The notes under the pieces: generated by a model
What the model saw: only the letters and a program-made list of their open reading frames with translations
What the model was told of the DNA's origin: nothing
Databases searched by the model: none
Made by a program: the position numbers and the translations under genes
Shown: positions 1 through 64,000 of the stretch, piece after piece
How the letters are laid out: each line of letters starts with the position of its first letter
How positions within the stretch are numbered: the stretch's first letter is position 1
Source of the DNA: a virus
IMG/VR virus record: IMGVR_UViG_3300039412_000320
Direction: 5' to 3' (one strand)
Length of the DNA stretch: 64,000 nt

Positions 1-483
1 GAGGTAAGGAAGGCAGCCAAAAACCAAGGAGAAAAATTCTATTCTTTCCCTCGTCCTTGTTCGGAGGGACACACGTCAAAACGGTTTGTAAGAAATACAG
101 AATGTTACCAATGTCACATTGAACAGTCTCATGCACGACGGGCTATCCGAGCAAGAACACAACGAGAATACAAAATGTATCATTCAGCTAAAGGACGAGC
201 AAGAGAGGGAGGACTAGAGTTTGGAATCACCATGGAAGATATTAAGAAAGCGTGGCCAAAAGACAATAAGTGCCCAATTTTAGGAATTGAATTAGAGTCC
301 AATAAAACTGGAATGGGGCCTCAACGTCAATCCCCATCACTTGATAGGATTGACCCTAAAGGAGGATATGTGGTTGGCAACATCGCTGTTATATCCTACA
401 AAGCTAATTGCATAAAACAAAATGAAACTAATCCCGAAATTTTTGAATCAATGGCTAGGTGGTTACGTTTTAATAAAAAGTAG
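1..483 (+). CDS. HNH-family homing endonuclease, 5'-partial (frame is open to the window start)
   Basis: In-frame with no stop from nt 1. Zn-finger CSEGH..CYQCH, then SPSLDRIDPKGGYVVGNIAVISYKAN motif shared with ORFs 12924-13310 and 63122-63874. Confidence 0.55.
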   Translation, partial: EVRKAAKNQGEKFYSFPRPCSEGHTSKRFVRNTECYQCHIEQSHARRAIRARTQREYKMYHSAKGRAREGGLEFGITMEDIKKAWPKDNKCPILGIELESNKTGMGPQRQSPSLDRIDPKGGYVVGNIAVISYKANCIKQNETNPEIFESMARWLRFNKK

Positions 484-494
484 AGGAGGAAAGT

Positions 495-2063
495 TTGTCA
501 TTTGATATACAAGCTGATAAAAATCAAATAGGCTCTGTGTATCTTCTTCACTTCTTAGGAGGTGGGATTTTTCATGGGTCTCAAGCAAGGGTTCGCCATT
601 ATTGCGGATTTGCTTTAGACCCCGAGGCCCGCATTGCTTTACATATGAATGGGACTTCACGGGCCAGACTTATGGAGGTTGCCCATCAGCGACATGTAGA
701 ATTTACCGTGGCTCGTATTTGGAGTGGAGTGACTCGTGAGTTCGAGCGCAAACTCAAGAACAGTGGTGGTCTGTCCCGCCACTGCCCAATTTGTAAGGCG
801 GAGGGTACCGACCGGGATTCTGTGCGTAAGAAACAGCAGGCTCCTGCGGTGCAGGAAGTACGGGTAGTGGAGGAGAACGAAGTAAAGCATATCGAGCTTA
901 TCCCAAGACCCAAGACCGCTGCGCTCACAAGAGACAACGCCCGTTGGAATGGCAAGCCGTTTTCCTTGGGAGCGGTGTCCTTGCTGGATGGGCACATTGA
1001 AGAAGCCCACAACTATCAGGAGTGCAAGGCGGGTGGATGGCACCACAGCCACATATTCAGCCAGCCGATTCTGGAGAGGGAACAGAGTGAATACGACTGG
1101 ACCAAAACCGACCCTCGTGCCCCCGAAGGTCCGCAAGGTGGTGGACCCGCCATCGGCTGGGGCGATACCCCATGGGGAGACTCCCATGGAAAGACCAGTG
1201 GAGATATCACCATATTCTGGGTAGAAGATGATGGGTCAATCGGTTGCAACTACCCACTTCCCGAAAATATCAAAGCGGCCATTAAGAAGCAGATTCAGGT
1301 CATCAGGTGGAGAAGGGCCGCTGAGGAGGATACACTTGCCAAGCTCGTATGGCAGTTCCGAGAGGAACAAGAGGATTGGTATGAGTGGTTAGAGGACAAA
1401 TCCTGTTTCCGTGAACAGTGCCTCTGTTTGGCGGACCTGTTAGCGAAGTTTCTGCGGGAACATGGTTTCCCTGATGCCCATCGGGCGGGTGGGTATTATG
1501 GAGAAGGACCGGAGAAGGGTGAGTATTTACAAGTAGGAAGGCATGGACTACATTGGTGGGTAGAGACGCAGGATAAAATCATCGACATCACCTGCGACCA
1601 ATTCCACCCCGGAGAAGAAGATGATTGGCGAGTGGTAATCACCGACCTTAACGACCCGGAGTATCAACGAAAGGGCACCGGCTCGGCGTTGGTCCCCAAG
1701 ACCGCTGAGGAGATTCCCGAGATTCTCTATCACGTGACTTTTAAGAGCCGGGTTCCTAAGATACTTCAAGAGGGACTGGTTCCCCAAAAGGAGCCGAACT
1801 TCCCCTTTGAGGAGAACCGGGGTTTAGTATTTCTGACGGCGATTGAGGGAGTGGATTATTGGAAAAACCTTCTCGCCGAGTTTATACGGGGCAAGGATGA
1901 TGAGTTGGTTACTCTTCGCATCAAGACTGAGGGGATGCGTTTGGCAAAGGACCCCTTGGGAATGGGAGAAACTGGTGTTCTTTCATATTCAACCCACCTT
2001 GTTCCCCCCAAGAATATCACAGTGCTACCAGAGCCAAGAAAGATTGCCTCCGTAGAACAATAG
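495..2063 (+). CDS. Multidomain protein: N-terminal GIY-YIG-like nuclease domain, CPICKAE zinc ribbon, C-terminal KptA/Tpt1-like LYH(V)T domain
   Basis: GSVYLL..HYCGFALDPEARIALHMNG..FERKLKN resembles GIY-YIG motifs. ILYHVTFKS..LVFLTAIEG..LVTLRIKT aligns to KptA FLYHGTAS..YVHLSADEA..VILTVKA. SD aggagg upstream. Confidence 0.5.
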   Translation: MSFDIQADKNQIGSVYLLHFLGGGIFHGSQARVRHYCGFALDPEARIALHMNGTSRARLMEVAHQRHVEFTVARIWSGVTREFERKLKNSGGLSRHCPICKAEGTDRDSVRKKQQAPAVQEVRVVEENEVKHIELIPRPKTAALTRDNARWNGKPFSLGAVSLLDGHIEEAHNYQECKAGGWHHSHIFSQPILEREQSEYDWTKTDPRAPEGPQGGGPAIGWGDTPWGDSHGKTSGDITIFWVEDDGSIGCNYPLPENIKAAIKKQIQVIRWRRAAEEDTLAKLVWQFREEQEDWYEWLEDKSCFREQCLCLADLLAKFLREHGFPDAHRAGGYYGEGPEKGEYLQVGRHGLHWWVETQDKIIDITCDQFHPGEEDDWRVVITDLNDPEYQRKGTGSALVPKTAEEIPEILYHVTFKSRVPKILQEGLVPQKEPNFPFEENRGLVFLTAIEGVDYWKNLLAEFIRGKDDELVTLRIKTEGMRLAKDPLGMGETGVLSYSTHLVPPKNITVLPEPRKIASVEQ

Positions 2064-2075
2064 GAAGACAAGAAT

Positions 2076-3116
2076 GTGGTAGCCCATATAGGAAGCTACC
2101 GTATCGTTGTAGATGACCCCGGAGACGCTAAATATATTACGGCATGGACGGAGGACAACAAATGTGTTGGCAAACTATCTACCAAACGACAGAGCGACAG
2201 TGGACCCCTGAACGACTATCTCGGGATTGCACTGGTGGAAGTGAAACCACGGCATCGGGGATACGGACTGGGCAAGGCGATGTACTTTGCCCTGATGCAG
2301 TTCATGAATCCGAAATGGAAGGGAATCAAGAGCTACCTCCCGGAGAGATACAATAAGAAGCGGGTTCCCAACATCTGGCGTAGACTGCAAGGCTACAAAC
2401 TTCCCGGAGAAGAAGACTGGATGGTTGCCGACCGGGATAAGGTTGCCAAGATAGCGTCAGGTCAGGACTCCCCGGACTGGGAAGAGGATGAGGATTCTCT
2501 CCTCACCAAGAAAGCTTGGCAGGATGAGCGCTTCTCCTATTGGGGATTGCAGTTCGCCGTTGACAAAGCGGAGGGGATCATTGCCGCCAATCCCCGGCCT
2601 ACGCAGAAGGCTCCCAAGGCATTTCTCAAAGCCTTTGTTGGCACCGTGGAAGATGACAAGGCTGAGGAAGAGGGTAGAATCAACCTCATGAATGTGGGCC
2701 TGAATAAGGAACACATGCAGACCGTTGATGCTGAGAAGCCCGGTATTGTTGCTCCCCTCATTTTCAAGCCGGACAAGACTCACTCCGAACCGCAGAAACA
2801 CTACATCCTCATTGACGGAAACCACCGGGCTAAGAAGCGCCTCCAAATGGGTCTGGACTTCATGGAAGTCTACCCCCTCACCCCCGAGGAAGCGTGGCAG
2901 TGCATGGCTCCGTACACCTTCCCCAACCTGTTGAAAATCTATGTTAACCCGACCAAAAAGGTGAGGAAGAAGGCGGAAGAGCAGCCCGCCAGACTCCTCT
3001 ATGTTGACGACATGCGCCGACCCACCGCTCCTGATGTTGATTGGGTCAGGAATTATGAAGAGTTCTTCCAGTACATGACGACGCATCCCATGCCCGAGGC
3101 TATTAGTTTTGGATAA
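2076..3116 (+). CDS. GNAT acetyltransferase - ParB/Srx-like nuclease domain fusion
   Basis: GNAT motif A VKPRHRGYGLGKAMYFAL. C-terminal ILIDGNHRAKKRLQMG resembles the ParB/sulfiredoxin DGxHR motif. Confidence 0.5.
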   Translation: MVAHIGSYRIVVDDPGDAKYITAWTEDNKCVGKLSTKRQSDSGPLNDYLGIALVEVKPRHRGYGLGKAMYFALMQFMNPKWKGIKSYLPERYNKKRVPNIWRRLQGYKLPGEEDWMVADRDKVAKIASGQDSPDWEEDEDSLLTKKAWQDERFSYWGLQFAVDKAEGIIAANPRPTQKAPKAFLKAFVGTVEDDKAEEEGRINLMNVGLNKEHMQTVDAEKPGIVAPLIFKPDKTHSEPQKHYILIDGNHRAKKRLQMGLDFMEVYPLTPEEAWQCMAPYTFPNLLKIYVNPTKKVRKKAEEQPARLLYVDDMRRPTAPDVDWVRNYEEFFQYMTTHPMPEAISFG

Positions 3117-3157
3117 TGGGGGTGATATCTTTTGACTTCGTATCTATTATATAGAGG

Positions 3158-3946
3158 ATGCGAATGACTATTAGAGGCAATTGCACCGTTTGTGGGGGGA
3201 ACTTCAAGCGTCGTTATGCTAAGAACTCCGTTCCTATTGTGAAGCTCTGTTCTAATAAGTGCAGAAGGGAGTGGCTACAAAAGGACAAGGTCAAAAAGGA
3301 GTGCATCGTTTGTAATAAGGTATTTTCCGTAAGCGCCTCAGTAGCTTATAGATATGTCACCTGTAGTATTGAATGCAAGCGTAAACATAAGGAGGGGGAT
3401 AAAAATGGAAACTGGCGAGGCGGTATAGCGGGAAATAGAAAGAAAGAGATTCGTTCCGGTAAGCTTCGTCGTTGGCGGAAAGCGGTCTTTGAAAGAGATG
3501 GACCCCACTGTGTCTTATGCGGGTCTAGTGATGGGTTAGAGGCTGACCGCATAAAGCCATGGTCTCTCTATCCAGAGTTTAGATATGAAGTAAGTAATGG
3601 ACGGATATTGTGCAAGATTTGTCATAACAAGCACACCAGAGAGTTAGCCGCCGAACGAAAGAGACTTGAGGCATTGGGGTATGTACGGATAACTTGTCCA
3701 CGAGAGTACGAGATTTTGGTTTGTCCCAGATGTGGGGTATCTTTCCTTAACAAGAGTGGTCAGAGTATCTATTGCGGAAAAAGGTGTCAAAGAGCGGAAG
3801 GACAGAAACGGTTAAGGGTAGCTAAAGCTGCCCGTGGGGAATGTAAGTGTTGTAGCAATCCAGTTGCCCCTAATTACAGTCGTTGTATTAGATGTCTCGA
3901 AAAGCAAAGAGTGGAGATGGCTGAATACAGAAAGCCTGATGTATGA
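3158..3946 (+). CDS. HNH endonuclease with multiple CxxC zinc fingers
   Basis: Many CxxC pairs. GPHCVLCGS..LEADRIKP..N..LCKICHNKH HNH core. Ends with ATGA overlap onto the next ORF. Confidence 0.55.
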   Translation: MRMTIRGNCTVCGGNFKRRYAKNSVPIVKLCSNKCRREWLQKDKVKKECIVCNKVFSVSASVAYRYVTCSIECKRKHKEGDKNGNWRGGIAGNRKKEIRSGKLRRWRKAVFERDGPHCVLCGSSDGLEADRIKPWSLYPEFRYEVSNGRILCKICHNKHTRELAAERKRLEALGYVRITCPREYEILVCPRCGVSFLNKSGQSIYCGKRCQRAEGQKRLRVAKAARGECKCCSNPVAPNYSRCIRCLEKQRVEMAEYRKPDV

Positions 3947-4656
3947 GAGATTTAACACAACCAGAGGCAGGCGGTCTTGGACTAACCGCTGCTCGTTATG
4001 TTATTGATAACAATCTTTCCATAAAGCGGTGGTTTGTTCATTCACCCAATATAATGGAGAAAAAAGAGTTAGAAAGCCTCTTATTTAACTACTCTCCTGA
4101 TGGCTACGACTCATCTTTGTACAAGACTCCCCACGTTAATGAAGAAGAGCAAGTCTACGGTGGGAAGATAAAGGGAGGCTTCCGGGTGAAGGCTGCCCGG
4201 CGCAGAGTAAATCCCCTTCTGCAACCGTCCGGTCCGTGGCCTGAACGCTCCGCCGATTGGTCTAGGCTTTCTCAAAATGGAGGTTGGATATCTCGGGACG
4301 GGCGACCTCTCCCCATGACTCACCCCTACGAACTCCACGGAGAGTGGGCGATGGCGGAAGACCTGTGCGGCATGGATGATTCAGAGGTGGAGGAGCAGGG
4401 GGGAGAGGATTACCTCGGATATGCCGAGAACCTTGCCATGGAGAATGGGCACCTCCGGGTTGACCGGGATGCTGGTCAGTTTTCCATACAGGCACGAAAT
4501 GTCACAAAGAGCCGCCGACTCATCACCGAGGCTCTGTTGATGACGCCATTCAAGGGAGAAGTGACCTTGGAGATGGGTCCACACGACCGCCCAAACTGGT
4601 CTAAAAGCCTCATTTCCACGCAGGATGCCGCAGATTGGCTAGAAAATATTCAATGA
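3943..4656 (+). CDS. hypothetical protein
   Basis: 237-aa ORF, start overlaps upstream stop (ATGA). No recognisable motif. Confidence 0.4.
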   Translation: MRDLTQPEAGGLGLTAARYVIDNNLSIKRWFVHSPNIMEKKELESLLFNYSPDGYDSSLYKTPHVNEEEQVYGGKIKGGFRVKAARRRVNPLLQPSGPWPERSADWSRLSQNGGWISRDGRPLPMTHPYELHGEWAMAEDLCGMDDSEVEEQGGEDYLGYAENLAMENGHLRVDRDAGQFSIQARNVTKSRRLITEALLMTPFKGEVTLEMGPHDRPNWSKSLISTQDAADWLENIQ

Positions 4657-4664
4657 CAGAATAA

Positions 4665-4701
4665 ATGAACTTTCTGAAGCACTTATAGGGGGAAAGTTCA
4701 T
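4665..4701 (+). promoter_or_regulatory. RBS/start-codon sequestering hairpin upstream of GIY-YIG gene
   Basis: Perfect 10-bp inverted repeat atgaactttc / gaaagttcat. The 3' arm contains the ATG at 4700 and follows the SD aggggga. Confidence 0.5.
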
Positions 4702-5407
4702 GTTTATCTATTTGATTGTAAATCATGAAACAGGAAAGTATTATGTCGGTCAACATACAGGTCATAATCTAAAGAAGTACCTTCAACAAAAATTTTCAGA
4801 TGCCAGACACGGACGAGGGGGAAATTCTCGTCTTTATAATTCCATGCGTAAACACCCCTTTCCTCATCTTTGGTCCATCCACGCCCTCCGTTCCGATATC
4901 CAAGCTAAAGCCGAGCTTGATGAGACCGAGCGGGACTTCATCAAGTTCCTTCGTGCTCAAGACCCTGAGTATGGCTACAATCTTTGTCGTGGAGGGGAGG
5001 GGTTTACCGGACTGCATTCTTCTCAAACTTGTGCTAAAATGAGTGAAGGGGTTAAACGAGCTTGGGCTAACCCCGAAAAAAGAGCCAAGCAATCGGCAAA
5101 TCTCAAAGCTGACTGGGCTAAACCTGAGTCTTTTTCTAATCGGGTTCAAGCGATTAGGGATTCATGGGCGGACCCTTATTCTCGTTCTAATCGTATGAAG
5201 GCTTTTGAAAATCTTGATTTTCACAGTAAAATGAGCACGGTTAATAAGAAAACATGGTCTGACCCAGAGAGAAGGAAAAAACAAGCAGCACTTCAAAGAG
5301 AGCGATGGACAAACCCCGAATACCGTGCCAAAATGAGTAATCTAGCTAAAAATCAAAGCCGAGGTACGGGACAGAAGTTTGTTGAAGCACTACCACTAGA
5401 CTCTTAA
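4700..5407 (+). CDS. GIY-YIG homing endonuclease with NUMOD3-like repeats
   Basis: MFIYLIVNHETGKYYVGQHTG (GIY..YVG), conserved R/E/N downstream. Repeated W(A/S/T)NPE..R.K motifs (NUMOD3-like). Paralogue of 38479-39327. Confidence 0.75.
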   Translation: MFIYLIVNHETGKYYVGQHTGHNLKKYLQQKFSDARHGRGGNSRLYNSMRKHPFPHLWSIHALRSDIQAKAELDETERDFIKFLRAQDPEYGYNLCRGGEGFTGLHSSQTCAKMSEGVKRAWANPEKRAKQSANLKADWAKPESFSNRVQAIRDSWADPYSRSNRMKAFENLDFHSKMSTVNKKTWSDPERRKKQAALQRERWTNPEYRAKMSNLAKNQSRGTGQKFVEALPLDS

Positions 5408-5423
5408 ACTCTTTAATAGGCAC

Positions 5424-6848
5424 ATGGAAGAGCTTATCTACAAGACGGCGGGAGTTTGGGATAACCTTGACCGGGGATTCCTTGAGAAGATACACAACCA
5501 TGCCCCCGGAGTGGTTGTGGGTCATCTCAGTACTTTACTTAGGAATCAACGACTTAGGGAAATATATGAGAAAGTACTTGAAACCCCCATCAAGACCTTC
5601 AATAAACCGGAAGAGGTGGAGTTGGAGGGTGGTTCCCCCTTAAAGTGGCAAGGTGGATACGGGGTTTCCCACGGTGGTTCGATGATATTTATCAACCCCG
5701 CCATCAGCACCACCAACATTGTCAAAACTCTGTTTGAGGAAGGCGCTCACGCTATTTGGGCAGCGGAGGGGCGACCATCTAAACCGTTTGACCCCGCTCA
5801 TCCCCCCACCGAGAAAGAATATCTCTCTGACCCCGAAGAGCTTTTTGCCAAGCGTATGGCAGACCGTGCTTTCGCTATAGCTACGGGAGGGATAAAGACT
5901 GCCGCTTGGGCAGAGGCAACCGACTTCTCTTCCGACCCCCAGTGGCACGACGTGTTCTACGGAAATCCCTCGCCAGAGCGCATAAAGGCCCTTGCCAGCT
6001 TCCTTCGCTCCGACCCCAACCGCTTCATTACCCTTTATCACGGTACCGCCTCTGATTTGCCAGTGATGGAGGAGGGGTTGCTTCCGACCAGTCCCAGCAG
6101 GGCTAAATCGTATCAATCCAGTCCCGGTTACGTGTATCTCTCCGTATATCCGGGGAACGCCAAGAACTTTGGAGAACTGGCTTACCCCGGAGAGGATATC
6201 ACTGTCTACGCTGTCAATGTCACCGCCCGGCGATTACTGCCGGATACTGACCAGCTTGCCAATCAGCGGTCAGTGGGTAAGGAAGTGGGGAACAGCCTCG
6301 CTGAAAGCTTGGCAATCGGACATGGGGCACGAGTAAAGGGAGCAGTAGGTCCGATGCAGCTTTACAAGGCTGCCGCTAAAAAGTTGCGACTCCCCCCCGA
6401 CATCATAGACGGTACACGAAGCTTTCTGTGGGCTATCGTGAATGACCGGGTGATTTTTTCCTTGGAGATTGAACCCCACGTTATCTGGTTTAAACGAGTT
6501 GGACTTTCCGATTCCGGCCCGGCGTTCGACCGTATCCCCCGAGGGAGAATCTGGGTTCAATCGGCCCGTGATGAGGTCGTAATTTTTACCGAGGCAGGAA
6601 GTGGTGGTATCACGGGGCAGGCGGATTTCACCTTCGCCCCGGAGCATGTTGTAAAGGCTATGTTGCAGACCTTCCCTCAGCTTCGAGACTTTAACATCGT
6701 TGACGATATCCCTTCAAATCTTGTGGTAACCTCCTCTGTACATAAAAGAGGGGGAAGTCTCGCATCTAAGACAGCCCACATTTTATTGGCCGGAATAGGA
6801 GAAGATGACCGTGCGTACCTGAAATGGGATAGCAAACAAGCTAAGTAG
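5424..6848 (+). CDS. Multidomain protein: KptA/Tpt1-like LYHGTAS domain plus the ~90-aa GPxFDRIPRG module (paralogue of parts of the 2025-aa protein)
   Basis: ITLYHGTASDLPVMEEGL..YVYLSVYPGNAKNFG..DITVYAVNV matches E. coli KptA FLYHGTASRFLDEIKKQGL..YVHLSADEATARKVG..VILTVKA. N-terminal LSTLLRNQ vs KptA LSFVLRHK. SGPAFDRIPRG..FAPEHVV..FPQLRDFNIVDD module. Confidence 0.55.
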   Translation: MEELIYKTAGVWDNLDRGFLEKIHNHAPGVVVGHLSTLLRNQRLREIYEKVLETPIKTFNKPEEVELEGGSPLKWQGGYGVSHGGSMIFINPAISTTNIVKTLFEEGAHAIWAAEGRPSKPFDPAHPPTEKEYLSDPEELFAKRMADRAFAIATGGIKTAAWAEATDFSSDPQWHDVFYGNPSPERIKALASFLRSDPNRFITLYHGTASDLPVMEEGLLPTSPSRAKSYQSSPGYVYLSVYPGNAKNFGELAYPGEDITVYAVNVTARRLLPDTDQLANQRSVGKEVGNSLAESLAIGHGARVKGAVGPMQLYKAAAKKLRLPPDIIDGTRSFLWAIVNDRVIFSLEIEPHVIWFKRVGLSDSGPAFDRIPRGRIWVQSARDEVVIFTEAGSGGITGQADFTFAPEHVVKAMLQTFPQLRDFNIVDDIPSNLVVTSSVHKRGGSLASKTAHILLAGIGEDDRAYLKWDSKQAK

Positions 6849-6856
6849 AGAGGGGG

Positions 6857-9800
6857 GTGACCCCGACGAGGATACGTCCGACCCCGAAAAGGTTACAGAC
6901 TATGCCTGATAATCTAACCATATACCCAGTTACTCCCGAGTGGGTTTCAAAGGCGAAGGTGTTCTTAGCCGAGAAGTGGAAAGAGCGTGCCCAAGAGTTA
7001 GGTAAATCCAACCCTACGGATATGTCGGGTGCCTGCAAATTTATCTCTCTGTTCGGAAAGACGATTTTCGGGCTTGACATTCAAGGAAACTGGGGGCATC
7101 AGTACAACATCACTCCAGATGGTAAGCCTCTCGACCTTGCTGAGGGGTTTTCGGGAGAGGTTAGTTATCTTCACGATAGTGAATTTTTCAATAACCCCAA
7201 GCATAGGGAATCAATGGCGTCTTGTATGCCGAGGGTGAGGAGATGGGCTGAGGAGTTTATCCAGAGGTATCCCTTATTGGATAAAACGGCGTCCACACAG
7301 ACAAGGTGGTCTCATCCCCTGTTGAATGGGCTTAAGGCGGAAACACGCAAGGCTCCTACCTTCGAGGACTTCAAGCATGACTTCTCCATAGACATTAAGC
7401 ATGGACTGTATTTCCATGTCACCGACAACCCCAACTTCACTATCGACCCGGCGAAGGGTCCTCGGGATATGTCCAGCATGGGAGGCGGGACACCTGTGCC
7501 GGGAAAGTTGATGGTTACTTCTCACTTGGAGAATTGGACGGATTACTACGAAAGCGACCGGGCGTATGTCGCCGTCATTGACATGTCGGAAGTGCCGAGG
7601 GAATCCTACCATCAGGTAAGCCGGGGATTCGGCAATGAGTTTTGGGTGGAGAACCCGCAGGCGGTTAAGGTAGCGGCGGTCATGCCAGTTAAAGAGGCTA
7701 TCAAGCTGGACCGCACATATCAGAACGTTCTGGACCTTCACTCTGATGAAGACCTGTTGGAGTTCTATAACCAGTTCCACGCCCCAGCAGAACCCGAGTG
7801 GAAGCCGCCCAAGGAGCAGGGTAAACTTCCCTTCCGGGGTAAGGGCATTCCCGTAGTCGCTTATGAGCCTTGCGATTTTGAGTTACTGTGGGCAACTTGG
7901 CATAACAAAGTGCTGTTGACCGATGACATGGGTCTCTGGCATGTTAAATGGTTTCAAGAACTCAATCAGCATTCTCAACGGCATGACCCCATTCCTTCAT
8001 GGGGACCGGAGTTTGATAAAGTTCCTCGGGGAAGGGCGGAAGTCAATAAGAAGAAGAAGCGAGTCCGGCTGTACACCGATGCCGCACCCAAGGGGTCAAG
8101 AGCAGGTGAATCCATTACAGGAGAGGTTGACTTTGACTTTACCCCCGAGGAAGTAGTAGCCAAGATAAAGCAGAAGTATCCCTCACTCCGGGACTTTGAG
8201 TTTGTAGATGAGGTTGCTCCTCGGATAATGGGCAAATGGGCAGCCGATGAGTTTGAATACCCTCAGATTGCCTACCATGTCAGCCGTCGCCGTAGCCGGA
8301 ACTCCATTCTAAAAAATGGATTGCAGATGTACCACAAGCAGCAGTATGAGGATGTGGAGCACGAGCCAGCGGTGTATTTGTTCGGTAGCCTCACTGATGC
8401 CGAGAACTGGGTAGGTGAGCAGCAGCCCTACACAGGACAAGCTTGTGACATCTGGGAAGTGAAAGTCCCACAAGGGGAAGGAACGTTTTGGCCGGACTTC
8501 GAGGTTCGGCACGAATACCCCACGGCGTGGAAGTATCTCTGGGATATTCCTCCACAAAATATCAAGCTCATCAAGACTATATCGCTCCCCAAGCAGGCGG
8601 CTCTACCCACTGGAAAAGCCATAGATGACCTCGGGATATCCGGTCAGCAGGGATGGTCATATGACGAGCCGTTCCCGGACCGGCATAATGATTTCTACGA
8701 GGACGACCAAGTTCAGAATCCCCACAATGAGCACCCCCTGACCGCCTCTCTATCCCCGGCCTACACCGAGGAAGTAAAGAAACTGGAATACGAGCACGAG
8801 CTTATCTCCTTGGCGGAGGAGATGGGGAACTTCGAGCGGGTGGTGTGGGAGCGCCAGCCGGTCCTCAAGACTCACATGTTGGACACCGTGGGCTTGGCAG
8901 GCTCCGCAAACGACTACCCACATCTACGGGCCGTCCATGTGGGTGACCCCGACTATTGGTTCAGTCGGCTGACAGAAGATTACAGCCGTGACTCCAAGGC
9001 GTGGGTGGTGGAGATATATCCCACCGAAGATGACTATCTGTGTGATGATGTGCAGTATGCCATGGACCCTAGCGGTGGAGACAAAGCATATAGCGCCATT
9101 CTCATCACTCCTCGCACTCAGTTGGTGGAGGGTAAGGATTTCCGGTACGTGAAGGAATTGACGGAGGAAGACCTCCCCGAAGTCTATGATGAAGATGACG
9201 GGTTTGGTTTCAAGGACGCTGCTATTAAAAAGACAGTCATCATGTGGGTTCGTCATGAGGGAAAGCTTTACACCACCGTACAGGTTGGGGGCAAGAGCCA
9301 TGCCCAGTGGTTGGAAGAACTGAGCCTACCGTTCTCCGGTCCTTCCTACGACCGAATAGAACGAGGGGTAGCGATTGTAGACCGAGGGCACAGAGTCGTT
9401 CACCTCGTCAAGAACGCCGGGGGATACACGCCCAATGACGTAGTGGAATACATCAAGAATCGGTACAATCTGAAGGAGTTTATATTCGTTGATACGGAAA
9501 GCTCCGACACGGGTATTGTAGCCTTCAAAAAAGTTGCCAGTGACGATGCTTACTACGATGCGGCAGAGGCGTTCTTTGACCGGGAGAGCGTGGTAGCCGT
9601 AGAAGTAATCACCGAATACATGCAGCACGTCCGCCAGAAGAGGTATCGTCAGCAGTGGAATGTCGTGCCCGCCGCCCGGCTCATCAAAATTTGGGAAGAC
9701 TACATGAAGACGGGGTTTGTCCGGGACTCAGCGGGTCTTAATCAGATAGCGGAAACCGTCATTGACAACTGCTTTAAGATTTACGTCAATTCCATCCTCT

Positions 9801-12800
9801 GCGGTCATAGTGCGATGGGGCCAGAAGAGTATGCTTTGGAGATGCTGGAAAGGGAAGGTATATCCAAGAAATTCCCGGAGGACTACTTTAAGAGGGCACC
9901 AGACTACTTTGATACCCCGGAAGGCGGCTGGAGGATAAGTGACCAAGCTGAGGGGCGTTTGATGAATCTCGTGCAAGGGGTGTACCTTGCCAAGAGTGAT
10001 GAAGACAAGTTACAAGCGCTTGATAAGGTCTTGCAGTTTTCCCACCCCCGCAGCGACCTGTCAAGCTGGCTGGTGCAAGGCGGAAGGACCACCTTGAATC
10101 GGCTCTTCACCGGCATGAATGAATATGAGCGGTGGGAGCAATACGGCGGCGTGGAGGAGGCAAAAGAGTTAAACAAGGAGTTCAATAAGGGTAGGAATGC
10201 CCCCCTTATTCCCAAGGAGGCGTGGAGCACGGAGCCGGGCGGAGAGCCGCTCAAGCCCGAGACTCAATCCACTATCGCTGAGATGGTAGCGGATATACGC
10301 AAGATATACCCTGAGTGCCAGCGCATCTCCTTGGCAGGCTCCGCCGCTCGTGACGAACTCAAACCCAAGTCTGACATTGATGTGGTCATTGATTTCCCCA
10401 AGGGCACTCCCGCATGGGATATGGTGGAAAGAGACCAACCACTTTGGGACAAGTACCAACAGGTGGAAGGTCGGATGGTGGACTTCATCATCCATGTAAA
10501 AGGTGGACCGCACGCCGGGCAGTATGATTACCGGGAGGAGTTGGGTCTCCCCAATCCCATGAAAACTTTGTGGGAGGCTACAACCAAGACCGCTTCCTTC
10601 TCCGTTGAAGGTGAGGGATGGCTGACCCCCGATGGTCGTTTCCTCCCCAACGCTTTCGGTGAAAAGCACGAAGACAGCGCCCTGCGCCTCGGGTTTTTAA
10701 CCAAGGAAGAAGCCAAGAAGATAAAGAACGACACCCAGCGGAAAGAGCAGGTCATTGCCAAGGGGAACATTCGGGTTGGATTCTCTAACACCGGCAACAC
10801 CATCTTCTTTGAGTCAAAGACTCTTGATGCCGATACCAAGAACCTGATAGGTATGGGCTTGGAGAATCTGCCGAGAGGCGTTCGTAAGGTCTCAGTTTCA
10901 ACCCAAGATGAGATGTATTACCTGTGGACTTTGCAAGAAGCTCAAGAGGTTTTTTGGGGTAATGAGCCGATGCCCCAAAACATGGCCTACCTGAGCGTGG
11001 CTTCCAAGACCGCCGCTCTCCCCGGCCTCGGACTCCTCCAGCCTGGACACGGGGATGATTCCAGTGCGTTTGACCCCGGCTATTACATGACCGAGGGGTG
11101 CGGTATATTTGCTGTGGATGCTGATTACCGGTACTGGGGGAAGGACGTGATTCAACCCCTGATGACCGCTAAGACTGCCAAGACCGCCTCGGAATGGGGA
11201 GGTTTCTGTCCCCGTTGTGGTTCGGACCAGACAGCGTGGGCGATGCACTCTGCGACCACTGACACCTATTTCTGCATGGATTGCAAGGGCAGCACCGACA
11301 TTGAACGGGACATGCACCCCGACTTACGGTCGGCTATGAAGATAGCTGGATTGGTAGGATACCCGTGGGCGATATGGGAGGGCAAGGTTCTCCTTAGCCC
11401 GAGGGGAATGGCACACACCGACTGGTTCTCTCGTATGGGAATCCCCGACCGAGGACCGGAGTTTGACCGCATCCCAAGGGGCAACTTTTACATTGACAAA
11501 GCTAAGAGGCAAATCTACGTCTGGACGGATGCCGAGACTTATGACTACTCTAAGAACCCCTCAGAAGAGAGCCTAGACGATACGGTGGTTTTTGGTCCAT
11601 GGGGAGGAAGGAGATTCGACCTTGAATTTACTCCTCCCGAGGTGATAGAAGCCATCAAGCGAAAGTACCCCTACACCGAAGCTTATGAGGTGGTTGACTG
11701 GATGCCGCCCGGCTCCGTTCACAAGTGGAGTTCCGGCGAGTGGTGGAGGCGTTGGCGCAAGACCTATCTTATCTCCAAGGGTACCATCCTCTACCACGGC
11801 ACAACGGAAGATTTCCCGGCAATGGACATCCAAACCCCGGCATGGTTTAGCACCTCTGAATCTGTTGCCGAGTACTTTAAGGCGTGGCATGGCGGCGAGG
11901 AGGGCGAGCAACGCATTCTCAAATTCCAAGTCACCAAGCCTATCCGTCTCCCAAGGATAGATGGTTCGGAAGACCTTGAAAGACTCGCTGATATGTTCAA
12001 CTTCCCCAGCCCGCTAAGTGGGCATGATTATGTGGAAGACCTTGCCCAAGTCCTCCCCGGCTGGATTATCCCCCACAACTACCCGGACGGCGATGATATC
12101 CTGCTCGTCAGTGACCGGGACATCATACCCATCAATGAGCCGGAAGAGGAAGAAGAGGAAATCTCGCAGGAGGGTTTGCCCCCCGGAGCTTGGAGGAACA
12201 ACTCTGGTCTCCCCGGCTATTGGACTCGTGAGGGTACCACCACCATTTACCACATGACACCCGAGGAGATAGCGGAGCGGGAACAGAGGTTGCAGAAGCG
12301 GTCAGCGGCGGAGCCGGTCAAGGCTGAGGAGGCGACGTGGAGCCGTCCGCTCTACCACGGCACCTCGGCTTACCGGGCGAAGAAAATAAAGGCCCAGAAG
12401 AGCTTCTACGGTGAGACCGAGGGCTACAACGAGATGGGGGTGGGGGTCTATACCCACCCGTCCATGAACCGCACCAGCCCATGGGCAGCGGGCCGGGCGC
12501 AGGGAGCTTTCATGGAGCTTCATTTCACCCGTCCTCTAAAGTTGGCAGTGAAGAATCCGCAAGGCGAGTGGGTATCCTCCATGGGAGGAGAAAGTCATCG
12601 GTTTATTAGCAAGGCACCGACGCAGAGAGAACTCGTTGACGCCGGATACGATGGTATCTACGATAAGCACGGCACTACGCAGGTTCCCCACCAAGTGCTT
12701 CTGTTCAATCAGCCGGTGCTGGGGTCGGGCGGGGCACACAAACTCAATCAACTGATTGACTGGGACAAGGTCCGCATTATCAACTTCAACGAGTCCCAGC

Positions 12801-12934
12801 ATGGTTACCTCAAGGGGTTGGAGAACACCGAAGAAGCACCCCATTACCGGGGAGCTTCTCAAATGACCGCCGCCGATGACCGGCCCATGCCCAAGGAGTT
12901 TGTCACCACCAAGAACCTCAAGACTAACATTTAG
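6857..12934 (+). CDS. Giant polyvalent protein (2025 aa): transglutaminase-like Cys protease, 3 KptA/Tpt1-like domains, 3 copies of the GPxFDRIPRG module, MNT nucleotidyltransferase, zinc ribbon
   Basis: Uninterrupted 6 kb ORF with GTG start after SD agagggggg. GACKFISLF..GHQYNITPDGKPLD (C-H-D TGase-like). GSAARDELKPKSDIDVVIDFP (GS..DxD MNT). CPRCGSD..FCMDCKG. IAYHVS, ILYHGTT and PLYHGTS domains. Confidence 0.7.
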   Translation: MTPTRIRPTPKRLQTMPDNLTIYPVTPEWVSKAKVFLAEKWKERAQELGKSNPTDMSGACKFISLFGKTIFGLDIQGNWGHQYNITPDGKPLDLAEGFSGEVSYLHDSEFFNNPKHRESMASCMPRVRRWAEEFIQRYPLLDKTASTQTRWSHPLLNGLKAETRKAPTFEDFKHDFSIDIKHGLYFHVTDNPNFTIDPAKGPRDMSSMGGGTPVPGKLMVTSHLENWTDYYESDRAYVAVIDMSEVPRESYHQVSRGFGNEFWVENPQAVKVAAVMPVKEAIKLDRTYQNVLDLHSDEDLLEFYNQFHAPAEPEWKPPKEQGKLPFRGKGIPVVAYEPCDFELLWATWHNKVLLTDDMGLWHVKWFQELNQHSQRHDPIPSWGPEFDKVPRGRAEVNKKKKRVRLYTDAAPKGSRAGESITGEVDFDFTPEEVVAKIKQKYPSLRDFEFVDEVAPRIMGKWAADEFEYPQIAYHVSRRRSRNSILKNGLQMYHKQQYEDVEHEPAVYLFGSLTDAENWVGEQQPYTGQACDIWEVKVPQGEGTFWPDFEVRHEYPTAWKYLWDIPPQNIKLIKTISLPKQAALPTGKAIDDLGISGQQGWSYDEPFPDRHNDFYEDDQVQNPHNEHPLTASLSPAYTEEVKKLEYEHELISLAEEMGNFERVVWERQPVLKTHMLDTVGLAGSANDYPHLRAVHVGDPDYWFSRLTEDYSRDSKAWVVEIYPTEDDYLCDDVQYAMDPSGGDKAYSAILITPRTQLVEGKDFRYVKELTEEDLPEVYDEDDGFGFKDAAIKKTVIMWVRHEGKLYTTVQVGGKSHAQWLEELSLPFSGPSYDRIERGVAIVDRGHRVVHLVKNAGGYTPNDVVEYIKNRYNLKEFIFVDTESSDTGIVAFKKVASDDAYYDAAEAFFDRESVVAVEVITEYMQHVRQKRYRQQWNVVPAARLIKIWEDYMKTGFVRDSAGLNQIAETVIDNCFKIYVNSILCGHSAMGPEEYALEMLEREGISKKFPEDYFKRAPDYFDTPEGGWRISDQAEGRLMNLVQGVYLAKSDEDKLQALDKVLQFSHPRSDLSSWLVQGGRTTLNRLFTGMNEYERWEQYGGVEEAKELNKEFNKGRNAPLIPKEAWSTEPGGEPLKPETQSTIAEMVADIRKIYPECQRISLAGSAARDELKPKSDIDVVIDFPKGTPAWDMVERDQPLWDKYQQVEGRMVDFIIHVKGGPHAGQYDYREELGLPNPMKTLWEATTKTASFSVEGEGWLTPDGRFLPNAFGEKHEDSALRLGFLTKEEAKKIKNDTQRKEQVIAKGNIRVGFSNTGNTIFFESKTLDADTKNLIGMGLENLPRGVRKVSVSTQDEMYYLWTLQEAQEVFWGNEPMPQNMAYLSVASKTAALPGLGLLQPGHGDDSSAFDPGYYMTEGCGIFAVDADYRYWGKDVIQPLMTAKTAKTASEWGGFCPRCGSDQTAWAMHSATTDTYFCMDCKGSTDIERDMHPDLRSAMKIAGLVGYPWAIWEGKVLLSPRGMAHTDWFSRMGIPDRGPEFDRIPRGNFYIDKAKRQIYVWTDAETYDYSKNPSEESLDDTVVFGPWGGRRFDLEFTPPEVIEAIKRKYPYTEAYEVVDWMPPGSVHKWSSGEWWRRWRKTYLISKGTILYHGTTEDFPAMDIQTPAWFSTSESVAEYFKAWHGGEEGEQRILKFQVTKPIRLPRIDGSEDLERLADMFNFPSPLSGHDYVEDLAQVLPGWIIPHNYPDGDDILLVSDRDIIPINEPEEEEEEISQEGLPPGAWRNNSGLPGYWTREGTTTIYHMTPEEIAEREQRLQKRSAAEPVKAEEATWSRPLYHGTSAYRAKKIKAQKSFYGETEGYNEMGVGVYTHPSMNRTSPWAAGRAQGAFMELHFTRPLKLAVKNPQGEWVSSMGGESHRFISKAPTQRELVDAGYDGIYDKHGTTQVPHQVLLFNQPVLGSGGAHKLNQLIDWDKVRIINFNESQHGYLKGLENTEEAPHYRGASQMTAADDRPMPKEFVTTKNLKTNI

Positions 12935-13310
12935 TTTTTAGTGCGTTTACCATCCTGTCAAAATCAACATCAGGAAAAGCACCTCGTGCCCTATTATAAA
13001 TCCAACAAGTAAGGCGAGTATTTTCTGGTGAATAATCTCCTGTTTGATTTCTGCGGTCTAAGGAGGGACTAAATGAGTTTGTTCTACTTCCTTTACCATT
13101 ACCAACATTTAACTCAAGGGGTAGGTTAGTTACTTCACATACTCCCCGTTCTAATTTTTTTCTAATCCAGTCCTGAGTTATAAGACACTGCACTTTATCC
13201 TTTATTGCTCTTTTCCGAGCATTGTTGAGCATGAAAGCCGCCCGGCCCTTAGTTGTGGTGTAGTATTTTGAAAACTTACGCCAATTTTGTTCTCGTTCCT
13301 TAGTTGTCAT
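12924..13310 (-). CDS. HNH-family (SxDRxxxxGxY type) homing endonuclease-like
   Basis: SPSLDRRNQTGDYSPENTRLTCWIYNRA parallels the 1-483 and 63122-63874 motif. Confidence 0.5.
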   Translation of the reverse strand: MTTKEREQNWRKFSKYYTTTKGRAAFMLNNARKRAIKDKVQCLITQDWIRKKLERGVCEVTNLPLELNVGNGKGSRTNSFSPSLDRRNQTGDYSPENTRLTCWIYNRARGAFPDVDFDRMVNALKTKC

Positions 13311-13387
13311 AAGACCTCCACTAAGGAATGGATAGTTAGCAGACTATACTAAACTTTGAAATAAACGTGGGAGGGGGGTAGTTTTTA

Positions 13388-13585
13388 TTACTCCCGGAAC
13401 TTGGCAGCGAACGTATATGCCCACGCCGGGGTGGTGTAATCGAATTGTGTGAGGGCGAAGCGCCCGGCTTCCTTGAGAGCTTTTATCGCCTCCGGGCTAT
13501 CCCGGTGCTTGATGATAAGCCGGTCAATTTCCTTCACAAACTCTTCGACGGTCGCCTCCGTGGCGATGTCACCAATCATACTCAT
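13388..13585 (-). CDS. small hypothetical protein (start at MSMIGD)
   Basis: ATGA-coupled to an upstream 56-aa Cys-containing ORF (13582-13751, minus). Confidence 0.3.
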   Translation of the reverse strand: MSMIGDIATEATVEEFVKEIDRLIIKHRDSPEAIKALKEAGRFALTQFDYTTPAWAYTFAAKFRE

Positions 13586-13798
13586 TTGAAGAATACCTCT
13601 GCTACCGTTTCCTTGGACACGGGGAAAGTTCCCTGTATCTGCCCGCATTCCAAACAGACAGTGAACTCTACGTAATCACCCCCGCCGACGTTCAGGTTAT
13701 AGGGCACGTATCCGTCCGTTTCCACGTCCGCTTCTCCATCCTGATAATCATGACGATGGTGGCTGCCTAATGGCTTTCGTGGACCCGGCTGTTCATGT

Positions 13799-13990
13799 TC
13801 AGTCTCCTAATCGCCCCTCGGGTTCGATATCCGACGCCTCGTCTGGTTGTGGGTTGCGGAGGGCTTCCTTGATTTTTCTTCTTGCTGACTCAAAGTCCCT
13901 ATCTGAGTAACCATTGTGGGCGGCGGCGATGTTGCGCTCTTCCAAGATGGCAAAGGCTTCATCCTTAGTCAATTCCAGAATAATCTTCAT
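13799..13990 (-). CDS. small hypothetical protein
   Basis: 63-aa ORF MKIILELTKDEAF.. . Stop overlaps the start of the neighbouring gene. Confidence 0.35.
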   Translation of the reverse strand: MKIILELTKDEAFAILEERNIAAAHNGYSDRDFESARRKIKEALRNPQPDEASDIEPEGRLGD

Positions 13991-14424
13991 ACTTCCTCCA
14001 TCCGAAACGGTATAGCCGAGTCAGTTTGTCGTAGAAGTTCAAGATTGTGAATTTGGCTTTCCAAAAGTTCAATCGGGCGAAAAAAGGCTTTAACCCGACT
14101 TAGAAGTTGCTCCCAAGCGAAGGCGATACGCTGCCGAAAAGTGCGGTGTTGCCGCTCAGCATACTGCCGCAATGCCACTTGGTGAGCGTGGAAGGCGTTT
14201 ACAGAGGCGTGCGGGTCTTTCTTGAGGGCATCGTATGCCTTGTTGGTGCAACGGTCGTCAAAGACCCACAGCGTGAGATTTCCGAAATCCTCAAAAAATG
14301 CCCACAAGATGAGGAGAGCGCCAATCATCGTCACGTAAGTCCCATCGGCAAACAAGAGTGCTCCCCCGACCGCTCCGAGGAGCTTTCGGAAAGAGCCGTT
14401 CCGGTCTGTCATTTTGTTCAACAT
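13987..14424 (-). CDS. membrane protein (N-terminal TM segment)
   Basis: LLGAVGGALLFADGTYVTMIGALLILWAFF hydrophobic stretch. Confidence 0.45.
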   Translation of the reverse strand: MLNKMTDRNGSFRKLLGAVGGALLFADGTYVTMIGALLILWAFFEDFGNLTLWVFDDRCTNKAYDALKKDPHASVNAFHAHQVALRQYAERQHRTFRQRIAFAWEQLLSRVKAFFRPIELLESQIHNLELLRQTDSAIPFRMEEV

Positions 14425-14591
14425 GAGTCATCCTCCTCCGCATAGCGGCGTTCGACGGCAGCGGCTTTAATGCCGCAGTAATAGCCAAAGCATACCGATG
14501 CGAGGACTATAAGTCCCAAACCCAACGGGGCCGCTTTGACTAACCATAACATTCCAAACAGGATACGGGATAGCATCGACTTTACCCCCAT
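14418..14591 (-). CDS. small single-TM protein (holin-like candidate), not in ORF track (57 aa)
   Basis: Manual translation MGVKSMLSRILFGMLWLVKAAPLGLGLIVLASVCFGYYCGIKAAAVERRYAEEDDSC. Stop overlaps start of 13987-14424 (ATGTTGA). Confidence 0.3.
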   Translation of the reverse strand: MGVKSMLSRILFGMLWLVKAAPLGLGLIVLASVCFGYYCGIKAAAVERRYAEEDDSC

Positions 14592-14693
14592 ACCTATAAT
14601 ACTGAAAACCTAGAAAGTTCCCCAAAACCTCTTGCCGGGTAGCCACTGCTCCCATGCGCTGTCGAATAAGCAGTTATCCGGGGGCATCGGTTT

Positions 14694-14991
14694 TTACAAC
14701 GTATCATCGCACCAAGAACCGTATTTCGATATCCAATTTGAGGTGGGATGACGTTTGAATTGATACAGATTAAGCCTTGAGGCTTGAAGGCGGAGCAAGG
14801 TTAACTTTACGGCATCCGCTTTTAGAGATTGACCAGAAGTCATGCAGAGAGCATTCTCAAACCGCTCTAACTTACCACAGAGGGCTTGAAACTCTGCTTC
14901 AAAGTTAGACCCGATATAGCGGGTATCGAATCTTACCGCATCCCTGAGTTCCTGTACGAATCTGAAAAGGTCTCTGCGGCTCTTTGCCATG
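14694..14991 (-). CDS. hypothetical protein (start at MAKSRRDLF)
   Basis: ORF with internal Met start, no motif. Confidence 0.35.
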
Positions 14992-15040
14992 TTCCCTCCA
15001 CTCTCAGTATACCACAAGGTGGAGGGAAACACGGATTATT

Positions 15041-15406
15041 TTATGCCTCAGCATCCACGGCGTGCAGGGATGCCTCGCCATCCTCGGTGGGAGGCGCTGG
15101 CATGGGAGTTGATGCTACCGGGTCGATGGACGGGGGCGCAACCGGAATAGGAGTGGCTGACTTCTTGCCTTTCCTCGGCTTCGCTTCCTCGGGGTCGATG
15201 CGCCACACCCGGACGCCGCCCCCCACCTTGAGACGCTTGAAACGCTTCCCTGTTTTCGTTTGCAGAGCGGCAATGGTCTTGCTCAGACTGGAAGACCGGG
15301 GTACGGCGATGACGGCGCTCTGCCCGACTCTCAGCTTTCCCAACACTGCGTACTTGGATTCTTTCTGAGGAACGGGAACTCCGTCCTCAATCAATTCTCC
15401 GCTCAT
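15041..15406 (-). CDS. hypothetical protein (start at MSGELIEDG), Pro/Ala-rich C-terminus
   Basis: ORF, no motif. Confidence 0.35.
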   Translation of the reverse strand: MSGELIEDGVPVPQKESKYAVLGKLRVGQSAVIAVPRSSSLSKTIAALQTKTGKRFKRLKVGGGVRVWRIDPEEAKPRKGKKSATPIPVAPPSIDPVASTPMPAPPTEDGEASLHAVDAEA

Positions 15407-15638
15407 ATTGCCTCCAATGGGCTGTAGCCCATGTATCCACAAATACCCAAAATATTGCGACTTTCGTGAATAAATCTTCAAACCGTTGATTTTATTGAGT
15501 TAACTTGACGCTGGCGGCGACGTTACCGGGGGCGGAGGAGCGGTTGGGTCCGGTGGTGTGGTTTGGCCGTTTCCACCACATTAACAAATAAACAGCTTGT
15601 GCATAACCTGTGGAGGATTTTTAAAAACGATTAAACAG

Positions 15639-16331
15639 TTACTGGTTGAGGATTGAGGATTGAGGGCTAGGATGTCTGCCGCAGGTGCAAGGCTTACCAT
15701 GATTGATGTTCCATCGTTGGCAAGAAGCTTTGATAAGAACCCCATTCTTAGCATTCTTTTGACCATTCAATTTGCCGCCAACCTTGCCGCCACGAACATG
15801 AGCCTCATGATTCATCTTGGTTATTGCAGTTTTTCCTCCCCGACTACAACTTTCTTTTGTAACAATAGAAGCAAGGTGACCAGTCTCTACATTTTTTCTG
15901 CCTTGTATTCTACCAGTTATTTTTCCACCAATCTTTCCTCCTTTACTACAGCTTTCCTTGGTTGCAAGGAGATAGATACGACCGTTTTCTACACTTTTTC
16001 TACCGGCTTTTGCCATCTTTTTACGAATCTCCGAGGATGGATTACATAACCTATCTCCTCCGTCAGTCCCATTTCTTAGACACCCAGTTCCTTGGTCTAT
16101 TCGCCCATACATAGCTATTAAGAATTTCTCTCCATCCAATGCGTGGACTTCGTTTGGCCACTCCTGAGTTAAGATACAATCAGGATTAGTTGGAGGAGAA
16201 AAATATCTATTGCCTACTTTATGTTTTACAAATGCTCGTCTTCCGTGTCCTTTACCAACATAGTAGGGGCATCCCACCTGTCCACAAACTGGACATGGGT
16301 AGTCACGTAACCACATGTAAGTATAGAACAT
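15639..16331 (-). CDS. GIY-YIG-like homing endonuclease with GGK-repeat region; paralogue of 19855-20538
   Basis: FYTYMWL..PYYVGKGHGRRAF (GIY-YIG variant). Repeated GGK(I/V)GGK..G motifs. C-terminal RWNINHGKPCTCGRHP matches RWNVHRGKPCTCGKH of 19855-20538. Confidence 0.5.
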   Translation of the reverse strand: MFYTYMWLRDYPCPVCGQVGCPYYVGKGHGRRAFVKHKVGNRYFSPPTNPDCILTQEWPNEVHALDGEKFLIAMYGRIDQGTGCLRNGTDGGDRLCNPSSEIRKKMAKAGRKSVENGRIYLLATKESCSKGGKIGGKITGRIQGRKNVETGHLASIVTKESCSRGGKTAITKMNHEAHVRGGKVGGKLNGQKNAKNGVLIKASCQRWNINHGKPCTCGRHPSPQSSILNQ

Positions 16332-16349
16332 AGCAGATTTGTTGCCTTG

Positions 16350-16691
16350 TTATGTTTGCGGTGGGGAAGGAACTACAGGGGAGTCTGAGTCGGCATCTAC
16401 GCCATGTCCATCCCCATTTTGACCATCACCTTTCTTTTTTGTAAAAAACCGCCCTAGAGCATTAAATCCATGACCCCCGCAAAATACTCCCATTATCGTA
16501 GGGTAGCTGGGGTCCGTAGTACCGTGTCGTAAGAATGCAATCGCATAAATGACGCTGTGTTCCAACATCAGGAAACAAGTTACGACTGAGGTTCCGAGAA
16601 AGATTAAACGTGAATTTACGTCAGGTTCTTTCAAGGCTCTTTCAAAGAGATTTGTACTGTAAACTCCTAACTTTCTTATCCAGTTGAACAT
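16350..16691 (-). CDS. small membrane protein
   Basis: Hydrophobic segments, start at MFNWIRKL. Confidence 0.35.
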   Translation of the reverse strand: MFNWIRKLGVYSTNLFERALKEPDVNSRLIFLGTSVVTCFLMLEHSVIYAIAFLRHGTTDPSYPTIMGVFCGGHGFNALGRFFTKKKGDGQNGDGHGVDADSDSPVVPSPPQT

Positions 16692-17296
16692 TTTAGGCTC
16701 CTGAGAGCAGCAGTCATTGCCACCCACTCCTCATAGGTAAACCAACGTCCTTTAGCATAGTTGCACCGCTTGCAGCATACTACTAAGTTCTCTAATGTAT
16801 AGGGTAGTTCATTGTTTTTCCTATCTAGGTTGTATCTGTGCCCACTCCTACTGACATCATATTTCTTCCATGAGACGGGAGCCCCGCAGTAGTGGCAAGA
16901 AGTTACAGATATAAAGGAAAGAAGCTGCTCGTAAGTTAAGTCTAATGGTATGTTTCTATGTTTTGCTGTTTTTGTGAGCAAGATAAAGAGGGCCTCATAC
17001 GGTCTTTTTGAAGCTTTACCATTAGTCCAACGGAAAGAACAGCACTTTGTTCCTCCTCCGGTCATAAGTTGATTGTCAGAAACCGTTTTTGTAGTTTTCT
17101 TTTCACATTGGCATTCACAAAGCCAACGACGGTGAAAACGAGTGTAAGTTGCACATTTATAATGAACAGGAGTGGCGGGAGCAAGGACTCTCCAGTTTCC
17201 GAACAACTGCCCTACCCTGTTCATAGGCAAATGATGACCAAGAGCGAAGCGGTTTTTGACAACCGTCCCGCATCCACATTCACACAAGTTTCCCAT
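16676..17296 (-). CDS. HNH endonuclease
   Basis: Cys-rich N-terminus, HRYNLDRKNNELPYTLENLVVCCKRCNYAKG HNH core. Confidence 0.55.
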   Translation of the reverse strand: MGNLCECGCGTVVKNRFALGHHLPMNRVGQLFGNWRVLAPATPVHYKCATYTRFHRRWLCECQCEKKTTKTVSDNQLMTGGGTKCCSFRWTNGKASKRPYEALFILLTKTAKHRNIPLDLTYEQLLSFISVTSCHYCGAPVSWKKYDVSRSGHRYNLDRKNNELPYTLENLVVCCKRCNYAKGRWFTYEEWVAMTAALRSLKCSTG

Positions 17297-17356
17297 ATAT
17301 AAAGAATACGGTAGTAGTTTTGGCTTGTTCAGGCACCTCTATAAAGGGGTGCATAT

Positions 17357-19843
17357 TTAGCTGGTAGCAGCTTTGGTAGCAGAGGCTTCCTCGTTAACAG
17401 CAACATCTTCGGCGACCAGTACACCCTCGGCAACACGGGTGAAACTAAGGTCTTCGTTGTCTTTATCCACTACGATGAGGTCTCCCATGTTGACTTGTTT
17501 GGTGTTAAGAAAACGGGAAAGCCGCTTCACTACCAGCTTCTCTATTATCCGCTTGAGAGGACGTGCCCCGTTCTTTAAGTCCGTGCCTTGGGTTATCAGC
17601 AGGTCTTTGGCGGCGGGGGTGAACTCCAAGACAAACTGCCGGAGGTCTCGCATCTTTAACACCCGGCTCTGCACCTGTTCGATTTCCAGTTCCACCACCT
17701 GTTTGAGTTGCTTCTTATCCAAGGAGTGAAACACCACTATCTCATCTATGCGGTTGAGGAACTCCGGGGTGAAGCGTTTCTTGGCGGCTTCCAGTCCTGC
17801 TGTCTCCACTTCTTTGTTGAACTCCTCACTGCTCTTTGTGGAAGACCCGGCAAACCCCAATCCACCTCGGGCGAGATATTGCATTTCTCGGGAGCCGAGA
17901 TTTCCCGTCATGATGATGAGGCATTTATCGAAGGTGCTTTGCTTGTTGTCACCCAAGGTAAGTGTGCCTTTGTCAAGTATTCCAAGTAACAAGTTCCACA
18001 GGGCGTCGTTAGATTTCTCAAACTCGTCAAAGAGTAAAAGTGTCAATTTTAACTCTTCGGTGTGGTGGGCATCCAGACTTTCCTGACGTAAGTAGGCTGG
18101 TGTATCCCGGTGTCCTAGATAACCCGGAGGAGAGTTATGTACTTGAAAACAAACCATATAGTATGATTTATCTTTTATGGATAAATCGTACACCATCCCC
18201 TTGTACAGTTCTCGTTCAATCTTTTTTATTCGGGTGTAGATATAGTCATCATCCACATAAGACATACGTTGAATTCCCGAATTTCCCAAGTTTAGAAGGT
18301 TGAGGCTTTTCCCGACTATGCGGAGGTTACTGGCAAACTGTGCTATTTGGTCTCCGGCTACGTATAGCCGGTAACGAGTGGATGCCTTATACCCCCGCTT
18401 ATCCTTCGGGTGTTGCTCCTGCATTTGGACTGCGTACCCCAAGTTATGAAGGAGGAATTGTATCTGGAAAGCCAAAGTTTCGGAGCTTGTGGCGTAGTCA
18501 ATGCGGCGGCAAACAGTCTTCCCCCCATCCCCCAAGATTGCCGTATCTAAAAAGTCGTAGGCTAGTTCTGGGCGTAAGTCGGAGACCCACGCTGGAAAAC
18601 GCTTGCGAAGAGCATGGTCACCAAAAAGGTCAGTCATCATAAGACTTATGGGTCGAGAGGAAAGGTATATCCGATAACTGCTCTTTCGCTCTTTCACCCT
18701 TATGTGAACGTCCCCAAACACCCTGTATATAAGCTCTCTCACCTCTTGAATGCACGGGCTGTCCTGCCCGTGTTTTCCGAATGTAAAATTGATGGATTTC
18801 TTGCTTTTGGAGTTTCCACCTTCGCTAACGTAAAATCCGGCCAAGCGCATAAAATCAGAGCTTACAGGTATAAAGCGGGGGAGCTTTTTTTTCGTCGCCG
18901 TTGACCAGATGTCTTTGTTATCAGACTTAAATCTGGGAAGGCCCCTAGTATATTCGGCTAAGTCGAGGGTTACGTCTTGGAGGGAAGATTTATGGCGAGG
19001 GTATACCACTACATCCCCCGCTTTAAGGTCTCCCGCCGCTATATCTTTAAGATTATTCGGTGAGCAAAACGTGCTGAGGAGCCGTCCCCTCTTTGTCGTC
19101 GCCCGGTTTTTCGTGCATGGGTCCTGAATGGCCCTTATTTCATGCCAAGGAGTGCATCCCACGGGTATGTTGGTGTTTCCAGCCGTTAGTTTTACTATTT
19201 CTCCGGCATATTCGTGGCTATGGGTTTCAATAACAGGGTGCGGTTCCCCATTTTCCCCACTTATGCTAGCGTTTTTTTCGACTTTTTCTATAGGTAGAAC
19301 AGTGCCTCCGGGAAACATCACCCGTGTTCCCGTAATGAAACACCCCACCAATTTGGAAATCTCGTGAGAGTGTTGAAATTCTGCACAATCAACTTTTTTG
19401 AGAGCCTTTTTGGTGCCGAAGAGAAGCTCCGCCATTACTTCAATGATGTAGGTCTTCCCGCAACCGGTGGGACCGAGGAATATTAGATTTCCGACAGGAT
19501 GGTCAGGCGGGGCTAAACCAGCACGGAAGGTTTCGTATGCGTCTACGAGTACCTCAATTGCCCGTGTCTGTCCGACGATAAGATGCTTTAGGCTGCTGGC
19601 AAGTTCTTCCTCAGCCTCGCTCTTGATGTTAGGGTCAAGCCGTTTGCACTGCTTTTTAGGCATTCTTGGCACTGCTTCTCGTCTAAGCATCAGGGTAATT
19701 TCCGGTTCCTCATTACATGATAAGTTCCGTAGTTCGTTTCCTATTTGATGCGTAAAATGCACGGGGTGCGCCCATACTGAAACGCACCCCGTTGACTTGC
19801 GGCAGAGAGAAGGGTGCTTTCTTCCTTTCCCTTCAGTTATCAA
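17357..19843 (-). CDS. Clp-family AAA+ ATPase (ClpA/B/C D2-like) interrupted by an intein; true start possibly the internal Met near 19690
   Basis: Walker A GPTGCGKT. SKLVG[intein]SPPGYLG corresponds to the conserved ClpB SKLIGAPPGYVGY. LLLFDEFEK, GARPLKRII ClpB-like C-terminus. Confidence 0.8.
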   Translation of the reverse strand: MITEGKGRKHPSLCRKSTGCVSVWAHPVHFTHQIGNELRNLSCNEEPEITLMLRREAVPRMPKKQCKRLDPNIKSEAEEELASSLKHLIVGQTRAIEVLVDAYETFRAGLAPPDHPVGNLIFLGPTGCGKTYIIEVMAELLFGTKKALKKVDCAEFQHSHEISKLVGCFITGTRVMFPGGTVLPIEKVEKNASISGENGEPHPVIETHSHEYAGEIVKLTAGNTNIPVGCTPWHEIRAIQDPCTKNRATTKRGRLLSTFCSPNNLKDIAAGDLKAGDVVVYPRHKSSLQDVTLDLAEYTRGLPRFKSDNKDIWSTATKKKLPRFIPVSSDFMRLAGFYVSEGGNSKSKKSINFTFGKHGQDSPCIQEVRELIYRVFGDVHIRVKERKSSYRIYLSSRPISLMMTDLFGDHALRKRFPAWVSDLRPELAYDFLDTAILGDGGKTVCRRIDYATSSETLAFQIQFLLHNLGYAVQMQEQHPKDKRGYKASTRYRLYVAGDQIAQFASNLRIVGKSLNLLNLGNSGIQRMSYVDDDYIYTRIKKIERELYKGMVYDLSIKDKSYYMVCFQVHNSPPGYLGHRDTPAYLRQESLDAHHTEELKLTLLLFDEFEKSNDALWNLLLGILDKGTLTLGDNKQSTFDKCLIIMTGNLGSREMQYLARGGLGFAGSSTKSSEEFNKEVETAGLEAAKKRFTPEFLNRIDEIVVFHSLDKKQLKQVVELEIEQVQSRVLKMRDLRQFVLEFTPAAKDLLITQGTDLKNGARPLKRIIEKLVVKRLSRFLNTKQVNMGDLIVVDKDNEDLSFTRVAEGVLVAEDVAVNEEASATKAATS
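18134..19342 (-). mobile_element. Intein (403 aa) with LAGLIDADG homing endonuclease inside the GAPPGYVG motif of the Clp ATPase
   Basis: Starts CFITG (Cys1) directly after LVG, ends VHN followed by S (+1 Ser). Internal LAGFYVSEGG and LDTAILGDGG LAGLIDADG motifs. Confidence 0.8.
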
Positions 19844-19854
19844 TACTGGTTATT

Positions 19855-20538
19855 TTAAAATTTATTGGAGAGTTGGTGTTTTCCACAGGTGCAGGGCTTG
19901 CCACGGTGGACGTTCCAACGGAGACACATAGCAATACGGTTTAGAACTGCCATATGGCCAGGTATTTTTGCAACTGTTCGTCCCCCTAACCCACTCTTAC
20001 CAAGATTGGAGGCTTGCCCGCTTTTAACATTTTCACGAGCTGTTTCAGTTCCATTTTTAACTGCGATAATGTGAGAGACCCGCTTCTGAAGTGACAGAGG
20101 AGTTGAATCGGCGTATTTTTTCCAGTTTTTTATCCTTGCCTCTCGGGATTGACTTTTCCCCCCTTTAATTTTTGCTTCCCGAGGTTGCATAATCCCCCCA
20201 AGTCTAGAGATGTTTTTATAATCATGGGAGCCGGGAAAGGTAAGGTTCATACCACCAGGGTATCCTCTCCAAGTGTGATATTTGAACATGGCTAAAATTT
20301 CAGCACAATTGGCGTCAAGACAATTATTAGCGGTTTCTTCCCACCTTACAGGTTGGGGTAGAGTAGCGTTAGGAAATAGAGTTTGGAATCTTCTTCCAAA
20401 AGAAGACTTTCCAGAACGATGCCGTTTGTCACGGTCAATACCTTGTCCTACATACAACCATTTATCTTGAATAAACGGGTGAGGGTACCTGTAGAGACAT
20501 ACAACCATAGTTGGTTCTCGCTTTTCGAGGGGAGCCAA
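19855..20538 (-). CDS. GIY-YIG-like homing endonuclease, paralogue of 15639-16331
   Basis: WLYVGQG..R N-terminus, C-terminal RWNVHRGKPCTCGKH shared with 15639-16331. Confidence 0.45.
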   Translation of the reverse strand: MAPLEKREPTMVVCLYRYPHPFIQDKWLYVGQGIDRDKRHRSGKSSFGRRFQTLFPNATLPQPVRWEETANNCLDANCAEILAMFKYHTWRGYPGGMNLTFPGSHDYKNISRLGGIMQPREAKIKGGKSQSREARIKNWKKYADSTPLSLQKRVSHIIAVKNGTETARENVKSGQASNLGKSGLGGRTVAKIPGHMAVLNRIAMCLRWNVHRGKPCTCGKHQLSNKF

Positions 20539-20600
20539 GGCGGGCTCCCCTCTTCAACCACCCATGAAAAGCTATGGTAGACTATTTTGAAGTCTCCAAT

Positions 20601-21359
20601 TCATTCACCGGACTGAGGAGACGCTGGTTCCGCTGGACCGGTCACACCTGACGCTGCCTTGGCTTCCTCTTGCTTTTTGACTATTTCTTCCATGCTCAAT
20701 ATTCTTATAGGCACTACAGGGGAAGCAAGCACTTCCACCGGCTCCGGTTCCTTGGGAGGAAGAATGTAACCAAGCAGGGAAAGCTCCACTTGCATATTCT
20801 CTTTTGCAATCGCCGCCATCTTGGACTCAAACTCCTTCCGGAAATACAACCGGGGACGGGAAAGCAGTTCCTTTAGAGCGGCTATTCTCCCTTGTTCCCA
20901 TTGTTGGGGATCAAGAAATTTCCATGATTGCTGGAGTTTTCTGGAATAGGCGAGATACTTCACCCGGCTCTGTCCCAATATCGCAATGCGCATATCCCCC
21001 ACCACGGAGGAACTTTTTAGAGAGGGGCGGGATTGGGTGATGAGGGGAATGACGTAATTCTCCGCTTCATCGAAAGTGAATCCCAGTTTTTGGCTATCCC
21101 GGAGGAAAGCCACTACCCCGGTCTCCTCATCATTAGGTTCAGCGGCGTGGTAGAGCCATGCTGCCATGGCATCACGAACCGGATATACGCCGAGAAGCCG
21201 GTGATGCTCATGGATACCCAGTAACAGGTAATCGGCGTTCTGCCATTTACGCTTGGGGTCATTGTAAAATAATAGGATGTGTTGAATGGTCTCCTCTACC
21301 TCGGGCTTCCCCTTGGGGTTGAGAACCATTGACAGGATTTCAGAAAGCTGCGGTTTCAT
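20601..21359 (-). CDS. hypothetical protein downstream of tail fibre (start MKPQLSE)
   Basis: ORF trimmed to the first Met that does not overlap the tail-fibre gene. Confidence 0.4.
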   Translation of the reverse strand: MKPQLSEILSMVLNPKGKPEVEETIQHILLFYNDPKRKWQNADYLLLGIHEHHRLLGVYPVRDAMAAWLYHAAEPNDEETGVVAFLRDSQKLGFTFDEAENYVIPLITQSRPSLKSSSVVGDMRIAILGQSRVKYLAYSRKLQQSWKFLDPQQWEQGRIAALKELLSRPRLYFRKEFESKMAAIAKENMQVELSLLGYILPPKEPEPVEVLASPVVPIRILSMEEIVKKQEEAKAASGVTGPAEPASPQSGE

Positions 21360-21370
21360 AAAGAATAATA

Positions 21371-23584
21371 CTATGAACTCAGTAGTTGCCAGCTTAGGAA
21401 CGCCCCGGTAGTGACGGTAATGCCGTTCAAGTTTGCTCCATACAGATTGATGACGTATCCCGCCATGGTCGGAGTCACGTCGTTGGTGTGGGTCTCCGAG
21501 TAAACCTGCTGCCAATCGAGATTCGTCGGGTCAGTGCTGTACCAGTAAGTCCGGGTGCTGCTGTTGTCATGAATCTTCATCCAGAAAAGTGGCGGGAAGA
21601 TGTACATGGAAGTTGCAACATTGTGGGAGAAGGCGCTGGTAGTGGTGTAGTAGTCTATTTCCAATACCGGCACAGCGTTGTTTCCCTTGCCGATGTCAAA
21701 CGTCTTGAATTTCGTCCCGTCCGACAAAGCAATACCCTCCCACCAATTGCCGTTGTAAATGGTACTGGTGCTGTACATGAACATGGGGGGTTTGATGATG
21801 AGAGCCGCAATGACCGTCCAAGGAGTGACCGGGAGGTTTACACCATAGAAGTGGATGTTGTCCGCCCCGTTACCTGTGGCACTGAGTGCCAGCATGTTAT
21901 TCTGGGCTATCAGCGTGGACGTTCCTTGGTTGACCCAAAAGAAGCTGGAGGTGGTCGGCGGGGTGAGGCCAGAAAACGGGTAGGTGCTGCCGCTAGATGG
22001 CCCAGTGTAGCCGGTATATCCAGTAATGTTCGGCCCTGTGTAACCCGTATACCCCGTCGCACCTGTGGAAGACGCCGAACCGGGCGGGCCAGTATCTCCA
22101 GTATAGCCGGAATACCCCGTATACCCCGTAAAATTCCCCGGCCCGGTATAGCCCGTATAACCAGTTGTTCCAGCGCCCGTGTAACCGGTGTAGCCGGTGA
22201 ACGCTCCCGGCCCGGTTGGGCCGGTGTATCCAGTGTAACCGGTGAAATTGCCCGGACCCGTATATCCGGTGAACCCGCTATAGCCGGTATACCCGCTGGG
22301 TCCCGTGTAGCCTGTGGGTCCCTGTGCTCCCACGGGCAGCACGGAGCAGATGACCGAGGCATAGTAGGCGGTGGCGGCAGGGTCTTGGGTATTGAAGTTC
22401 GCCACGATGGGTGCCACGGGGATGCTTGCCGACGATGCGTAGCCGAGGCAGAACTGCTGCCCGTCAAACCCCGAGCCGCCACTGAAGGTGATGGTGTTGG
22501 TGTAGGGAGAGCTAAGGGGAGGGGTATTGAACGAGAATGCGTAGGAGACCGCCGCCCTGTTGCAGCAGAACGAGCCGAAGACCGTGGCGGCGGTATTGAT
22601 GCTGATGGTGGAGGACGTGAGCGTGCCTGCACCGTTGTTAATCGTGGCTATGCCGCTGGCGAAGACGAGCGAGGGCGTACCGGCGACCTCCACCACGCTC
22701 CAATACATATTGCCGTTGTTGACGCCGACGCTTCCTGCCCACGTCTCGCCATCACCGCCGATCACCGTCCTTGACCACACGGTGACGACGATGTCCGAGC
22801 CGGACGAGTAGGAAGTCTGCTGCGTCAAGCCTGCCGGTGGGGTGACCGTCCCCCCGTAGTAGTTGCCCTCAAGGAAGAAGAGGAGCGTGTTCCCGGCTAC
22901 CGGCGTGGTAGCCAAGGTGATGGTGAACGAGGTGGAGTTGGACTTGACAGCCTGCGCCTGCACCACGGCTGGAGGCGTGGCAGAGAGGTATCCCGTATAA
23001 CCGGTAAAGCCCGTGTAGCCTGTGAACCCACTGTATCCCGTGTACCCAGAGTAACCTGTGAAGTTACCCGGCCCGGTATAGCCAGTGTACCCGCTCGGGC
23101 CGGAATATCCGGTGTACCCTGTAAACCCAGTAAAGTTGCCGGGGCCGGTATACCCCGTGTAGCCACTTGCTCCCGTGTAACCCGTATACCCAGTGAACCC
23201 TGTGAAGTTACCGGGGCCGGTATAGCCCGTGAACCCGGTGTAGCCGGTCGGCCCAGAATACCCTGTATAACCCGTAAAATTGCCGGGGCCAGTGTAGCCG
23301 GTATACCCAGTTGGCCCAGTCGCTCCCGAGGAACCCATCTGAACTTGGGAGTAGGTGCCCGGCGACCCCACGGTGACCAACTGCCAGAAGGTCTGGTCGG
23401 AGCGGACGTACACCATCATGCCGACTTCTTGACGAAGCTGGGGGATAGCGTCACGGGCGGTGTAGTCGTCTACCTCACGCCATCCCCCGAGGCCGTAGAT
23501 AGCCTCGTGCGTCGGGAAGGTGTCGGCGTCGGTGAACGGGACAACCTGCGCAGCTACGTTTACTCCTGTGAGTGGTGTCGGCAT
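21371..23584 (-). CDS. Tail fibre protein with collagen-like G-X-Y repeats
   Basis: Two blocks of GYTGYTGPGNFTGYTGYSGPTGYTGFTG triplet repeats. Ser/Thr/Asn-rich beta-type C-terminus. Strong SD upstream. Confidence 0.7.
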   Translation of the reverse strand: MPTPLTGVNVAAQVVPFTDADTFPTHEAIYGLGGWREVDDYTARDAIPQLRQEVGMMVYVRSDQTFWQLVTVGSPGTYSQVQMGSSGATGPTGYTGYTGPGNFTGYTGYSGPTGYTGFTGYTGPGNFTGFTGYTGYTGASGYTGYTGPGNFTGFTGYTGYSGPSGYTGYTGPGNFTGYSGYTGYSGFTGYTGFTGYTGYLSATPPAVVQAQAVKSNSTSFTITLATTPVAGNTLLFFLEGNYYGGTVTPPAGLTQQTSYSSGSDIVVTVWSRTVIGGDGETWAGSVGVNNGNMYWSVVEVAGTPSLVFASGIATINNGAGTLTSSTISINTAATVFGSFCCNRAAVSYAFSFNTPPLSSPYTNTITFSGGSGFDGQQFCLGYASSASIPVAPIVANFNTQDPAATAYYASVICSVLPVGAQGPTGYTGPSGYTGYSGFTGYTGPGNFTGYTGYTGPTGPGAFTGYTGYTGAGTTGYTGYTGPGNFTGYTGYSGYTGDTGPPGSASSTGATGYTGYTGPNITGYTGYTGPSSGSTYPFSGLTPPTTSSFFWVNQGTSTLIAQNNMLALSATGNGADNIHFYGVNLPVTPWTVIAALIIKPPMFMYSTSTIYNGNWWEGIALSDGTKFKTFDIGKGNNAVPVLEIDYYTTTSAFSHNVATSMYIFPPLFWMKIHDNSSTRTYWYSTDPTNLDWQQVYSETHTNDVTPTMAGYVINLYGANLNGITVTTGAFLSWQLLSS

Positions 23585-23585
23585 G

Positions 23586-24356
23586 TTAAGCCCAGACGGT
23601 CTTTATGGACGCTCCTGTCTGTAAGAAGTTGAACCTAATAACGTTATAGGTAGTCGTATATCCCGAGGCGTTAGTGAACGATTGCGGTGTCGTGGTAAAG
23701 GAGGTGAAGCTCAATCCGCTTACCGTGACGTTGGTCGGGATACCGTAGGACGCCGGGAAGCAGAAGTACGGATAGTTCGGCCCGCCCGAGCAGTTGTAAA
23801 AAACCGTGAGGTCAAAGTTGGGGGTGAAATCGCTGCCCCCGGAGAGAGTTCCGGGCAGAGCGAGGATGTCGGAATTGGAGAGCGAAGCACTGGCGTTGAC
23901 ACCCCAGTATCGCTTGCTGTTGAAGCTCAGGGTCGCCGTGGCGGTCAACGTTCCGCTGTTTATGTTGATGCTCCAGCTTGAGTTGCTGGTGAAAGGCCCG
24001 TTCACTAGGTAGGTCAGCGTGCCGGGGCTGACGGATACCGAGCCGGTGATACCGCTGCCGGTGATGACCTGTGATGTGGCAGTGATGTTGGAGAGAGTCC
24101 AATTCAAAATGACCAAAGCAACCGTAGAGCCTATTTCCGCCACACTGGGGGAAGCGGAAAAAGTCATGGAGGGGGTCGGTCCGCTCCCTCCCCCAAAGGA
24201 GGGGTCAAGTTGTCCATTGGCTCCAAGAACCGGTATTGCCCCGGCACTCGCCGCTCCCACAGATTTAGTGATAGCAGGTGCAAGGGTTTGCTGGTAGGGG
24301 CCGTTAGGATACCCGGCGAGTTGAGTCCAAATCGGAATGAAATTCGAGTTGCCCAT
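23586..24356 (-). CDS. Tail fibre-like / receptor-binding protein
   Basis: Ser/Thr/Gly/Asn-rich, adjacent to and co-oriented with the collagen-like fibre gene. Confidence 0.45.
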   Translation of the reverse strand: MGNSNFIPIWTQLAGYPNGPYQQTLAPAITKSVGAASAGAIPVLGANGQLDPSFGGGSGPTPSMTFSASPSVAEIGSTVALVILNWTLSNITATSQVITGSGITGSVSVSPGTLTYLVNGPFTSNSSWSININSGTLTATATLSFNSKRYWGVNASASLSNSDILALPGTLSGGSDFTPNFDLTVFYNCSGGPNYPYFCFPASYGIPTNVTVSGLSFTSFTTTPQSFTNASGYTTTYNVIRFNFLQTGASIKTVWA

Positions 24357-24442
24357 TACTCCTCTCTAAAGAGCTTAGTATCCCGTTTAATCACCCTAAC
24401 CCCCAATTAGCTGTCTATCATTTTACTTAAAAGGAGGAATAA

Positions 24443-24874
24443 ATGAGTACCAAGTGTGCAAAGTGTGGAGAAACGGATAAGTCAAAATTTACTAAGAACT
24501 CCGCCAAGAGTAGTGGTTTACAGTCTTATTGTAAAAAGTGTCATAATGATGCCCAAAAAGCTAGACGATTGCAGCGAGGCTACAACTTTGAGAATCTGAG
24601 AAGGTGCTACCGCATTACAGTAGAAAAATACAATGAGATGCTTATCCAACAAGGTGGGGTTTGCGCTATATGCGGAGAGCCTGAGACAGTGGTTGTAAGG
24701 GGTAGAGTGATAAATTTAGCCGTAGACCACGACCACTCATGCTGTCCCGGAAAAACATCTTGTGGAAAGTGTGTGCGTGGTCTCCTCTGTCGTCGTTGTA
24801 ATTGGATTCTTGCTAGGTGGAGGGATGATATGAAGTTATTTGAAAAGGCAATTTCTTACCTTAGACGGGGGTGA
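24443..24874 (+). CDS. Recombination endonuclease VII-like (T4 gp49 family)
   Basis: CAICGE..NLAVDHDHSCCPGKTSCGKCVRGLLCRRCNWILARW matches EndoVII HLDHDH..GKVRGLLCNLCN. SD aaggagg. Confidence 0.7.
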   Translation: MSTKCAKCGETDKSKFTKNSAKSSGLQSYCKKCHNDAQKARRLQRGYNFENLRRCYRITVEKYNEMLIQQGGVCAICGEPETVVVRGRVINLAVDHDHSCCPGKTSCGKCVRGLLCRRCNWILARWRDDMKLFEKAISYLRRG

Positions 24875-25403
24875 CTATGACGGGGGTGAAGAAGTCTTCT
24901 TTGCGGAATACCTTGAAACTTCCTCCAGCTTTCATGAGGTTTTCGTGGTTGATTTTGGTGCGCTTGAAAAGCTCCAAACAGGCGTCGGCGAACTTCCACG
25001 GACCTACGGACTCGACTTCAATGTAACGGTCAAGTTTACCGGCCCGCTCTAAAGCGGCCAATTCAGCCTTACCAAGCTGGTCTTCCAACCACCAGAAGTC
25101 CTGTGGTTCACCGGGTTTGAGCACCGCCCCGGCTTTCTCGTCCGGGTCTCCGTGCCCCCAGTTCATATACTTGATGTCCTTGACGAGGTCGTGGGCGTAG
25201 AGAACTCGGAGAAGGGTTTGGATGTCCATGTTGCTCGGCGGATTTTCCCATGGCCAGCAGGTGAGCCAGTAGCAGTCGAACAGTTTGGCGAGGACTCGAA
25301 GCTGACTGATGACGCCGGGGCGCAGTTCGAGGAAGGTGTGCTGGCGATACCTGCCCATAATGGTGTCGTCAATGTCGATGTAGAGTCTGCCGAACTTTTT
25401 CAT
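24861..25403 (-). CDS. HAD-superfamily hydrolase-like protein
   Basis: N-terminal LYIDIDDTI (DxDxT motif I). Confidence 0.45.
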   Translation of the reverse strand: MKKFGRLYIDIDDTIMGRYRQHTFLELRPGVISQLRVLAKLFDCYWLTCWPWENPPSNMDIQTLLRVLYAHDLVKDIKYMNWGHGDPDEKAGAVLKPGEPQDFWWLEDQLGKAELAALERAGKLDRYIEVESVGPWKFADACLELFKRTKINHENLMKAGGSFKVFRKEDFFTPVIVTPV

Positions 25404-25520
25404 TTCTCTTCCTCAGCCGTGGTGGGGTAGGAATCGCATGCTTCCAGCGTAAGCTGGTGCTTTTTCGGCCCCTTCGCCACTTTGGCGTGCAAGCTCTCTT
25501 GGCAATAAGGGCAATAGATG

Positions 25521-25880
25521 TCAAACTCCGCCACTGGTGTTAACTTGGGTGCCTTCTTCTTCGTCTTCTCCATGTAGCCTCCGCATTACGGAATATAGCC
25601 CGGTACCACCACAGTGAGAGCATTGCTCTATCGTGGGCTGGTTGGGCTTGAAACCCGTGGCATTGCACCACCCGCAGCCGAGATACGGCGGGGCGGCAAT
25701 CGGCCCCCACACGACGAAATCTTCGGCATCGTACTCAAAGTCGTCGCCGAAAGCCTGCCATAACCCTTTTTCTTCGAGGGCAGTGTAATGCAATATCTCC
25801 AGACGTTGGCTGATTTTGAACACTACCCAGTACCATCCGGTAGTGATAATCAGGTCGCTCATGAGTATTCCACCAGCCAA
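25521..25880 (-). CDS. small zinc-finger protein (DnaJ-type CxxCxGxG x2)
   Basis: CGWCNATGF and CSHCGGTGL. Confidence 0.4.
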   Translation of the reverse strand: MAGGILMSDLIITTGWYWVVFKISQRLEILHYTALEEKGLWQAFGDDFEYDAEDFVVWGPIAAPPYLGCGWCNATGFKPNQPTIEQCSHCGGTGLYSVMRRLHGEDEEEGTQVNTSGGV

Positions 25881-26155
25881 TCAAGTTCTTGGTCCCGGTG
25901 TTTCTTGGCTTCTGTTTCCAGGAGGCTCTCTAATGCCTTGAATACCTCATAGGGAGTCATGTTATGCTGGACGGGATTGGTCTCATCATTCCAGTATAGG
26001 GAGTAGTTCTCAGACGGCCTGTAGCCCTTGACTGTGTAGAGGCTCAATATGCGGCCCCTGATGTTAAACTCCGCCACGGGGGTGAGGGAGTCCGGGTATG
26101 CTCTCCCCATAGGAAATGGATGTCTGTCCAAGGTTTGTGTGCATTTTTCGTTCAT
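25859..26155 (-). CDS. hypothetical protein
   Basis: 98-aa ORF, overlapping start/stop with neighbours. Confidence 0.35.
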   Translation of the reverse strand: MNEKCTQTLDRHPFPMGRAYPDSLTPVAEFNIRGRILSLYTVKGYRPSENYSLYWNDETNPVQHNMTPYEVFKALESLLETEAKKHRDQELDWLVEYS

Positions 26156-26161
26156 ATTACC

Positions 26162-26545
26162 TCATCGAAACATATAGAGGCTTTGCCCGCCCGTTTCCAT
26201 GTGAACACCGCACAGCACGAGAATGCGAATCTCATCAGTGATGACCTTCGCCAATTCCGCCGTGTCAATGCCCAGCCAGATTTGGTCGTGCTCGGCGCAG
26301 GAGACCATATCATCTGTGCCGGGTTGGAGCTTGTCTAAGAGGAGGAAGGCGGTGATGTCATCCCGCTTGGTGAGTGGGCTTTCCGGCTTTCCTTTGGGGC
26401 TCTCCTCTTCGATTTTTTCCCACCGTTCGTATAATTCGTCCGCTATCACAGCCTGTATGTCCCGGCCTTCGAGTTCAACGTAGTGGCCTCTTCCCCCTCG
26501 GGTAGACCACACTCTCCCACTCATCGGGATGGCGGCGTCTCTCAT
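26162..26545 (-). CDS. hypothetical protein
   Basis: 127-aa ORF. Confidence 0.35.
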   Translation of the reverse strand: MRDAAIPMSGRVWSTRGGRGHYVELEGRDIQAVIADELYERWEKIEEESPKGKPESPLTKRDDITAFLLLDKLQPGTDDMVSCAEHDQIWLGIDTAELAKVITDEIRILVLCGVHMETGGQSLYMFR

Positions 26546-26553
26546 AGCGTCTC

Positions 26554-26889
26554 CTAGATGCGCTCAGCGAGAATCAAAGTGTCGCCCATGGAGGCGATGT
26601 TAAAACGGTGCCCGCACGCAGCGCACATGTAGTTCTGGCTTCCACCGCCGCAGGGACCGGGGAGGAATTTCATGTTGCCGCAGTCGGGGCACTTGCCTTC
26701 TTCGAGGCTCTTACGAACCTGCTGTTCATCACTTGGTTCTTTCATGGTCATCTTAAAGTCGGTGATGGTTCCCATGTTGACCATCTCCCCGCCCGGCGTC
26801 CCCATGAACAGCGTGCCGCCTTCCATGAAGGACTTATTTCTCTTCCACCGTTTGAAAGCCTCGGCTATGTGTGAAAAAAAGAACATCAC
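26554..26889 (-). CDS. zinc-ribbon protein
   Basis: CPDCGN..CAACGHRF. Confidence 0.4.
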   Translation of the reverse strand: MMFFFSHIAEAFKRWKRNKSFMEGGTLFMGTPGGEMVNMGTITDFKMTMKEPSDEQQVRKSLEEGKCPDCGNMKFLPGPCGGGSQNYMCAACGHRFNIASMGDTLILAERI

Positions 26890-27070
26890 ATCCCTCCTGT
26901 GGGGTTCGACATTTTGCTACCCGCATGGTAAGCTTGGTTCCCTCAATTGGACGGGAGCCGAGACTGAAAATCGGGTCGGGTTCCTCAGTCGGACGGTTGC
27001 AGTGTCGGCACCCATCAGTGGGATGCACGTGAACCGTTCCGCAGGCCGGGCACTTCCATGGTAGTTTCAT
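26834..27070 (-). CDS. small zinc-ribbon protein
   Basis: CPACGTVHVHPTDGCRHCN. Confidence 0.35.
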   Translation of the reverse strand: MKLPWKCPACGTVHVHPTDGCRHCNRPTEEPDPIFSLGSRPIEGTKLTMRVAKCRTPQEGCDVLFFTHSRGFQTVEEK

Positions 27071-35411: not shown

Positions 35412-36061
35412 TTATCCGACTGGCAGAGGTCCACATTGAGGAAGACTACGACGGCGAGAAGATTCTCCGTCAGATAGAGAAGTACGCTCGCAACTGTTAC
35501 AAGTCCGAAGCCAAGACCACGGACATGGATGGCACGAAGGCGTTCGTGAAGAAACTTCTCCATACCCTCAAACATGAGGGCATTGCCGACCACCATATGA
35601 TTACCGTGCGGGTAGTCTGTGACCGGGGCATAAGCCATGAAATAGTCCGGCACCGCATCGCCGCTTATCTGCAAGAGTCTACCCGCTATTGCGATTATAC
35701 CAAGGCGGGGCAGATTCAAGTCATCGACATCAAACAGTTCATGACCTCGGCGCAGTTCGATGTCTGGACCTATGCCATGAACGAAGCGGAAAAAGCTTAC
35801 AATGAGCTTCGCCGCTTGGGGGCACGCCCGGAGATTGCTCGGTCGGTCCTTCCCAACAGTCTCAAGACCGAAATCATCATGAGCCTGAACCTCACAAGTT
35901 GGCGAAACTTCTTCAAGAAGCGGGCCTGCAACGCCGGGGCGCACGTTCAGATGAAAGAGATTGCTGTACCACTACTCAAGGAGTTCCAGAGAGTCATTCC
36001 CGTGATTTTTGATGACTTGATACCAATAATCATGCCGGAGCGACCAAAGGAGACCAGTTAG
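35408..36061 (+). CDS. thyX: Flavin-dependent thymidylate synthase ThyX
   Basis: ThyX signature RHRIAAYLQESTRY (RHRx7S). Confidence 0.8.
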   Translation: MIIRLAEVHIEEDYDGEKILRQIEKYARNCYKSEAKTTDMDGTKAFVKKLLHTLKHEGIADHHMITVRVVCDRGISHEIVRHRIAAYLQESTRYCDYTKAGQIQVIDIKQFMTSAQFDVWTYAMNEAEKAYNELRRLGARPEIARSVLPNSLKTEIIMSLNLTSWRNFFKKRACNAGAHVQMKEIAVPLLKEFQRVIPVIFDDLIPIIMPERPKETS

Positions 36062-36114
36062 TCTAAAGACCCCAGCACATTTGACTATGCAATCCTTATA
36101 CAGAAGGTATAGCA

Positions 36115-36768
36115 ATGAATTACCAGAAAATCTACTACCAGCTTATAGATAAAGCTAAGAACAGCCCTCTTGAGCTAAGTAGATATTATGAATCTCATCA
36201 CATAATCCCCCAATCCTTGGGTGGTAGCTCTCGGAAAGACAACTTGGTGTGGCTAACTGGAAAGCAGCACTTCATTGCTCACCGTCTTCTAGCCAAGTTT
36301 ACCGAAGGTAGAAACCGATGTAAAATGATTCTGGCTTTGCATAGATTTCTACATAGCAAGAACTGTGAGCTTCATATAAATTCTAGGGAGTACGAGTATA
36401 TAAGGCAGCAAGCCGCCATTTCTATAAGTATCCTAAACACAGGCAGAAGGTTTTCTGATAGAGCAAAAGAGAATATGTCCACAGCACAGCGGGAAAGATA
36501 CTCCTCTGTTCCTACTCATTGGAAGGGGCGACATCATAGTGACAAGACCAAAGAGAAAATGCGGGAAGCCCAAGGGGGAGCACGTAACCCCCAGTTTGGG
36601 AAATCTCGGACCAAGGACGAAAAACTCAGAATATCTTCGGCATTAAGGGGAAGAAAATTGTCTCCCGAACAAGTATTAGAAAGATGTTCTCGGCGTCATA
36701 GTCCTAAAAGCAGAAGAAAGATTAGCCAGAGCATAAAGGAGTGGCATGTTCAACGAAAAATGGGATAG
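36115..36768 (+). CDS. HNH homing endonuclease with NUMOD-like repeats, inserted between thyX and dCMP deaminase
   Basis: HHIIPQSLGGSSRKDNLVWLTGKQHFIAH HNH motif. C-terminal repeated R.SP..RRKIS motifs. Confidence 0.65.
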   Translation: MNYQKIYYQLIDKAKNSPLELSRYYESHHIIPQSLGGSSRKDNLVWLTGKQHFIAHRLLAKFTEGRNRCKMILALHRFLHSKNCELHINSREYEYIRQQAAISISILNTGRRFSDRAKENMSTAQRERYSSVPTHWKGRHHSDKTKEKMREAQGGARNPQFGKSRTKDEKLRISSALRGRKLSPEQVLERCSRRHSPKSRRKISQSIKEWHVQRKMG

Positions 36769-37213
36769 GCGATTTTTAGAACTAGCAGCACACATAGCCT
36801 CATGGTCAAAAGATACAAGTACTAAGACGGGGGCGGTAATCGTGCGCCCGAACAAGTCTGTCGTGGGTGTGGGATTCAACGGCTTTCCGCAGGGAGCCAA
36901 GGATGACCCCGAGCTTTACGCTGACCGGACGTACAAATATGACCACGTGGTTCACTGCGAAATCAACGCCCTGCTTTTCGCCAATAGACCGGTAAACGGG
37001 TGCGTTCTTTACATGTGGCCTTTCATGAGTTGCATCCGTTGTGCCGTGCAGATGGCACAGGCAGGCATCTTCCACTTTGTGGCCCCCAACCCATCCGCCG
37101 ACGCTCTGACCCGCTGGACAGCTTCCTTCAATGCTACGAGGAAATTCCTCGGTGAGTGTAACCTCGGCTTGACCGAAATCGGGATGGCGGAAGATTATGT
37201 GAGGAAACCTTAA
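36746..37213 (+). CDS. dCMP deaminase
   Basis: HCEINALLFA ... PCIRCAVQMAQAGI (H(A/C)E + PCxxC zinc site). Confidence 0.75.
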   Translation: MFNEKWDRRFLELAAHIASWSKDTSTKTGAVIVRPNKSVVGVGFNGFPQGAKDDPELYADRTYKYDHVVHCEINALLFANRPVNGCVLYMWPFMSCIRCAVQMAQAGIFHFVAPNPSADALTRWTASFNATRKFLGECNLGLTEIGMAEDYVRKP

Positions 37214-37496
37214 CGGAGGTGGGTTTTGACTAAAGCGCAAGTGAGACTTAGCGAGATGACTCTCCGAAAGATAGCCTCGGGAGAGACGGTGACTATCCGC
37301 ATAGCCGAGGTTGCGGAGCTTTCCGTATCTTTAGCCCCAGCGCCCGGCAGTCCCCCGCAGCCTCAGACCGCTGGTGAGCGGTTTGTAGACCAGATATTCG
37401 GAAAAGATGGGGGAGACTTCGGTGATTTGTTTTCAAGCCTTTTCGGAAAACACCCACCCAAATAACAGATTTTGGACCCCTTATTAGGGGGAAATT

Positions 37497-38123
37497 ATGG
37501 ATTTCATGTGGATTGACGAAGACCGGCTGGCTACCCTTTACGAGGGAATGAGGATAATGGAGAGCCTCAGTCACGGAAAAGTGTGGGAGATGGAGATTTT
37601 CCTGTACGGCATGACCTCTGACCGGGGTGTCATCAGTGCCGCCAAGGAATCCATCATTGACCTTTTGGAGGAGTACTGGGACGAAGACGGTGAAACCACC
37701 CTTCGAGAGGAAGAGATTGCCCTGAACGAGGTTGCCATCGCTATCCACCTTAACTCCGACACCATCTACACTCTGTTGGGCAGGCACGGACTTGATGTCT
37801 ATCAAATGGATTTCGCCTACCTTGGAAAAGAGGGAGAAGGGGTCCGGGTTACCTCTTTCAGCACCGGAGCCGGAAGCCGAACCCGGCTAATGTTCAGCGG
37901 TCTCAAAAACATCGTCCTTGCCGAGGGAGACATTCATCTGCGGGAATATTTGACCCAGCAGAAGACCGGCCAACCCATGACAATCAATAAGCGAGTGGAG
38001 AGGGGTCAATCCGCCGTGGCTCCCCCGACCCCCACGACTCCACAGGCTCCTCCCACGGGTGGAACTCCTCCGGTACAAAACATTGCCAGTGTTGTGGAGA
38101 AATTCCTTGACCGCCGCCGCTGA
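37497..38123 (+). CDS. hypothetical protein
   Basis: 208-aa ORF, SD upstream. Confidence 0.4.
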   Translation: MDFMWIDEDRLATLYEGMRIMESLSHGKVWEMEIFLYGMTSDRGVISAAKESIIDLLEEYWDEDGETTLREEEIALNEVAIAIHLNSDTIYTLLGRHGLDVYQMDFAYLGKEGEGVRVTSFSTGAGSRTRLMFSGLKNIVLAEGDIHLREYLTQQKTGQPMTINKRVERGQSAVAPPTPTTPQAPPTGGTPPVQNIASVVEKFLDRRR

Positions 38124-38433
38124 AATCCCGGATACTAAAATTGGCATCGCTTCCGTGATGCCCAATCACGTCAAAGTGCAGCTTCGCTATTTGACCAAGG
38201 AAGCCAAGCACTTGAGAAGCTTTCTCTTATCAGGATACACCGGCATTGGGGCACCCTACATGGAAGAGGTGTGCATTCTCATGCCCCACATGAGGGTGTT
38301 TCCCGTGATAGAGTGCTTTTTACCCCCCTTCGAGACCCTCAAGCAAGAGGGAGTGGTCCCCGAGGATGCCGAACTGCAAAGCTACCGCATCCTTGACCAT
38401 GATGAATTAACTCTCGCCTATATTTTAAGATAA
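38059..38433 (+). CDS. hypothetical protein
   Basis: 124-aa ORF overlapping the previous one; uncertain. Confidence 0.3.
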   Translation: MELLRYKTLPVLWRNSLTAAAEIPDTKIGIASVMPNHVKVQLRYLTKEAKHLRSFLLSGYTGIGAPYMEEVCILMPHMRVFPVIECFLPPFETLKQEGVVPEDAELQSYRILDHDELTLAYILR

Positions 38434-38478
38434 TGGAAAAATGAACTTTCCAAAGTATTTATAGGAGTAGAGTTCAAA

Positions 38479-39327
38479 ATGTTCATTTATCTTATCGTTA
38501 ATCATAAGACCGGCAAATATTATGTCGGTCAGCATAAGGGAAACAATCTTAGAAAGTATCTTCAAACCAAGTTATCCGCTGCTCGGCATCAGCACAATGG
38601 AAGTTCTCACCTTTTCAATGCAATGAGAAAATATCCACAGTCTTCTCTCTGGTCTATTTACGCCCTACGTTCCGATATCCAGAATAAAACAGAGCTTGAC
38701 CAGACCGAAAGAGACTTTATTAAGTTCCTGCGGTCGCAGGACCCTGAGTGTGGGTACAACATATGCCGGGGAGGAGAGGGATTTACAGGGCCGCATTCTG
38801 AGGAATGGAAGCAAAATCAAAGCAAAATGAAAATGGCTTGGCACAGAGACCCTAGAAATTCTGAAACTAAAAGACTTTCTAATATAAAAATTAGTGAAAC
38901 CAAGAAATTAAATAGTAGACCAAAGATAAACAAGGTCTGTCCGGTGTGTGGTAAATCATTTTCTGTTTCATTTGGAAGGAAAGAAAAAATATACTGTTCA
39001 CATTTGTGTTATTCTAAACAACCAAAAAACGAAGAAAGTGAAATAAAAAGGTTAAAAAGTCTTCGTAGAGCTATTCAATCCCCACAATGTTATACTAATA
39101 GGTCAAATGCACAACTCCTTAGACGCAAAAGAGAGAAAGAACAAGGCATTAAACCTGTGATGCCCATCCGTATATTAATGCCAAAAAGGATAAAAAGACC
39201 ATACCTTTTAACTCCTAAACATTTGGAAGCTTCAAAGAACCTAGGTAAAAGTAACTTAGGAAACCATCAACGTTGGCATATAAATCGAGGAATTTCAGTT
39301 TTAAGATGCCAACATTGTCAAATATGA
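38479..39327 (+). CDS. GIY-YIG homing endonuclease (paralogue of 4700-5407)
   Basis: MFIYLIVNHKTGKYYVGQHKG. Shares its upstream 40 nt, including aaatgaactttc, with the 4700 copy. Confidence 0.75.
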   Translation: MFIYLIVNHKTGKYYVGQHKGNNLRKYLQTKLSAARHQHNGSSHLFNAMRKYPQSSLWSIYALRSDIQNKTELDQTERDFIKFLRSQDPECGYNICRGGEGFTGPHSEEWKQNQSKMKMAWHRDPRNSETKRLSNIKISETKKLNSRPKINKVCPVCGKSFSVSFGRKEKIYCSHLCYSKQPKNEESEIKRLKSLRRAIQSPQCYTNRSNAQLLRRKREKEQGIKPVMPIRILMPKRIKRPYLLTPKHLEASKNLGKSNLGNHQRWHINRGISVLRCQHCQI

Positions 39328-39358
39328 TTTAATTTTCCCATAAAACTGAGTATTTTAT

Positions 39359-39574
39359 ATGGGAGGTCCTATGGACAAGCCTGCATGTAAGCATTGTGCG
39401 CCAGCCGGTAGCTGTGATGGATACCGGCATAGTACTTGCCCGGAATGCGGGTGCTACGTTTGCGCCGGATGCGGCAGCTATGACCCCCGACTATTGGCTC
39501 CCGAACCGACCAAGCACAAAGTTTGTCCGACCTGTAACGGGTCGGGGCTAGTTCCGGTACCCAAGGAGAGTTAA
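39359..39574 (+). CDS. small Cys-rich protein
   Basis: CKHCAPAGSCDGYRHSTCPECGCYVCAGCGSY. Confidence 0.35.
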   Translation: MGGPMDKPACKHCAPAGSCDGYRHSTCPECGCYVCAGCGSYDPRLLAPEPTKHKVCPTCNGSGLVPVPKES

Positions 39575-39846
39575 TGGCAACCCGCAAACATGACGCCTTA
39601 AACATGGAGACGTTGATTGACTTCGCCAAAGTCTTAGCAAACTGGAAGAAATTCTGTGTGCAAAGCGTCTCCGTCGCCAACCCCAAGGGGGTGGAAGCCA
39701 AGCCATGGGAGCTTGGCGGGATGCAGTGGGAGTCTTTACAGACTTACCATCTGATAGAGGCATTACAGGTGTCTCTCTGGAACCACATGAAGATGGTGGG
39801 TCAGATTCAAGAATTCAAAGCAAGGGGGAAGAGAAATGCTAAGTGA
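39574..39846 (+). CDS. small hypothetical protein
   Basis: 90-aa ORF, ATGA-type coupling. Confidence 0.3.
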   Translation: MATRKHDALNMETLIDFAKVLANWKKFCVQSVSVANPKGVEAKPWELGGMQWESLQTYHLIEALQVSLWNHMKMVGQIQEFKARGKRNAK

Positions 39847-40110
39847 AACTGCCTTGGTTGTAATCTGTATCATCTTCGTGAGTGGAGAGTTCCAAAATGC
39901 TTCGAGCGCTGGCTCTGTACCTGTGCCTGATGCATCGGGAACAGGTTAAGTCCATCATCCAGCTTTCAGCAATGCAGCCCCCGGCTCCCATCGTCATCAC
40001 CAAGGAAATGCTGGATGACCCCCGGCTCATGTGGGTAAAAGACCTCCCACAGGTGAAAGAAGCCATAGGGAAAGCTGAGAAGAAATCAGAATAAAGCAGT
40101 ATCTATAAAC

Positions 40111-41031
40111 ATGGAACAATTCAAAAAAAGTGCCACAGCAGAGACTATATATTCCACTGGAGCACAACGAGACAGTCGTATAGGCAAGGGAGCATTTCAC
40201 TGGATGCCCTGGACAGCCGTTAAGATGGTTTCTCGCATCTATGAAATAGGTAACAAACAACGAGACCTTCTCTCAGGTGGAACAGGTAATGGAGACACCC
40301 GTAATTGGGAGAACGGGATGAAGATTGCGGATTTGCTTGATAGCGCTATAAGGCATATAACCGCTCATTTAGAGGGTGACAGAAGTGAACCCCATCTTTC
40401 ACAAGCTATGTGGAACCTGCTTAACGCCCTACAAACATCTATATGGGTATACACCGGACAGAGGCCCCCAGAACTTAATAATCTCCCCGACCATATCCAC
40501 CCTTGGAAGCCGGGAAATCCGTCTCCATGTCCGCTTAGTTCTCAAGAGATAGAGTGGCTAGAAACCTGGGGAATACAAAGGAACGAGTTTCCAGACCTTA
40601 ATGACCCCGTACAAAGTGCTTCTCATCTCGCTGCCCTCGTAGATGGAGAAGGGACCATTTCAATCGTAAAAAGGGAAACAAAGCGCCGGGAGGCTTACCG
40701 TCTATCCATAAGGGTCTATAATACTTCAGAAACCCTCAAAAATTACCTTGAGAAAAGATGGGGAGCGACTACGGTTAGAAGAAAAGGGCGAAGGAAAATC
40801 CACAAGGACTGCTATACGATGATATGGACGAGTTCAAAAGCTGAAGATATTCTTCGTAGGATATGGCCGTACTTAATCATCAAGACCGCCCAAGCAAACT
40901 TGGCAGTGGCTTTTCAAACTTTGGTAAAAAACATCAATCCTGGATGCAAAGGAATACCAGAAAAAACTCTGCAACAACTGCGGTTTATGAAGGAGGAGAT
41001 AAATCGTATGAACGAAAAAGGACCCAAGTAA
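40111..41031 (+). CDS. Fusion of a nucleotide pyrophosphohydrolase-like N-domain with a LAGLIDADG endonuclease domain
   Basis: N-terminal GAQRDSRIGKGAFHWMPW..AIRHITAHLEGDRSEPHLSQAMWNLLNAL resembles the dATP/dGTP diphosphohydrolase N-terminal domain. C-terminal LAALVDGEGTIS LAGLIDADG motif. Confidence 0.45.
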   Translation: MEQFKKSATAETIYSTGAQRDSRIGKGAFHWMPWTAVKMVSRIYEIGNKQRDLLSGGTGNGDTRNWENGMKIADLLDSAIRHITAHLEGDRSEPHLSQAMWNLLNALQTSIWVYTGQRPPELNNLPDHIHPWKPGNPSPCPLSSQEIEWLETWGIQRNEFPDLNDPVQSASHLAALVDGEGTISIVKRETKRREAYRLSIRVYNTSETLKNYLEKRWGATTVRRKGRRKIHKDCYTMIWTSSKAEDILRRIWPYLIIKTAQANLAVAFQTLVKNINPGCKGIPEKTLQQLRFMKEEINRMNEKGPK

Positions 41032-41116
41032 ACCACCTACCGGAGTCCTTAGTATGGATGTTACTTTTAAAGATGAACGAGGGGCTGTGCATTAGGCTAC
41101 CTAAAGGAGGTGCTTA

Positions 41117-41476
41117 ATGTCCCGCTCTTACCGCAAACCCTACGTGGCTGTCTGTGGTGTCGGCTCCTGCAAGGACGACAAACGGATAGCTCACCGAGGT
41201 GTCCGTCGTTCTCAAAATGCTTGGGTCCACCAAGCTCTCAAAGACCCCGAAACCGATATTATATTCCCCCACTTCCGTGAATGCCACTGGAACGATGTCT
41301 ACAACTGGAAGCGTGATGGCAAGCAACACTGGTGCTATCCCGATGCCCGTGCATGGGACCGTCACATGAAAGCGGTCAACAAGCTCTACCAATACCGCTT
41401 CGAGATGCGCCCCGGTTACCTAGACCCTGAACTTGAGTGGCCTCCCCATTGGTATTTGGAAGCTCTGCGGAAATAG
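41117..41476 (+). CDS. hypothetical protein
   Basis: 119-aa ORF, SD aaaggagg. Confidence 0.4.
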   Translation: MSRSYRKPYVAVCGVGSCKDDKRIAHRGVRRSQNAWVHQALKDPETDIIFPHFRECHWNDVYNWKRDGKQHWCYPDARAWDRHMKAVNKLYQYRFEMRPGYLDPELEWPPHWYLEALRK

Positions 41477-41796
41477 CGGAAAATCTAGTATTATTAGGTG
41501 GAGAATCATTGCTGCCTAAAGACCAACTCGAACACGGTGCCTATTACACTGGCACTTGCCGCAACGCCAGCATTGCCCGGTGGAATGAGAAAGGATTCTT
41601 CATCCATTGGCGCACCAAGTTTTACGACACTTACCCGGAGTGCATCGGTTACTGGGTAGATGCGAAGCCGGGTGAGATTCGATTTGATGAGTTTCAACCT
41701 TTTGCCAAGTTGGATAACCCTCGATTCACCATTCCCTTGACGGAGGAAGAATTTAACGCCAGTGGAGGATTTGTGTATGGCATTCCCAACGGATGA
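41437..41796 (+). CDS. hypothetical protein with LEHGAYYxGxxRNxxxARW motif (probable TTG start near 41508)
   Basis: Motif shared with the next ORF. Confidence 0.35.
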   Translation: MASPLVFGSSAEIAENLVLLGGESLLPKDQLEHGAYYTGTCRNASIARWNEKGFFIHWRTKFYDTYPECIGYWVDAKPGEIRFDEFQPFAKLDNPRFTIPLTEEEFNASGGFVYGIPNG

Positions 41797-42067
41797 AGAA
41801 GAGAGAAAACAAGACCAGGTATGTATCCGATGCGGGAAAATTAAGGTAGTCTCGGAGGGAAGGGGCTGGTGGGATGACCACTGCCCCGACCCCACCAAGG
41901 ATGCCACGGAGCCAATACCTCTGGAGAAGCTTGAGCATGGCGCTTACTACTATGGGTGGGGAAGAAACGGCAAACTAGCCCGGTGGGACGCCAACAAGGA
42001 AGGTTTTCTGGTCCGTACGGGCAAAGTTCCGCTACACCTACACGGAGAACGTGTATTACGCCATTAG
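41762..42067 (+). CDS. paralogue with LEHGAYYYGWGRNGKLARW motif
   Basis: Paralogous to 41437-41796. Confidence 0.35.
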   Translation: MEDLCMAFPTDEEERKQDQVCIRCGKIKVVSEGRGWWDDHCPDPTKDATEPIPLEKLEHGAYYYGWGRNGKLARWDANKEGFLVRTGKVPLHLHGERVLRH

Positions 42068-42189
42068 GCCGATGACTGGGGGGTTTGTACCCTACTGCAA
42101 GACGGAGAACCCGGTGTTCGAGTTCCCCATGGCGCACGACGGGTGGGACCCGCCGCTCGAAGAATAATCCTCAAAAATCCCTCTCACTG

Positions 42190-42206
42190 TGGTATACTGA
42201 GAGTGG
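42190..42206 (+). promoter_or_regulatory. Extended -10 promoter TGGTATACTGAGAGTGG with upstream AAAAATCCC tract
   Basis: tgtggtatact. Same aaaaatccc tract seen upstream of the 48287 promoter. Confidence 0.4.
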
Positions 42207-42214
42207 AGGATATT

Positions 42215-42844
42215 ATGCGCACCGTTCTTGTCTTTCTGCTTGGTGGTCTGTCTTATGCCTTATTGGAACTCACCGTGGCGGCATCCGTTGTCCGCTGGTT
42301 TCCCGGCAAACTCCATTATTTCCAAAGCGTTGGAGATGCCCTCATCGGTTGGTTCAGAAAACCCACCCCTGACTTTTCCTGTGACACCGGTTCTGTAGAT
42401 GACGAAGCCACAGAGGATGGGCTTTGTCAATGCCCGGTCTGCAAGAAAGAACGGGAAGAGGCTTGTCAAGTCCTTGATGACGGTGACCAAGTGGTTATGA
42501 ACGATGACCGGCAAAGCTACGGCATCAGCGCTGGTGTAATAACGGGCGTAATGGCAGACGGAGAAGTTTATGATTTTGCTCGCACCGAGTGTATGCCCGG
42601 TCCTGCTTTTGCTCCCGCCCTCCAACCAGTTCTAAGGTCCCAATTAGCTAAAGTAGAAAAGCTGATTCCCGAGGGAACCGCCGTGCGTTTTTACAACTCC
42701 AAAGATTGCATGACATACAACAACGGTGTGACCTTCAAAGCAAAGGTTGAAGATGGGAATCTCGTCTACACCGTGGAGTACGGAACAGTGGACGACGACG
42801 TAAGCCAGGTGGAAGTAACTTCGGACATGATTTGGGTCAAATAA
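42215..42844 (+). CDS. secreted/membrane-anchored protein (N-terminal signal/TM)
   Basis: MRTVLVFLLGGLSYALLELTVAASVV, SD ggagga. Confidence 0.45.
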   Translation: MRTVLVFLLGGLSYALLELTVAASVVRWFPGKLHYFQSVGDALIGWFRKPTPDFSCDTGSVDDEATEDGLCQCPVCKKEREEACQVLDDGDQVVMNDDRQSYGISAGVITGVMADGEVYDFARTECMPGPAFAPALQPVLRSQLAKVEKLIPEGTAVRFYNSKDCMTYNNGVTFKAKVEDGNLVYTVEYGTVDDDVSQVEVTSDMIWVK

Positions 42845-42854
42845 AGAAAGGAAC

Positions 42855-43454
42855 ATGAGCGAAGTGAGAGTATCTCACGTAACGTGGCCTGCCATGGGGT
42901 TGGACTACGGCTGGAGGTTCGATATCCGGTCGGAGGATGAACTCAACGCCTATTGGAAGGCTCGCCGTCCCAAACAGGTCCGAGCGGCCTTTGCGGAAGT
43001 AAAACGCTATCAGGACGCCAACAAGGTTGGTCCGAGCGAAATGTCCACGGACGGCCCCTCTCACTTCGTTAATGGGCTGGCGGCGGTCTATTGTTACCAT
43101 GGGATGGCACACGAGCAATCATTGTTCGAGTCCGCCTGCCGGGTAGACGATGGCATCATCAAATCCATGCTTGATTGCATTCAGAAACATGGACATGTCT
43201 ACATCCATCACAATGGCTCTTACTTCGCTCACATGCAGGGGTTGGAACTTTTAGAAACCCACATGGTTAAAGGATTTGAGCTTCCTGAGTGCAATAAGAT
43301 TGAAGTCACACAGTGGCCGAGAGGTATTCACTACTATGCCAAGGTGGATGGTGTAGAAGTGAACGTCCGGGGTGAGAACAAGTGGCTATCAAAGTTTTCC
43401 GCCGAACAAGCCGCAAAAGAGTGGATAAAACAAAAAGCGGGGAGGAACCCATGA
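42855..43454 (+). CDS. hypothetical protein
   Basis: 199-aa ORF. Confidence 0.4.
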   Translation: MSEVRVSHVTWPAMGLDYGWRFDIRSEDELNAYWKARRPKQVRAAFAEVKRYQDANKVGPSEMSTDGPSHFVNGLAAVYCYHGMAHEQSLFESACRVDDGIIKSMLDCIQKHGHVYIHHNGSYFAHMQGLELLETHMVKGFELPECNKIEVTQWPRGIHYYAKVDGVEVNVRGENKWLSKFSAEQAAKEWIKQKAGRNP

Positions 43455-43591
43455 ACCAGTTTCCTACAATCAAACCGAGTACGACATTCAAAGTCGCCTT
43501 TATTGTTTGGATTTTTGGCGTGCTAGCGAGCATCGCCGTGGGCGGCGGCTTGCTGTATGTAGCAATTCACTTCATCAAAAAATTCTGGTAG
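43451..43591 (+). CDS. small single-TM protein
   Basis: MNQFPTIKPSTTFKVAFIVWIFGVLASIAVGGGLLYVAIHFIKKFW. ATGA overlap with the upstream stop. Confidence 0.4.
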   Translation: MNQFPTIKPSTTFKVAFIVWIFGVLASIAVGGGLLYVAIHFIKKFW

Positions 43592-43599
43592 GAGGAACC

Positions 43600-44130
43600 A
43601 TGAGTCTTGTCATATCAAGCACCGGGGTGTGCCCGAGCAACTCCGAACCCGGAGTGTTCCCCAATCTTGCCCGGTTAAGTAGTGAAGAGGTTGGCAGCGG
43701 CGAGGAGAGCGCCATTTTCAAAGAGGTTGACGACGCTATCACGGCGGAATTGACGGCGGCGGGATTGCCCATGGGAACCTTGGATAGGGGTGAAGGAATA
43801 GTCGCCATGCCTGAGAGCTTCCGAGGATGCGGCAATGGCTATTACAAGGAGGCCCCGACCAACATCTACGGTTTCTGGCATCACTGGAAGTTCGAGCGAG
43901 CGTGGTACTACTACCGGGCGAGCGGAAGGGGAATCCCCTCGGACATCGCCGAAGAGTTCCACAAGACTTGGGGTCGGCAGGTCCGGGTGAATGGACACTG
44001 CGGCTGCCCCTCTCCACTGGAACAGAACGAAGGCTTCGCCATTGATTTCTACCACATCGACACGCCGGAAGGAATGGCCGCTTTCGTTAAATTTCTGAAT
44101 TCCATCTACAAACCCCGACCGAAAGAGTAG
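43600..44130 (+). CDS. hypothetical protein (start MSLVISS)
   Basis: ORF with SD ggagga. Confidence 0.4.
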   Translation: MSLVISSTGVCPSNSEPGVFPNLARLSSEEVGSGEESAIFKEVDDAITAELTAAGLPMGTLDRGEGIVAMPESFRGCGNGYYKEAPTNIYGFWHHWKFERAWYYYRASGRGIPSDIAEEFHKTWGRQVRVNGHCGCPSPLEQNEGFAIDFYHIDTPEGMAAFVKFLNSIYKPRPKE

Positions 44131-44152
44131 TATTAGTTGAAGGAGTGACCCG

Positions 44153-44503
44153 ATGAACGTCACTATCCCCGACGCACCGATAAAGGTACACGGTTTTCCG
44201 CTCTGCACACAGCACGATTGCCCACACGAGGTTGAAACCAAGGGGCAGGCGTGCGGCCTTCATGGCGGACCACCGGCTACAGTTGACATCATCCATCGCA
44301 CCATTCACCGGCAGATTCGGACGGCATTGTGGGGAATGATTGACTGTCCAGACTGCCGATACACGGCTTTGGATGATATTCGTTGCATTCGGTGCTGCTG
44401 GTACCGGGGGTCGATAATGGGCATGGCGGGTATCGCCGAACAACTGGGGTGGGGGGAAGAGATGGTCCGCTACTTGGAACTGATTGCCCACCGCCGAGAA
44501 TAG
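44153..44503 (+). CDS. Cys-rich hypothetical protein
   Basis: 116-aa ORF with multiple C/H. Confidence 0.4.
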   Translation: MNVTIPDAPIKVHGFPLCTQHDCPHEVETKGQACGLHGGPPATVDIIHRTIHRQIRTALWGMIDCPDCRYTALDDIRCIRCCWYRGSIMGMAGIAEQLGWGEEMVRYLELIAHRRE

Positions 44504-44509
44504 AGGCAT

Positions 44510-44740
44510 ATGGGCACATGTGAGGGGACGTACAATTTTGAAGGTTTCGGTCACCGAGTATTTATCGACCGGGCCTGTTTTCGGGACGAAACTAAAGTTA
44601 CGTTGTGGGGGGAAAATGGTACTCTTGTTTCCGCCCACACCATCACCATATCCACCGACCAGCTTCGGCGCTTTCTGGTCCAAGTAGAAAAAGAAGCCGC
44701 CGAAGAGCGCAGGAAGCTGGAGGAAGCGAAGGCAGAATGA
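44510..44740 (+). CDS. small hypothetical protein
   Basis: 76 aa. Confidence 0.35.
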   Translation: MGTCEGTYNFEGFGHRVFIDRACFRDETKVTLWGENGTLVSAHTITISTDQLRRFLVQVEKEAAEERRKLEEAKAE

Positions 44741-45075
44741 GCAACCTCATCACCGGCAAACAACTATGGGAGGTTTTGGTGCCCGCCTCGGACGGCAGGG
44801 GAATTCCGCTCTTGCTTAACCACCACCGAATATGGGACGAGAAAGTCCGGGAGCTTACGGGCGGCGGGATGACTATCTCCGCCCCGGCGAAGGATGAATG
44901 GGGTAACGGCAAGGAGGGCAACGCCATCCTCCGAGAACCGATGATTCCCGTCCGGCTTCTCACCGACAAGGTTACCATGGACAAAGTCGCTATCATGACC
45001 ATGGAGCATTACGACCAGAAGGCGGTGTTGTACTACATGGTTTCTGACACCGTCTACATGCTAGACAAGGAGTAG
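44737..45075 (+). CDS. hypothetical protein (MSNLITG..)
   Basis: ATGA coupling with the previous ORF. Confidence 0.4.
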   Translation: MSNLITGKQLWEVLVPASDGRGIPLLLNHHRIWDEKVRELTGGGMTISAPAKDEWGNGKEGNAILREPMIPVRLLTDKVTMDKVAIMTMEHYDQKAVLYYMVSDTVYMLDKE

Positions 45076-45076
45076 T

Positions 45077-45469
45077 ATGCCAATCACACCCAAGACCGAA
45101 GAGCAGGTTAAGGCTCAAGCCGCTCTGCTATCGGAGATGAAGCCCCGCATCCGCCGTTACAGCTTTTTCGGGGATGACAACTGGGCGAAAATCGACGTGC
45201 AGATTAAAGTCCTCGAAGAGGATATGAGCGAGGACGAACTCAACGATTACGTTGACGAACAGCAGGGGGAATTGGACCTGACTGACGACCAGAAGTACGA
45301 ACTGTCCAGCGTTGGCTTTGAAGCCATCGACTGGCGGGACGGAACTTTGGATGAACCGCCCTCGGACGGCTGGAAGAGCTTGCTGCCTCACGATGAACCC
45401 AAGACCGAGGCCAAGCCCGCCAAGAAAGCCGTCAAGAAGGCCAAGAAAACTACCAAGAAAAAGAGGTAA
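45077..45469 (+). CDS. acidic protein with Lys-rich histone H1-like C-terminal tail
   Basis: Acidic core, C-terminal KPAKKAVKKAKKTTKKKR. Confidence 0.45.
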   Translation: MPITPKTEEQVKAQAALLSEMKPRIRRYSFFGDDNWAKIDVQIKVLEEDMSEDELNDYVDEQQGELDLTDDQKYELSSVGFEAIDWRDGTLDEPPSDGWKSLLPHDEPKTEAKPAKKAVKKAKKTTKKKR

Positions 45470-45470
45470 C

Positions 45471-45998
45471 ATGAAAGCCGACCTGTCGGACTTCAAAGGT
45501 ACGAGCGAGGATATCAACGCCCTGCCGCAGCGCCTCCGAGATTTCATTCACCACTTGGAAGCCAACTGCGACCCGGCCCACGTAATGCAGGAGAACTTCA
45601 TCCTCCGGGAAATGTACGGCGGGATGTGCGAAGTCATGGCGGATGTCCGGGCGGGCATGTACGTCAGGTGTATCTATTGCCAGACCACCTTTGAACCCGG
45701 AGACAAAGACACCCCGGAGACCATGGCGGAGAAGGTCAAGAAGCATATCACCGAGTGTTCCAAACATCCCACAAGTCTCTTGGTAAAGCGGTGCCGGTAC
45801 TTGGAGCGCATAATCAAAGCGATGCGGCACGGAACCTTGGCACCCAATCAAGACTTGCCCGCCAAGGAATGCAACCGGGCGAGTGGACAGGTGCCTTGTG
45901 AGGTTTGCGGACTGGAACTTGACCAACACTTCCAGCCACTCCCTACGTCCTGCCCCACGATAGTGGAAGACTGTCACGGGAAGTGGTGGAAACTGTAG
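45471..45998 (+). CDS. hypothetical Cys-containing protein (MKADLSDF..)
   Basis: ORF. Confidence 0.4.
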   Translation: MKADLSDFKGTSEDINALPQRLRDFIHHLEANCDPAHVMQENFILREMYGGMCEVMADVRAGMYVRCIYCQTTFEPGDKDTPETMAEKVKKHITECSKHPTSLLVKRCRYLERIIKAMRHGTLAPNQDLPAKECNRASGQVPCEVCGLELDQHFQPLPTSCPTIVEDCHGKWWKL

Positions 45999-46327
45999 GA
46001 GGTACCATGGGATTGATTCTGGATACCGACGACCCCATTCTCGGATTGGAGAAGCGCCGGGAGTCCTTCAACATCTGTGACCTCCAGCGCAAGTATCCCA
46101 ACGACATTGACCAGCCCGGCATAAAGGATGAGGACAAGTACCGGCAGGTCTTGGCAGTGAAGTCCGAACACATCTTCGCTTACGCAGACGGGGAGATTGA
46201 GATATCCAAGGACTTCCTGCGCAGGCTGGTAAAGTTCTTCGATAAACCGGAACGCCGAAGGATGTTGGAAGAAGAGTTACCGGAGACCTCGCCGATGCGG
46301 TGGTTTCCCAAGAAATGGGGGGAGTGA
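45983..46327 (+). CDS. hypothetical protein
   Basis: ORF. Confidence 0.35.
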   Translation: MVETVGGTMGLILDTDDPILGLEKRRESFNICDLQRKYPNDIDQPGIKDEDKYRQVLAVKSEHIFAYADGEIEISKDFLRRLVKFFDKPERRRMLEEELPETSPMRWFPKKWGE

Positions 46328-46638
46328 TGCTACCCGTACAAGTGTTCAGGGCAGAGGTAGTCCGGCTGGAGAACGAACTTCAATCAGCGAAGATACGGCT
46401 GGCGGAGGCGGAGTTGCGGTGCTGCCATGCGTGGAGTAAACCGGTGTATGACCCCATCATCCACGAAGCGTACCATATCGCTGGCGACCCGCCCGGCACC
46501 ATGGGGGTTGACCGGCAACTTCCCACGGATGTGCCCCGGCAGGAAATTCCCCGTTGGATAAGGACTTGTGGACGGTGCGGGGTGGTGGAGACAACGCAGC
46601 AAACCAAGGAAAATATCACAAAGGTACCGGTGTTCTAA
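46300..46638 (+). CDS. hypothetical protein
   Basis: ORF. Confidence 0.35.
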   Translation: MVSQEMGGVMLPVQVFRAEVVRLENELQSAKIRLAEAELRCCHAWSKPVYDPIIHEAYHIAGDPPGTMGVDRQLPTDVPRQEIPRWIRTCGRCGVVETTQQTKENITKVPVF

Positions 46639-47576
46639 TGGAATTCTACGGAAAGCTCAAACAAGCGTTGGTGGAGATTGGGGAGGTTGCCCCCAATAGC
46701 CTGATTCTCGCCTTCGCCTCCGGGAGTTGGCAGCATGGTGCCCGGATGGACGACAAGGCCGACCTTGATGTGTCCGGCGTGTTTGTGGGTCGCCCGGAAG
46801 AAGAACTCCAACTTGACAACGAGAACCCTCGTAAAATGGGTCATGCGAGCGCTAGCACGGCAGGAGACAAGCGCAAGAACACCAAGGCGGACGTTGACAT
46901 CAAAGCTTACTCCCTACGCCGTTGGGCGGGTCTGGCGCTTAAGGGCAATCCTTCGGCGCTTTCCTTCCTGTTTGTCCCGGACAGCATCAAGGACCTATCC
47001 TTGGAGCCAAAGGCACGCTGGTCCTGCCCCTATGATGCGCAGCAGTGTGAGTATCCAAGCTGCATAAGCGACCATGAGGGCTACCGGGACAGCACGTGCG
47101 TGAGGCGTAACCGGGAGGCGCATACAAACACGGTGTGGGACACCATGATTCTGCCCAACACCAATGACTTCCTGTCCGCACGGGCGGCGAAAGCCTTTAT
47201 CGGGTTGGCGGATAACCAGTTCCACCGGATGCTTGGGGAGGGCACGGGTAAGCACGGGACCCGGAAAGCCGAGAAGGAAGAGTACGGCTACGACCCCCAA
47301 GCGGCTATGCACATGATTCGAGGCATCCAAGAATGTCTTGAGCTTTTGCGGACCGGCAGGATGACTTTCCCCCGACCGGAGAAGACCCTCCTGCTTAACA
47401 TTCGCACCGGAAAACTTGGTCTAAAAGAAGTATTAGACCTATATGGGGTTTTACGGAATGAAGTACCCGAAGCAGAGAAGAACACCCCGCTTCCCCCGGA
47501 ATGTGACCGGGATAAGGTCAGCAAGCTCGTCGCCGGGGCCATCGTGAAACATTGGAAAGAGAGGAAGTGGCTATGA
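46638..47576 (+). CDS. Pol-beta-fold nucleotidyltransferase with helical C-terminal domain
   Basis: N-terminal GSWQHGARMDDKADLDVSGVFVG (GS..DxD). Confidence 0.5.
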   Translation: MEFYGKLKQALVEIGEVAPNSLILAFASGSWQHGARMDDKADLDVSGVFVGRPEEELQLDNENPRKMGHASASTAGDKRKNTKADVDIKAYSLRRWAGLALKGNPSALSFLFVPDSIKDLSLEPKARWSCPYDAQQCEYPSCISDHEGYRDSTCVRRNREAHTNTVWDTMILPNTNDFLSARAAKAFIGLADNQFHRMLGEGTGKHGTRKAEKEEYGYDPQAAMHMIRGIQECLELLRTGRMTFPRPEKTLLLNIRTGKLGLKEVLDLYGVLRNEVPEAEKNTPLPPECDRDKVSKLVAGAIVKHWKERKWL

Positions 47577-48034
47577 GGGCAGCGGAAGCAAGGGCGCTCG
47601 CTGAGACCAACGCTGAACGTATTGCTCGGGAGAAAGTGGAGGAGTCCGCCAAGCGCAAGGTTCAGCGGGCGGCTGCGGAAGAGAAAAAGCGGAAAGAGTA
47701 CTACGCCAAAACTCTCGAAGACATTCAATGGCGTATTGACGCCCGTATAAAAGACGGCATAACAAAAATTGAAGACTACCGGCTATCCACGGAGAATTGG
47801 ACTGACCGCCCGCTTGCCGGGGAACAGAAGTTTTTCAAGAATTTTGAGTTCGCTGCCGAGCTAAAGAAAATCATCACCAAGCTACGCCGAGACGGCTACA
47901 AAGTCACGGTCAAAGAAGGGTGGGTGGAGCATGATGACAGTGCCGCTTATTTGAACAGCGGCGGCGAATGCGGCTCCGAGACACCCTACAACATGTATCA
48001 TACTTGGTTGGAAATTTCATGGGAGGGAACCTGA
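47573..48034 (+). CDS. hypothetical protein
   Basis: ATGA overlap, coiled-coil N-terminus. Confidence 0.45.
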   Translation: MRAAEARALAETNAERIAREKVEESAKRKVQRAAAEEKKRKEYYAKTLEDIQWRIDARIKDGITKIEDYRLSTENWTDRPLAGEQKFFKNFEFAAELKKIITKLRRDGYKVTVKEGWVEHDDSAAYLNSGGECGSETPYNMYHTWLEISWEGT

Positions 48035-48286
48035 ATACATTATGGTTCCCACGATGCCGCTTTACTCTAATCCGGTCATTAACTCCAATCGGCTTATCCG
48101 GGGTTACAAAGGAAGTGACGGGTTTGTTGACCGGTGGGAAGTATTTGGACAGCCCTTGAGGTAATACCGGGGATATACGGGCTGAACGGCTAACCAATGG
48201 AAATCAGACAAGTTATCGGGAACTAAAGTTAGGTTCACAGTAAATAAATGGCCGATTAAAAAAATCCCCATATTCTCCCAAAACCG

Positions 48287-48303
48287 TGGTATTATGTAAG
48301 TGA
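48287..48303 (+). promoter_or_regulatory. Extended -10 promoter TGGTATTATGTAAGTGA
   Basis: Same motif as 27424. Upstream aaaaaatcccc tract. Confidence 0.5.
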
Positions 48304-48640
48304 AGGAAGAAAACGAACTACCGACCCTATACTTGTAGGGGTAAAATTGAGGCGGGGAGCCGGACGATATTGTTACCCGGTCAGCCTCACAAGATTCCGG
48401 GCCGAAAGGCCCACCAGTTTGAGGGGGCGAAAGCCCCTACCATTTTACGCCCCGAAAGGGGCACCAGTTTTGGAGAGACATGCGAAATAGGAAACCAAAC
48501 CCGATGCAGTGGCAGCCTAAGCGGCATTTTAGCCGCCCAAGCTTCGGTGGGCTTCCGTTCGCAGGAGTCGCATAGCGAAAAAGCGAACAGAGTGCAAGGA
48601 TGCCCACCGAACTCAAGGTTCTGTGGGCTTTTTTATTTTG
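48296..48640 (+). ncRNA. Candidate ~340-nt ncRNA: three tandem GAAA-tetraloop hairpins each followed by ACCAGTTTT-like tails, ending in an intrinsic terminator
   Basis: gggccGAAAggccc-accagttt, ggggcGAAAgcccc-taccatttt, ccccGAAAgggg-caccagtttt. Bounded by the promoter at 48287 and the terminator at 48603-48638. No credible ORF. Confidence 0.45.
48603..48638 (+). terminator. Rho-independent terminator
   Basis: cccaccgaac-tcaag-gttctgtggg followed by cttttttatttt. Confidence 0.6.
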
Positions 48641-48990
48641 CACTTGCAGTGAATGAGTCGGTGACAACATACGCATAGAGGACGGAGGTTCTCTGGCTGA
48701 TTGTTAGCGTGGTTGTCATCAATGTGATGGATGTCAATCTGGCACGAGCATTTAGCAACAAAGCCGCATTCATCGCAGACTCTCGGGGGGTTTGACTTAT
48801 CTCGGTATGGATGAGAGGGGTAGTTACACCTTCCAGTCCAACGGGCTTGTGAGTTACGGCAAAGATACTTACCACCTTTGAGTCGCACTTTAACATCTCC
48901 ACAGGCGGCACAAAGCCCGGTTTTAGTTTCTTTGTTAACAAAAAGCATTCTATGAATCCACTGTCCCATATTAAAGACAGTGGAAGTCAT
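48613..48990 (-). CDS. HNH homing endonuclease
   Basis: CDECGF..IDIHHIDDNHANNQPENLRPLCVCCHRLIH. Confidence 0.6.
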   Translation of the reverse strand: MTSTVFNMGQWIHRMLFVNKETKTGLCAACGDVKVRLKGGKYLCRNSQARWTGRCNYPSHPYRDKSNPPRVCDECGFVAKCSCQIDIHHIDDNHANNQPENLRPLCVCCHRLIHCKCKIKKPTEP

Positions 48991-49024
48991 AAGATGGGTT
49001 TTTGGGTGGGTTTTTTGCGTTTAT

Positions 49025-49099
49025 GGTGACTGTAACTCAGTGGCAGAGTGCCTGACTGTGAATCAGGATACGGGGGTTCGATTCCCCTCAGTCACCCCA
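49025..49099 (+). tRNA. tRNA-His(GTG) with encoded G-1
   Basis: g-gtgactg/cagtcac, cctga-ctGTGaa-tcagg, ttcgatt T-loop, CCA encoded. Confidence 0.7.
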
Positions 49100-49104
49100 A
49101 GTTT

Positions 49105-49176
49105 GGTGAGTGAACCCCACAGGGTACTCGGTCTGGTCCGAGGGGGCGGGGGCAGCCCACTTCGTCATTCACCCCA
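49105..49176 (+). other. Unclassified CCA-ending structured element (9-bp terminal stem, no T-loop)
   Basis: ggtgagtga...tcattcacc-cca. Internal ctcgg-tctggt-ccgag and G-rich hairpins. Not a canonical tRNA. Confidence 0.3.
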
Positions 49177-49182
49177 ATATAT

Positions 49183-49260
49183 GGTCCCGTAGCTCAGCCC
49201 GTATAGAGCAACTCCCTCCGAAGGAGAAGGTCGTCGGTTAAAATCCGACCGGGACTTCCA
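49183..49260 (+). tRNA. tRNA-Arg(CCG)
   Basis: ggtcccg/cgggact, anticodon loop ctCCGaa, T-loop ttaaaat (atypical). Confidence 0.5.
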
Positions 49261-49266
49261 GATTAG

Positions 49267-49342
49267 GCCCCTGTAGCTCAGTGGACAGAGCGCCCGGTTT
49301 CGACCCGGATGGTCGCAGGTCCGAATCCTGTCAGGGGTTCCA
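49267..49342 (+). tRNA. tRNA-Arg(TCG)
   Basis: gcccctg/caggggt, cccgg-ttTCGac-ccgga, gcagg-tccgaat-cctgt. Confidence 0.5.
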
Positions 49343-49381
49343 AGATTTGAAAACAGTAATTGGACTTCGTAGTCCTTTAGT

Positions 49382-49798
49382 ATGAGGTCTAAGAACTGTT
49401 ACAAATGTGGTAAGGAAAAAGAGCACCGGTCAGCACCATACTGCCTCGAATGCCAGCGAGGCTACAATAAGCAAAACTACGAGAGGAATAAGACCTCGTA
49501 TGTTGAAAAAGCGAAACGGAATGGTGCAAGGTATAGGAAAGAAGCCATAGAGTGGGTCTTACAGTATTTGATGACTCACCCCTGTATCGACTGTGGAGAA
49601 TCTGACCCGATAGTCCTTGAGTTTGACCATCGGGAAGGAGAAAAGAAATTAGCAGCCGTTTCAACTTTAATGACACAAATGAAGGCATCATTAAAGACGA
49701 TAAAGGCTGAGATAGTTAAGTGCGACGTGCGATGCGCCAACTGTCACCGTCGTAAAACAGCGAAAGAAAGAGGTTGGTACAAGATTGAGGCCCCGTAG
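49382..49798 (+). CDS. HNH homing endonuclease inside the tRNA array
   Basis: CIDCGE..EFDHREGEKK..CANCHRRK. Stop codon abuts the start of tRNA-Arg(ACG). Confidence 0.6.
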   Translation: MRSKNCYKCGKEKEHRSAPYCLECQRGYNKQNYERNKTSYVEKAKRNGARYRKEAIEWVLQYLMTHPCIDCGESDPIVLEFDHREGEKKLAAVSTLMTQMKASLKTIKAEIVKCDVRCANCHRRKTAKERGWYKIEAP

Positions 49799-49868
49799 CT
49801 CAGCCCGGACTAGAGCAGCGGTCTACGAAACCGAAGGTCAGTGGGTTCAAATCCCCTCGGGGCTTCCA
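49789..49868 (+). tRNA. tRNA-Arg(ACG)
   Basis: ggccccg/cggggct, gcggt-ctACGaa-accga. D-arm near-identical to Arg(CCG). Confidence 0.55.
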
Positions 49869-50015
49869 AGATTGAGACCACGTGACGCACCCAAAGGGAT
49901 GGCGAGTCTGATGGGTTCGGTGGTAAGCAGGGCACCAGTTCTTCGGAACAGGCGAGGTCCCCAGCTATGCACTTCCCGCCCCTGCGGAGGGCGGTTGTCA
50001 CTGGTCACTGTTTGT

Positions 50016-50089
50016 TGGGATGTCATCCAATGGTAAGATGCCCGGCTGTTACCCGGAGAATGCAGGTTCGAGTCCTGCCGTCCCAGCCA
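50016..50089 (+). tRNA. tRNA-Asn(GTT), short D region
   Basis: tgggatg/cgtccca, anticodon loop ctGTTac, gcagg-ttcgagt-cctgc. Confidence 0.45.
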
Positions 50090-50254
50090 GTTTGAGGTCG
50101 TATGAGCGAGTGTCGCTGGTGTGATGAGGGTCGCCCTTGGTTGGCAGGTTGTGAGGGCAAACAGCACCAGCCGTTGTATGGTTCAGGCGAGCACTCAGGG
50201 ACGATGTGTCATAACAACTCGTCTATATATCCGCCTGAGAAGGAGACAGTTTCT

Positions 50255-50329
50255 TCTGGAGTAGCTCAACGGTAGAGCGTTCGGCTGTTAACCGAATGGT
50301 TGGGGGTTCGATTCCCTCCTCCAGAGCCA
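50255..50329 (+). tRNA. tRNA-Asn(GTT)
   Basis: tctggag/ctccaga (U1-A72), ttcgg-ctGTTaa-ccgaa, ggggg-ttcgatt-ccctc. Confidence 0.65.
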
Positions 50330-50335
50330 AAATAT

Positions 50336-50415
50336 GGAGTCGTGACGCAGATGTGGTTAAGCGTAGCCGCCTTTTAAGCGGACGGTCGTGGGCACCCAAT
50401 CCACCGGCTCCACCA
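50336..50415 (+). tRNA. tRNA-Lys(TTT) candidate with non-canonical T-loop
   Basis: ggagtcg/cggctcc, gccgc-ctTTTaa-gcgga; T-loop cacccaa lacks TTC. Confidence 0.35.
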
Positions 50416-50421
50416 AGATGT

Positions 50422-50498
50422 GCCGCCGTAACTCAACTGGACAGAGTACTCGGCTCTTGCCCGAGGAGTTGGAGGTTCGAGTCCTCTCGGCGGTACCA
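50422..50498 (+). tRNA. tRNA-Lys(CTT) (G37)
   Basis: gccgccg/cggcggt, ctcgg-ctCTTgc-ccgag, ggagg-ttcgagt-cctct. Confidence 0.5.
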
Positions 50499-50503
50499 AA
50501 TTT

Positions 50504-50579
50504 GGGTCGGTAGCTTAACTGGCAGAGCAGGGGCCTCTTAAGCCCAAGGTTGAGGGTTCGATTCCCTCCCGACCCACCA
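50504..50579 (+). tRNA. tRNA-Lys(CTT)
   Basis: gggtcgg/ccgaccc, ggggc-ctCTTaa-gccca, gaggg-ttcgatt-ccctc. Confidence 0.6.
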
Positions 50580-50654
50580 AGATGCTCTTGAGAGCGTATT
50601 ATAGGACTTAAGGTGCTCTCAAGATAATGCCGAGAAGTTTGAAAGTTTGGTTTT

Positions 50655-50731
50655 GCCTCTTTAGCTGATGCGGTGCATAGCGCCCGCCTGAAGAGCGGGA
50701 GAACAGAGTTCGACTCTCTGGGGAGGCACCA
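50655..50731 (+). tRNA. tRNA-Phe(GAA)
   Basis: gcctctt/gggaggc, cccgc-ctGAAga-gcggg, cagag-ttcgact-ctctg. Confidence 0.65.
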
Positions 50732-50737
50732 AGTTAT

Positions 50738-50811
50738 AGCGGAGTAGAGCAGTCAGGTAGCTCGGTTGGCTCATAACCAACAGGCCGCTGGTTCAAATCC
50801 AGCCTCCGCAA
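50738..50811 (+). tRNA. tRNA with CAT anticodon #1 (Met/fMet/Ile2), A1-A72 mismatch, CCA not encoded
   Basis: gagc/gctc D-stem, gttgg-ctCATaa-ccaac, gctgg-ttcaaat-ccagc. Confidence 0.55.
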
Positions 50812-50866
50812 CCTTGATACGCTACAGCGTATTAGCAACAGATATGCGGTGTAGCGTATGGTTTGA

Positions 50867-50943
50867 TGCGGGGTATAACTCTGGTGAGTTTCGGAGTCTC
50901 ATAAGCTCTGTAAAGGTGGGTTCAATTCCCATCCCCGCTACCA
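50867..50943 (+). tRNA. tRNA with CAT anticodon #2, U1-U72 mismatch
   Basis: ggagt-ctCATaa-gctct, gtggg-ttcaatt-cccat, acceptor gcgggg/ccccgc. Confidence 0.5.
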
Positions 50944-50947
50944 TCTT

Positions 50948-51024
50948 AGGGTTGTCTTGTAGCTCAGCGGAAGAGCGACCGGGGTACCGGGAGGTCGGTG
51001 GTTCGATTCCACCCATGCAACTCA
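50948..51024 (+). pseudogene. Degenerate tRNA-like element (good D- and T-arms, no acceptor pairing, aberrant anticodon region with palindromic ccggGGTACCgg)
   Basis: gctc-agcggaa-gagc and ggtgg-ttcgatt-ccacc present, but the 5' and 3' ends do not pair. Confidence 0.35.
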
Positions 51025-51140
51025 AGCCGTACGTGAGTGCCCCTTAAAAGGCCATTGTTTGGGCGGCGTAATTGTCGGGTAACATACTCATGGTGTGGCG
51101 CAGCGCAACCATCATGGCTCCCAAACACCACGTACGTTCT

Positions 51141-51215
51141 GGCTCGCTAGTTCAGTGGCAGAACGCCGCTCTCATAAGGCGGATGTCACAGGTTCGATTC
51201 CTGTGCGAGCTACCA
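51141..51215 (+). tRNA. tRNA with CAT anticodon #3
   Basis: ggctcgc/gcgagct, ccgct-ctCATaa-ggcgg, acagg-ttcgatt-cctgt, CCA encoded. Confidence 0.65.
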
Positions 51216-51371
51216 AGTTATGGCGGAAGCATACTGGACTGGCAAGGCTAACCGGTTTGAGTATGTGGGCTGAGGCCCGAGAGGTGAAAACCTCCCATTG
51301 TCCGTCACCGTTTGGAGGTTGACGAGTACTGGCTCTGATTAGCTGGGGGAGTACTGCCAAACCTCCATTAT

Positions 51372-51446
51372 CAGGTCCTAGCATAATGGTAATGCCCTAG
51401 TCTGGGGGACTAGTGATTGGCAGTTCGACTCTGCCGGACCTGACCA
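51372..51446 (+). tRNA. tRNA-Pro(GGG)
   Basis: C1-G72 acceptor caggtcc/ggacctg, ctagt-ctGGGgg-actag, gcat/atgc D-stem. Confidence 0.7.
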
Positions 51447-51483
51447 AAGTTTACGGGCTGTAGCTGAACGGCCTAACTTGTGC

Positions 51484-51558
51484 CGGGGCGTAGGGTAACG
51501 GTAACCCACTTGCTTTGGGAGCAAGTCGTTGGAGGTTCAAATCCTCTCGCCCCGACCA
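51484..51558 (+). tRNA. tRNA-Pro(TGG)
   Basis: cggggcg/cgccccg, cttgc-ttTGGga-gcaag, ggagg-ttcaaat-cctct. Confidence 0.7.
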
Positions 51559-51602
51559 AAAATATCACTCCGACCAATCTTCTGACTTCAGTATCTATTA
51601 GT

Positions 51603-52193
51603 ATGAAGAGTCAAGAAGTTGGTGGAGTGAATGTAAGACTTCCACACATCTGCAAAAAATGTGGGAAGGCATTAACTGAGGACGGTAAGAACTTCCCAAC
51701 ACGTTGGTCTAATGGGAATAAGTATTACCGATTTCTATGCCGTATTTGCTTTAATAAGCATAACAAACGTTGGAAACCTCGACATGGAATGACCGAGGGG
51801 GTTTACGAGCGAAGGAAACAGACTCTAAGCACCCAAAGGTATAAAGGCGAAGCAAGGCATGTTACAAACGACTGCAAGAGTTGGGATAAACGCCATGGGT
51901 TTGCCTGCGACCTTGACCGGAACTACGTAGCTGCTCTTATATCCACTGGCTGCCGATACTGTGGAGTAACCCAAAGAGAACTACGCATTGGGTTGGACCG
52001 ATTAGATAACATGCGGGGTCATTTGAAAAGTAACGTAATTCCCTGTTGCACAAGATGTAACATTGTTCGAGGAAATATGCCCTACAAAGCGTGGTTACTA
52101 ATCGCTGATACAATGCGAAAAGTTAGGGAGCTTGGGTTATTTGCGGATTGGGTTCCGGGAAATAAAAGCAAAGATTATTCCGGGGTCGTCTGA
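51603..52193 (+). CDS. HNH-family homing endonuclease inside the tRNA array
   Basis: CRYCGVTQRELRIGLDRLDNMRGHLKSNVIPCCTRCNIVRGNM. The longer ORF from 51480 overlaps tRNA-Pro, so the start was moved to MKSQEV. Confidence 0.55.
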   Translation: MKSQEVGGVNVRLPHICKKCGKALTEDGKNFPTRWSNGNKYYRFLCRICFNKHNKRWKPRHGMTEGVYERRKQTLSTQRYKGEARHVTNDCKSWDKRHGFACDLDRNYVAALISTGCRYCGVTQRELRIGLDRLDNMRGHLKSNVIPCCTRCNIVRGNMPYKAWLLIADTMRKVRELGLFADWVPGNKSKDYSGVV

Positions 52194-52203
52194 TTTAAAT
52201 TTT

Positions 52204-52282
52204 CGGTGTGTAGCTCAGCCCGGTTTAGAGCACTCCGTTCGGGGCGGAGGGGTCGGGAGTTCAAATCTCCCCACGCCGACCA
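52204..52282 (+). tRNA. tRNA-Pro(CGG)
   Basis: cggtgtg/cacgccg, ctccg-ttCGGgg-cggag, gggag-ttcaaat-ctccc. Confidence 0.7.
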
Positions 52283-52334
52283 AGATTGATTTATACGTCA
52301 AGTTTACCCCTCTGGGGCTAAAAGTTGACGTAAA

Positions 52335-52409
52335 TAGCAAGATATTCCAGAGTCCTCTAACGGTAGGAGAACCGGCTCTGACCCGGTTAATGAGAGGTTC
52401 GAGTCCTCC
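52335..52409 (+). tRNA. tRNA-Gln(CTG) candidate (U1-A72)
   Basis: accgg-ctCTGac-ccggt perfect anticodon arm, ctct/ggag D-stem. The acceptor has two mismatches. Confidence 0.45.
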
Positions 52410-52460
52410 CCTCGGAGCCAAGCTAGCCCGGAAAATGTGGGTTCGAGTCCCACCGGATAA
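52410..52460 (+). pseudogene. tRNA 3'-half fragment (T-arm plus 3' acceptor only)
   Basis: gtggg-ttcgagt-cccac-cggataa with no 5' half upstream. Confidence 0.4.
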
Positions 52461-52519
52461 TCGCATGGAGTAGCCTTCCCGTCAGGCAGAACGCCCCCAG
52501 CGACCCGTCATTCAATGGT

Positions 52520-52655
52520 AGGATACCGGGGATTGATTCAGGGAGAAGGTTGCGGGTTCGAGTCCCGTCGCCCCGCCATGCGGGGCGTAGCTCAATGGTA
52601 GAGCGTCTCCCATGATGCAGCCGGAAAAACGGGGTTCGAGTCCCCGTAGGACATG
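52520..52655 (+). pseudogene. Cluster of tRNA fragments / degenerate tRNA
   Basis: T-arm gcggg-ttcgagt-cccgt + cgccccg, then ccatg, then cggggcg-ta-gctc-aatggta-gagc with no pairing anticodon arm, then another T-arm cgggg-ttcgagt-ccccg. Repeated catggta motifs. Confidence 0.4.
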
Positions 52656-52749
52656 GTACAGCGTAGCCTCATGGTAGCTGTGACCAAGATAACCATGGTA
52701 CTCTTGGTCTTGACCTTCGTTTATTTGGATAAGACACCGGCGTGAGTTT

Positions 52750-52839
52750 AGGGGTGACGGGCAATCTGGTTCGGCCCAGCGGTCTCCAAAACCGTCTTCC
52801 TTCGGGATACTGGGGGTTCAAATCCCTCCACCCCTGCCA
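52750..52839 (+). tRNA. Class II (long variable arm) tRNA with CCA anticodon
   Basis: aggggtg/cacccct, gcggt-ctCCAaa-accgt, 16-nt variable arm cttccttcgggatact, ggggg-ttcaaat-ccctc, CCA encoded. Confidence 0.5.
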
Positions 52840-52914
52840 AGATTCTAATGTAAATTTTTGGTGCAGATAGAGTCTCCAAATCTACGCTATGCAACTCATA
52901 TATTGGAGGATTGT

Positions 52915-53259
52915 ATGGCGACAGAAGCTTGGAAAACATCTCATCAAGAAGAAATGAAAGCATACAGGAGAAAACATTATCAAAATCACAAAGAGCCATA
53001 TCTTATCCGAGCAAAGAACCAAAGGAAAGAAATTAGAGATTGGTTCAAGGAGTTCAAACGCTCTCTAAAATGTGCTCGTTGCCCGGAAAATCATCCTGCA
53101 TGTTTAGATTTTCATCATAGAGATTCAAGCAAAAAAGACATGTCAATAAGGCAAGCTGTGAACCAAGGTTGGGGAAAGAAACGAATCCTTGCTGAGATAA
53201 GAAAATGCGAAATACTATGCTCTAACTGTCACAGGAAGGAGCACCATCCTGAAATTTAA
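52915..53259 (+). CDS. HNH homing endonuclease
   Basis: CLDFHHRDSSKKDMS..LCSNCHRKEH. SD ggagga before the ATG at 52915. Confidence 0.6.
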   Translation: MATEAWKTSHQEEMKAYRRKHYQNHKEPYLIRAKNQRKEIRDWFKEFKRSLKCARCPENHPACLDFHHRDSSKKDMSIRQAVNQGWGKKRILAEIRKCEILCSNCHRKEHHPEI

Positions 53260-53269
53260 TTATTCGTTT

Positions 53270-53880
53270 GTTTCTCAATCTCTGTGGTATTACCAAGAAT
53301 GGCGTGCAAGGTCCCGTAGGGTCGGCAAGACTGATGGGAACGGTTGTCGTGGCAGAAATCGGGATACCGTGCCTGCACAAGCGGCTTCCGGGCGACGAGG
53401 GGGACCGGTCATTAACCCCGTAGAAAGCGAAGCCAAACCGCCAGTACGCTGGCTGCACGCCGTTGGGTTTAAGTTGGTGCTCCTGACCGACCTAAGTCTC
53501 TGGTGAGTTGACATAACCGGGGGCGATGTCTTAAGGGCGTGGTCACAGGGGCGCTGTTCGGGCGGGGTGAGAGCGTTAGGACAACGCAGTGGGCCTCGGG
53601 GTGAGACACCATAAGAAACCCGACCACATCAACCCGTATGGTGTACGGCAATGAGACCGGCCAATTCGATGGATATGAACCTGAGAGAAGACCGGTTACA
53701 CCCCGCCCAAACCCTAAAAGCTTGACTCGCCGCCTAGTCCTATGGGCGGATACCGGAGTGCGAAGAGCGATGGACGGCTATAGGGGTCGTGCGCAGGCTT
53801 ACCGGCAATTAGCCATCGATCACATTCGGTGTGGCAACGAGCGAGGATTAACGGTTTTCCGAATCTTAGATAAGGAGGCT
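53270..53880 (+). other. ~600-nt GC-rich non-coding region (candidate structured RNA), unclassified
   Basis: Only short overlapping low-complexity ORFs on both strands. The strong SD for the HNH gene lies at its 3' end. Confidence 0.3.
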
Positions 53881-53882
53881 CT

Positions 53883-54434
53883 ATGGGATACGCTGACGTA
53901 CTTGTACTAGACATGAACTGGATACCCGTGGGCTTCATGGGCTGGCAGAACGCCGTCAAGCTCTGGTTCGAGGACCGTGCCAAGATTGTCAAGGAGGACG
54001 AGGGCGGGAAGGTCCTGCACTCACCGTCCTTTGAAATGGGCATGCCAAGGGTGATAGTCGTTCGCAACGCTTGGCATCGCCGTAAGAAGCAGTCCGTCCC
54101 CTGCACCCGGCGCAACCTGTTAGTGCGTGACAATGCAACATGCCAGTACTGCGGCAAGGTGGTCCACACCTCGGAATACACGATTGACCACGTCATCCCG
54201 CTTTGCCAGAAGGGCAAGTCCGACTGGGACAACCTTGCCATCGCCTGTATGCCGTGCAACAAGGAAAAGGCCGGACGTACCCCGGCGCAGGCGGGCATGA
54301 CCTTGCTCAGCAAGCCCTATACGCCGAAGCCCACGGACCCCCGCTTCAACTTCAAGCTGCATATCAGCAAGATAAGGAACGAGTGGAAAGATTACGCACC
54401 GTACCTATACTGGAATGTTGTACTTGATAAATGA
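53883..54434 (+). CDS. HNH endonuclease
   Basis: CQYCGKVVHTSEYTIDHVIPLCQKGKSDWDNLAIACMPCNKEK. SD aaggagg. Confidence 0.65.
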   Translation: MGYADVLVLDMNWIPVGFMGWQNAVKLWFEDRAKIVKEDEGGKVLHSPSFEMGMPRVIVVRNAWHRRKKQSVPCTRRNLLVRDNATCQYCGKVVHTSEYTIDHVIPLCQKGKSDWDNLAIACMPCNKEKAGRTPAQAGMTLLSKPYTPKPTDPRFNFKLHISKIRNEWKDYAPYLYWNVVLDK

Positions 54435-54467
54435 ACTACTTACCCCATTCATTGAAGGAGAGTTTAA

Positions 54468-55265
54468 GTGGAGCCATATGGGGAAGTATACATTATCGTA
54501 AACCAAGTCAACAACAAGGTATATATCGGGCAAACCATAAGAACCCTGCACGAGCGATGGCTGGCTCATTGTAGGAGAGCCAAAGCGGGTGGGACAAATT
54601 GTGCATACTTCTATAATGCCATCCGAAAATATGGAGAAGGTAGCTTCAAAGCCTATCGTATAAATGTTGCCTTCTCCAAAGAAGAATTGGATACCCTTGA
54701 GGTCTCCTATATTGAAAAGTTTAAGGCGTGCGACCCTGAATATGGATACAACTCAACTCTTGGAGGCGGAGGGGTAGTTGCGAATGAGGCTACTCGTCAA
54801 AAATTCAAAGAGGCGAACAAAGGCGAAAGAAATCCAATGTTTGGTAAGCATTGTTCAGAGCAGACTAGACAAAGGATGAGTGCCTCCCAAAGGGGACACT
54901 CAGTCCCAGAAAGCACTAGAAAGGCTGTTGCAGAATCAAACAGGAGAAGAGCTGGAAAACCACAAGCTCCCCACAAGTCTGGCTGGAAACACTCCGATAC
55001 CAGTAAGCAAAAAATGCGGGAAGCATTAAAAGGAAGAACCTCGGCTTGGAATAAAGGCAAAAAAATGCCAGAAGGCTTTGGTGAAAAAATAGCCAAGGCA
55101 AAGCGTGGGAAACCACGACCGGTGCATGTAATAGCAGCCTTGAGGGAAGCTAATAGAAAAAGACCACCTGTGCGCTGGTTATGTAAAGATGGCGTAGCAA
55201 TCAAAATTGCGGCATCCGAAGTTATTAACCGCCTCTGTGATGGTTGGAGGCTAGGAAGGAAATAA
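54468..55265 (+). CDS. GIY-YIG homing endonuclease with NUMOD-like repeats
   Basis: EVYIIVNQVNNKVYIGQTIRTLHERWLAH. Repeated R(N/H)P..GK and SGWKHSDTSKQKMREA motifs. Upstream ataaatgaact motif. Confidence 0.7.
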   Translation: MEPYGEVYIIVNQVNNKVYIGQTIRTLHERWLAHCRRAKAGGTNCAYFYNAIRKYGEGSFKAYRINVAFSKEELDTLEVSYIEKFKACDPEYGYNSTLGGGGVVANEATRQKFKEANKGERNPMFGKHCSEQTRQRMSASQRGHSVPESTRKAVAESNRRRAGKPQAPHKSGWKHSDTSKQKMREALKGRTSAWNKGKKMPEGFGEKIAKAKRGKPRPVHVIAALREANRKRPPVRWLCKDGVAIKIAASEVINRLCDGWRLGRK

Positions 55266-55674
55266 ACAAGTTTACGCCCCCGTGAGCGGAGATGGACATC
55301 GCAACAGTTTCCTAAACTGTCTATGCCGAAAGGCATCGCAGGTTCGAGTCCTGCCGGGGGTACCAAATTTACGGGGGAATCGTCTAACGCAAAAGGCACC
55401 CGTCTTCTAAACGGGCAATCCGGGTTGGACTCCCGGTTCCCCTTCCAATTCCCAAGGAACACCATATGCTGCTCGATTGCGATAAGCGAAACGTGAGGGT
55501 CGTAGCCTCCTTGAACGATGCCAAGGGGCACTCGGAGAACCTCGGGCGTGTCGTATGGGCGCAGGTAGACGACCGCCCGGAGTGGCTGTACAAGGTCTAC
55601 CCTGGAGGGCGGGTAATCCAGTACCCCGTGGCGAAGACCTGGACGAAGGGTCGCCCGGAGGGATTGGAGACCGC

Positions 55675-56064
55675 ATGAGGATTCTTTGCTGCTACTACGG
55701 TGGAAACAGCAGGTCGGTATCGTTGGCTATGCTGCTAAAGCTGAACCATGGTCAGCGAGACGTTCTATCAGTAGGATTGGGATACACCTCCGAGGCTACC
55801 AAGCGAGTGCTGTTCGATTGGTCGGATGTTATTGTTATTGTCGGGGAACGCTTCCTCTTTGACCTTGTACCGGGAGACCAGCAACGTAAGATTGTTTGGG
55901 TCAACATTGGACCGGACAGGTGGTACAATCCAACCCATCCCGAACTCGTGGGGAAGTTGCTTAAAGTTCTGGATTTTTGGGGAAAAAACGGAGCCATTCT
56001 ATTTTATACCGACCCCGAGCTTCCCCCGGAGTTGCTGGACATCAAAACCAACCCATGTCCATAG
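55675..56064 (+). CDS. hypothetical protein (CCYYGGNSRS motif, weak LMW-PTP/ArsC-like resemblance)
   Basis: ORF from MRILCC. Confidence 0.35.
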   Translation: MRILCCYYGGNSRSVSLAMLLKLNHGQRDVLSVGLGYTSEATKRVLFDWSDVIVIVGERFLFDLVPGDQQRKIVWVNIGPDRWYNPTHPELVGKLLKVLDFWGKNGAILFYTDPELPPELLDIKTNPCP

Positions 56065-56492
56065 GGAGTTCCAAGTTTGCAGCAGAAGACTGGAGAGCCA
56101 TGAGCAAAAAGAAGGACGCTGAGTCGGAGCACAGGGTACTGGTTTCATTCTTTTGGGATGAAGAACGGATGGGCGATGTTGAAGGCTTGTTCGTCACCAC
56201 CAAGGAAAAAATCGAGAAGTCCCTCGGCAAGGAAGTTTACTTCGGGGAAATTCTCGGCAAGCATTCGGAAATTTTTGGGACGCTGAAAAAGGAAGACTTC
56301 ACAGTGAAGTCCGACGACCCGGCGTTCATTGACAAGTTGGTCGAAATCATCGGGGCCGAAACCATCTCTGGATACAACCCGTTCGATTACCTTGAAGAAG
56401 AACCGGAACTGGACGAGGGATTCATCACAGTAACGGGAACTCTCCCACTCATTTCCTACTACGTCTTAGACATTGAATTTGTAGAGCTATAA
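56055..56492 (+). CDS. hypothetical protein
   Basis: ORF from MSIGSS. Confidence 0.4.
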   Translation: MSIGSSKFAAEDWRAMSKKKDAESEHRVLVSFFWDEERMGDVEGLFVTTKEKIEKSLGKEVYFGEILGKHSEIFGTLKKEDFTVKSDDPAFIDKLVEIIGAETISGYNPFDYLEEEPELDEGFITVTGTLPLISYYVLDIEFVEL

Positions 56493-56505
56493 CGCCAAGC
56501 TGAAA

Positions 56506-56527
56506 CCCCGGAGGCTGCCCTCCGGGG
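56506..56527. terminator. Terminator-like hairpin between convergent genes
   Basis: ccccggagg-ctgc-cctccgggg (9-bp stem). Weak U-tract. Confidence 0.35.
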
Positions 56528-56534
56528 ATGTCAG

Positions 56535-56843
56535 TTACGCATTGTTGAGGCGGTCCTCGAAGTCAGCCCGGCGTGCGTCAAGCTCTTCCTGCCGCTCGTT
56601 CAGTTCCGCCTGCTCAGCGTCAATCTCCGCCTGCTCGGCTTCGATTTCATCCTCTTCTTCGGCGAACTCTTCGGTCTCTCCATCCACTTCCACGTCGGCG
56701 GAGACTTCACCGTCTTCGGCTACTTCTTCAACCTCGGCAACCTCTTCACCTTCGGTCACCTCATCCAACTCCTCCAGTTCAGCATCACTCATGACCGTCA
56801 TGGTGCCTTCCCAGAGGTCTACCTCTATCATAATTGAAGCCAT
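56535..56843 (-). CDS. Highly acidic protein (DNA-mimic candidate)
   Basis: About 45 percent Asp/Glu: EVAEVEEVAEDGEVSADVEVDGETEEFAEEEDEIEAEQAEIDAEQAELNERQEELDARRADFEDRL. Confidence 0.5.
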   Translation of the reverse strand: MASIMIEVDLWEGTMTVMSDAELEELDEVTEGEEVAEVEEVAEDGEVSADVEVDGETEEFAEEEDEIEAEQAEIDAEQAELNERQEELDARRADFEDRLNNA

Positions 56844-56952
56844 AATTCCTCCTGTGGTTTGAATTAGAGGATAGGGACCGCATCCTCTGGCGGATTCACT
56901 AAAGGGGTGGGTAGTTGTTAATTTTGGTGTAAAGAAAACCGGCTAATTTTCA

Positions 56953-57240
56953 TCAGAATTTAACCGGCCAATCTTGCATAATAGGGGTGGGAAATTTCCA
57001 ACCGGTTAGGATAGGCTGGGTCTGTTTTTGCTGCCCACATCCGCACTCTTCACATATCGCCGGGCGCTTGCGATTGTCCCGGCAAAGCCAAATCCACACG
57101 CCATTTTCGTACAGTACCTCATGCTCACACTGATAGCATCCCCGGCAGCGGGAACACCGGTACAATTTCCATCCGCATTGCCAGCAGGTTACGTCATGTA
57201 CCGGACAATTCTCTCGGGACATCGGGTCTCCAAAATACAC
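56953..57240 (-). CDS. Cys-rich small protein
   Basis: CPVHDVTCWQCGWKLYRCSRCRGCYQCEHE. Confidence 0.35.
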   Translation of the reverse strand: MYFGDPMSRENCPVHDVTCWQCGWKLYRCSRCRGCYQCEHEVLYENGVWIWLCRDNRKRPAICEECGCGQQKQTQPILTGWKFPTPIMQDWPVKF

Positions 57241-57763
57241 ACAGGTTGTCGGTCATGGGTTGGTAGGACGAACAGCACTCGGGGCGGTTCTCATAGATGG
57301 AGCATCGGCCCTCGGGGGTAATCTTGGGGCAGTAGTACCAAAGCTTCACAATTTCCCCCTCCTTGGATTGAAACTCCTCCTCTATCCCTCCCACCTTAAA
57401 AGGCATCCCGGCAGCGGTCAGCATCGCCTGCCCATCTTCAAACATGGAAACTTTCCAGAAAGTCTCGGGGATGACCGGGTCTTTCTCATGGAAAGGCAGG
57501 CAAAACCTGCGACAACAAGCTCCCGGTTCCGGGCAGATGGAACACAGCCAACTACTCTTTTCGATTTTTGCGAGCGCTGCTGGCACGTTGCTTCGCCTCC
57601 CACAGCAAGTTGAAATACTCCCCATGCTGGGGGATGTGTTCACTCTTCTCCAGCCCCAGCGCCTCCCACATCCGGTCCACGCACAGACCGCAGATGACTG
57701 TGGCACTCTCACCAACAAGAAATCCGTCCCGCTTGTCCTCTTTCGATTGAACAATCTTGACAT
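57194..57763 (-). CDS. YkgJ-family (CxxCxxCC) Fe-S/zinc cluster protein-like
   Basis: YYCPKITPEGRCSIYENRPECC. Confidence 0.4.
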   Translation of the reverse strand: MSRLFNRKRTSGTDFLLVRVPQSSAVCAWTGCGRRWGWRRVNTSPSMGSISTCCGRRSNVPAALAKIEKSSWLCSICPEPGACCRRFCLPFHEKDPVIPETFWKVSMFEDGQAMLTAAGMPFKVGGIEEEFQSKEGEIVKLWYYCPKITPEGRCSIYENRPECCSSYQPMTDNLCVFWRPDVPRELSGT

Positions 57764-58033
57764 CGCCGAAATGGCTGCGGCAATCGAGGGCGGCTCGTAT
57801 CACGTCCAGCAGCTTATACTGTGACGCTGGCTTTCCTACCAGCTTTGGTTTTTTTACCGGTGCTGATTTCCGCATTCTGTGCCTCCCGTAACGAAATGGC
57901 GTTGGACTTCGCCGTGGATATGCCCGTCAAGGCGTACTCTCGGCTGGTGGGGTCAAGGTGATTTTCCTTGGCGTAACCCTCCACTATAAAATACTCTACA
58001 AACAAAATATACGTTGACTATGACTTTCATATA

Positions 58034-58630
58034 GTGGGGGTGATTATGCCTGACGTAATTTGTAGTGGTTGCAACAAAACGTTTTCAAAGTCTGAAAATC
58101 GGATACAAACGTGGTTAAAACGTAGGAATCAGAGGCACTTTTGCAGTAAAAAATGTCGGCGGGAATTAACTGTAAAGACCCACACAGTGGGGTGTTCCGT
58201 ATGCAAAAACTACTTCATCAAGGTCGGGATGCCAACTGATAGGATAAAAAACCACTATTGCCCCAACTGTCGAGGTAAAGTTGAATTTAAGTGTTGCATC
58301 TGTGGGAAATCATATAAACGATATAAATCGGCCATTCGTTTCCGAAAAAGAAAGAAGAACTATTGTTCAAAACAGTGCAAAAATGTTGGACAACGCATGG
58401 ATTGGGGTGTCATTACTAATCGAGCTAGTCTTAGATTAAAGTGGGTTCGTCAGTTCGGCAAGGCTGCCCTTATTTGTGTTCGATGTAAGTATGACAAACC
58501 CTATAATATCGAACTTCACCACAAAATTTATGTTGTAGATGGGGGAAGTAACAATCCCGATAACCTAGAACCACTATGTAAAAATTGCCATGGAGAAGAA
58601 CACTACAAAGTCAAGCCGGACGATGATTGA
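58034..58630 (+). CDS. HNH homing endonuclease with Zn fingers
   Basis: IELHHKIYVVDGGSNNPDNLEPLCKNCHGEEH. Confidence 0.6.
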   Translation: MGVIMPDVICSGCNKTFSKSENRIQTWLKRRNQRHFCSKKCRRELTVKTHTVGCSVCKNYFIKVGMPTDRIKNHYCPNCRGKVEFKCCICGKSYKRYKSAIRFRKRKKNYCSKQCKNVGQRMDWGVITNRASLRLKWVRQFGKAALICVRCKYDKPYNIELHHKIYVVDGGSNNPDNLEPLCKNCHGEEHYKVKPDDD

Positions 58631-58681
58631 CGGCTGTATAAATAATACACAAAAATTGGAAAAATCCCAGTATTATTCTTT

Positions 58682-59740
58682 ATGAAACTTACTCCCGTGA
58701 TGGTTCACCGGTCGGACTTCGACACCGACCAGATTATCCACGCCCGGTGGGACCGGCTATTTGAGTTCGAGTCATTGACATGGGATGCTGAATTCCTCGC
58801 CATGGGTTACCACCACCCGCATCAACCCGGAGAAATGCCGGGGTACGCCAGCGGCGTGGTTCTGGGACTAAGCACTATTTTCACCGACATTCCTAAGAAA
58901 TTTCCCATCAAAGACCTTCTCACCCTTCTGCAAGAAAAAGCGCAATCCTGCTGCATGGAAGAAGTGGAGCAACGTCTCACCTTAATGGCAAGACGTTGTT
59001 CTCAGCTTGATTGTGCGGGGGATAGCCCGAACCCCACAGATGAGGAGAAGAAAACGGCGGAGTTAGCCGATAATATGATAGACCACTTGAGTCTCATCGA
59101 AGCTACCGAACGTGCCTGCGGGGAAACCACCCTCGTGGATGCACTGGCGTGGATTTGCGTCTGGGAGAGCGAGCGGGCTATCCGGCAAGCATTCGATAGC
59201 TGCCGTGCATCAGGCAACACTGTAGTCAACTTCGAGACGGCAACGTGGGAGACCTGCTTTAAGGTATGCATCAAGGCGGTAATGGAAGAGTGGGACAAAC
59301 GACACCCCAAGAAGAGATGGGGACCGAATGCAACACAGGAAACCCCGGAGGAGCGGCTTACCCGTCTGGAGGGCAAGGTACACGAGTTGGAAAAGGTCCA
59401 CCCGGATTTGAATGCTTTGGCATCCAAGGTGGACAAGAGCAGTGCCGAAATGGGTCGTCTCCGGGTCCTCGTTGGCGAGAAGTTGCCGGGTTTGGAGGAT
59501 ATCAGGGACCAATGCCGCCACGCACACGCTGTAGGTAAAGAAGAAGTGACGGGAGTAAGACGGCTCGCTGACGCCTGTGCCACAAGGCTGGAATTAAATC
59601 ACGTAAGAGACAAGATAACTTCCGTACTCAAAGAGTTGGGATGGACCATCGCATGGGACGAGGATGGACAACCAATATGGAACGGAAGTAGAGAGAGGCA
59701 TAATGGACCGGTCGATTCAAAAATTATTGGGTATAGCTGA
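58682..59740 (+). CDS. hypothetical protein
   Basis: 352-aa ORF. Confidence 0.45.
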   Translation: MKLTPVMVHRSDFDTDQIIHARWDRLFEFESLTWDAEFLAMGYHHPHQPGEMPGYASGVVLGLSTIFTDIPKKFPIKDLLTLLQEKAQSCCMEEVEQRLTLMARRCSQLDCAGDSPNPTDEEKKTAELADNMIDHLSLIEATERACGETTLVDALAWICVWESERAIRQAFDSCRASGNTVVNFETATWETCFKVCIKAVMEEWDKRHPKKRWGPNATQETPEERLTRLEGKVHELEKVHPDLNALASKVDKSSAEMGRLRVLVGEKLPGLEDIRDQCRHAHAVGKEEVTGVRRLADACATRLELNHVRDKITSVLKELGWTIAWDEDGQPIWNGSRERHNGPVDSKIIGYS

Positions 59741-61217
59741 TGATGCCAAGCGCATCTATCGTTTCATCGAAGGTGATGTGCAGAAAGAAGAGTACCAGTA
59801 CTGCCAGATGTTGGACCAACTGGTATTTGGCGACAAGGGCTACGTGGATACCCTCGGACAGACGTGGGAGATGATTCACGACCCTCGTTTCCAGAAGATT
59901 GAGAACCTGTTCCTCACCGAGCGCAAAGCAGTATTCGGCGGCAACGCCAGCATTGGACGCCAGTACATGACAGCGGATGGTATCTTCGTATCCATCACCA
60001 CGGCGGACTTGGAAGAATACACGGAAATCCTTGGGGAAGGCCGGTATTTCCATACCATCATTGCCCACCCCAACGAAACCTGCCCCGTGCGTCTATGGAA
60101 TTTCCGGCTCTACCCGGATATGCTCGCCGCCAACAAGTGGGAAGTCCCGAAGCCCGAACCAGACCTGAAATGCACCTGTAGCGAGAAACAAGAGGGTCTG
60201 GTCATCAACGCCGACTCTCAATTGGTAGCATGGGTCAAGGACCCCCGGCAGCTTAAAGATGCCTCCGACGACTTCCTGTGGGCGTTCATTAGACGGGAAT
60301 GCCCCAACTACTTCTCACAGGGAGGCAGCCCCAATCCATTGGCAAGACGGTTATTCGACTTGTTCCGGGCGGACCTCTTGGGGCTTATCGCCGACTACAC
60401 ACCCACGCCATTAGTGGACGCCTTCATCGAACTCGAAACCGGGGATATAACCACCGGGGCTACAGAGGATGAAAAACCCAAGGTCTTCCTCGAAGCCGAC
60501 ATCTTGGAGAAGGCGCTGACTTACCGGGCAACCATGCGAGCCACGGCGGCAAAGATTTTGAAGCAGGTGGGAATCGTGGCACAACTGCGGTCACTACCTG
60601 ACCCCCGGCTCACCGATTTTGAACGGGACCACATGCTCCGCATGGTCTATCAGTCTGACTGGCCTGACGAGAAGGTCCCTCTGGTCATGAATTTGATGAC
60701 CTATTTAAGCGGCGTAACAAGAAGGCCCTATGAGGACCGGTTAAGGGAACAACTTGCTCGTGCCTCCGAGGATGCGCTCGAAGACTGCCGGGACCTGCAA
60801 TCCGGCAAGCTCGAACCTATCAATCAAGAAACCGAACCGGCTGTGGAAACCGACCTTGACCCCCACGCCGCTGTATTGGAGTCCATCCTCCGCAACCCCA
60901 TCAAGGCGGAACTGTTTCTTATTTGGGTAGGGGCGGAAGAACGGGGAGAGAATGGTAAGACCGAGGAAGAGAAACTCAACATGCGCCGGTTGAACTCCAT
61001 CCTCACTCCCATGTTCACGGACCCGGAGTTCGAGTTGGACGAAAAGAAGTACTGGGAATACATGGACCAAGCCAACCGGCTCGGCTACTATGGTAAACCC
61101 ACTGTGCAGGTTGTCAAGGAGACGGTCCTCGGCGGCGGCAAACCCGGTGACCCTTGTCTCCTCAAGGAAGTCTACGAGCAAAAGAAGAAAGACGAACCCA
61201 CCGAGGAGGCAAAATGA
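59703..61217 (+). CDS. hypothetical protein (~505 aa)
   Basis: Long ORF; start ambiguous (59664 or 59703). Confidence 0.45.
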   Translation: MDRSIQKLLGIADDAKRIYRFIEGDVQKEEYQYCQMLDQLVFGDKGYVDTLGQTWEMIHDPRFQKIENLFLTERKAVFGGNASIGRQYMTADGIFVSITTADLEEYTEILGEGRYFHTIIAHPNETCPVRLWNFRLYPDMLAANKWEVPKPEPDLKCTCSEKQEGLVINADSQLVAWVKDPRQLKDASDDFLWAFIRRECPNYFSQGGSPNPLARRLFDLFRADLLGLIADYTPTPLVDAFIELETGDITTGATEDEKPKVFLEADILEKALTYRATMRATAAKILKQVGIVAQLRSLPDPRLTDFERDHMLRMVYQSDWPDEKVPLVMNLMTYLSGVTRRPYEDRLREQLARASEDALEDCRDLQSGKLEPINQETEPAVETDLDPHAAVLESILRNPIKAELFLIWVGAEERGENGKTEEEKLNMRRLNSILTPMFTDPEFELDEKKYWEYMDQANRLGYYGKPTVQVVKETVLGGGKPGDPCLLKEVYEQKKKDEPTEEAK

Positions 61218-61480
61218 GGGAAGTAGGTATACGGGTAGGAGCAATTTGCAGTGGTGATGAAAAGACCAAAATCCTGAAATTTTTCGGGTACGGCGTGTAC
61301 GAGGGAGACTTCGTTCCCCCAGCCGGGGCCGGGGGTTTTGCTCAGATGTGCCACGAGGCCGAAGTCACCAACCCCCGCATCAAGCTAGACAATGGAAACA
61401 CCGTGTGGGGCGGCGAATGCTGGTGGGGACCGGAAGAGCAAATCAAGAAGAAGGTCGATGCCTGCATTGCCGCTGGATAG
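61214..61480 (+). CDS. small hypothetical protein
   Basis: ATGA overlap with the previous gene. Confidence 0.35.
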   Translation: MREVGIRVGAICSGDEKTKILKFFGYGVYEGDFVPPAGAGGFAQMCHEAEVTNPRIKLDNGNTVWGGECWWGPEEQIKKKVDACIAAG

Positions 61481-61548
61481 AAAATTGAGGAAGTCGGCAT
61501 TAAGAAGCTGCGGACCGCCGAGAAGAAAGCAAAGAAAGCGAGAAAATA

Positions 61549-61914
61549 ATGGCAATCGTTCAGTACGAGCATCACGGAGTAAAGGTGTTTGTGGAAGACC
61601 GGCTCAAGGGAACGCACCGGGGCAACTGTCTGTGCTTCAAGTGCGCCTCCTTCAAGCCGGGGACCCCGGAAAACTGCCCCAAGGAGCAGGAGCTTTATGA
61701 ATACTGTGTCAAGCATGGCATGACCACGCCGGTCTATGAGTGCCCGGTGTTCGTGGAAATCAAGCCGGAAATAAAGAGGGTGGAAAAATTCCCGGATTGT
61801 CAGTATTGTCAAATGGGTGTGGAACACACCCACAGCAAGACCACCAAATCATCGGCGGTTGCAACCCAGCCGCTCATCAACGTAAAGGCCACTGCTTACA
61901 AAGAGCAGAGCTAG
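61549..61914 (+). CDS. Cys-rich hypothetical protein
   Basis: 121 aa with multiple Cys pairs. Confidence 0.4.
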   Translation: MAIVQYEHHGVKVFVEDRLKGTHRGNCLCFKCASFKPGTPENCPKEQELYEYCVKHGMTTPVYECPVFVEIKPEIKRVEKFPDCQYCQMGVEHTHSKTTKSSAVATQPLINVKATAYKEQS

Positions 61915-62163
61915 GAGACCACCCTGGCGATTGTAGCCGCTCCCGAGGGAGCAGTAGTTCAAGACGGCGACGGCATGGGCGTACCCTTGACCGAGGATAC
62001 GTCGTAGTTTGTTACGGACAGCCCAATGCTCATCGCAGTAGAACCAGAGTTGTCCCCAACCCTGTAGAGGAAACCAGTTTCCCTCTATGTTATAGGCGGG
62101 CTTGCCACAGATTTTTCCCTTAATAAAAAGCCCGCACTTTCTGTTCTTGGCTACAGGCACAGG

Positions 62164-63135
62164 CTACTCCTTTGAAGCGGGGTCACTTCTTGACCCCTCT
62201 GCCAACTGAATCACACCACCATCCAAATAAGGCTCGATAGCATGGCGTAAGTTGTAACTGTTGTCGTCATGCACCACGAGGATGGAACTCATTCTCGGGA
62301 CGATGATGCACGTCTCGTTTGCCACATCGTGAGCACAGAAAATGTTGTAGGCCATACGGCGGGAGAACAGAACTTGATTGAGGATTTCTCCGCCCGACTT
62401 GGAACGGAACACATAGGGAATACCTTCCGCTTGGAAAGTGATGTGGTCAGAAGACGCCGGGGGAATAGTTGCCATGGTCGGCCCGCTCCCCGGCCCCCAA
62501 AAGACATAAGAGGCCCGCAGGCCGGGCATCACCTTAAGATACCTGTCCGCCCCGATACCAAGGCTGCTGACATTATTGCTGTCCACCAGCGCCGGGGTGC
62601 TGCCCTTGGGGCTGACCCGCCATGAAAGGTTGGGGGTAAAGTTGGCGATGATTTTCAATGACCGGATGGTGCTGAGGTCCTGATTGAACTTCTCATCCTC
62701 CGTCGTCATGTTGGCGGAAAGCTTCACCATTTTCGACCCCGGCATGAAGGGGCTACGCTTGTTGTTCTTCCACCACTCTTCCATGGTCTTGAGGTCCTGT
62801 TCGGCGCTCAAAGCTTGGTATGCCATGCCAACATACGATTGCAGGTTGAGCATCACCTGTGTGAAGAGGTTGTAGTCCAGCAGGGTTGTGAGCTTCTTGA
62901 GAACTACACTCCGGTCATAGCCGGTCGGCTCCGCCTTAACTTCTGGCCCGGCCTCCAGCCAAGAATCTCTAAAAAGCAGGTAAATAAGACCACCCCAGTT
63001 ATTTGTTCGGTCAAAGGTAAGGTTAGAAAAGTGTTTTAAAAACCAATCCTTGAGGGTTTGTTCAGACTCAAATACCTCATTAACCTTCTCTGAAAAACTT
63101 ACCGCTACTCGGTCATAAATTTCAGTCGATTCCAT
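62164..63135 (-). CDS. hypothetical protein
   Basis: 323-aa ORF. Confidence 0.45.
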   Translation of the reverse strand: MESTEIYDRVAVSFSEKVNEVFESEQTLKDWFLKHFSNLTFDRTNNWGGLIYLLFRDSWLEAGPEVKAEPTGYDRSVVLKKLTTLLDYNLFTQVMLNLQSYVGMAYQALSAEQDLKTMEEWWKNNKRSPFMPGSKMVKLSANMTTEDEKFNQDLSTIRSLKIIANFTPNLSWRVSPKGSTPALVDSNNVSSLGIGADRYLKVMPGLRASYVFWGPGSGPTMATIPPASSDHITFQAEGIPYVFRSKSGGEILNQVLFSRRMAYNIFCAHDVANETCIIVPRMSSILVVHDDNSYNLRHAIEPYLDGGVIQLAEGSRSDPASKE

Positions 63136-63874
63136 GGGCTTTCATCCTTTCTATAAGCCTTTCAAGCTCTTTCCGGCTGGCGTTATTTTTTAACAAGTTA
63201 GCTCTAAAACTCACCACCCAAACATTACTTTTAACATACCCGGATGAGGGGTTTTTCCTATCTAACGAGGGAGTATTTCCATCCCAACCATGTTTTTTAT
63301 GGGTAAGTTTTATATCCAAGAGGGGGCAAACCTCTGGAATGATGATGTCATCTGGAGAAATGTTGAATAAAATCCCCCGCTTTTTGGCACGGCTCTTAGC
63401 TTTTTCCCACAGCCTGAATTCCGGGGTAGACTTATGTTTTTCCAACCTATATTTGTTTCGTCTTGGTGAACAAGCCTTACACCCCCCTGATTGACTACGG
63501 GGATAAAAATTGAGATTCCCTGTTGTAGCAATCAAGGTGTTTCCACAATCACATCGGCATAACCAATATTGTGCATTTTTGCTTTTATAATGTGGGGGTG
63601 CCTTGGTTCTTTCTACCACAACTAATTTTCCGAAACGTTTACTAGTCAAATCCATACGCTGCTTTCGCCTGCATCCGCAGCTTGTAGATACCCCTTGATG
63701 GAGGACACTAGCGGACACCAGCTTTTCAGTGCCACATTTGCACCTGCATTTATAAACTACTCCCGAGTGACTTGAACCTACGGGTTGACGTTCCCCCACC
63801 GTCCACCACCCAAATTGTTGTCCAGTTAAATCCTCACGATGGTATTTTCCGTTGTTCATTACCGTATCCCCCAC
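63122..63874 (-). CDS. HNH-family (SxDRxxxxGY type) homing endonuclease with Zn fingers
   Basis: Multiple CxC/CxxC motifs. TPSLDRKNPSSGYVKSNVWVVSFRAN as in 1-483 and 12924-13310. Confidence 0.55.
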   Translation of the reverse strand: MGDTVMNNGKYHREDLTGQQFGWWTVGERQPVGSSHSGVVYKCRCKCGTEKLVSASVLHQGVSTSCGCRRKQRMDLTSKRFGKLVVVERTKAPPHYKSKNAQYWLCRCDCGNTLIATTGNLNFYPRSQSGGCKACSPRRNKYRLEKHKSTPEFRLWEKAKSRAKKRGILFNISPDDIIIPEVCPLLDIKLTHKKHGWDGNTPSLDRKNPSSGYVKSNVWVVSFRANLLKNNASRKELERLIERMKAHGID

Positions 63875-63908
63875 TAATTAATCCAATAGTTCGGATTTTC
63901 ATTCCGTG

Positions 63909-64000
63909 GGGTCACCACCGGGAGCATCCACCACCTCTTGTGCCAACTCATACAGCGGCTCCCGCTCTCCCGGAGGAATGATGCTATCCTCATTCATTAA
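63909..64000 (-). CDS. partial ORF running off the window end
   Basis: Frame open to nt 64000 on the minus strand. Confidence 0.2.

Follow-up and report, generated by a model that had tools for sequence, protein, structure and literature searches.

An exceptional density of homing-endonuclease-type genes in a 64-kb stretch of a predicted jumbo phage genome from peat-bog metagenomes

Bacteriophage T4 carries 15 free-standing homing endonuclease genes in 169 kb, the seg genes being of the GIY-YIG and the mob genes of the HNH type (PMC2988022, PMC2330249), with SegB lying within the T4 tRNA cluster (PMC2330249). Two other phages are known for high loads: Pectobacterium phage CB7, whose 142.8-kb genome holds 23 homing endonucleases (~7% of its length), "one of the largest numbers described" (PMC7344957), and Dickeya phage LIMEstone1, where 14 take up 10% of 152 kb (PMC3296691). 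In ICP1 and other phages, nuclease genes lie at boundaries of genetic exchange (PMC10448857), and F-CphI of cyanophage S-PM2 represents a homing endonuclease family that uses the endonuclease VII catalytic motif (PMC6083498). PacI-like His-Me finger nucleases constitute group 20 in PMC5714182, and the D-R plus Tyr arrangement is an active configuration in PacI itself (PMC5714182).

The window analyzed here, the whole stretch of 64,000 nucleotides, is, to judge from its sequence, part of the ~338-kb genome of an uncultivated jumbo phage from peat-bog metagenomes. A peat metagenome contig of 338 kb matches the window, and because many independently assembled contigs from different samples agree with it at ≥99.96% identity, the window is a real sequence. 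An exceptional density of about 22 endonuclease units had been claimed in a preliminary description, and the count agrees. ORFs occur at all 21 of the positions listed there, and 19 have profile or homology support (13 HNH-type, or His-Me finger, four GIY-YIG and two LAGLIDADG), the remaining two being 19855, where support is indirect, and the fragment 28793. An endonuclease VII-type gene that the list overlooked (24443) brings the total to 22 units, occupying 13,119 bp or 20.5% of the window (Table 1; units are named by their first position). PHROGs scans of the other ORFs of the window found no additional nuclease genes, and three further units lie in 13.7 kb of flanking sequence outside it.

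Table 1. Endonuclease-type units and tRNA arrays of the window.
Feature	Position	Strand	Evidence and remarks
PacI-like His-Me nuclease, cut by window edge (204 aa in full contig)	1..483	+	phrog_3322 7e-31; LDR..GY..N motif; GC 40%
Free-standing HNH gene, zinc-ribbon N-terminus	3158..3946	+	Pfam HNH 23.3 bits (cut-off 21.4); phrog_1271 2e-22
Free-standing GIY-YIG gene	4700..5407	+	phrog_314 'homing endonuclease' 3e-15
PacI-like His-Me nuclease	12924..13310	-	phrog_3322 9e-23
Divergent GIY-YIG homing-endonuclease-type gene	15639..16331	-	family profile, hhalign; GC 43%
PacI-like His-Me nuclease (NLDR..PY..N..CCKRCN)	16676..17296	-	phrog_3322 2e-11; Pfam HNH 19.3 bits, below cut-off
Intein, 403 aa, with LAGLIDADG endonuclease domain	18134..19342	-	LAGLIDADG_3 33.9 bits (cut-off 22.5); Intein_splicing 33.1 bits
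Probable mobile endonuclease-type gene	19855..20538	-	C-terminal repeats and CTCG motif common to 15639; GC 44%
Endonuclease VII-type His-Me nuclease	24443..24874	+	Pfam Endonuclease_7 74.5 bits; phrog_2633 3e-30; GC 43.5%
HNH core remnant (CxCPGC..DH..N..CFNCN)	28793..28996	+	frame translation
tRNA array 1, 8 tRNAs	29133..30692	+	hosts HNH 29459
HNH gene in tRNA array 1	29459..30085	+	phrog_10822 6e-46, aa 2-164
HNH + NUMOD3 homing endonuclease gene, between thyX and dCMP deaminase	36115..36768	+	phrog_655 5e-45; NUMOD3 38.6 bits
Free-standing GIY-YIG gene	38479..39327	+	phrog_314 3e-15; GC 37%
I-CreI-family single-motif LAGLIDADG domain (unit 40111)	40606..41031	+	phrog_5046 3.5e-17
Small HNH gene, head of tRNA array 2	48613..48990	-	HNH_3 19.5 bits, phrog_7545 4e-5 (both weak)
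tRNA array 2, 17 tRNAs	49026..52839	+	hosts or adjoins HNH 48613, 49382, 51603, 52858
HNH gene between tRNA-Arg(tcg) and tRNA-Arg(acg)	49382..49798	+	phrog_2255 2e-29
PacI-like His-Me nuclease (GLDR..GH..N..CCTRCN), between tRNA-Pro(tgg) and tRNA-Pro(cgg)	51603..52193	+	phrog_1035 8e-13
HNH gene directly after tRNA-Trp (52915 in the preliminary description)	52858..53259	+	phrog_3106 7e-23; GC 39%
Conserved HNH nuclease	53883..54434	+	Pfam HNH 51 bits; PHROGs 3e-31; GC 56%
GIY-YIG + NUMOD3 homing endonuclease gene, adjoins tRNA array 3	54468..55265	+	Pfam GIY-YIG 39.3 bits, NUMOD3 64.6 bits; phrog_314
HNH gene, zinc-ribbon N-terminus	58034..58630	+	Pfam HNH 40.1 bits; PHROGs 9e-14
PacI-like His-Me nuclease, N-terminal repeats	63122..63874	-	phrog_3322 4e-32; phrog_374 3e-29

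Homing-endonuclease-type genes are exceptionally abundant in the window. Its unit density is ~0.33 per kb, compared with 0.16 in CB7 and 0.09 in T4, although the phage figures, like those for LIMEstone1, describe whole genomes and ours a single 64-kb stretch of a 338-kb contig. As with CB7 and LIMEstone1, genomes noted for a high endonuclease load, the close relative has few, the same queries identifying six such ORFs in ~102 kb there. Twenty of the 22 units are free-standing genes, located in short gaps between neighboring genes, in the spacers separating tRNAs or at gene 3' ends; the other two are an intein and a fused domain. This intron-less intergenic placement, the two main catalytic families, presence or absence between related phages, insertion among tRNA genes and beside nucleotide-metabolism genes, and the modular joining of nuclease and DNA-binding parts (NUMOD3) are all shared with the T4 seg and mob genes. 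Compared with T4, the window is ~3.5 times as dense, adds PacI-like, endonuclease VII-type and host-gene-fused I-CreI-type LAGLIDADG units, and has no detectable group I introns; the CB7 set also differs, being mostly HNH with five members in introns.

Pfam gathering scores are reached by only six units (3158, 36115 through NUMOD3, 53883, 58034, 54468 and the intein), so that most of the ORFs fall below the HNH and GIY-YIG thresholds, an outcome which the preliminary description had regarded as fatal to its claim. Most units are nevertheless supported by PHROGs (13 HNH/His-Me genes match HNH or endonuclease families), PDB profiles and comparative data, which overturn that verdict; the Pfam failures reflect the limited sensitivity of Pfam for families this divergent and do not mean that the domains are absent.

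For the comparison with a close relative we used IMGVR_UViG_3300041809_000571, with a mean identity of 90% across the aligned 55% of the window, and presence/absence polymorphisms, which the preliminary description had suggested seeking, were found for nearly all units. Only 8-54 bp stand in the relative in place of GIY 4700 (window 4645-5424, 24 bp), 19855 (19848-20635, 51 bp), HNH 36115 (36025-36735, 19 bp), GIY 38479 (38420-39330, 8 bp) and HNH 48613 (48562-49005, 54 bp), and the intervals are shortened at 3158 (3103-4102, 230 bp), 24443 (511 bp in the window versus 263 bp) and 52858 (490 versus 263 bp). The relative has no homologue of the nuclease at 1-483, whose flanks are nearly joined there, of 12924, 16676 or 63122, of 51603, where its two tRNA-Pro genes are 24 nt apart, of 54468 at the corresponding place, or of 58034, where it holds unrelated sequence. 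Several loci, including 15639, carry other cargo in the relative rather than an empty site, and these differences could be replacements unrelated to homing; absence could in principle also be loss in the relative rather than gain here. The composition of the units is distinctive: GC is 37-47% in 21 of the 22, versus 53.2% for the rest of the window, and 2000 random sets matched in size all had higher values than the units. HNH 53883, the sole unit with native GC, is also the sole unit with an orthologue in the relative (86.7% nucleotide identity), and is therefore probably a core nuclease gene rather than a mobile one.

Insertion between and inside functional genes, as first described, is seen at thyX-HNH-dCMP deaminase, in tRNA spacers and in a Clp ATPase. 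The tRNA arrays contain or border seven HNH or GIY-YIG genes as well as the HNH fragment, and the relative's counterpart of array 2 is a run of 23 tightly packed tRNAs. Its counterpart of array 1 carries an HNH of a different family than 29459, and in its counterpart of array 2 an HNH 26% identical to 49382 lies one tRNA further on. The motif of HNH 48613 is canonical (HH..N..N..CH). The remnant 28793, in a 1.4-kb segment missing from the relative, has no start, its first Cys pair lies upstream of any start codon, and it gave no match in Pfam or PHROGs profile scans.

Both LAGLIDADG assignments hold. The predicted intein occupies aa 168-570 of a Clp-type AAA+ ATPase (gene 17357-19843), with Cys1, His-Asn and a +1 Ser, and, like LAGLIDADG inteins in conserved ATPase motifs, sits in the conserved G-SPPGY motif of a ClpB-like AAA+ domain; the ATPase of the relative is uninterrupted there (KLVG|SPPGYLG, 0 bp in place of the intein). 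The domain of unit 40111 forms an in-frame C-terminal extension of a dATP/dGTP diphosphohydrolase-N protein (gene 40111-41031). It aligns end to end with the homodimeric enzymes I-MsoI, I-CvuI and I-CreI (E 0.008-0.02) but, unlike them, is fused to this protein and lies outside any intron or intein. The orthologue in the relative (181 aa) has no LAGLIDADG domain and is only 55% identical amid flanks of ~90%, which is consistent with co-conversion. A divergent allele adjoining an endonuclease domain and lineage-specific enrichment of endonucleases next to essential genes are also features of ICP1 and other phages; T5orf172 and IPA-HNH, the families emphasised for those phages (PMC10448857), were not found in the window. 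The endonuclease VII-type gene, on the strand opposite to its neighbors, may be likened by motif type to F-CphI, both being free-standing phage genes with an endonuclease VII-type His-Me motif and mobile-element behavior; the relative has an endonuclease VII-type gene inside a 5.4-kb insertion.

Four of the five genes first listed as GIY-YIG (4700, 38479, 54468 and 15639) are supported, and the fifth, 19855, has no assignable nuclease fold. The family profile of 15639, a protein with GRKNVESGH repeats and a C-terminal RWNINHGKPCTCG motif, matches the PDB 'GIY-YIG domain-containing protein' 9u75 (E 3.5e-6) and, in hhalign, the GIY-YIG domains of the window (E 7e-5), and seven of its homologues carry NUMOD3. 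Profile and structure searches with 19855 gave no significant fold or profile match; its structure model has a beta-beta-alpha-beta-alpha topology, and it is a probable mobile endonuclease-type gene.

The SPSLDR..GY box of five HNH-type proteins (1, 12924, 16676, 51603 and 63122) is real, with C, L-D-R, N and N invariant in the alignment, and a five-protein profile matches PacI (3ldy) at E 4e-7 across the beta-beta-alpha-metal core. The box is the catalytic signature of the PacI-like His-Me finger group (PMC5714182), with Tyr replacing His. Like PacI (PDB 3ldy/3m7k), all five have D-R for D-H and keep the metal-binding Asn, and four have Tyr three residues before the structural Asn; 51603 has His instead. 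The CxxC zinc motif is kept in 16676 and 51603 and missing from the other three, and the N-terminal domains differ. PacI is a rare-cutting restriction enzyme from bacteria, whereas the five window genes belong to a phage and behave like mobile insertions. In HNH 3158, too, D-R replaces D-H and a Tyr stands three residues before Asn.

HNH 12924, convergent on the 3' end of a giant ORF, occurs patchily among other phages. A homologue with 73% amino acid identity lies at the same position in a distant phage contig (L036), again in convergent orientation at the 3' end of that contig's version of the giant gene. The flanking protein there is only 55-60% identical to its window counterpart, and the window lineage is present in the source sample of that contig (ERZ27250189) as well. 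Two more contigs (L040 and L041) have a 66% homologue in a different context. Homologues 66-73% identical in other phage contigs indicate spread between genomes, not within this one.

It is likely that mobile homing endonuclease genes from several unrelated families have heavily colonized this lineage: classical HNH, PacI-like His-Me with Tyr for the catalytic His, endonuclease VII-type, GIY-YIG, some with NUMOD3 DNA-binding modules, a LAGLIDADG intein and a LAGLIDADG domain fused to a host gene, with HNH 53883 the probable exception. By analogy with the mechanism established for the T4 seg and mob genes, we infer that these nucleases cleave at target sites and that homing takes place: when a related phage without the gene infects the same cell, the nuclease would cut the empty allele near the insertion point, and repair templated by the endonuclease-bearing genome would transfer the gene, along with part of its flanks, to the recipient.

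A less probable but still appreciable alternative is that most units are fossils, past invaders fixed in a clonal population, dead or decaying and immobile. Near-identical strain contigs (≥99.96%) from many samples revealed no presence/absence polymorphism of the units, and therefore no ongoing homing is seen within the population. There is one clear remnant (28793), and HNH 29459 no longer has a stop codon of its own, its frame continuing through tRNA-Leu(cag) into tRNA-Leu(tag). Several active sites are non-canonical: six HNH-type proteins have D-R in place of the canonical general-base His, and the alignment shows no counterpart in GIY 4700 and 38479 of the Arg/His pair in the other GIY-YIG domains, so some may be inactive. 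However, 21 unit ORFs are unbroken and span the full length of their profile matches, D-R plus Tyr is active in PacI, the low GC has not been ameliorated, and a related phage with a 12924 homologue co-occurs in the same sample.

It is unlikely that the nucleases are instead working phage genes, numerous because a jumbo phage can afford them and possibly serving in host-DNA degradation, packaging, junction resolution or as weapons against competing phages and host defenses. HNH 53883 fits such a role, endonuclease VII-type proteins are classical resolvases (Pfam PF02945), and PacI-like viral proteins have been speculated to be viral restriction enzymes (PMC5714182), but 21 of the 22 units are missing from a ~90% identical relative that is otherwise collinear at those sites, the endonuclease VII-type gene included, their GC is foreign, they interrupt runs of tRNA genes as well as operons such as that of thyX and dCMP deaminase, and in several there are modular DNA-binding tails, NUMOD3 among them, that are characteristic of homing enzymes. 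Very improbable is a load arising mainly by duplication of a few endonuclease genes inside one genome, the intragenomic spread which the preliminary description had read from the shared box: GIY 4700 and 38479 do share 63% amino acid identity over the first 142 residues (73-74% nucleotide identity in the catalytic domain), with a third related copy just upstream of the window (L001 229-1080), but all other pairs are ≤37% identical or undetectable by BLASTP, the box is the PacI-type active site and, since its five carriers are only 13-37% identical, does not show recent spread, HNH 12924 resembles genes on other contigs (66-76%) much more than any paralogue in the window, and at least seven distinct PHROG families are represented among the units.

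Mobile colonization from several families thus remains the preferred reading, and the element itself is of a known kind; what is remarkable is the load, an unusually dense but otherwise familiar invasion by mobile homing endonuclease genes.

The window is unusually rich in genes of homing-endonuclease type, as the preliminary description had proposed, and that main interpretation is upheld here: 22 units take up 13,119 bp, or 20.5% of its 64 kb. For comparison, T4 carries 15 such units in 169 kb (PMC7344957), LIMEstone1 carries 14 in 152 kb, or 10% of its DNA (PMC3296691), the Jug gut jumbo phages carry ~4.7 on average in 360-402 kb (PMC12880540), and CB7 carries 23 in 143 kb, or ~7% of its DNA, a count that its authors call "one of the largest" described (PMC7344957). 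On the literature figures found, each kb here carries roughly double the CB7 load, with the window figure describing a 64-kb region and not the whole 338-kb genome. The density persists in the flanks: the downstream 9.1 kb has two Pfam-positive GIY-YIG genes, and the upstream 4.6 kb has a single gene of GIY type.

Exact-protein look-ups place the window on many independently assembled peat and bog metagenome contigs, the longest of which (ENA ERZ27250039 k141_400892) spans 338,351 bp. The identity of these contigs to the window is 99.96-100%, with one exception at ~11,111, where the fetched contigs that span this point hold 2,613 bp (871 codons) missing from the giant ORF of the window; the effect of this absence is to fuse a 1546-aa ORF with a weak NTP_transf_2 match and a 1345-aa ART-PolyVal ORF into a single 2025-aa ORF, with a 7-bp overlap at the junction. 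Because many independent assemblies gave identical sequence, an assembly artefact or chimera is rejected, and the window represents a real jumbo-phage genome. It has ~51% GC and three arrays with 27 tRNA genes in all, and a megablast search with the giant ORF returned no nucleotide match among GenBank phages and no cultured relative. Two IMG/VR contigs of 316,945 and 237,553 bp are relatives with proteins 88-97% identical; they align to ~55% of the window, with nucleotide identity averaging 90%. Among the contigs at least 99.96% identical to the window, no strain-level endonuclease polymorphism was found, and the differences in gene length among them arise from the gene caller; the population sampled is clonal, without segregating polymorphism.

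All of the nuclease-type ORFs named in the preliminary description are present, and a scan of the remaining window ORFs added one that it had missed, an endonuclease VII-type gene at 24443 (Pfam, 74.5 bits), and no further nuclease gene. The same description held that its reading would fail if most of these ORFs missed HNH/GIY-YIG profile thresholds, which is the case on Pfam alone but not once PHROGs profiles, built from phage proteins, are considered. Among the HNH and His-Me units, Pfam cut-offs are passed by HNH 3158, 53883 and 58034 and by 24443 (Endonuclease_7); the other Pfam passes are 36115 (NUMOD3), 54468 (GIY-YIG and NUMOD3) and the intein (LAGLIDADG_3), and several candidates have no Pfam match at all. 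In PHROGs, 13 HNH-type ORFs match families of HNH or endonuclease annotation at E-values of 4e-5 to 6e-46, and 24443 is also matched; for the large window ORFs, the PHROGs scan was mostly empty. By eye, the canonical D/E-H + Asn + Asn/His motif is present in 29459, 36115, 48613, 49382, 52858, 53883, 58034, 24443 and the 28793 fragment, the last being an HNH core in which no start codon precedes the first Cys pair. D-R replaces D-H in 1-483, 3158, 12924, 16676, 51603 and 63122. Some units may be inactive, including the 28793 remnant, those with non-canonical active sites and an ORF that runs into tRNAs.

Five of the D-R proteins (1-483, 12924, 16676, 51603 and 63122) have in common an invariant C, L-D-R, N and N, and their five-sequence profile matches PacI (3ldy_A) with an E-value of 4e-7 and 33 bits, residues 37-102 of the query aligning with 61-132 of the chain. 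PacI belongs to a predominantly viral group of His-Me finger nucleases that lack the catalytic histidine, for which an omega-loop tyrosine substitutes (PMC5714182, group 20). A Tyr stands three residues before the Asn in four of the five window proteins, its place being taken by His in 51603, and HNH 3158 has by eye the same D-R...Y-x3-N arrangement. On these sequence features the five proteins are assigned to the PacI-like group. The SPSLDR..GY box had been read as a sign of intragenomic spread; this was mistaken, since the five carriers are only 13-37% identical to one another, and the motif is therefore a PacI-type family signature and no evidence of recent copying within the genome.

Three GIY-YIG ORFs have PHROGs support, with E-values from 3e-15 to 2e-32. 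Of these, 54468 exceeds the Pfam cut-off (39.3 bits), and 4700 and 38479 lie under it but match phrog_314 at 3e-15. In a shallow alignment of GIY-YIG domains, the Tyr, Tyr, Glu and Asn columns are invariant, and where 54468 has an Arg/His pair, 4700 and 38479 have Tyr/Lys. The latter two are the only close paralogues in the window, 63% identical over the catalytic domain with differing C-terminal halves, and a third copy of this type lies just upstream. ORF 15639 matched only unannotated PHROGs families; 39 homologues were collected, seven of them with NUMOD3, and the N-terminal family profile matched the "GIY-YIG domain-containing protein" of PDB 9u75 (E 3.5e-6), UvrC weakly, and the GIY-YIG domains of the window by hhalign (E 7e-5, probability 62%). 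The two-sequence alignment of 15639 and 19855 was negative against GIY-YIG by hhalign, which was informative only once homologues had been added, for 15639 alone. The two ORFs have in common repeats toward the C-terminus and the motif RWN(I/V)xRGKPCTCG. For 19855, no Pfam or PHROGs match was found and profile comparisons of its N-terminal domain were negative; its AF2 model is poor (pLDDT 52), the N-terminal domain (pLDDT 54-82) having the beta-beta-alpha-beta-alpha order of GIY-YIG, and Foldseek gave no significant match, the best compact fold being the UvrC GIY-YIG domain at a non-significant TM of 0.47.

The two LAGLIDADG units differ from the rest in that all others are free-standing, and at gathering thresholds Rfam found tRNAs only and no group I intron in the window. 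The intein (403 aa; LAGLIDADG_3, 33.9 bits against a cut-off of 22.5) interrupts in frame the G/SPPGY motif of a ClpB-like ATPase and has the predicted splice residues CFITG...FQVHN/S (Cys1, His-Asn and +1 Ser), with an Intein_splicing score of 33.1 bits, slightly below the cut-off of 35.8. The relative IMGVR_UViG_3300041809_000571, a sister genome ~90% identical, has the uninterrupted KLVG/SPPGYLG. ORF 40111 joins a dATP/dGTP diphosphohydrolase-N domain, in frame, to a LAGLIDADG domain of I-CreI type; its C-terminal 140 residues align end to end with I-MsoI, I-CvuI and I-CreI (E 0.008-0.02) and match phrog_5046 (3.5e-17), under the Pfam LAGLIDADG cut-off at 17.7 and 16.3 bits. The orthologue in the relative (181 aa) is without the LAGLIDADG domain, and the shared N-terminal part is 55% identical amid neighbor genes of ~90% nucleotide identity, a pattern consistent with co-conversion at a LAGLIDADG-domain gene.

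The nuclease genes are also foreign in composition, with a GC content of 37-47% in 21 units vs 53.2% in the remaining window, lower than in any of 2,000 random sets matched for size. The same bias is found in the nuclease genes of the relative. The conserved unit 53883, with 56% GC, is probably a core gene and is the sole unit with an orthologue in the relative (86.7% nucleotide identity).

To compare presence and absence, the relative was tiled with five loci and searched against the window by blastn, with junctions taken from HSP ends, as MAFFT global junction alignments were ambiguous at several loci. For six units the relative has only 0-54 bp at the conserved site, and three further intervals are shortened (see table). 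The two tRNA-Pro genes on either side of HNH 51603 are separated by 24 nt in the relative, and HNH 1-483 is missing there with its flanks nearly joined. An endonuclease VII-type gene of the relative considered as the occupant of the 1-483 locus was rejected, as it belongs to a separate 5.4-kb insertion ~370 bp downstream. This insertion, which interrupts or extends the relative's orthologue of a 522-aa window gene, comprises a 1280-aa ORF and the endonuclease VII-type gene (phrog_2914, 3e-25). At 12924, 15639/16676, 54468, 58034 and 63122 the sequence found in the relative is unrelated and includes no nuclease homologue, and the tRNA arrays of the relative carry HNH genes of their own, of a different family or at a different position. 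With identical queries, six nuclease-type ORFs were found in ~102 kb of the relative vs 22 in the 64-kb window, and the private insertions of the relative are mostly ordinary accessory genes, including a sugar epimerase and collagen-like fibers.

Coordinates of the features discussed, with interval lengths in the window and at the corresponding site of the relative (loci L012, L014, L015, L017 and L019)
Feature	Window position	Position in other contig	Window interval (bp)	Relative interval (bp)
GIY 4700	4700		779	24
HNH 36115	36115		710	19
GIY 38479	38479		910	8
HNH 48613	48613		443	54
ORF 19855	19855-20538		787	51
Intein	18134-19342		1,209	0
HNH 3158	3158		999	230 (shortened)
Endonuclease VII-type gene	24443-24874		511	263 (shortened)
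HNH 52858	52858		490	263 (shortened)
Fused LAGLIDADG gene	40111-41031 (+)	L015 3576-4118		
HNH ORF 29459	29459-30085 (+)			
Giant ORF	6857-12934			
2,613-bp segment (L001, contig of window lineage)	missing at ~11111-11117	L001 15694-18308		
522-aa gene; 5.4-kb insertion in its orthologue	495-2063	L014 1126-6530 (endonuclease VII-type gene 4969-5667)		
thyX	35408-36061			
dCMP deaminase	36746-37213			
tRNA-Leu(cag)	29933-30011			
tRNA-Trp	52750-52839			
tRNA-Arg(cct)	55276-55365			
tRNA at Rfam tRNA-Sec threshold	30606-30689			
Vault-type protein gene	30761-33193 (-)			
Collagen-like genes	21371-23584 (-)	L019 12290-13834; L017 5460-6281		
Relative-specific RNA and sugar genes, listed with RlaP-type gene	46554-47576	L019 15579-16949; L012 1006-1788; L015 13210-14235		
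Inverted block	~27.4-62.0 kb	relative 72.6-181.5 kb		
Transposase genes (L040, more distant phage-like contig)		L040 3244-4137; 6984-7670		

Other differences between the two lineages accompany these. A tRNA nucleotidyltransferase, a Thg1-like tRNA-His guanylyltransferase and a nucleotide-sugar epimerase are inserted in the relative and absent from the window lineage, and an RlaP-type RNA-repair nucleotidyltransferase is kept in both. Collagen-like (Gly-X-Y repeat) genes of tail-fiber type, which are highly repetitive, vary between the lineages in number and position. Judging from gene order, a ~35-kb block is inverted with respect to the relative, where the orthologue of 62164-63135 is inverted beside tRNA array 1 and the block from 1 to 26 kb lies downstream, also inverted; a search for inverted repeats at the window breakpoints found none.

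The reported interruption of functional modules was confirmed for thyX and dCMP deaminase, which have HNH 36115 between them. Similarly, seven HNH/GIY-YIG genes and the HNH fragment lie in or beside tRNA arrays (28793, 29459, 48613, 49382, 51603, 52858, 53883 and 54468), a placement paralleled by that of segB in T4 (PMC2330249), and, as in T4, the arrays of this jumbo phage serve as landing pads. HNH ORF 29459 has no stop codon of its own and runs through tRNA-Leu(cag) to end inside tRNA-Leu(tag). The tRNA-Trp and tRNA-Arg(cct) genes are 90 nt each, the variable region of the former being ~12 nt longer than in the two tRNA-Trp genes of the relative, and a tRNA at the Rfam tRNA-Sec threshold is called tRNA-Ser(cga) by ARAGORN. 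An 810-aa protein, 94% conserved in the two IMG/VR relatives, matches MVP_shoulder (77.9 bits) and Vault_3 (41 bits), both over the Pfam cut-offs; a vault-protein-like gene is unusual in a jumbo phage.

Patchy distribution, with an element more similar than its flanks, was demonstrated for HNH 12924 alone, which has 45 metagenomic homologues, many 50-76% identical and none with a Pfam domain. In L036, a distant phage contig from a sample that also contains the window lineage, a homologue of 73% amino-acid identity occupies the same place, at the 3' end of the homologous giant gene and convergent with it; the protein that flanks it is only 55-60% identical, and the element is thus more similar than its flanks. 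Another homologue (66%) lies in a different context. Being more conserved than its flanks and yet missing from the nearest relative, 12924 bears a classical signature of homing. In the more distant phage-like contig L040, a carrier of this 66% homologue, IS605 OrfB/Cas12f-like (TnpB) and IS1595 transposase genes stand beside a NUDIX-thyX-dCMP deaminase module and an HNH gene.

In our analysis, the data are best explained by intron-less homing of the T4 style during co-infection, in which a nuclease would cut the empty allele and repair would then copy the nuclease gene and some flanking DNA into it. The analysis demonstrates the domain identities, the foreign composition, the presence/absence differences and the patchy distribution; we infer the activity, targets and directionality of the nucleases that homing would entail. 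Free-standing homing endonucleases are regarded as drivers of mosaicism and of competition among phages that co-infect, and well-studied cases are few (T4, ICP1 and a few others). Elements of this kind are already well known, and no new type of biological system is revealed; the window is remarkable for its load, for the range of families present, the PacI-like one among them, and for having a sister genome almost free of endonucleases. The window offers 21 compositionally foreign nuclease genes of at least five catalytic types with empty sites in a ~90%-identical sister genome, and as these sites are defined, the predicted targets can be synthesized and tested directly.

The locus suggests that PacI-type tyrosine nucleases are mobile elements. 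It is plausible, if somewhat short of probable, that PacI-like His-Me nucleases, with Tyr for the catalytic His and without a Pfam family, form an unrecognized family of free-standing phage homing endonucleases, with five or six in this jumbo-phage lineage, and that an ongoing or recent burst of invasion put about one fifth of the 64-kb region under selfish nuclease genes. If so, this lineage and its nearly endonuclease-free sister in similar samples would provide a natural before-and-after system for the reshaping of a virus genome by homing elements, covering the tRNA arrays and possibly the 35-kb inversion.

What the first reader, a model, noticed from the sequence alone, without database searches (positions are those of the whole stretch)
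495..3116. Two further fusion proteins head the effector block: GIY-YIG nuclease with KptA-like C-terminus, and GNAT acetyltransferase with ParB-like nuclease
ORF 495-2063 combines a GIY-YIG-like nuclease N-terminus (SVYLL..HYCGFA..R..H..E), a CPICKAE zinc ribbon and a C-terminal ILYHVTFKS KptA-like domain. ORF 2076-3116 combines a GNAT motif A (RHRGYGLGKAMY) with an ILIDGNHRAKKRLQMG ParB/Srx-type motif. Together with 5424-6848 and 6857-12934 they form a contiguous 12.5 kb block of nucleic-acid-modifying multidomain proteins. This is consistent with an anti-defence or host-takeover arsenal.
Basis: partly seen in the sequence, partly recalled or inferred. Interest (0 to 1): 0.55.

Follow-up and report, generated by a model that had tools for sequence, protein, structure and literature searches.

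The report
Broken-up phage polyvalent effector gene
The two "fusion proteins" are real multidomain enzymes, but they are fragments of one giant phage "polyvalent" effector gene that, in this genome, has been cut into pieces by a stop-codon mutation and by a selfish homing-endonuclease gene.

Summary
Both ORFs and all quoted motifs are present as described.

**ORF A (495-2063)**
- GIY-YIG nuclease domain: confirmed.
- C-terminal ADP-ribosyltransferase-fold domain: closest to the NAD lobe of Tpt1/KptA. It is not a KptA.

**ORF B (2076-3116)**
- GNAT domain: confirmed.
- A Pfam-less domain with an invariant LIDGNHRA motif: its model matches almost only ParB/sulfiredoxin folds, but weakly.

- An unknown domain in A (residues 141-284).
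- A transglutaminase/YunG-like Cys-His-Asp domain in A (residues 285-395).
- B ends in half of a cREC domain. The other half starts ORF 3943-4656, and an HNH endonuclease gene (3158-3946) sits between the halves.

**One gene in relatives**
- In relatives about 90% identical in DNA, A (from residue ~103), B and ORF 3943-4656 form one ORF of 1436-2667 aa.
- This window differs by TGG→TAG at 2061-2063, the HNH insertion, and a GIY-YIG endonuclease gene (4700-5407).
- All fragments show strong purifying selection (dN/dS 0.03-0.09).

**Classification**
Relatives' neighbours carry ART-PolyVal, InPase and Prok-JAB domains. The block is therefore a cluster of polyvalent proteins in a huge, tRNA-rich phage. 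It is a new member of a known kind, and the biochemical roles remain inferred.

The parts
495..2063 (+). ORF A, 522 aa: first fragment of the polyvalent gene (GIY-YIG, M1, transglutaminase-like, ART-like domains)
519..809 (+). GIY-YIG nuclease domain with a conserved C-terminal CxxC knuckle (A residues ~9-105). Invariant residues: Y16, H35, Y36, G38, R46, H50, E84, K88, C97, C100
   Evidence: Alignment A3. 36 of 68 members hit Pfam GIY-YIG, best E 2.5e-6. The profile hits PDB UPF0213 GIY-YIG proteins at E 2e-4 and SLX1
915..1346 (+). Domain M1 (A residues ~141-284), conserved TRDNAxWxG...SLLDGxIEExH...WHH. No known family
1347..1679 (+). Transglutaminase/YunG-like papain-fold domain (A residues ~285-395), with conserved Cys, His (HWWVE) and Asp (IDIT)
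   Evidence: Alignment A4. 18 of 19 members hit Pfam YunG, 5 hit Transglut_core, 1 hits Transglut_core3 at 2.3e-5
1707..2054 (+). ADP-ribosyltransferase-fold domain (A residues ~405-520), closest to the NAD-binding lobe of Tpt1/KptA. Invariant His413 lies in LYHVT
   Evidence: Profile A9 against PDB: the seven best hits are RNA 2'-phosphotransferases (best E 1.6e-7), followed by DarT and PARP10. Pfam hits are sub-threshold
2061..2063 (+). In-frame TAG that separates A from B. The codon is TGG (Trp) in relatives L003/P0281 and P0300
2076..3116 (+). ORF B, 346 aa: second fragment. Its GTG start corresponds to GTA (Val) in the uninterrupted relative
2076..2477 (+). GNAT acetyltransferase domain (B residues 1-134)
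   Evidence: Pfam Acetyltransf_1 scores 25.1 bits against a cut-off of 20.7. Foldseek PDB top hits are all GNATs
2523..2966 (+). ParB/sulfiredoxin-fold domain (B residues ~150-297) with invariant LIDGNHRA. It belongs to a Pfam-less family of more than 120 mostly stand-alone proteins
2991..3113 (+). N-terminal half of a cREC_REC domain (B residues 306-346, Pfam model positions 2-38)
3158..3946 (+). HNH homing-endonuclease gene inserted inside the cREC domain. It is absent from the relative L003
   Evidence: Pfam HNH above cut-off and phrog_1271 at E 1.9e-22. Synteny and junction alignment
3943..4656 (+). Third fragment (237 aa). Residues 2-47 form the C-terminal half of cREC_REC (model positions 41-86). 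Residues 63-236 form a conserved domain also found at the C-terminus of P0002, P0281 and P0300
4700..5407 (+). Free-standing GIY-YIG homing-endonuclease gene. The corresponding site in L003 is a 24-nt intergenic gap
5424..12934 (+). Two further polyvalent ORFs (474 and 2025 aa) that form a single ORF in L003. They contain a repeated module, a Pol-beta nucleotidyltransferase and another copy of the ART-like domain (residues 459-578 of the 2025-aa ORF)

Best explanation
ORFs 495-2063, 2076-3116 and 3943-4656 are three separately translated pieces of one 'polyvalent protein' gene of a huge, tRNA-rich phage.

**Ancestral and present arrangement (shown)**
- The ancestral polypeptide, still intact in close relatives, strings together independent enzyme modules: M1, a transglutaminase-like Cys peptidase, a Tpt1-like ADP-ribosyltransferase, GNAT, ParB/Srx, cREC and a C-terminal domain.
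- This genome has a GIY-YIG nuclease module at the front.
- A TGG→TAG mutation cut the gene after the ART domain. A GTG start and an AGGAAG ribosome-binding site four codons downstream restart translation.
- An HNH homing endonuclease gene landed in the conserved ISFDHDL motif of the cREC domain.
- The downstream piece overlaps the endonuclease stop codon (ATGA), which suggests translational coupling; this is a reading of the sequence and was not tested.

**Function (inferred)**
- As proposed for polyvalent proteins, the modules act on host or competitor macromolecules at the start of infection.
- The NAD-using ART may work with the cREC phosphoesterase in ADP-ribose or RNA-end chemistry.
- GNAT would acetylate, and ParB/Srx would act as an NTP-dependent or nicking enzyme.
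- The GIY-YIG module would cut DNA, and the Cys peptidase would process proteins.
- The split shows that the modules tolerate being separate polypeptides.
For: **Domain map**
- Domain boundaries come from 1639 homologues.
- GIY-YIG.
- Transglutaminase/YunG-like.
- ART/Tpt1-like.
- GNAT.

**Split cREC domain**
- The two halves score 25.3 and 12.4 bits alone. Concatenated, they score 45.6 bits (E 1.2e-11) over model positions 2-86 of 88.

**One gene in relatives**
- P0281 (1436 aa) and P0300 (2667 aa) are single ORFs covering A, B and ORF 3943-4656. They have W at the TAG position and an intact ISFDHDL motif.
- DNA synteny with L003 shows empty sites for both endonuclease genes.

**Selection and prevalence**
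- dN/dS is 0.03-0.09 in every fragment.
- The split alleles are seen on many contigs.

**Polyvalent context**
- Neighbours of P0002 carry ART-PolyVal, InPase, Prok-JAB and cREC_REC.
- The polyvalent concept, including its ART, GNAT, ParB and Pol-beta NTase modules, is described in PMC5512222.
- The functional link between cREC and KptA is described in PMC9503650 and PMC7824862.
Against: - No window ORF itself hits Pfam ART-PolyVal.
- The Tpt1 similarity covers mainly the first ~35 residues of the ART lobe.
- The cREC DHD motif is disrupted (ISFG* / MRDL), so that domain may be dead.
- Nothing here shows expression time, virion packaging, enzymatic activity or targets.
- The pairwise dN/dS includes divergence that may predate the split.
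- A suppressor tRNA elsewhere in the genome cannot be excluded.
Confidence: 0.8

Rival explanations
1. One reading: A and B are two independent, purpose-built fusion proteins (GIY-YIG+KptA and GNAT+ParB), each a complete functional unit.
For: Each ORF has its own start codon and ribosome-binding site. The 522-aa and 346-aa forms recur on many contigs.
Against: - Homology to P0010, P0281 and P0300 runs ungapped across the TAG, with Trp at that codon.
- B ends in the middle of a cREC domain whose other half starts ORF 3943-4656.
- A contains four domains and B contains two and a half, not two each.
Confidence: 0.05
2. The fragments are decaying pseudogene remnants of a polyvalent gene that was inactivated by a nonsense mutation and a selfish-element insertion.
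For: There is a nonsense codon and an endonuclease insertion. The cREC DHD motif is lost.
Against: - There are no frameshifts or further stops in 3.3 kb of coding sequence.
- dN/dS is 0.03-0.06 in all three fragments.
- A new GTG start lies just after the TAG, where the relative has GTA.
- The split alleles are widespread.
Confidence: 0.1
3. A and B are still made as one protein. This would happen through TAG read-through or a suppressor tRNA, and/or the HNH region would be removed by RNA or protein splicing.
For: A and B are in the same frame, separated by TAG plus four conserved codons. The phage carries at least 27 tRNA genes.
Against: - No CUA-anticodon tRNA is among the 27.
- There is no sign of genome-wide TAG recoding.
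- No Rfam intron is found at E ≤ 1, and only 41 nt upstream and 0 nt downstream of the HNH ORF are non-coding.
- The HNH ORF is out of frame with B, so it is not an intein. No split-intein sequences are present.
Confidence: 0.05

Closest known systems
Polyvalent proteins of phages and conjugative elements (Iyer, Burroughs, Anand, de Souza, Aravind 2017, PMC5512222)
   Same: - Very large multidomain proteins in tandem, with shuffled catalytic modules.
- ART, GNAT, ParB/Srx, Pol-beta NTase and peptidase modules.
- Relatives' neighbours hit the Pfam families defined from that work (ART-PolyVal, InPase).
   Different: - A text search of that paper finds no mention of GIY-YIG, transglutaminase, KptA or cREC modules.
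- The ParB/Srx domain here is a separate family without a Pfam model. It was not compared with the DdrB-like ParB alignment of that paper.
- Here the gene is fragmented.
Tpt1/KptA RNA 2'-phosphotransferase
   Same: The ART-fold NAD lobe begins with the same LYH(G/V)T-x8-IL-x-GL element and ends with a VPPxNI strand. Tpt1 proteins are the best PDB matches (E 1.6e-7). The ancestral protein also carries cREC, a domain that the literature links to KptA chemistry.
   Different: - There is no N-terminal RNA-binding lobe, and therefore none of the catalytic residues it carries (from my own knowledge of Tpt1).
- Pfam PTS_2-RNA scores 15.8-17.5 bits against a cut-off of 26.
- The domain is about 115 aa and is embedded in a polyvalent protein.
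ParB/sulfiredoxin superfamily (ParB, Noc, KorB, Srx, SerK, SbnI, Osa, PadC)
   Same: The predicted fold matches only this superfamily in two independent programs. The signature strand-DGxHR-helix element is invariant.
   Different: - There is no sequence-profile match to Pfam or PDB.
- Structural scores are low.
- There is an extra N-terminal subdomain.
- Nuclease activity is unproven: superfamily members may be CTPases, kinases, ATP-dependent reductases or nickases.
Genes in pieces created by free-standing homing endonucleases (for example Aeromonas phage Aeh1 nrdA split by mobE, PMC3045599)
   Same: - A free-standing endonuclease gene is inserted in a conserved motif of a phage gene.
- The two halves are expressed as separate ORFs.
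- The flanking sequence is divergent, consistent with co-conversion.
   Different: - The target is a non-essential effector domain (cREC).
- The catalytic DHD motif is not preserved.
- No evidence exists that the two halves reassemble.

Membership tests
GIY-YIG nuclease superfamily (Pfam PF01541) | Conserved GIY...YIG strands followed by Arg, then Glu (I-TevI Y6, Y17, R27, H31, E75) | tested here: met
   Invariant Y16, Y36-x-G38, R46, H50 and E84, with the same Y→R (10) and R→H (4) spacing as I-TevI (I-TevI numbering is from my own knowledge).
GIY-YIG nuclease superfamily (Pfam PF01541) | Profile match to the family | tested here: met
   ORF A alone gives no hit. However, 36 of 68 family members hit PF01541 (best E 2.5e-6). 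The family profile hits the PDB GIY-YIG proteins 1zg2 and 1ywl at E 2e-4 and SLX1.
Zinc ribbon | Two CxxC (or equivalent) knuckles giving four metal ligands | tested here: not met
   Only C97 and C100 are conserved Cys residues. The Pfam Zn_ribbon_NUD hit is sub-threshold and covers only the second knuckle. Conserved His residues might supply further ligands, but this was not tested.
Tpt1/KptA RNA 2'-phosphotransferase (Pfam PF01885) | Score above the Pfam gathering threshold | tested here: not met
   15.8-17.5 bits against a cut-off of 26.
Tpt1/KptA RNA 2'-phosphotransferase (Pfam PF01885) | Two-lobed architecture: N-terminal RNA lobe plus C-terminal NAD (ART) lobe | tested here: not met
   Matches start at chain residue ~86 and Pfam model position ~90 of 177. 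The preceding sequence in A is the transglutaminase-like domain.
ADP-ribosyltransferase superfamily | ART fold with a conserved His at the start of the NAD-binding strand-helix element | tested here: inconclusive
   The invariant YH(V/G)T motif and all significant or near-significant PDB hits are ARTs (Tpt1, DarT, PARP10). No structural model could be made for this domain.
GNAT acetyltransferases (Pfam PF00583) | Score above the gathering threshold, plus motif A (R/Q-x-x-G-x-G/A) | tested here: met
   25.1 bits against a cut-off of 20.7. The RHRGYGLG motif is present. Foldseek top hits are GNATs.
ParB/sulfiredoxin superfamily | ParB/Srx alpha+beta fold | tested here: met
ParB/sulfiredoxin superfamily | Conserved Arg-containing motif in the active-site pocket (DGxHR / GxxR) | tested here: met
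   I-D-G-x-H-R is invariant across 115 family members.
ParB-like nuclease (Pfam ParBc PF02195) | Profile match, and demonstrated nuclease activity | tested here: not met
   There is no Pfam hit for B or for any of 123 relatives. Nuclease activity cannot be tested with these tools.
cREC_REC (Pfam PF20274) | Full-length domain above the threshold within one polypeptide | tested here: not met
   B alone covers model positions 2-38 (20.7-25.3 bits against a cut-off of 27). The full domain (45.6 bits) appears only when B is joined to ORF 3943-4656. The conserved DHD is replaced by G-stop / M-R-D.
Transglutaminase-like / YunG papain-fold superfamily | Cys-His-Asp triad in the order and spacing of the fold, plus a profile match | tested here: inconclusive
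   Cys, His and Asp are conserved. 18 of 19 members hit YunG (best E 1e-4), and some hit Transglut_core and Transglut_core3 (2.3e-5). The score listed for the window's own segment (16.7 bits vs cut-off 27) is below the curated cut-off; scores for the other members were not listed. No structure was made.
Polyvalent proteins (Iyer et al. 2017) | Large protein of a phage or conjugative element that combines several unrelated effector-type domains, with domain shuffling among relatives | tested here: met
   There are seven or more domains in the ancestral ORF. The modules recur in 1000-2800 aa proteins in varied orders. Relatives' neighbours hit ART-PolyVal and InPase.
Polyvalent proteins (Iyer et al. 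2017) | Packaging in the virion and delivery with the DNA | not testable with these tools
   No adjacent head or portal genes were identified. A tail fibre gene lies 8 kb away on the other strand.

The most novel reading that the evidence does not exclude
The polyvalent proteins of this phage group are true polyproteins. The short K-(T/I)-A linker motif marks nearly every domain boundary in A and B and is about 8-fold over-represented in the block. It would be a cleavage site for a dedicated protease, possibly the embedded transglutaminase-like Cys-His-Asp domain or the nearby Lon-like protease. Each giant ORF would then be released as a cocktail of single-domain effectors. The natural splitting of the gene here, under continued purifying selection, would be a natural experiment showing that the modules work as free polypeptides.
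Probability: 0.15. Interest if true: 0.6.

Novelty: new member of a known kind. Interest (0 to 1): 0.4.

Why it matters
The result corrects the gene model. Annotation pipelines would call three unrelated hypothetical proteins, yet they form one effector gene interrupted by a point mutation and a selfish element.

It also adds module types to the polyvalent-protein repertoire of huge phages:
- a GIY-YIG nuclease;
- a YunG/transglutaminase-like peptidase;
- a stand-alone Tpt1-like ART lobe;
- a Pfam-less ParB/Srx family;
- a cREC domain.

Finally, it gives a natural test of whether such modules need to be covalently linked. The ancestral pairing of a Tpt1-like ART with cREC, in a genome carrying at least 27 tRNA genes, points to NAD/ADP-ribose-dependent RNA-end chemistry as a possible battleground. 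Nothing here overturns current understanding.

Tried and rejected
- **GenBank phages.** Megablast of 1-13500 and tblastn of A and B against 50,697 records gave no match.
- **Single-sequence searches.** Searches of A and B against PDB were uninformative. NCBIfam and PADLOC gave nothing for A or B.
- **Structure of ORF A.** A MAFFT alignment of full-length A with domain fragments misaligned the N and C domains, so it was not used for structure prediction. I expected the structure tool to accept only proteins from the search for homologous proteins, which are too few for A's central and C-terminal domains, so I did not submit an alignment and used the second job on the ParB/Srx domain. ORF A therefore has no model.
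- **Whole-B model.** Foldseek on the whole-B model returned only GNAT hits, which masked the central domain. I solved this by modelling the domain alone.
- **Fold libraries.** The afdb50 library was unavailable.
- **Group I intron or other RNA around the HNH gene.** No Rfam hit at E ≤ 1.
- **Intein or split intein.** Rejected on reading frame and on the lack of intein-sized sequence.
- **Genome-wide TAG recoding.** Rejected.
- **Promoter and terminator scans.** Not above chance.
- **Domain M1.** No Pfam or PDB match.
- **Neighbourhoods of distant stand-alone ParB/Srx-family members.** Uninformative.
Full report
**1.

The window contains ORF A and ORF B as described.
- ORF A is 495-2063 (+, 522 aa). 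It starts at TTG seven bases after GAGGAGG and stops at TAG.
- ORF B is 2076-3116 (+, 346 aa). It starts at GTG and stops at TAA.
- Every quoted motif is present at the stated place.
- Proteins identical to both ORFs occur on many independent public contigs of up to 338 kb.

The window looks like part of a huge phage.
- It carries 27 tRNA genes.
- It carries a collagen-like tail fibre gene, a Lon-like protease gene and several homing-endonuclease-like genes.
- Close relatives lie on IMG/VR viral contigs of 238-317 kb.
- It has no nucleotide or tblastn match among 50,697 GenBank phage records.

**2. Domain anatomy of ORF A**

A phmmer scan of 1.84 billion representative proteins found 1639 hits. 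These resolve A into four independently occurring modules.

*(i) Residues ~9-105: GIY-YIG nuclease domain.*
- ORF A alone gives no Pfam hit.
- The family has invariant Y16, H35-Y36-x-G38, R46, H50 and E84.
- 36 of 68 members hit Pfam GIY-YIG, best E 2.5e-6.
- The family profile finds the GIY-YIG proteins 1zg2 and 1ywl (E 2e-4) and SLX1 in the PDB.
- Only one CxxC (C97, C100) is conserved, so the 'zinc ribbon' is at most a knuckle.

*(ii) Residues ~141-284 (M1): conserved domain with no detectable relatives in Pfam or PDB*.

- It has conserved Cys, His (HWWVE) and Asp (IDIT).
- 18 of 19 family members hit Pfam YunG.
- Five members hit Transglut_core and one hits Transglut_core3 at E 2.3e-5.
- This points to a transglutaminase-like papain-fold domain.

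*(iv) Residues ~405-520: ADP-ribosyltransferase-fold domain.*
- A 20-sequence profile hits seven RNA 2'-phosphotransferase (Tpt1/KptA) sequences in the PDB first (best E 1.6e-7). DarT and PARP10 follow.
- The match covers the LYH(G/V)T...IL.EGL element that opens the NAD lobe. There is a collinear sub-threshold match of the terminal VPPxNI strand.
- The Tpt1 N lobe is absent, and Pfam PTS_2-RNA stays below threshold.
- 'KptA-like' is therefore right as a resemblance and wrong as a family assignment.
- The same domain recurs at residues 459-578 of the 2025-aa ORF.

**3. Domain anatomy of ORF B**

*Residues 1-134: GNAT domain.*
- Pfam scores above its cut-off, and Foldseek top hits are all GNATs.

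*Residues ~150-297: ParB/sulfiredoxin-fold domain.*
- The domain belongs to a family of more than 120 mostly stand-alone 140-200 aa proteins.
- None of them has a Pfam hit, and the family profile has no PDB sequence hit.
- LIDGNHRA is essentially invariant.
- I modelled the domain alone with a 115-sequence alignment, which gave pLDDT 89.9.
- Foldseek independently ranked 38 ParB/Srx chains first, at weak E-values of 0.1-2.
- The fold assignment is therefore supported by specificity, not by strength.
- 'Nuclease' remains an assumption.

*Residues 306-346: N-terminal half of a cREC_REC domain.*
- They match only model positions 2-38 of Pfam cREC_REC.

**4. The two ORFs are fragments of one gene**

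*The cREC domain is split by the HNH gene.*
- The missing half of cREC_REC (model positions 41-86) opens ORF 3943-4656.
- Concatenating the two pieces raises the score from 25.3 and 12.4 bits to 45.6 bits (E 1.2e-11) over positions 2-86 of 88.
- An intact HNH endonuclease gene (3158-3946) lies exactly between them. Its stop overlaps the next start (ATGA).

*Close relatives carry one continuous ORF.*
- P0281 (1436 aa; it is L003 3919-8229 on a 317-kb IMG/VR contig) and P0300 (2667 aa) contain A from residue ~103 or ~273, all of B, and ORF 3943-4656 as one continuous ORF.
- These relatives fall in the same 90%-identity protein clusters as the window's ORFs.

*The A/B junction is a point mutation.*
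- The relatives read ...KIASVEQ-W-EDKN-VVAH... The window has TAG where L003 has TGG.
- B's GTG start is GTA in L003.

*The B/3943 junction is an insertion.*
- The relatives read AISFDHDL... The window reads AISFG-stop, then the HNH gene, then MRDL.
- DNA identity to L003 collapses at 3098 and returns near 4017-4095. This is consistent with an imported segment and co-conversion.

*Further differences from L003.*
- L003 also lacks the GIY-YIG endonuclease gene 4700-5407 and has a 24-nt gap there.
- In L003, ORFs 5424-6848 and 6857-12934 form one ORF of more than 1737 aa.

*The fragments are maintained, and alternatives are excluded.*
- All fragments are under strong purifying selection relative to L003 (dN/dS 0.03-0.09, dS 0.4-0.95).
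- Genome-wide TAG recoding is excluded.
- No suppressor tRNA is among the 27 tRNA genes.
- No Rfam intron is found around the HNH gene.
- An intein is excluded because the HNH ORF is out of frame with B.

**5. What the block is**

The modules of A recur in many orders inside proteins of 1000-2800 aa. The neighbours of the relative P0002 carry Pfam ART-PolyVal, InPase, Prok-JAB and cREC_REC. This matches the definition of polyvalent proteins (PMC5512222). That paper lists ART, GNAT, ParB/Srx, Pol-beta NTase and peptidase modules, and predicts virion packaging and early action.

The literature predicts that cREC resolves cyclic phosphates on RNA ends or on the ADP-ribose>p product of KptA (PMC7824862, PMC9503650). 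The ancestral co-occurrence of a Tpt1-like ART with cREC therefore makes biochemical sense. I did not test it.

**6. Verdict**

The sequence observation is confirmed, and most domain guesses are right at the superfamily level. The 'arsenal' idea agrees with a known concept. The gene model and the 'two fusion proteins' reading are wrong: this is one polyvalent effector gene in pieces. Its modules were under purifying selection in the comparison with L003.

It is a new member of a known kind, of moderate interest. The specific enzymatic roles, targets, timing and packaging remain inferred.

Noticed in passing
window 912-920, 1698-1706, 2040-2048 (ORF A residues 140, 402, 516); 2448-2456 (ORF B residue 125); further sites in 5424-12934: The motif K-(T/I)-A occurs 13 times in the 3604 aa of the block ORFs against 1.7 expected (shuffle p<0.0005). 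In A and B every occurrence lies at a domain boundary. In 25 distant giant relatives, 6 have it within 25 aa upstream of a projected domain start against 1.2 expected (p~0.001). Most others have a looser x-A-K-G-K form. It may be a linker or a protease-processing signal.
   Followed up: partly
window 175-483 (+), 12924-13310 (-), 3158-3946 (+), 4700-5407 (+), 40111-41031 (+): There is an unusual density of homing-endonuclease-like genes. Two are paralogous phrog_3322 endonuclease VII/HNH-like genes that flank the polyvalent block. The others are an HNH gene, a GIY-YIG gene, and a further ORF with an HNH C-terminus.
   Followed up: partly
window 29133-30692, 49026-52839, 55276-55447: 27 tRNA genes lie in three arrays on the + strand. 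A phrog_388 nucleotidyltransferase gene at 46554-47576 sits close to the second array.
   Followed up: no
window 6752-7307 compared with L003 9572-9610: The window has about 517 extra nucleotides where the relative has 38. This breaks one giant ORF into ORFs 5424-6848 and 6857-12934. It also adds an N-terminal stretch with a papain-like-looking C...H...D pattern (GACKFISLFG...GHQYN). The pattern was not tested against profiles.
   Followed up: no
window 1-861 compared with L003: The GIY-YIG module of ORF A and the upstream endonuclease gene have no counterpart at this position in L003. There the polyvalent ORF starts with 270 different residues. The 5' end of the gene has therefore been exchanged between close relatives.
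   Followed up: partly
window 2446-2508 compared with L003 6371-6853: The relative carries about 420 extra nucleotides between the GNAT and ParB/Srx domains, roughly 156 aa. By eye this insert shows a second GNAT-like motif (RRTGLGTALV). This illustrates module gain or loss within 90%-identical genes.
   Followed up: no
window 17357-19843 (-): An 828-aa ORF matches phrog_4871, an ATP-dependent (Lon-like) protease, at E 2.3e-70. It is a candidate processing protease for the polyvalent proteins.
   Followed up: no
P0011 and P0014 (relatives of the ORF B central domain): In these relatives the ParB/Srx-like domain is fused to a C-terminal methyltransferase-like domain. The Pfam Methyltransf_23 hit is at E 1e-4 and below threshold. 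The arrangement recalls known ParB-methylase fusions.
   Followed up: no

Follow-up and report, generated by a model that had tools for sequence, protein, structure and literature searches.

Two mobile endonuclease genes of a large phage, giy1 and giy2, are preceded by leaders that fold into hairpins over the Shine-Dalgarno (SD) region. Comparison of these leaders with their relatives shows, at the level of sequence analysis, that the hairpin exists, is conserved and covaries, and that its structure is maintained by selection. The hairpin probably silences transcripts that read through from the upstream gene, and a promoter-like motif in its loop would give rise to translatable ones, an arrangement resembling that of I-TevI in phage T4.

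The DNA analysed, referred to here as the window, is the 64,000-nucleotide stretch of IMG/VR record IMGVR_UViG_3300039412_000320. It is apparently part of a large phage genome, with a G+C content of about 50% and genes for collagen-like tail-fibre and Lon-like proteins. The window carries 27 tRNA genes on its plus strand in three clusters (29133-30692, 49026-52839 and 55276-55447), and this tRNA region also houses giy3 and an HNH gene. A search of INPHARED with the window, both as DNA and as protein, gave no match, which leaves this phage without a close deposited relative. Three GIY-YIG genes are considered:

4700..5407, plus strand: giy1, a divergent GIY-YIG endonuclease gene encoding 235 amino acids (Pfam, phmmer)
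38479..39327, plus strand: giy2, a giy1 paralogue with 43% identity, encoding 282 amino acids
54468..55265, plus strand: giy3, a canonical GIY-YIG gene with NUMOD3 and a GTG start

The match of giy1 to Pfam GIY-YIG (E=0.0013) falls below the curated cut-off, and phmmer relates giy1 to giy3 at 6.8e-11. giy3 itself matches GIY-YIG at 8e-10 and NUMOD3 at 8e-18, is 30% identical to giy1 and, judged from its sequence, is a member of a different subfamily. Homologues of giy1 number 211, many of them on contigs of ~340 kb that hold several each. Pfam detects GIY-YIG in 41 of 61 family members and NUMOD3 in 17 of the 61, and a PDB sequence-profile search using the family alignment found no match. The giy1 and giy2 cassettes each lie at the very 3' end of a phage gene, in the same orientation as that gene. 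Both are predicted free-standing GIY-YIG homing-endonuclease cassettes, mobile as judged by their presence or absence relative to a related phage.

This relative is represented by two IMG/VR contigs (237.5 and 316.9 kb) that are 86-96% identical to the window in aligned stretches, and its empty sites delimit both insertions:

4646..5423, plus strand: giy1 cassette, 778 nt, absent from relative L120, which has 23 nt instead (blastn)
4646..4656, plus strand: cassette-borne replacement codons and stop (TGA, 4654-4656) for the upstream ORF 3943-4656
38421..39329, plus strand: giy2 cassette, with ~7 nt in its place in relative L143, whose alignment runs to 38420 and resumes at 39330
38431..38433, plus strand: cassette-borne stop (TAA) of the upstream ORF 38059-38433

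At giy1, blastn aligns L120 1922-2465 with window 4102-4645 and L120 2489-3816 with window 5424-6752. The protein encoded upstream of giy1 ends in DWLENIQ-stop in the window and in DWLETL-stop in L120, and the one upstream of giy2 ends in Y-I-L-R-stop in the window and in Y-V-L-stop in L143. Both inserts start inside the last codons of the upstream gene and bring new codons and a stop, then the leader, then the nuclease gene. Since the empty sites of the ~88-92% identical relative lack both gene and leader, the inserted DNA includes the leader and the new upstream stop. For giy1 and giy2, this sequence comparison shows the hairpin to belong to the mobile cassette, in agreement with a sequence-only reading of the same DNA, which had proposed that the leader motif travels with the GIY-YIG cassette. 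At giy3, the window ceases to resemble relative L145 at 54430, within the motif described below, and the relative has different DNA downstream. The last 21 nt of this junction region are only ~67% identical to L145, and the junction may lie slightly further upstream than 54430.

Other rearrangements are visible in the same alignments. An HNH gene at 3158-3946 (window 3103-4102) is absent from L120, which instead has one uninterrupted ORF (2..2473); the HNH insertion appears to have divided a gene into what are now window ORFs 2076-3116 and 3943-4656, and the stop of the HNH gene overlaps the restart ATG (ATGA at 3943-3946). Window 36025-36735 is absent from L143. Its ORF 36115-36768 is weakly similar to giy3 (phmmer 7.6e-5), has a leader with box-like TTGACTATG plus CTTATACAGAAGG, and is probably a fourth, degenerate GIY-like cassette. 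Close to giy2, the relative has an extra 1.7 kb (L143 5014-6711 versus window 39874-39882), and in window 40114-41045, which corresponds to L143 6942-7636, the window gene 40111-41031 is replaced in the relative. Turnover of gene cassettes appears intense in the region flanking giy2.

The hairpins at giy1 and giy2 are composed of the following parts:

4665..4675, plus strand: 5' arm of the giy1 hairpin (AUGAACUUUCU) (RNAfold)
4676..4690, plus strand: 15-nt giy1 loop with a degenerate promoter-like motif, CACTTATAGG for AGTATTATAGG
4691..4701, plus strand: 3' arm of the giy1 hairpin (GGAAAGUUCAU), comprising the 3' portion of the SD, the spacer and the first two bases (A, U) of the start codon
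38442..38451, plus strand: 5' arm of the giy2 hairpin, containing the box
38454..38464, plus strand: promoter-like loop motif of giy2, AGTATTTATAG
38464..38476, plus strand: 3' arm of the giy2 hairpin, interrupted, including the GGA of the SD AGGAG

The giy1 hairpin (ATGAACTTTCT / GGAAAGTTCAT) consists of 11 bp closing a 15-nt loop. Ten of these are Watson-Crick pairs and one is U-G, which bears out the perfect 10-bp hairpin described from the letters. RNAfold assigns it -11.9 kcal/mol (z=-3.72), a value matched by 2 of 200 shuffles. GGAAAG, the spacer and the AU of the ATG all fall within its 3' arm, which thus does reach the SD region and the start codon, as had been claimed. At giy2, a shortened hairpin of 6 bp had been reported; a hairpin is indeed present, at -7.6 kcal/mol (z -1.6 to -2.2), but it is an interrupted helix of 7+3 bp, and in the giy1 register 9 of 10 pairs form. 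The leader of giy3 folds at -4.8 kcal/mol (z=-0.28), with no hairpin better than chance. Consequently, the earlier claim of a hairpin over the ribosome-binding site (RBS) and start codon upstream of all three genes holds for giy1 (z=-3.7) and, more weakly, for giy2 (z about -2), but not for giy3. Relatives of giy3 in IMG/VR are at most 34% identical to it, and its leader is therefore not comparable across relatives.

The stems are A/U- and G-U-rich and moderately stable, and in view also of the z-scores at giy2, repression may be partial. An intrinsic (rho-independent) terminator was rejected on the same base composition and because the giy1 and giy2 leaders contain no terminator-like site. 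A scan of the window against Rfam at gathering score found nothing beyond tRNAs, and 4600-4760 gave no match at E<=1; the leader hairpin is covered by no Rfam family. In addition, codons 3-6 of giy2, AUUUAUCUUA, are a possible pairing partner for the 5' end of its cassette, UAAGAUAAUGG, which would enlarge the structure to -16.8 kcal/mol (window 38426-38494; z=-3.3), and more generally AAAUGAAC is complementary to the conserved gene start GUUCAUUU.

The sequence element that marks these leaders differs from the one first singled out, the 11-mer ATAAATGAACT, which had been taken as the motif common to all three GIY-YIG leaders:

4661..4671, plus strand: giy1 copy of ATAAATGAACT, exact; of its letters only GAACT, together with the next TTC, forms part of the conserved box
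4668..4674, plus strand: RACTTYC box of giy1 (AACTTTC), core of the 5' arm, pairing with GGAAAGT
54427..54437, plus strand: third copy of ATAAATGAACT, exact, overlapping the HNH stop TGA (54432-54434), with the box variant AACTACT at 54434-54440

The 11-mer is exact at giy1 and giy3 and has one mismatch at giy2 (38437-38447), and the TGA within the third copy is, as had been noted, the stop of the HNH ORF 53883-54434. At up to one mismatch, the window contains 4 matches compared with 0.72 expected, a number reached by 0 of 100 shuffles, and its occurrence in the window is non-random. The fourth match (38480, minus strand) reflects complementarity between the motif and the gene start GTTCATTTAT. 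However, the conserved element is not this 11-mer. Its ATAAAT half is not conserved among the leaders of relatives when these are anchored on the conserved trinucleotide, and at giy3 part of that half codes for the HNH protein, as GAT AAA in the window and GAC AAG in L145. Instead, the conserved core is RACTTYC following an A/T-rich run, with ACT present in 72 of 74 leaders; the giy2 box reads AACTTTC at 38444-38450. The 16-mer AAATGAACTTTCYRAA has at least 117 matches in IMG/VR, and among the matches listed only one precedes a GIY gene. By our own estimate, chance alone would produce about this rate in a collection so large, and at that scale the refuting condition set beforehand, occurrences of the motif unrelated to endonuclease genes, carries no information.

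RACTTYC pairs with the extended SD of these genes, which is GGAGGT, GAGAGGT or GGAAAGT. The 3' end of 16S rRNA is ACCUCC, and U pairs with both A and G. The box is best read as an anti-SD mimic, in which U takes the place of C in the anti-SD end of 16S rRNA, and this would account for its conservation without invoking a further function.

Scans of IMG/VR and JGI metagenomes yielded 118 loci, mostly from peat, bog and forest soil, with 74 distinct leaders including those of giy1 and giy2. In 72 of the 74, five or more of the 13 SD-zone nt (-16 to -4) are paired in the minimum-energy fold. Pairing probability over -16..+3 has a median of 0.63 in the leaders versus 0.46 in 67 other window genes (Mann-Whitney p=4.6e-9). 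MAFFT plus RNAalifold, applied to 23 leaders, returned zero pairs because differences in loop length misalign the 3' arm. Three approaches took their place: alignment to a covariance model, ungapped alignment of a sub-lineage and a script based on anchors. In the covariance-model alignment of the main lineage, 91.5% of cells are paired and 8 of 12 pairs show changes on both sides, values as high in 0 of 500 shuffles, and in slid registers the paired share drops to 46-78%. The giy1 lineage, aligned with MAFFT, ungapped and not fitted to structure, has 86% of cells paired and double changes in 6 of 11 pairs (0 of 500 shuffles as high).

The anchor-based tabulation of 62 leaders shows the purine before ACT pairing as G-C in 23 and as A-U in 22. 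Native arms are 3.8 kcal/mol more stable than arms exchanged between members (52 of 62; Wilcoxon p=2e-8), and compensatory changes are also found outside the box, in the outer and inner stem. U-G pairs, which are C-A mismatches on the other strand, are frequent, identifying the helix as one of sense-strand RNA. A chance origin of the hairpin is contradicted by the motif count, the main-lineage covariation and the arm-swap test. About ten leaders (e.g., L023, L028, L053, L066, L074 and L082) have a second architecture, in which the box is unpaired and lies just 5' of a different, perfect anti-SD arm. Since this different arm covers the SD, occlusion is kept independently of any particular arm.

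Two covariance models of the main lineage, R1 and R2, recovered all main-type GIY leaders in 76 loci, with no other match in those loci. In the window, they did not score the giy1 and giy2 leaders, and their best matches, 51578-51618 and 27255-27306, are weak. The assignment of giy1 and giy2 to the family is drawn from protein homology, the shared box and the separate giy1-lineage alignment (A7). The match at 51578-51618, the best in the window for the leader models and found on both strands, is a near-palindromic hairpin with TCAGTAT between tRNA genes.

The position of the hairpin relative to upstream translation is also constrained. A co-oriented upstream ORF is present in 73 of 74 loci, and in 38 its stop ends 14-16 nt before the A of the box. 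The gap between the upstream stop and the first paired base of the helix has a median of 10 nt among family leaders and is tightly distributed. In ribosome footprints, ~10 nt is about the reach of a terminating ribosome. With this spacing, terminating ribosomes would halt just short of melting the helix.

A second conserved element, RGTATT(A/T), lies between box and SD in 45 of 74 leaders. It lies 21-26 nt before the ATG in 43 of the 45, typically at ~23 nt, and in all 45 every base of the 5' arm is upstream of the predicted +1. The giy1 copy is degenerate, a variant common to L009 and L057. In the 60 nt preceding each of 70 window genes, no hexamer apart from the SD is more enriched than AGTATT (7 versus 0.99 expected), and GTATTA, TATTAG, TTATAG and TATTAT are also enriched in these regions. 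Instances precede, among others, the window genes at 14603 (minus), 39349, 41487, 44129, 47429 and 57995 (minus). At three sites, (A/G)GTATTAT is followed after exactly 5 nt by an SD-less ATG: 33665-33680 (plus; ATG 33678), 58669-58684 (plus; ATG 58682) and 21357-21372 (minus; ATG 21357). These ATGs mark candidate leaderless genes, which look like leaderless mRNAs from a -10 element. Two of the three sites share an identical 19-mer, AGTATTATTCTTTATGAAA.

The relative phage has kept the loop motif, and in three other phages it stands ahead of HU-like genes. Upstream of non-GIY genes in the loci of other phages, RGTATTA is marginally enriched (4 of 132 versus 1.2 expected). Taken at moderate strength, these occurrences suggest that the RGTATT loop motif, which resembles the -10 element of this phage, is a promoter. 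Two known promoter types were rejected. A consensus scan finds no canonical sigma-70 promoter in the giy1 and giy2 leaders, with no -35 element and many motif copies ending in G/A rather than T. The T4 late promoter TATAAATA occurs twice exactly in the window, which is the chance level, and in the giy2 loop on the antisense strand only.

Together, these elements suggest how the ~55-nt leader would work. It is composed of five parts: the replacement codons and stop; the A/T-rich run with RACTTYC; the RGTATT(A/T) loop; the extended SD; and the start codon. Read-through from the upstream gene has indirect support in the co-orientation of 73 of 74 loci with the upstream ORF and in the lack of terminator-like sites in the giy1 and giy2 leaders. 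On read-through transcripts, the box together with its flanking bases would pair with the SD, spacer and start codon, ribosomes would be excluded, and the nuclease would presumably be made at a very low level. Transcripts initiated at the loop motif would have their 5' ends beyond the entire inhibitory arm, on its 3' side, and hence be translatable. The outcome would be a switch dependent on time or promoter class, like that of T4 I-TevI, and in giy1, given its degenerate loop motif, the switch is probably weakened. Translation of the upstream gene would end just short of the helix, leaving the hairpin either insulated or partly opened.

The loop motif is central to the main alternative, a constitutive throttle in which synthesis is low on all transcripts, the motif is inherited or has another use, and expression comes from breathing of the hairpin or coupling to termination. 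The hairpin is retained in giy1, L009 and L057 despite their degenerate RGTATT, ~29 of 74 leaders do not have RGTATT, and the tight stop-to-helix spacing equally suits a termination-coupled partial opening. Such a throttle is nevertheless unlikely. It leaves unexplained why RGTATT keeps to -21 to -26 in 43 of 45 leaders and is always 3' of the inhibitory arm, the second architecture included, and why it marks other gene starts in the window, SD-less ones among them.

Conversely, the leader might act purely as DNA, with RACTTYC as an upstream element, RGTATT as the -10 and the hairpin as a by-product of a pyrimidine box placed near a purine-rich SD. Box and motif do occur together at non-GIY sites (14603, minus; 27290, minus; 27425, plus), and in the leader of the HNH gene:

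3133..3157, plus strand: leader of the HNH gene 3158-3946, likewise arranged as box plus motif (TTGACTTC..TATTATATAGAGG)

ACTTYC is likewise enriched upstream of other ORFs in related loci (14 versus 4.1 expected). A DNA-only role is nonetheless highly improbable, as compensatory changes extend beyond the box, native arms fit better than swapped ones, box and motif are anywhere from 2 to 14 nt apart, and second-architecture leaders occlude the SD with a different arm. Least credible of all, by analogy with the autorepression of I-TevI (PMC2988022), is that the endonuclease binds a putative homing-site-like sequence in its leader and represses its own promoter: the giy2 loop AGTATTTATAGGAG resembles AGTATTTTAGATAGGAGG beside the empty target in L143 and giy1 TTATAGGGGGAA resembles CTATAGATGGAA at the empty site in L120, but the giy2 resemblance arises because both are promoter-plus-SD regions, and homing-site mimicry as a general feature was rejected since no such motif is common to the sequences downstream of the GIY stop in ~60 other loci.

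Similar layouts are scattered over the window. AACTTTC..AGTATTATAGG precedes a 52-codon, non-GIY ORF at 14576-14625 (minus), and divergent box-plus-motif sequences, ACTTTCtgtGGTATTATA at 27255-27306 (minus) and CGACTACCggtGGTATTATA at 27409-27452 (plus), are also non-GIY. The leader design is thus not strictly confined to nuclease genes. At 48288-48440, a GAACTACC box, a hairpin (GACCCTA..TAGGGGT) and G+C-rich stem-loops come after an extended -10-like TGGTATTATG. This region, with no convincing ORF start and no Rfam match, may represent the remains of a cassette leader or encode a small RNA preceding the tRNA array.

The favoured reading, an RBS hairpin on read-through transcripts combined with a proximal promoter, has well-described precedents. 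I-TevI, I-TevII, I-TevIII, segB and Aeh1 mobE all have the RBS in a hairpin on transcripts from upstream promoters, and in the T4 paradigm transcripts from a suitably positioned late promoter are unable to form the hairpin (PMC2988022). I-TevI also binds a leader sequence resembling its homing site and represses its own promoter, and the T4 late genes e, soc and 49 have their RBS sequestered on early transcripts (PMC2988022). Like I-TevI, the genes described here encode GIY-YIG homing endonucleases, with a predicted hairpin over the SD on transcripts from upstream and a promoter-like element sited so that its transcripts would miss the inhibitory arm. Unlike I-TevI, which is encoded by the td intron ORF, the giy genes are free-standing and reside in an unrelated large phage rich in tRNA genes. 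Their promoter-like motif is RGTATT(A/T) rather than the T4 late promoter, and an autorepression operator, a feature of I-TevI, is putative at most.

As in Aeh1 mobE and T4 segB, whose hairpins are known here through PMC2988022 (citing Gibb & Edgell 2007 and 2009), the endonuclease gene is free-standing, is located within or between phage genes and has its RBS in a hairpin, co-transcription being proposed in the present case. According to that account, mobE is an HNH enzyme, unlike the giy products, and both precedents are single loci, whereas here one leader design recurs, with covariation, in more than 70 cassettes. A further difference from the precedents as described there is that the cassette supplies the stop of the upstream gene at a fixed distance. 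The proposed contrast between silent long read-through transcripts and active shorter ones from a proximal promoter is shared with e, soc and 49, although these are ordinary phage genes and not mobile cassettes.

The sequence-only reading, which had likened the hairpin to the translational throttle of T4 endonuclease genes, was right in kind, as the conservation and covariation in ~70 leaders attest, but it misidentified the conserved element. It also missed the RGTATT loop motif, which would turn a simple throttle into an I-TevI-type switch. As T4-type RBS-sequestering regulation, the leader hairpin is of a known kind, and this assignment is well supported, with unusually good comparative evidence from sequence. 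A broader proposal is more tentative: the leader may be a portable, self-insulating module and a new cis-regulatory RNA family, defined by its own stop ~10 nt before the helix, an anti-SD mimic and a loop promoter. This is possible, if rather doubtful. If it is true, finding this layout also at the HNH gene at 3158 and at ORF 36115 would imply convergence of unrelated nuclease families on the module, or its exchange between them.

The analysis defines the exact boundaries of two cassettes, those of giy1 and giy2, and provides a candidate promoter motif, RGTATTAT/AG, together with candidate leaderless genes for these phages. The leader may also be used as a sequence tag for finding such cassettes in metagenomes. 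The evidence for this type of hairpin includes family-wide covariation, and the T4 and Aeh1 precedents retrieved are single-locus. A cassette-borne stop at a fixed distance from the helix is suggested as a design principle. For the biology of these phages, the rule known from T4, by which an endonuclease gene is silenced by an RBS hairpin and released from a proximal promoter, would thereby extend to unrelated, uncultivated large phages of soil and peat.

Follow-up and report, generated by a model that had tools for sequence, protein, structure and literature searches.

A short motif of the form LYHGT recurs in three proteins encoded within a stretch of viral DNA 64,000 nucleotides long, referred to here as the window. 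An initial annotation read these sites as one diverged and amplified family of domains related to Tpt1/KptA. This raises the questions of whether the segments around the motif adopt a common fold, how many families they represent and whether they would carry out the reaction of Tpt1 or another one. Our analysis indicates that the five segments are probably NAD-using modules with the ADP-ribosyltransferase (ART) fold, belonging to three sequence types: B-type, A-type and ART-PolyVal-like.

Motif recurrence and the three module types

Translating the ORF fragments of the window in all six frames gives 55,762 aa, in which the motif YH[GV][TS] occurs five times. All five occurrences lie inside ORF A (522 aa, 495..2063), ORF B (474 aa, 5424..6848) and ORF C (2,025 aa, 6857..12934), which are on the plus strand, as are the modules described below. 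The sites read LYHVT at aa 411 of ORF A (nt 1725), LYHGT at aa 204 of ORF B (nt 6033) and, in ORF C, AYHVS at aa 472 (nt 8270) followed by LYHGT at aa 1645 (nt 11789) and again at aa 1832 (nt 12350), confirming the positions first reported for them. Because the three proteins make up approximately 5% of the six-frame sequence, the recurrence does not reflect chance.

Pairwise BLAST among the five segments is mostly insignificant, and the hidden Markov model (HMM) of the ORF B family detects none of the other four. The sub-threshold Pfam matches of the isolated segments all fall on ART families (PTS_2-RNA, Arr-ms and, twice, ART-PolyVal). The initial annotation had looked to HMM searches for a decision; all five segments stay below the curated Pfam thresholds of every ART family, and it is structure prediction and profile-profile comparison that rescue the assignment. 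Predicted structures cover the ORF A and ORF B modules, while the three ORF C modules (C-1, C-2 and C-3) were placed by profiles. The two high-confidence models are independent of each other, and both show the ART fold with its split β-sheet. Profiles also connect the types: the combined ORF A and C-1 profile matches the B family with a probability of 59% over 85 columns, and the A-type family HMM weakly matches the ORF B module (E 1.4e-3).

The segment originally flagged in ORF B (5886..6398, aa 155-325, with the ART core at approximately nt 6021-6368) represents the B-type. Compared with 121 homologs, ORF B retains 29 of 29 invariant or near-invariant residues, including H206, T208, R226, S229, Q231, S232, Y238, D274, D276, Q277, N280, R282 and R303. 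With none of the family's invariant residues lost, the module shows no sign of degeneration. H206 is invariant in the family, the tyrosine at position 238 is present in 103 of the 121 homologs, and D274 and D276 are each found in 118-120. From the alignment and the order of secondary-structure elements, we infer a catalytic triad of His206, Tyr238 and Asp274-Asp276, with the catalytic aspartate presumably one of that pair. Three signatures mark the family: R-x-x-S-x-Q-S, a conserved loop that contains Arg226, then D-x-D-Q-L-x-N-x-R and G-x-G-A-R-V-K-G. Our search recovered more than 255 relatives, most of them stand-alone proteins of 155-200 aa (typically ~160 aa) built from a two-helix extension and the ART core. 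The module has no tblastn counterpart in 50,697 GenBank phage records and no match in NCBIfam or PHROGs. A PDB sequence-profile search with an alignment of six B-family sequences returned nothing; with the 121-sequence alignment it found no ART and gave a spurious match to DUF305, confined to the N-terminal helices.

The A-type comprises the C-terminal module of ORF A (1677..2060, aa 395-522) and C-1 (8219..8656, ORF C aa 455-600). A family HMM built without window sequences matches C-1 with an E-value of 1e-32, and both modules have a common homolog in aa 541-652 of protein P0137. The family conserves Y-H-[VI]-[TS] (His in 113 of 114 members), an aromatic residue on strand 2 (113 of 114, with Tyr or Phe in 104) and an aspartate (90 of 114). 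C-1 keeps the family His, Tyr and Asp positions. ORF A has a valine at the aligned strand-2 position instead of the aromatic residue, which could mean an impaired copy or a one-residue shift in the alignment. The signatures are Y-H-V-[TS]..N..S-I...G-L.P and a C-terminal I-P-P-x-N-I. The type is represented by 369 clusters and is also widespread as stand-alone proteins of 100-150 aa. It has no NCBIfam match, and PHROGs gave only one match, of unrelated function, for one stand-alone protein.

The remaining modules lie near the C-terminus of ORF C. For C-2 (11774..12226, aa ~1640-1790), hhalign aligns 83 columns with the ART-PolyVal profile (probability 90.5%, E 1.3e-6); the corresponding Pfam match to PF18760 scores 13 bits (E 0.18), below the curated threshold of 31.2 bits. 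C-3 (12338..12736, aa ~1828-1960), which contains the sequence GYDGIYD, matches PF18760 from position 9 to position 115 of its 140 positions, with 14 bits (E 0.089). Its hhalign alignment is collinear over 124 columns but has a probability of 11%, and a search with the C-3 region found no homologs. A lineage-specific ART-PolyVal profile built with jackhmmer matches ORF C (full-sequence E 6.8e-5) and no other ORF in the window, whereas PF18760 does not match the A, B or C-1 segments. On this profile evidence we place C-2 as ART-PolyVal-like and C-3, the most weakly supported of the modules, as a probable member of the same type. What had been described as a single amplified Tpt1-like family thus resolves into at least three sequence families, with the C-terminal pair of ORF C resembling ART-PolyVal.

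Relationship to Tpt1/KptA and other ARTs

Judged from profiles and predicted structures, of all ART families it is the B- and A-types that come nearest to the Tpt1/KptA NAD lobe; Tpt1/KptA is the closest solved structure to both modelled modules. Direct matches to the Tpt1 family PF01885 (curated cut-off 26 bits) are limited: ORF A gets 15.8-17.5 bits (E 0.015-0.004), neither ORF B nor any of the three ORF C segments matches, and four of the 114 A-type family members touch the profile (best E 1.3e-5). In contrast, hhalign comparison of the 121-homolog ORF B family profile with four Tpt1 sequences gives a probability of 90% (E 1.4e-6) over 43 columns. These columns take in the N-terminal half of the NAD lobe (LYHGT..I..GL.P....YV[HY]LS..A..G); the second half of the module has no sequence alignment to Tpt1. 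The description of the likeness to KptA as "almost residue for residue" is an overstatement.

Tpt1/KptA is an enzyme of ~180 aa with a winged-helix, N-terminal RNA lobe that contributes an Arg-His-Arg set, three of its four catalytic residues. The modules are instead embedded in polyvalent proteins and do not have this lobe. The sequence LSTLLRNQ at the N-terminus of ORF B had been equated with LSFVLRHK of KptA, but the profile of ORF B aa 1-165 matches Tpt1 with a probability of 0.2%, and we regard the resemblance as a chance match. By sequence, the N-terminal module of ORF B (aa 1-160, function unassigned) is unrelated to Tpt1 and separately mobile. Rather than catalytic Arg and His residues having been substituted, as the initial annotation proposed, the entire RNA lobe is missing. 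Lacking this lobe and, with it, three of the four catalytic residues, the B- and A-types are not Tpt1 enzymes.

Within the NAD lobe itself, the fold and the strand-1 His-x-Thr are present as in Tpt1. On strand 2, most B-type (Tyr in 103 of 121) and A-type (Tyr or Phe in 104 of 114) sequences have an aromatic residue where Tpt1 has the histidine of YVHLS, and unlike Tpt1 the modules have a conserved aspartate after strand 4. Arg226 of the B-type falls in a 10-residue insertion at the position that sequence alignment would assign to the NAD-lobe catalytic arginine of Tpt1. The C-terminal [IV]PP..I of the A-type resembles a Tpt1 motif as judged by eye.

Other ART systems share some of these features. 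ART-PolyVal (PF18760, in the Tox-ART-HYD2 clade; PMC5512222), known from polyvalent proteins of phages and conjugative elements, likewise places several ART modules in one giant multi-domain phage protein, accompanied by GNAT, Pol-β nucleotidyltransferase, Nudix and ParB domains, and its His/Tyr/Asp active site is the pattern that the modules described here appear to have. C-2 and C-3 resemble PF18760 directly, but the B- and A-types have their own signatures and do not match it (hhalign probability ≤19%). The rifampin ADP-ribosyltransferase Arr (PF12120) is a minimal ART of ~140 aa, also with a His/Tyr/Asp active site. Arr-ms is the best Pfam match of the B segment, although sub-threshold (E 0.04), and comparison by eye of PDB sequences pairs D-D-P-N-L-T-N-K-[RK] of Arr with the B-type P-D-x-D-Q-L-x-N-K-R after strand 4; the profile-profile probability is 3% and not significant. 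Arr also differs in its substrate, a small-molecule antibiotic, and in its genomic context. [quoted passage not shown] We detected no sequence relationship between the modules and these proteins, and Alt and Mod, unlike the modules, belong to the Arg/Ser/Glu clade.

Polyvalent-protein context

Polyvalent proteins are very large modular effectors that are predicted to travel inside the virion and to enter the host along with the DNA (Iyer et al. 2017, PMC5512222). Their commonest protein-modifying domain is an ART with a His/Tyr/Asp active site, of which a single protein has from 1 to 12 (PMC5512222). Among jumbo phages, over 40% carry ART genes (PMC9503650). By combining ART modules, a nucleotidyltransferase and repeated modules in 2,025 aa, ORF C falls within the definition of a polyvalent protein, a very large protein of a phage or plasmid in which several unrelated enzymatic domains are united and whose architecture is shuffled between relatives (Iyer et al. 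2017). Its nucleotidyltransferase is a Pol-β-type motif (10283..10426, aa 1143-1190) that matches Pfam NTP_transf_2 above the cut-off (E 8.4e-6). We found 40 homologous proteins of 1,158-3,541 aa, several on contigs of 200-600 kb (up to 593 kb). Many of them carry ART-PolyVal (PF18760), Nudix, 2H/LigT, GNAT or ParB domains; SprT, RadC and HATPase domains are present too, and the cyclic-phosphate-processing receiver (cREC) also occurs among relatives. Genuine PF18760 domains co-occur with B- and A-type modules in the same proteins, and in one relative a GP88-domain protein adjoins the cluster. The placement of ART-superfamily modules inside large multidomain proteins, as opposed to a stand-alone tRNA-splicing enzyme, is one part of the initial annotation that our results support.

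Two further elements of these proteins fall outside Pfam. Residues 154-306 of ORF C (7316..7774) are common to all the giant homologs (phmmer E 1e-34 to 1e-112 against 40 polyvalent proteins), and have no Pfam, NCBIfam or PHROG match and no tblastn match in GenBank phages. Its YFHVTD...LMVTS...NEFWV pattern made this region a candidate for a further ART, but hhalign finds no similarity to ART profiles, and the region is left out of the count. The other element is a repeated module of ~110 aa, with one copy in ORF B (6381..6773) and three in ORF C (7880-8230, 9215-9517 and 11339-11722). Jackhmmer recovers the four window copies with E-values of 1e-31 to 6e-62, and finds further copies in 10 related proteins.

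ORF A is a fragment of a polyvalent protein. Its residues 273-522 and the next two window ORFs (2076..3116 and 3943-4656) are collinear, and in frame, within a single gene of 2,667 aa on the related contig L006. The first of these ORFs (plus strand), likewise a polyvalent-protein fragment, encodes a GNAT domain (aa 19-88; Pfam Acetyltransf_1, E 2.3e-5) and the N-terminal half of a cREC (aa 307-344, nt 2994-3107). Searched as an isolated fragment, the latter matches cREC_REC with an E-value of 1.8e-5 and 25.8 bits against a cut-off of 27. In L006, cREC_REC is fused with ARTs.

The ART modules behave as cassettes, occupying different proteins in different relatives. P0003 and P0133 are ~90% identical to ORF B over aa 1-161 and then run straight into the equivalent of aa ~318-464, so that, compared with these two proteins, ORF B has the B-type cassette inserted. 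P0008, too, has the N-terminal module without the cassette, and in a 339-kb relative the B cassette is located in another protein, P0134.

Within 16 kb, the neighbors of the cluster are homing endonucleases and small unannotated ORFs, and we identified no virion or morphogenesis genes adjoining it in this window. Searching Rfam with the surroundings of the HNH insertion gave no group I intron, and blastn found no match for the ORF B-C region among GenBank phages. The window contains 27 tRNA genes, in line with the figure of about 30 given initially.

Proposed function and alternatives

Considering the modules together with their setting, we think it probable that ORFs A, B and C form a polyvalent-protein cluster of an uncultivated huge phage, with five NAD+-binding ART modules that would modify host macromolecules. 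The His-x-Thr/Ser of strand 1 and the aromatic residue of strand 2 would most likely bind NAD+. The conserved aspartate would then help to attach ADP-ribose to a macromolecule of the host in the early phase of infection, presumably after delivery with the virion. Several divergent modules would probably be aimed at different targets. An ART reaction unlike that of Tpt1 is the likeliest outcome for the modules, in agreement with one suggestion of the initial annotation.

The closeness to Tpt1 suggests another chemistry, in which B and/or A modules would act without the RNA lobe to ADP-ribosylate a terminal RNA or DNA phosphate (2'-PO4 or 5'-PO4). The phosphate would be removed or capped, and the released ADP-ribose cyclic phosphate would be processed by a neighboring cREC, Nudix or 2H domain, making the cluster a delivered kit for repairing or capping nucleic-acid ends. 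Tpt1/KptA is both the top structural neighbor of the two modelled modules and, over the initial half of the domain, their best match by profile, but minimal ART cores tend to return Tpt1 first in fold searches. The B-type Arg226-x-x-Ser-x-Gln-Ser loop, which by alignment would take the place of the Tpt1 NAD-lobe arginine, and the conserved R282, R303 and K305 would suit such a reaction; the strand-2 tyrosine in place of the Tpt1 histidine, together with the conserved aspartate, is the configuration of target-modifying ARTs (PMC5512222). The cREC half-domain in the gene cluster, the cREC_REC-ART fusion in L006 and the Nudix and 2H/LigT domains of homologous polyvalent proteins also fit. The literature confines cREC to settings of RNA repair and ADPr>P processing (PMC9503650), and the genome has at least 27 tRNA genes. 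However, ordinary ARTs in polyvalent proteins are also accompanied by Nudix, cREC and 2H, and the missing N-terminal lobe is the one from which Tpt1 draws its RNA binding and three of its four catalytic residues. We consider this chemistry unlikely. Its fullest version is rather unlikely too: the B and A modules would be Tpt1 relatives reduced to the NAD lobe, acting on 2'- or 5'-phosphate ends with substrate recognition from neighboring modules, in an end-repair or capping toolkit delivered by the virion. If it were true, cREC, Nudix and 2H domains would clear the cyclic-phosphate by-product, and the phage tRNAs or genome would be shielded from host endonuclease defenses.

The modules might also be catalytically dead, serving as NAD+/ADP-ribose binding or scaffold domains, an option that the initial annotation raised as well. 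Inactive ART folds are known, and two of them, PARP13 and RCD1, are among the fold-search matches; the valine of ORF A and the strong divergence of C-3 point the same way. Against this, ORF B has lost none of the invariant residues of its family, which numbers more than 255 mostly stand-alone proteins, C-1 keeps the family His, Tyr and Asp, and strict conservation of so many polar residues in proteins that are small and stand-alone points to an enzyme. General loss of activity is thus very unlikely. That the motif recurs through chance or composition bias, in segments without a common fold, is extremely improbable, even with largely insignificant pairwise BLAST and a B-family HMM that misses the other four segments. 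The confinement of all five motifs to three proteins, the two independent ART-fold models and the profile links between types stand against it, and for the A, B and C-1 modules this explanation is effectively refuted.

Because multiple ART domains have already been described in phage polyvalent proteins, the architecture favored here, a cluster of ART modules directed at the host, is not itself new. What is new is that two of the module types, A and B, form large families outside Pfam, NCBIfam and PHROGs, and that among ARTs these two stand nearest in structure to the Tpt1/KptA NAD lobe. Being compact, highly conserved and easy to express, they are good candidates for revealing new ADP-ribosylation targets in phage-host conflict, which could be proteins, DNA bases or the phosphate ends of nucleic acids. 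The two families may also help to relate the two-lobe Tpt1 enzyme to minimal ART cores.

Five motifs in three proteins

The initial annotation had read five YH[GV][TS] segments as copies of one diverged Tpt1/KptA-like family with substituted catalytic residues; its observation was largely right and its interpretation right only in part. The motifs lie exactly where it placed them: LYHVT at aa 411 of ORF A (495-2063, + strand, 522 aa), LYHGT at aa 204 of ORF B (5424-6848, + strand, 474 aa), and AYHVS, LYHGT and LYHGT at aa 472, 1645 and 1832 (segments C-1, C-2 and C-3) of ORF C (6857-12934, + strand, 2,025 aa, GTG start). The pattern occurs five times in the 55,762 aa of six-frame ORF fragments from the window. 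Because all five occurrences fall within these three ORFs, their clustering is not due to chance. The stop codon of ORF B (6846-6848) and the GTG start of ORF C (6857) are 8 nt apart, in different frames.

None of the segments attains any family threshold in Pfam. Scanned in isolation, their weak matches are all to ADP-ribosyltransferase (ART) families: PTS_2-RNA for ORF A (E 0.0043), Arr-ms for ORF B (E 0.04) and ART-PolyVal for C-2 (E 0.18) and C-3 (E 0.089), with no match for C-1. As whole proteins, ORF A gives a sub-threshold PTS_2-RNA match (15.8 bits; cut-off 26), and ORF C has a significant nucleotidyltransferase match at aa 1148-1190. PHROGs and NCBIfam returned nothing for the ART modules. 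The initial annotation had let the assignment stand or fall with a sequence-HMM hit; with no segment above a Pfam threshold it fails by that measure, and more sensitive evidence is therefore needed.

The ORF B cassette and Tpt1

Homologs cover ORF B only piecewise. Two of them (P0003 and P0133) run at ~90% identity along aa 1-161 and then pass straight to aa ~318-464, without the LYHGT module. In seven others (P0004-P0007, P0009, P0010 and P0134), this module is the only part in common with ORF B and is joined to bona fide ART-PolyVal, GNAT or Nudix domains. The module (aa 155-325; B-type) is thus a mobile cassette. A profile search found >255 B-type proteins, mostly stand-alone, 155-200 aa long and without Pfam annotation. 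We checked the surroundings of two stand-alone members: a bacterial genome in which DNA methylase genes adjoin the first, and a phage-like region around the second.

An AlphaFold2 model of the B-type module, built from 121 sequences, is confident (pLDDT 92.3). The top nine Foldseek matches are all KptA/Tpt1 (best E 2.7e-4), with low TM-scores of ~0.35. Against four Tpt1 sequences, the family profile aligns with 90% probability (E 1.4e-6) over 43 columns that comprise strand 1, a helix, strand 2 and a helix, leaving the remaining domain unaligned; against Arr, the probability is only 3%. Far from being degenerate, ORF B is a well-preserved member that keeps every invariant or near-invariant residue of the B family, including H206, T208, R226, S229, Q231, S232, Y238, D274, D276, Q277, N280, R282, S295 and R303.

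The RNA lobe of Tpt1 carries three of its four catalytic residues. The initial annotation had paired LSTLLRNQ (ORF B aa ~35) with KptA LSFVLRHK, assuming a substituted catalytic residue. Compared with Tpt1, a profile built from ORF B aa 1-165 plus three homologs did not recover this pairing (probability 0.2%), and the same N-terminal module is found in relatives without any ART cassette. The RNA lobe is therefore missing altogether, not mutated.

The remaining segments and the active site

None of the ORF A, C-1, C-2 and C-3 segments is found by the B-family HMM, so these four are not B-family copies and the idea of a single fivefold family is refuted. The ORF A segment, C-1 and aa 541-652 of another protein, P0137, are mutually related. 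When 1.84 billion proteins were searched with a profile of these three (A-type), 369 representative clusters were retrieved; they include stand-alone proteins of 100-150 aa as well as modules in proteins of up to 3,397 aa. In a scan of 114 members, PTS_2-RNA was touched by four, PARP by two, and ART-PolyVal and Tox-ART-HYE1 by one each. The AlphaFold2 model of ORF A aa 395-522 has a pLDDT of 82.7. An A-type HMM built without window sequences finds C-1 (E 1e-32) and ORF A (E 9e-22) and touches the ORF B module (E 1.4e-3). Since the A/C-1 profile also aligns to the B family (probability 59%, 85 columns), we consider the two families separate yet related.

C-2 and C-3 had no homologs among the proteins retrieved. 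When a lineage-specific ART-PolyVal profile was run against the window ORFs, ORF C was the sole match (full-sequence E 6.8e-5). By hhalign against an ART-PolyVal profile, C-2 aligns with 90.5% probability over 83 columns and C-3 with only 11%, in a collinear alignment of 124 columns that takes in GYDGI. The sequence comparisons make C-3 the least secure of the five putative ARTs.

The Tpt1 active site follows a His / His / hydrophobic pattern, whereas the A and B families have His / Tyr / Asp. In the B family, the strand-1 His is invariant, the strand-2 Tyr is present in 103 of 121 sequences and a near-invariant D-x-D-Q-L-x-N-x-R follows strand 4. A-type members have the His and a strand-2 aromatic in 113/114 each, and an Asp in 90/114; the aromatic position is Val in ORF A and Tyr in C-1. 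The putative catalytic Asp of each family is assigned from alignment and secondary-structure order. The same His / Tyr / Asp configuration is given for the ARTs of polyvalent proteins (Iyer et al., PMC5512222).

Polyvalent proteins and the proposed function of the modules

The window seems to come from a very large phage genome. Its 27 tRNA genes form two + strand arrays (29133-30692 and 49026-55447), with three genes for tRNA-Met, six for tRNA-Arg and four for tRNA-Leu among them; some of the predictions are longer than usual, the longest at 93 nt. Among 50,697 GenBank phage records, nothing matches the ORF B-C region at the nucleotide level. Homologs of ORF C range from 1,158 to 3,541 aa, and several come from contigs of 200-593 kb; their domains include ART-PolyVal, Nudix, 2H/LigT, GNAT, ParB, SprT and RadC, among others. 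In one relative, a 2,375-aa protein (P0133) fuses the N-terminal and repeated modules of ORF B, without its ART cassette, to ORF C. In the same relative, tblastn places ORF A aa 273-522, ORF 2076-3116 and ORF 3943-4656 collinear and in frame within one 2,667-aa gene (locus L006 1-3838 of a 219-kb contig), which also has ART-PolyVal, GNAT and cREC_REC domains. These arrangements identify the three adjacent proteins as pieces of a cluster of polyvalent proteins, very large modular effectors. In another relative, a 339-kb contig, the B-type cassette lies at aa 760-916 of the ORF C homolog (P0134) and not in the ORF B homolog (P0003); cassettes therefore shuffle between neighbouring genes.

In the window, this cluster is interrupted by HNH (3158-3946) and GIY-YIG (4700-5407) ORFs, both with Pfam matches. 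Homing-endonuclease-like ORFs are scattered among the polyvalent genes; three more (175-483, and 12924-13310 and 15639-16331 on the - strand) are Pfam-negative and resemble such enzymes by eye only. Within 495-4656, the counterpart of the 2,667-aa gene is split: between ORF A and ORF 2076-3116 lie a stop codon and 12 nt of gap. The HNH ORF interrupts the cREC domain; ORF 2076-3116 ends with the N-terminal half of that domain (Pfam E 1.8e-5). Rfam found no group I intron at the split gene.

A ~110-aa module ('..GP.FDR.PRG...F.F.P..VV..I...'), with no match in Pfam, was found by jackhmmer once in ORF B (6381-6773) and three times in ORF C (7880-8230, 9215-9517 and 11339-11722), as well as in 10 related polyvalent proteins (E 1e-17 to 1e-62). 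It may serve as a linker or adaptor, since three of its four copies adjoin an ART module. ORF C aa 154-306 (7316-7774; 'YFHVTD..GPRDMSS..KLMVTS..RGFGNEFWV') is common to all 40 giant ORF C homologs (phmmer E 1e-34 to 1e-112) and has no match in Pfam, NCBIfam, PHROG or GenBank phages. Its H-x-T, x-T-S and N-E-F motifs look ART-like by eye, and hhalign gave no support for that assignment. ORF A aa 1-115 (495-840; 'GSVYLLHF...GIFHGS...RIALHMNG') shares 53% identity with a stretch inside a polyvalent protein (P0144 aa 1040-1139). This N-terminus is reminiscent of a GIY-YIG-type nuclease core by eye only, is Pfam-negative and holds a sixth, probably coincidental, [IL][FY]HG[ST] motif.

The A- and B-type modules have an ART fold and the polyvalent-protein context is established, whereas catalysis, delivery and targets are inferred: the five segments are best explained as ART modules of polyvalent effectors that would ADP-ribosylate host macromolecules. 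The main rival modifies the initial annotation's idea, making them NAD-lobe-only Tpt1 relatives that attack nucleic-acid phosphate ends. Tpt1 consistently ranks top, a conserved Arg-containing loop lies where Tpt1 has its NAD-lobe Arg, and cREC, Nudix and 2H domains are neighbours; however, the RNA lobe is missing and the active site is of the Tyr/Asp pattern. KptA, 2H, cREC and Nudix are reported to cooperate in the repair of RNA by phages (PMC9503650). Modules that only bind, without catalysis, are unlikely because conservation is strict in stand-alone family members.

As ART modules of polyvalent effectors, the segments belong to an already-known kind of system, polyvalent proteins with multiple ARTs. 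Such proteins carry one to twelve copies (PMC5512222), and >40% of jumbo phages have ARTs (PMC9503650). New here are two ART families that lie outside the curated libraries tested and are nearest to the NAD lobe of Tpt1.
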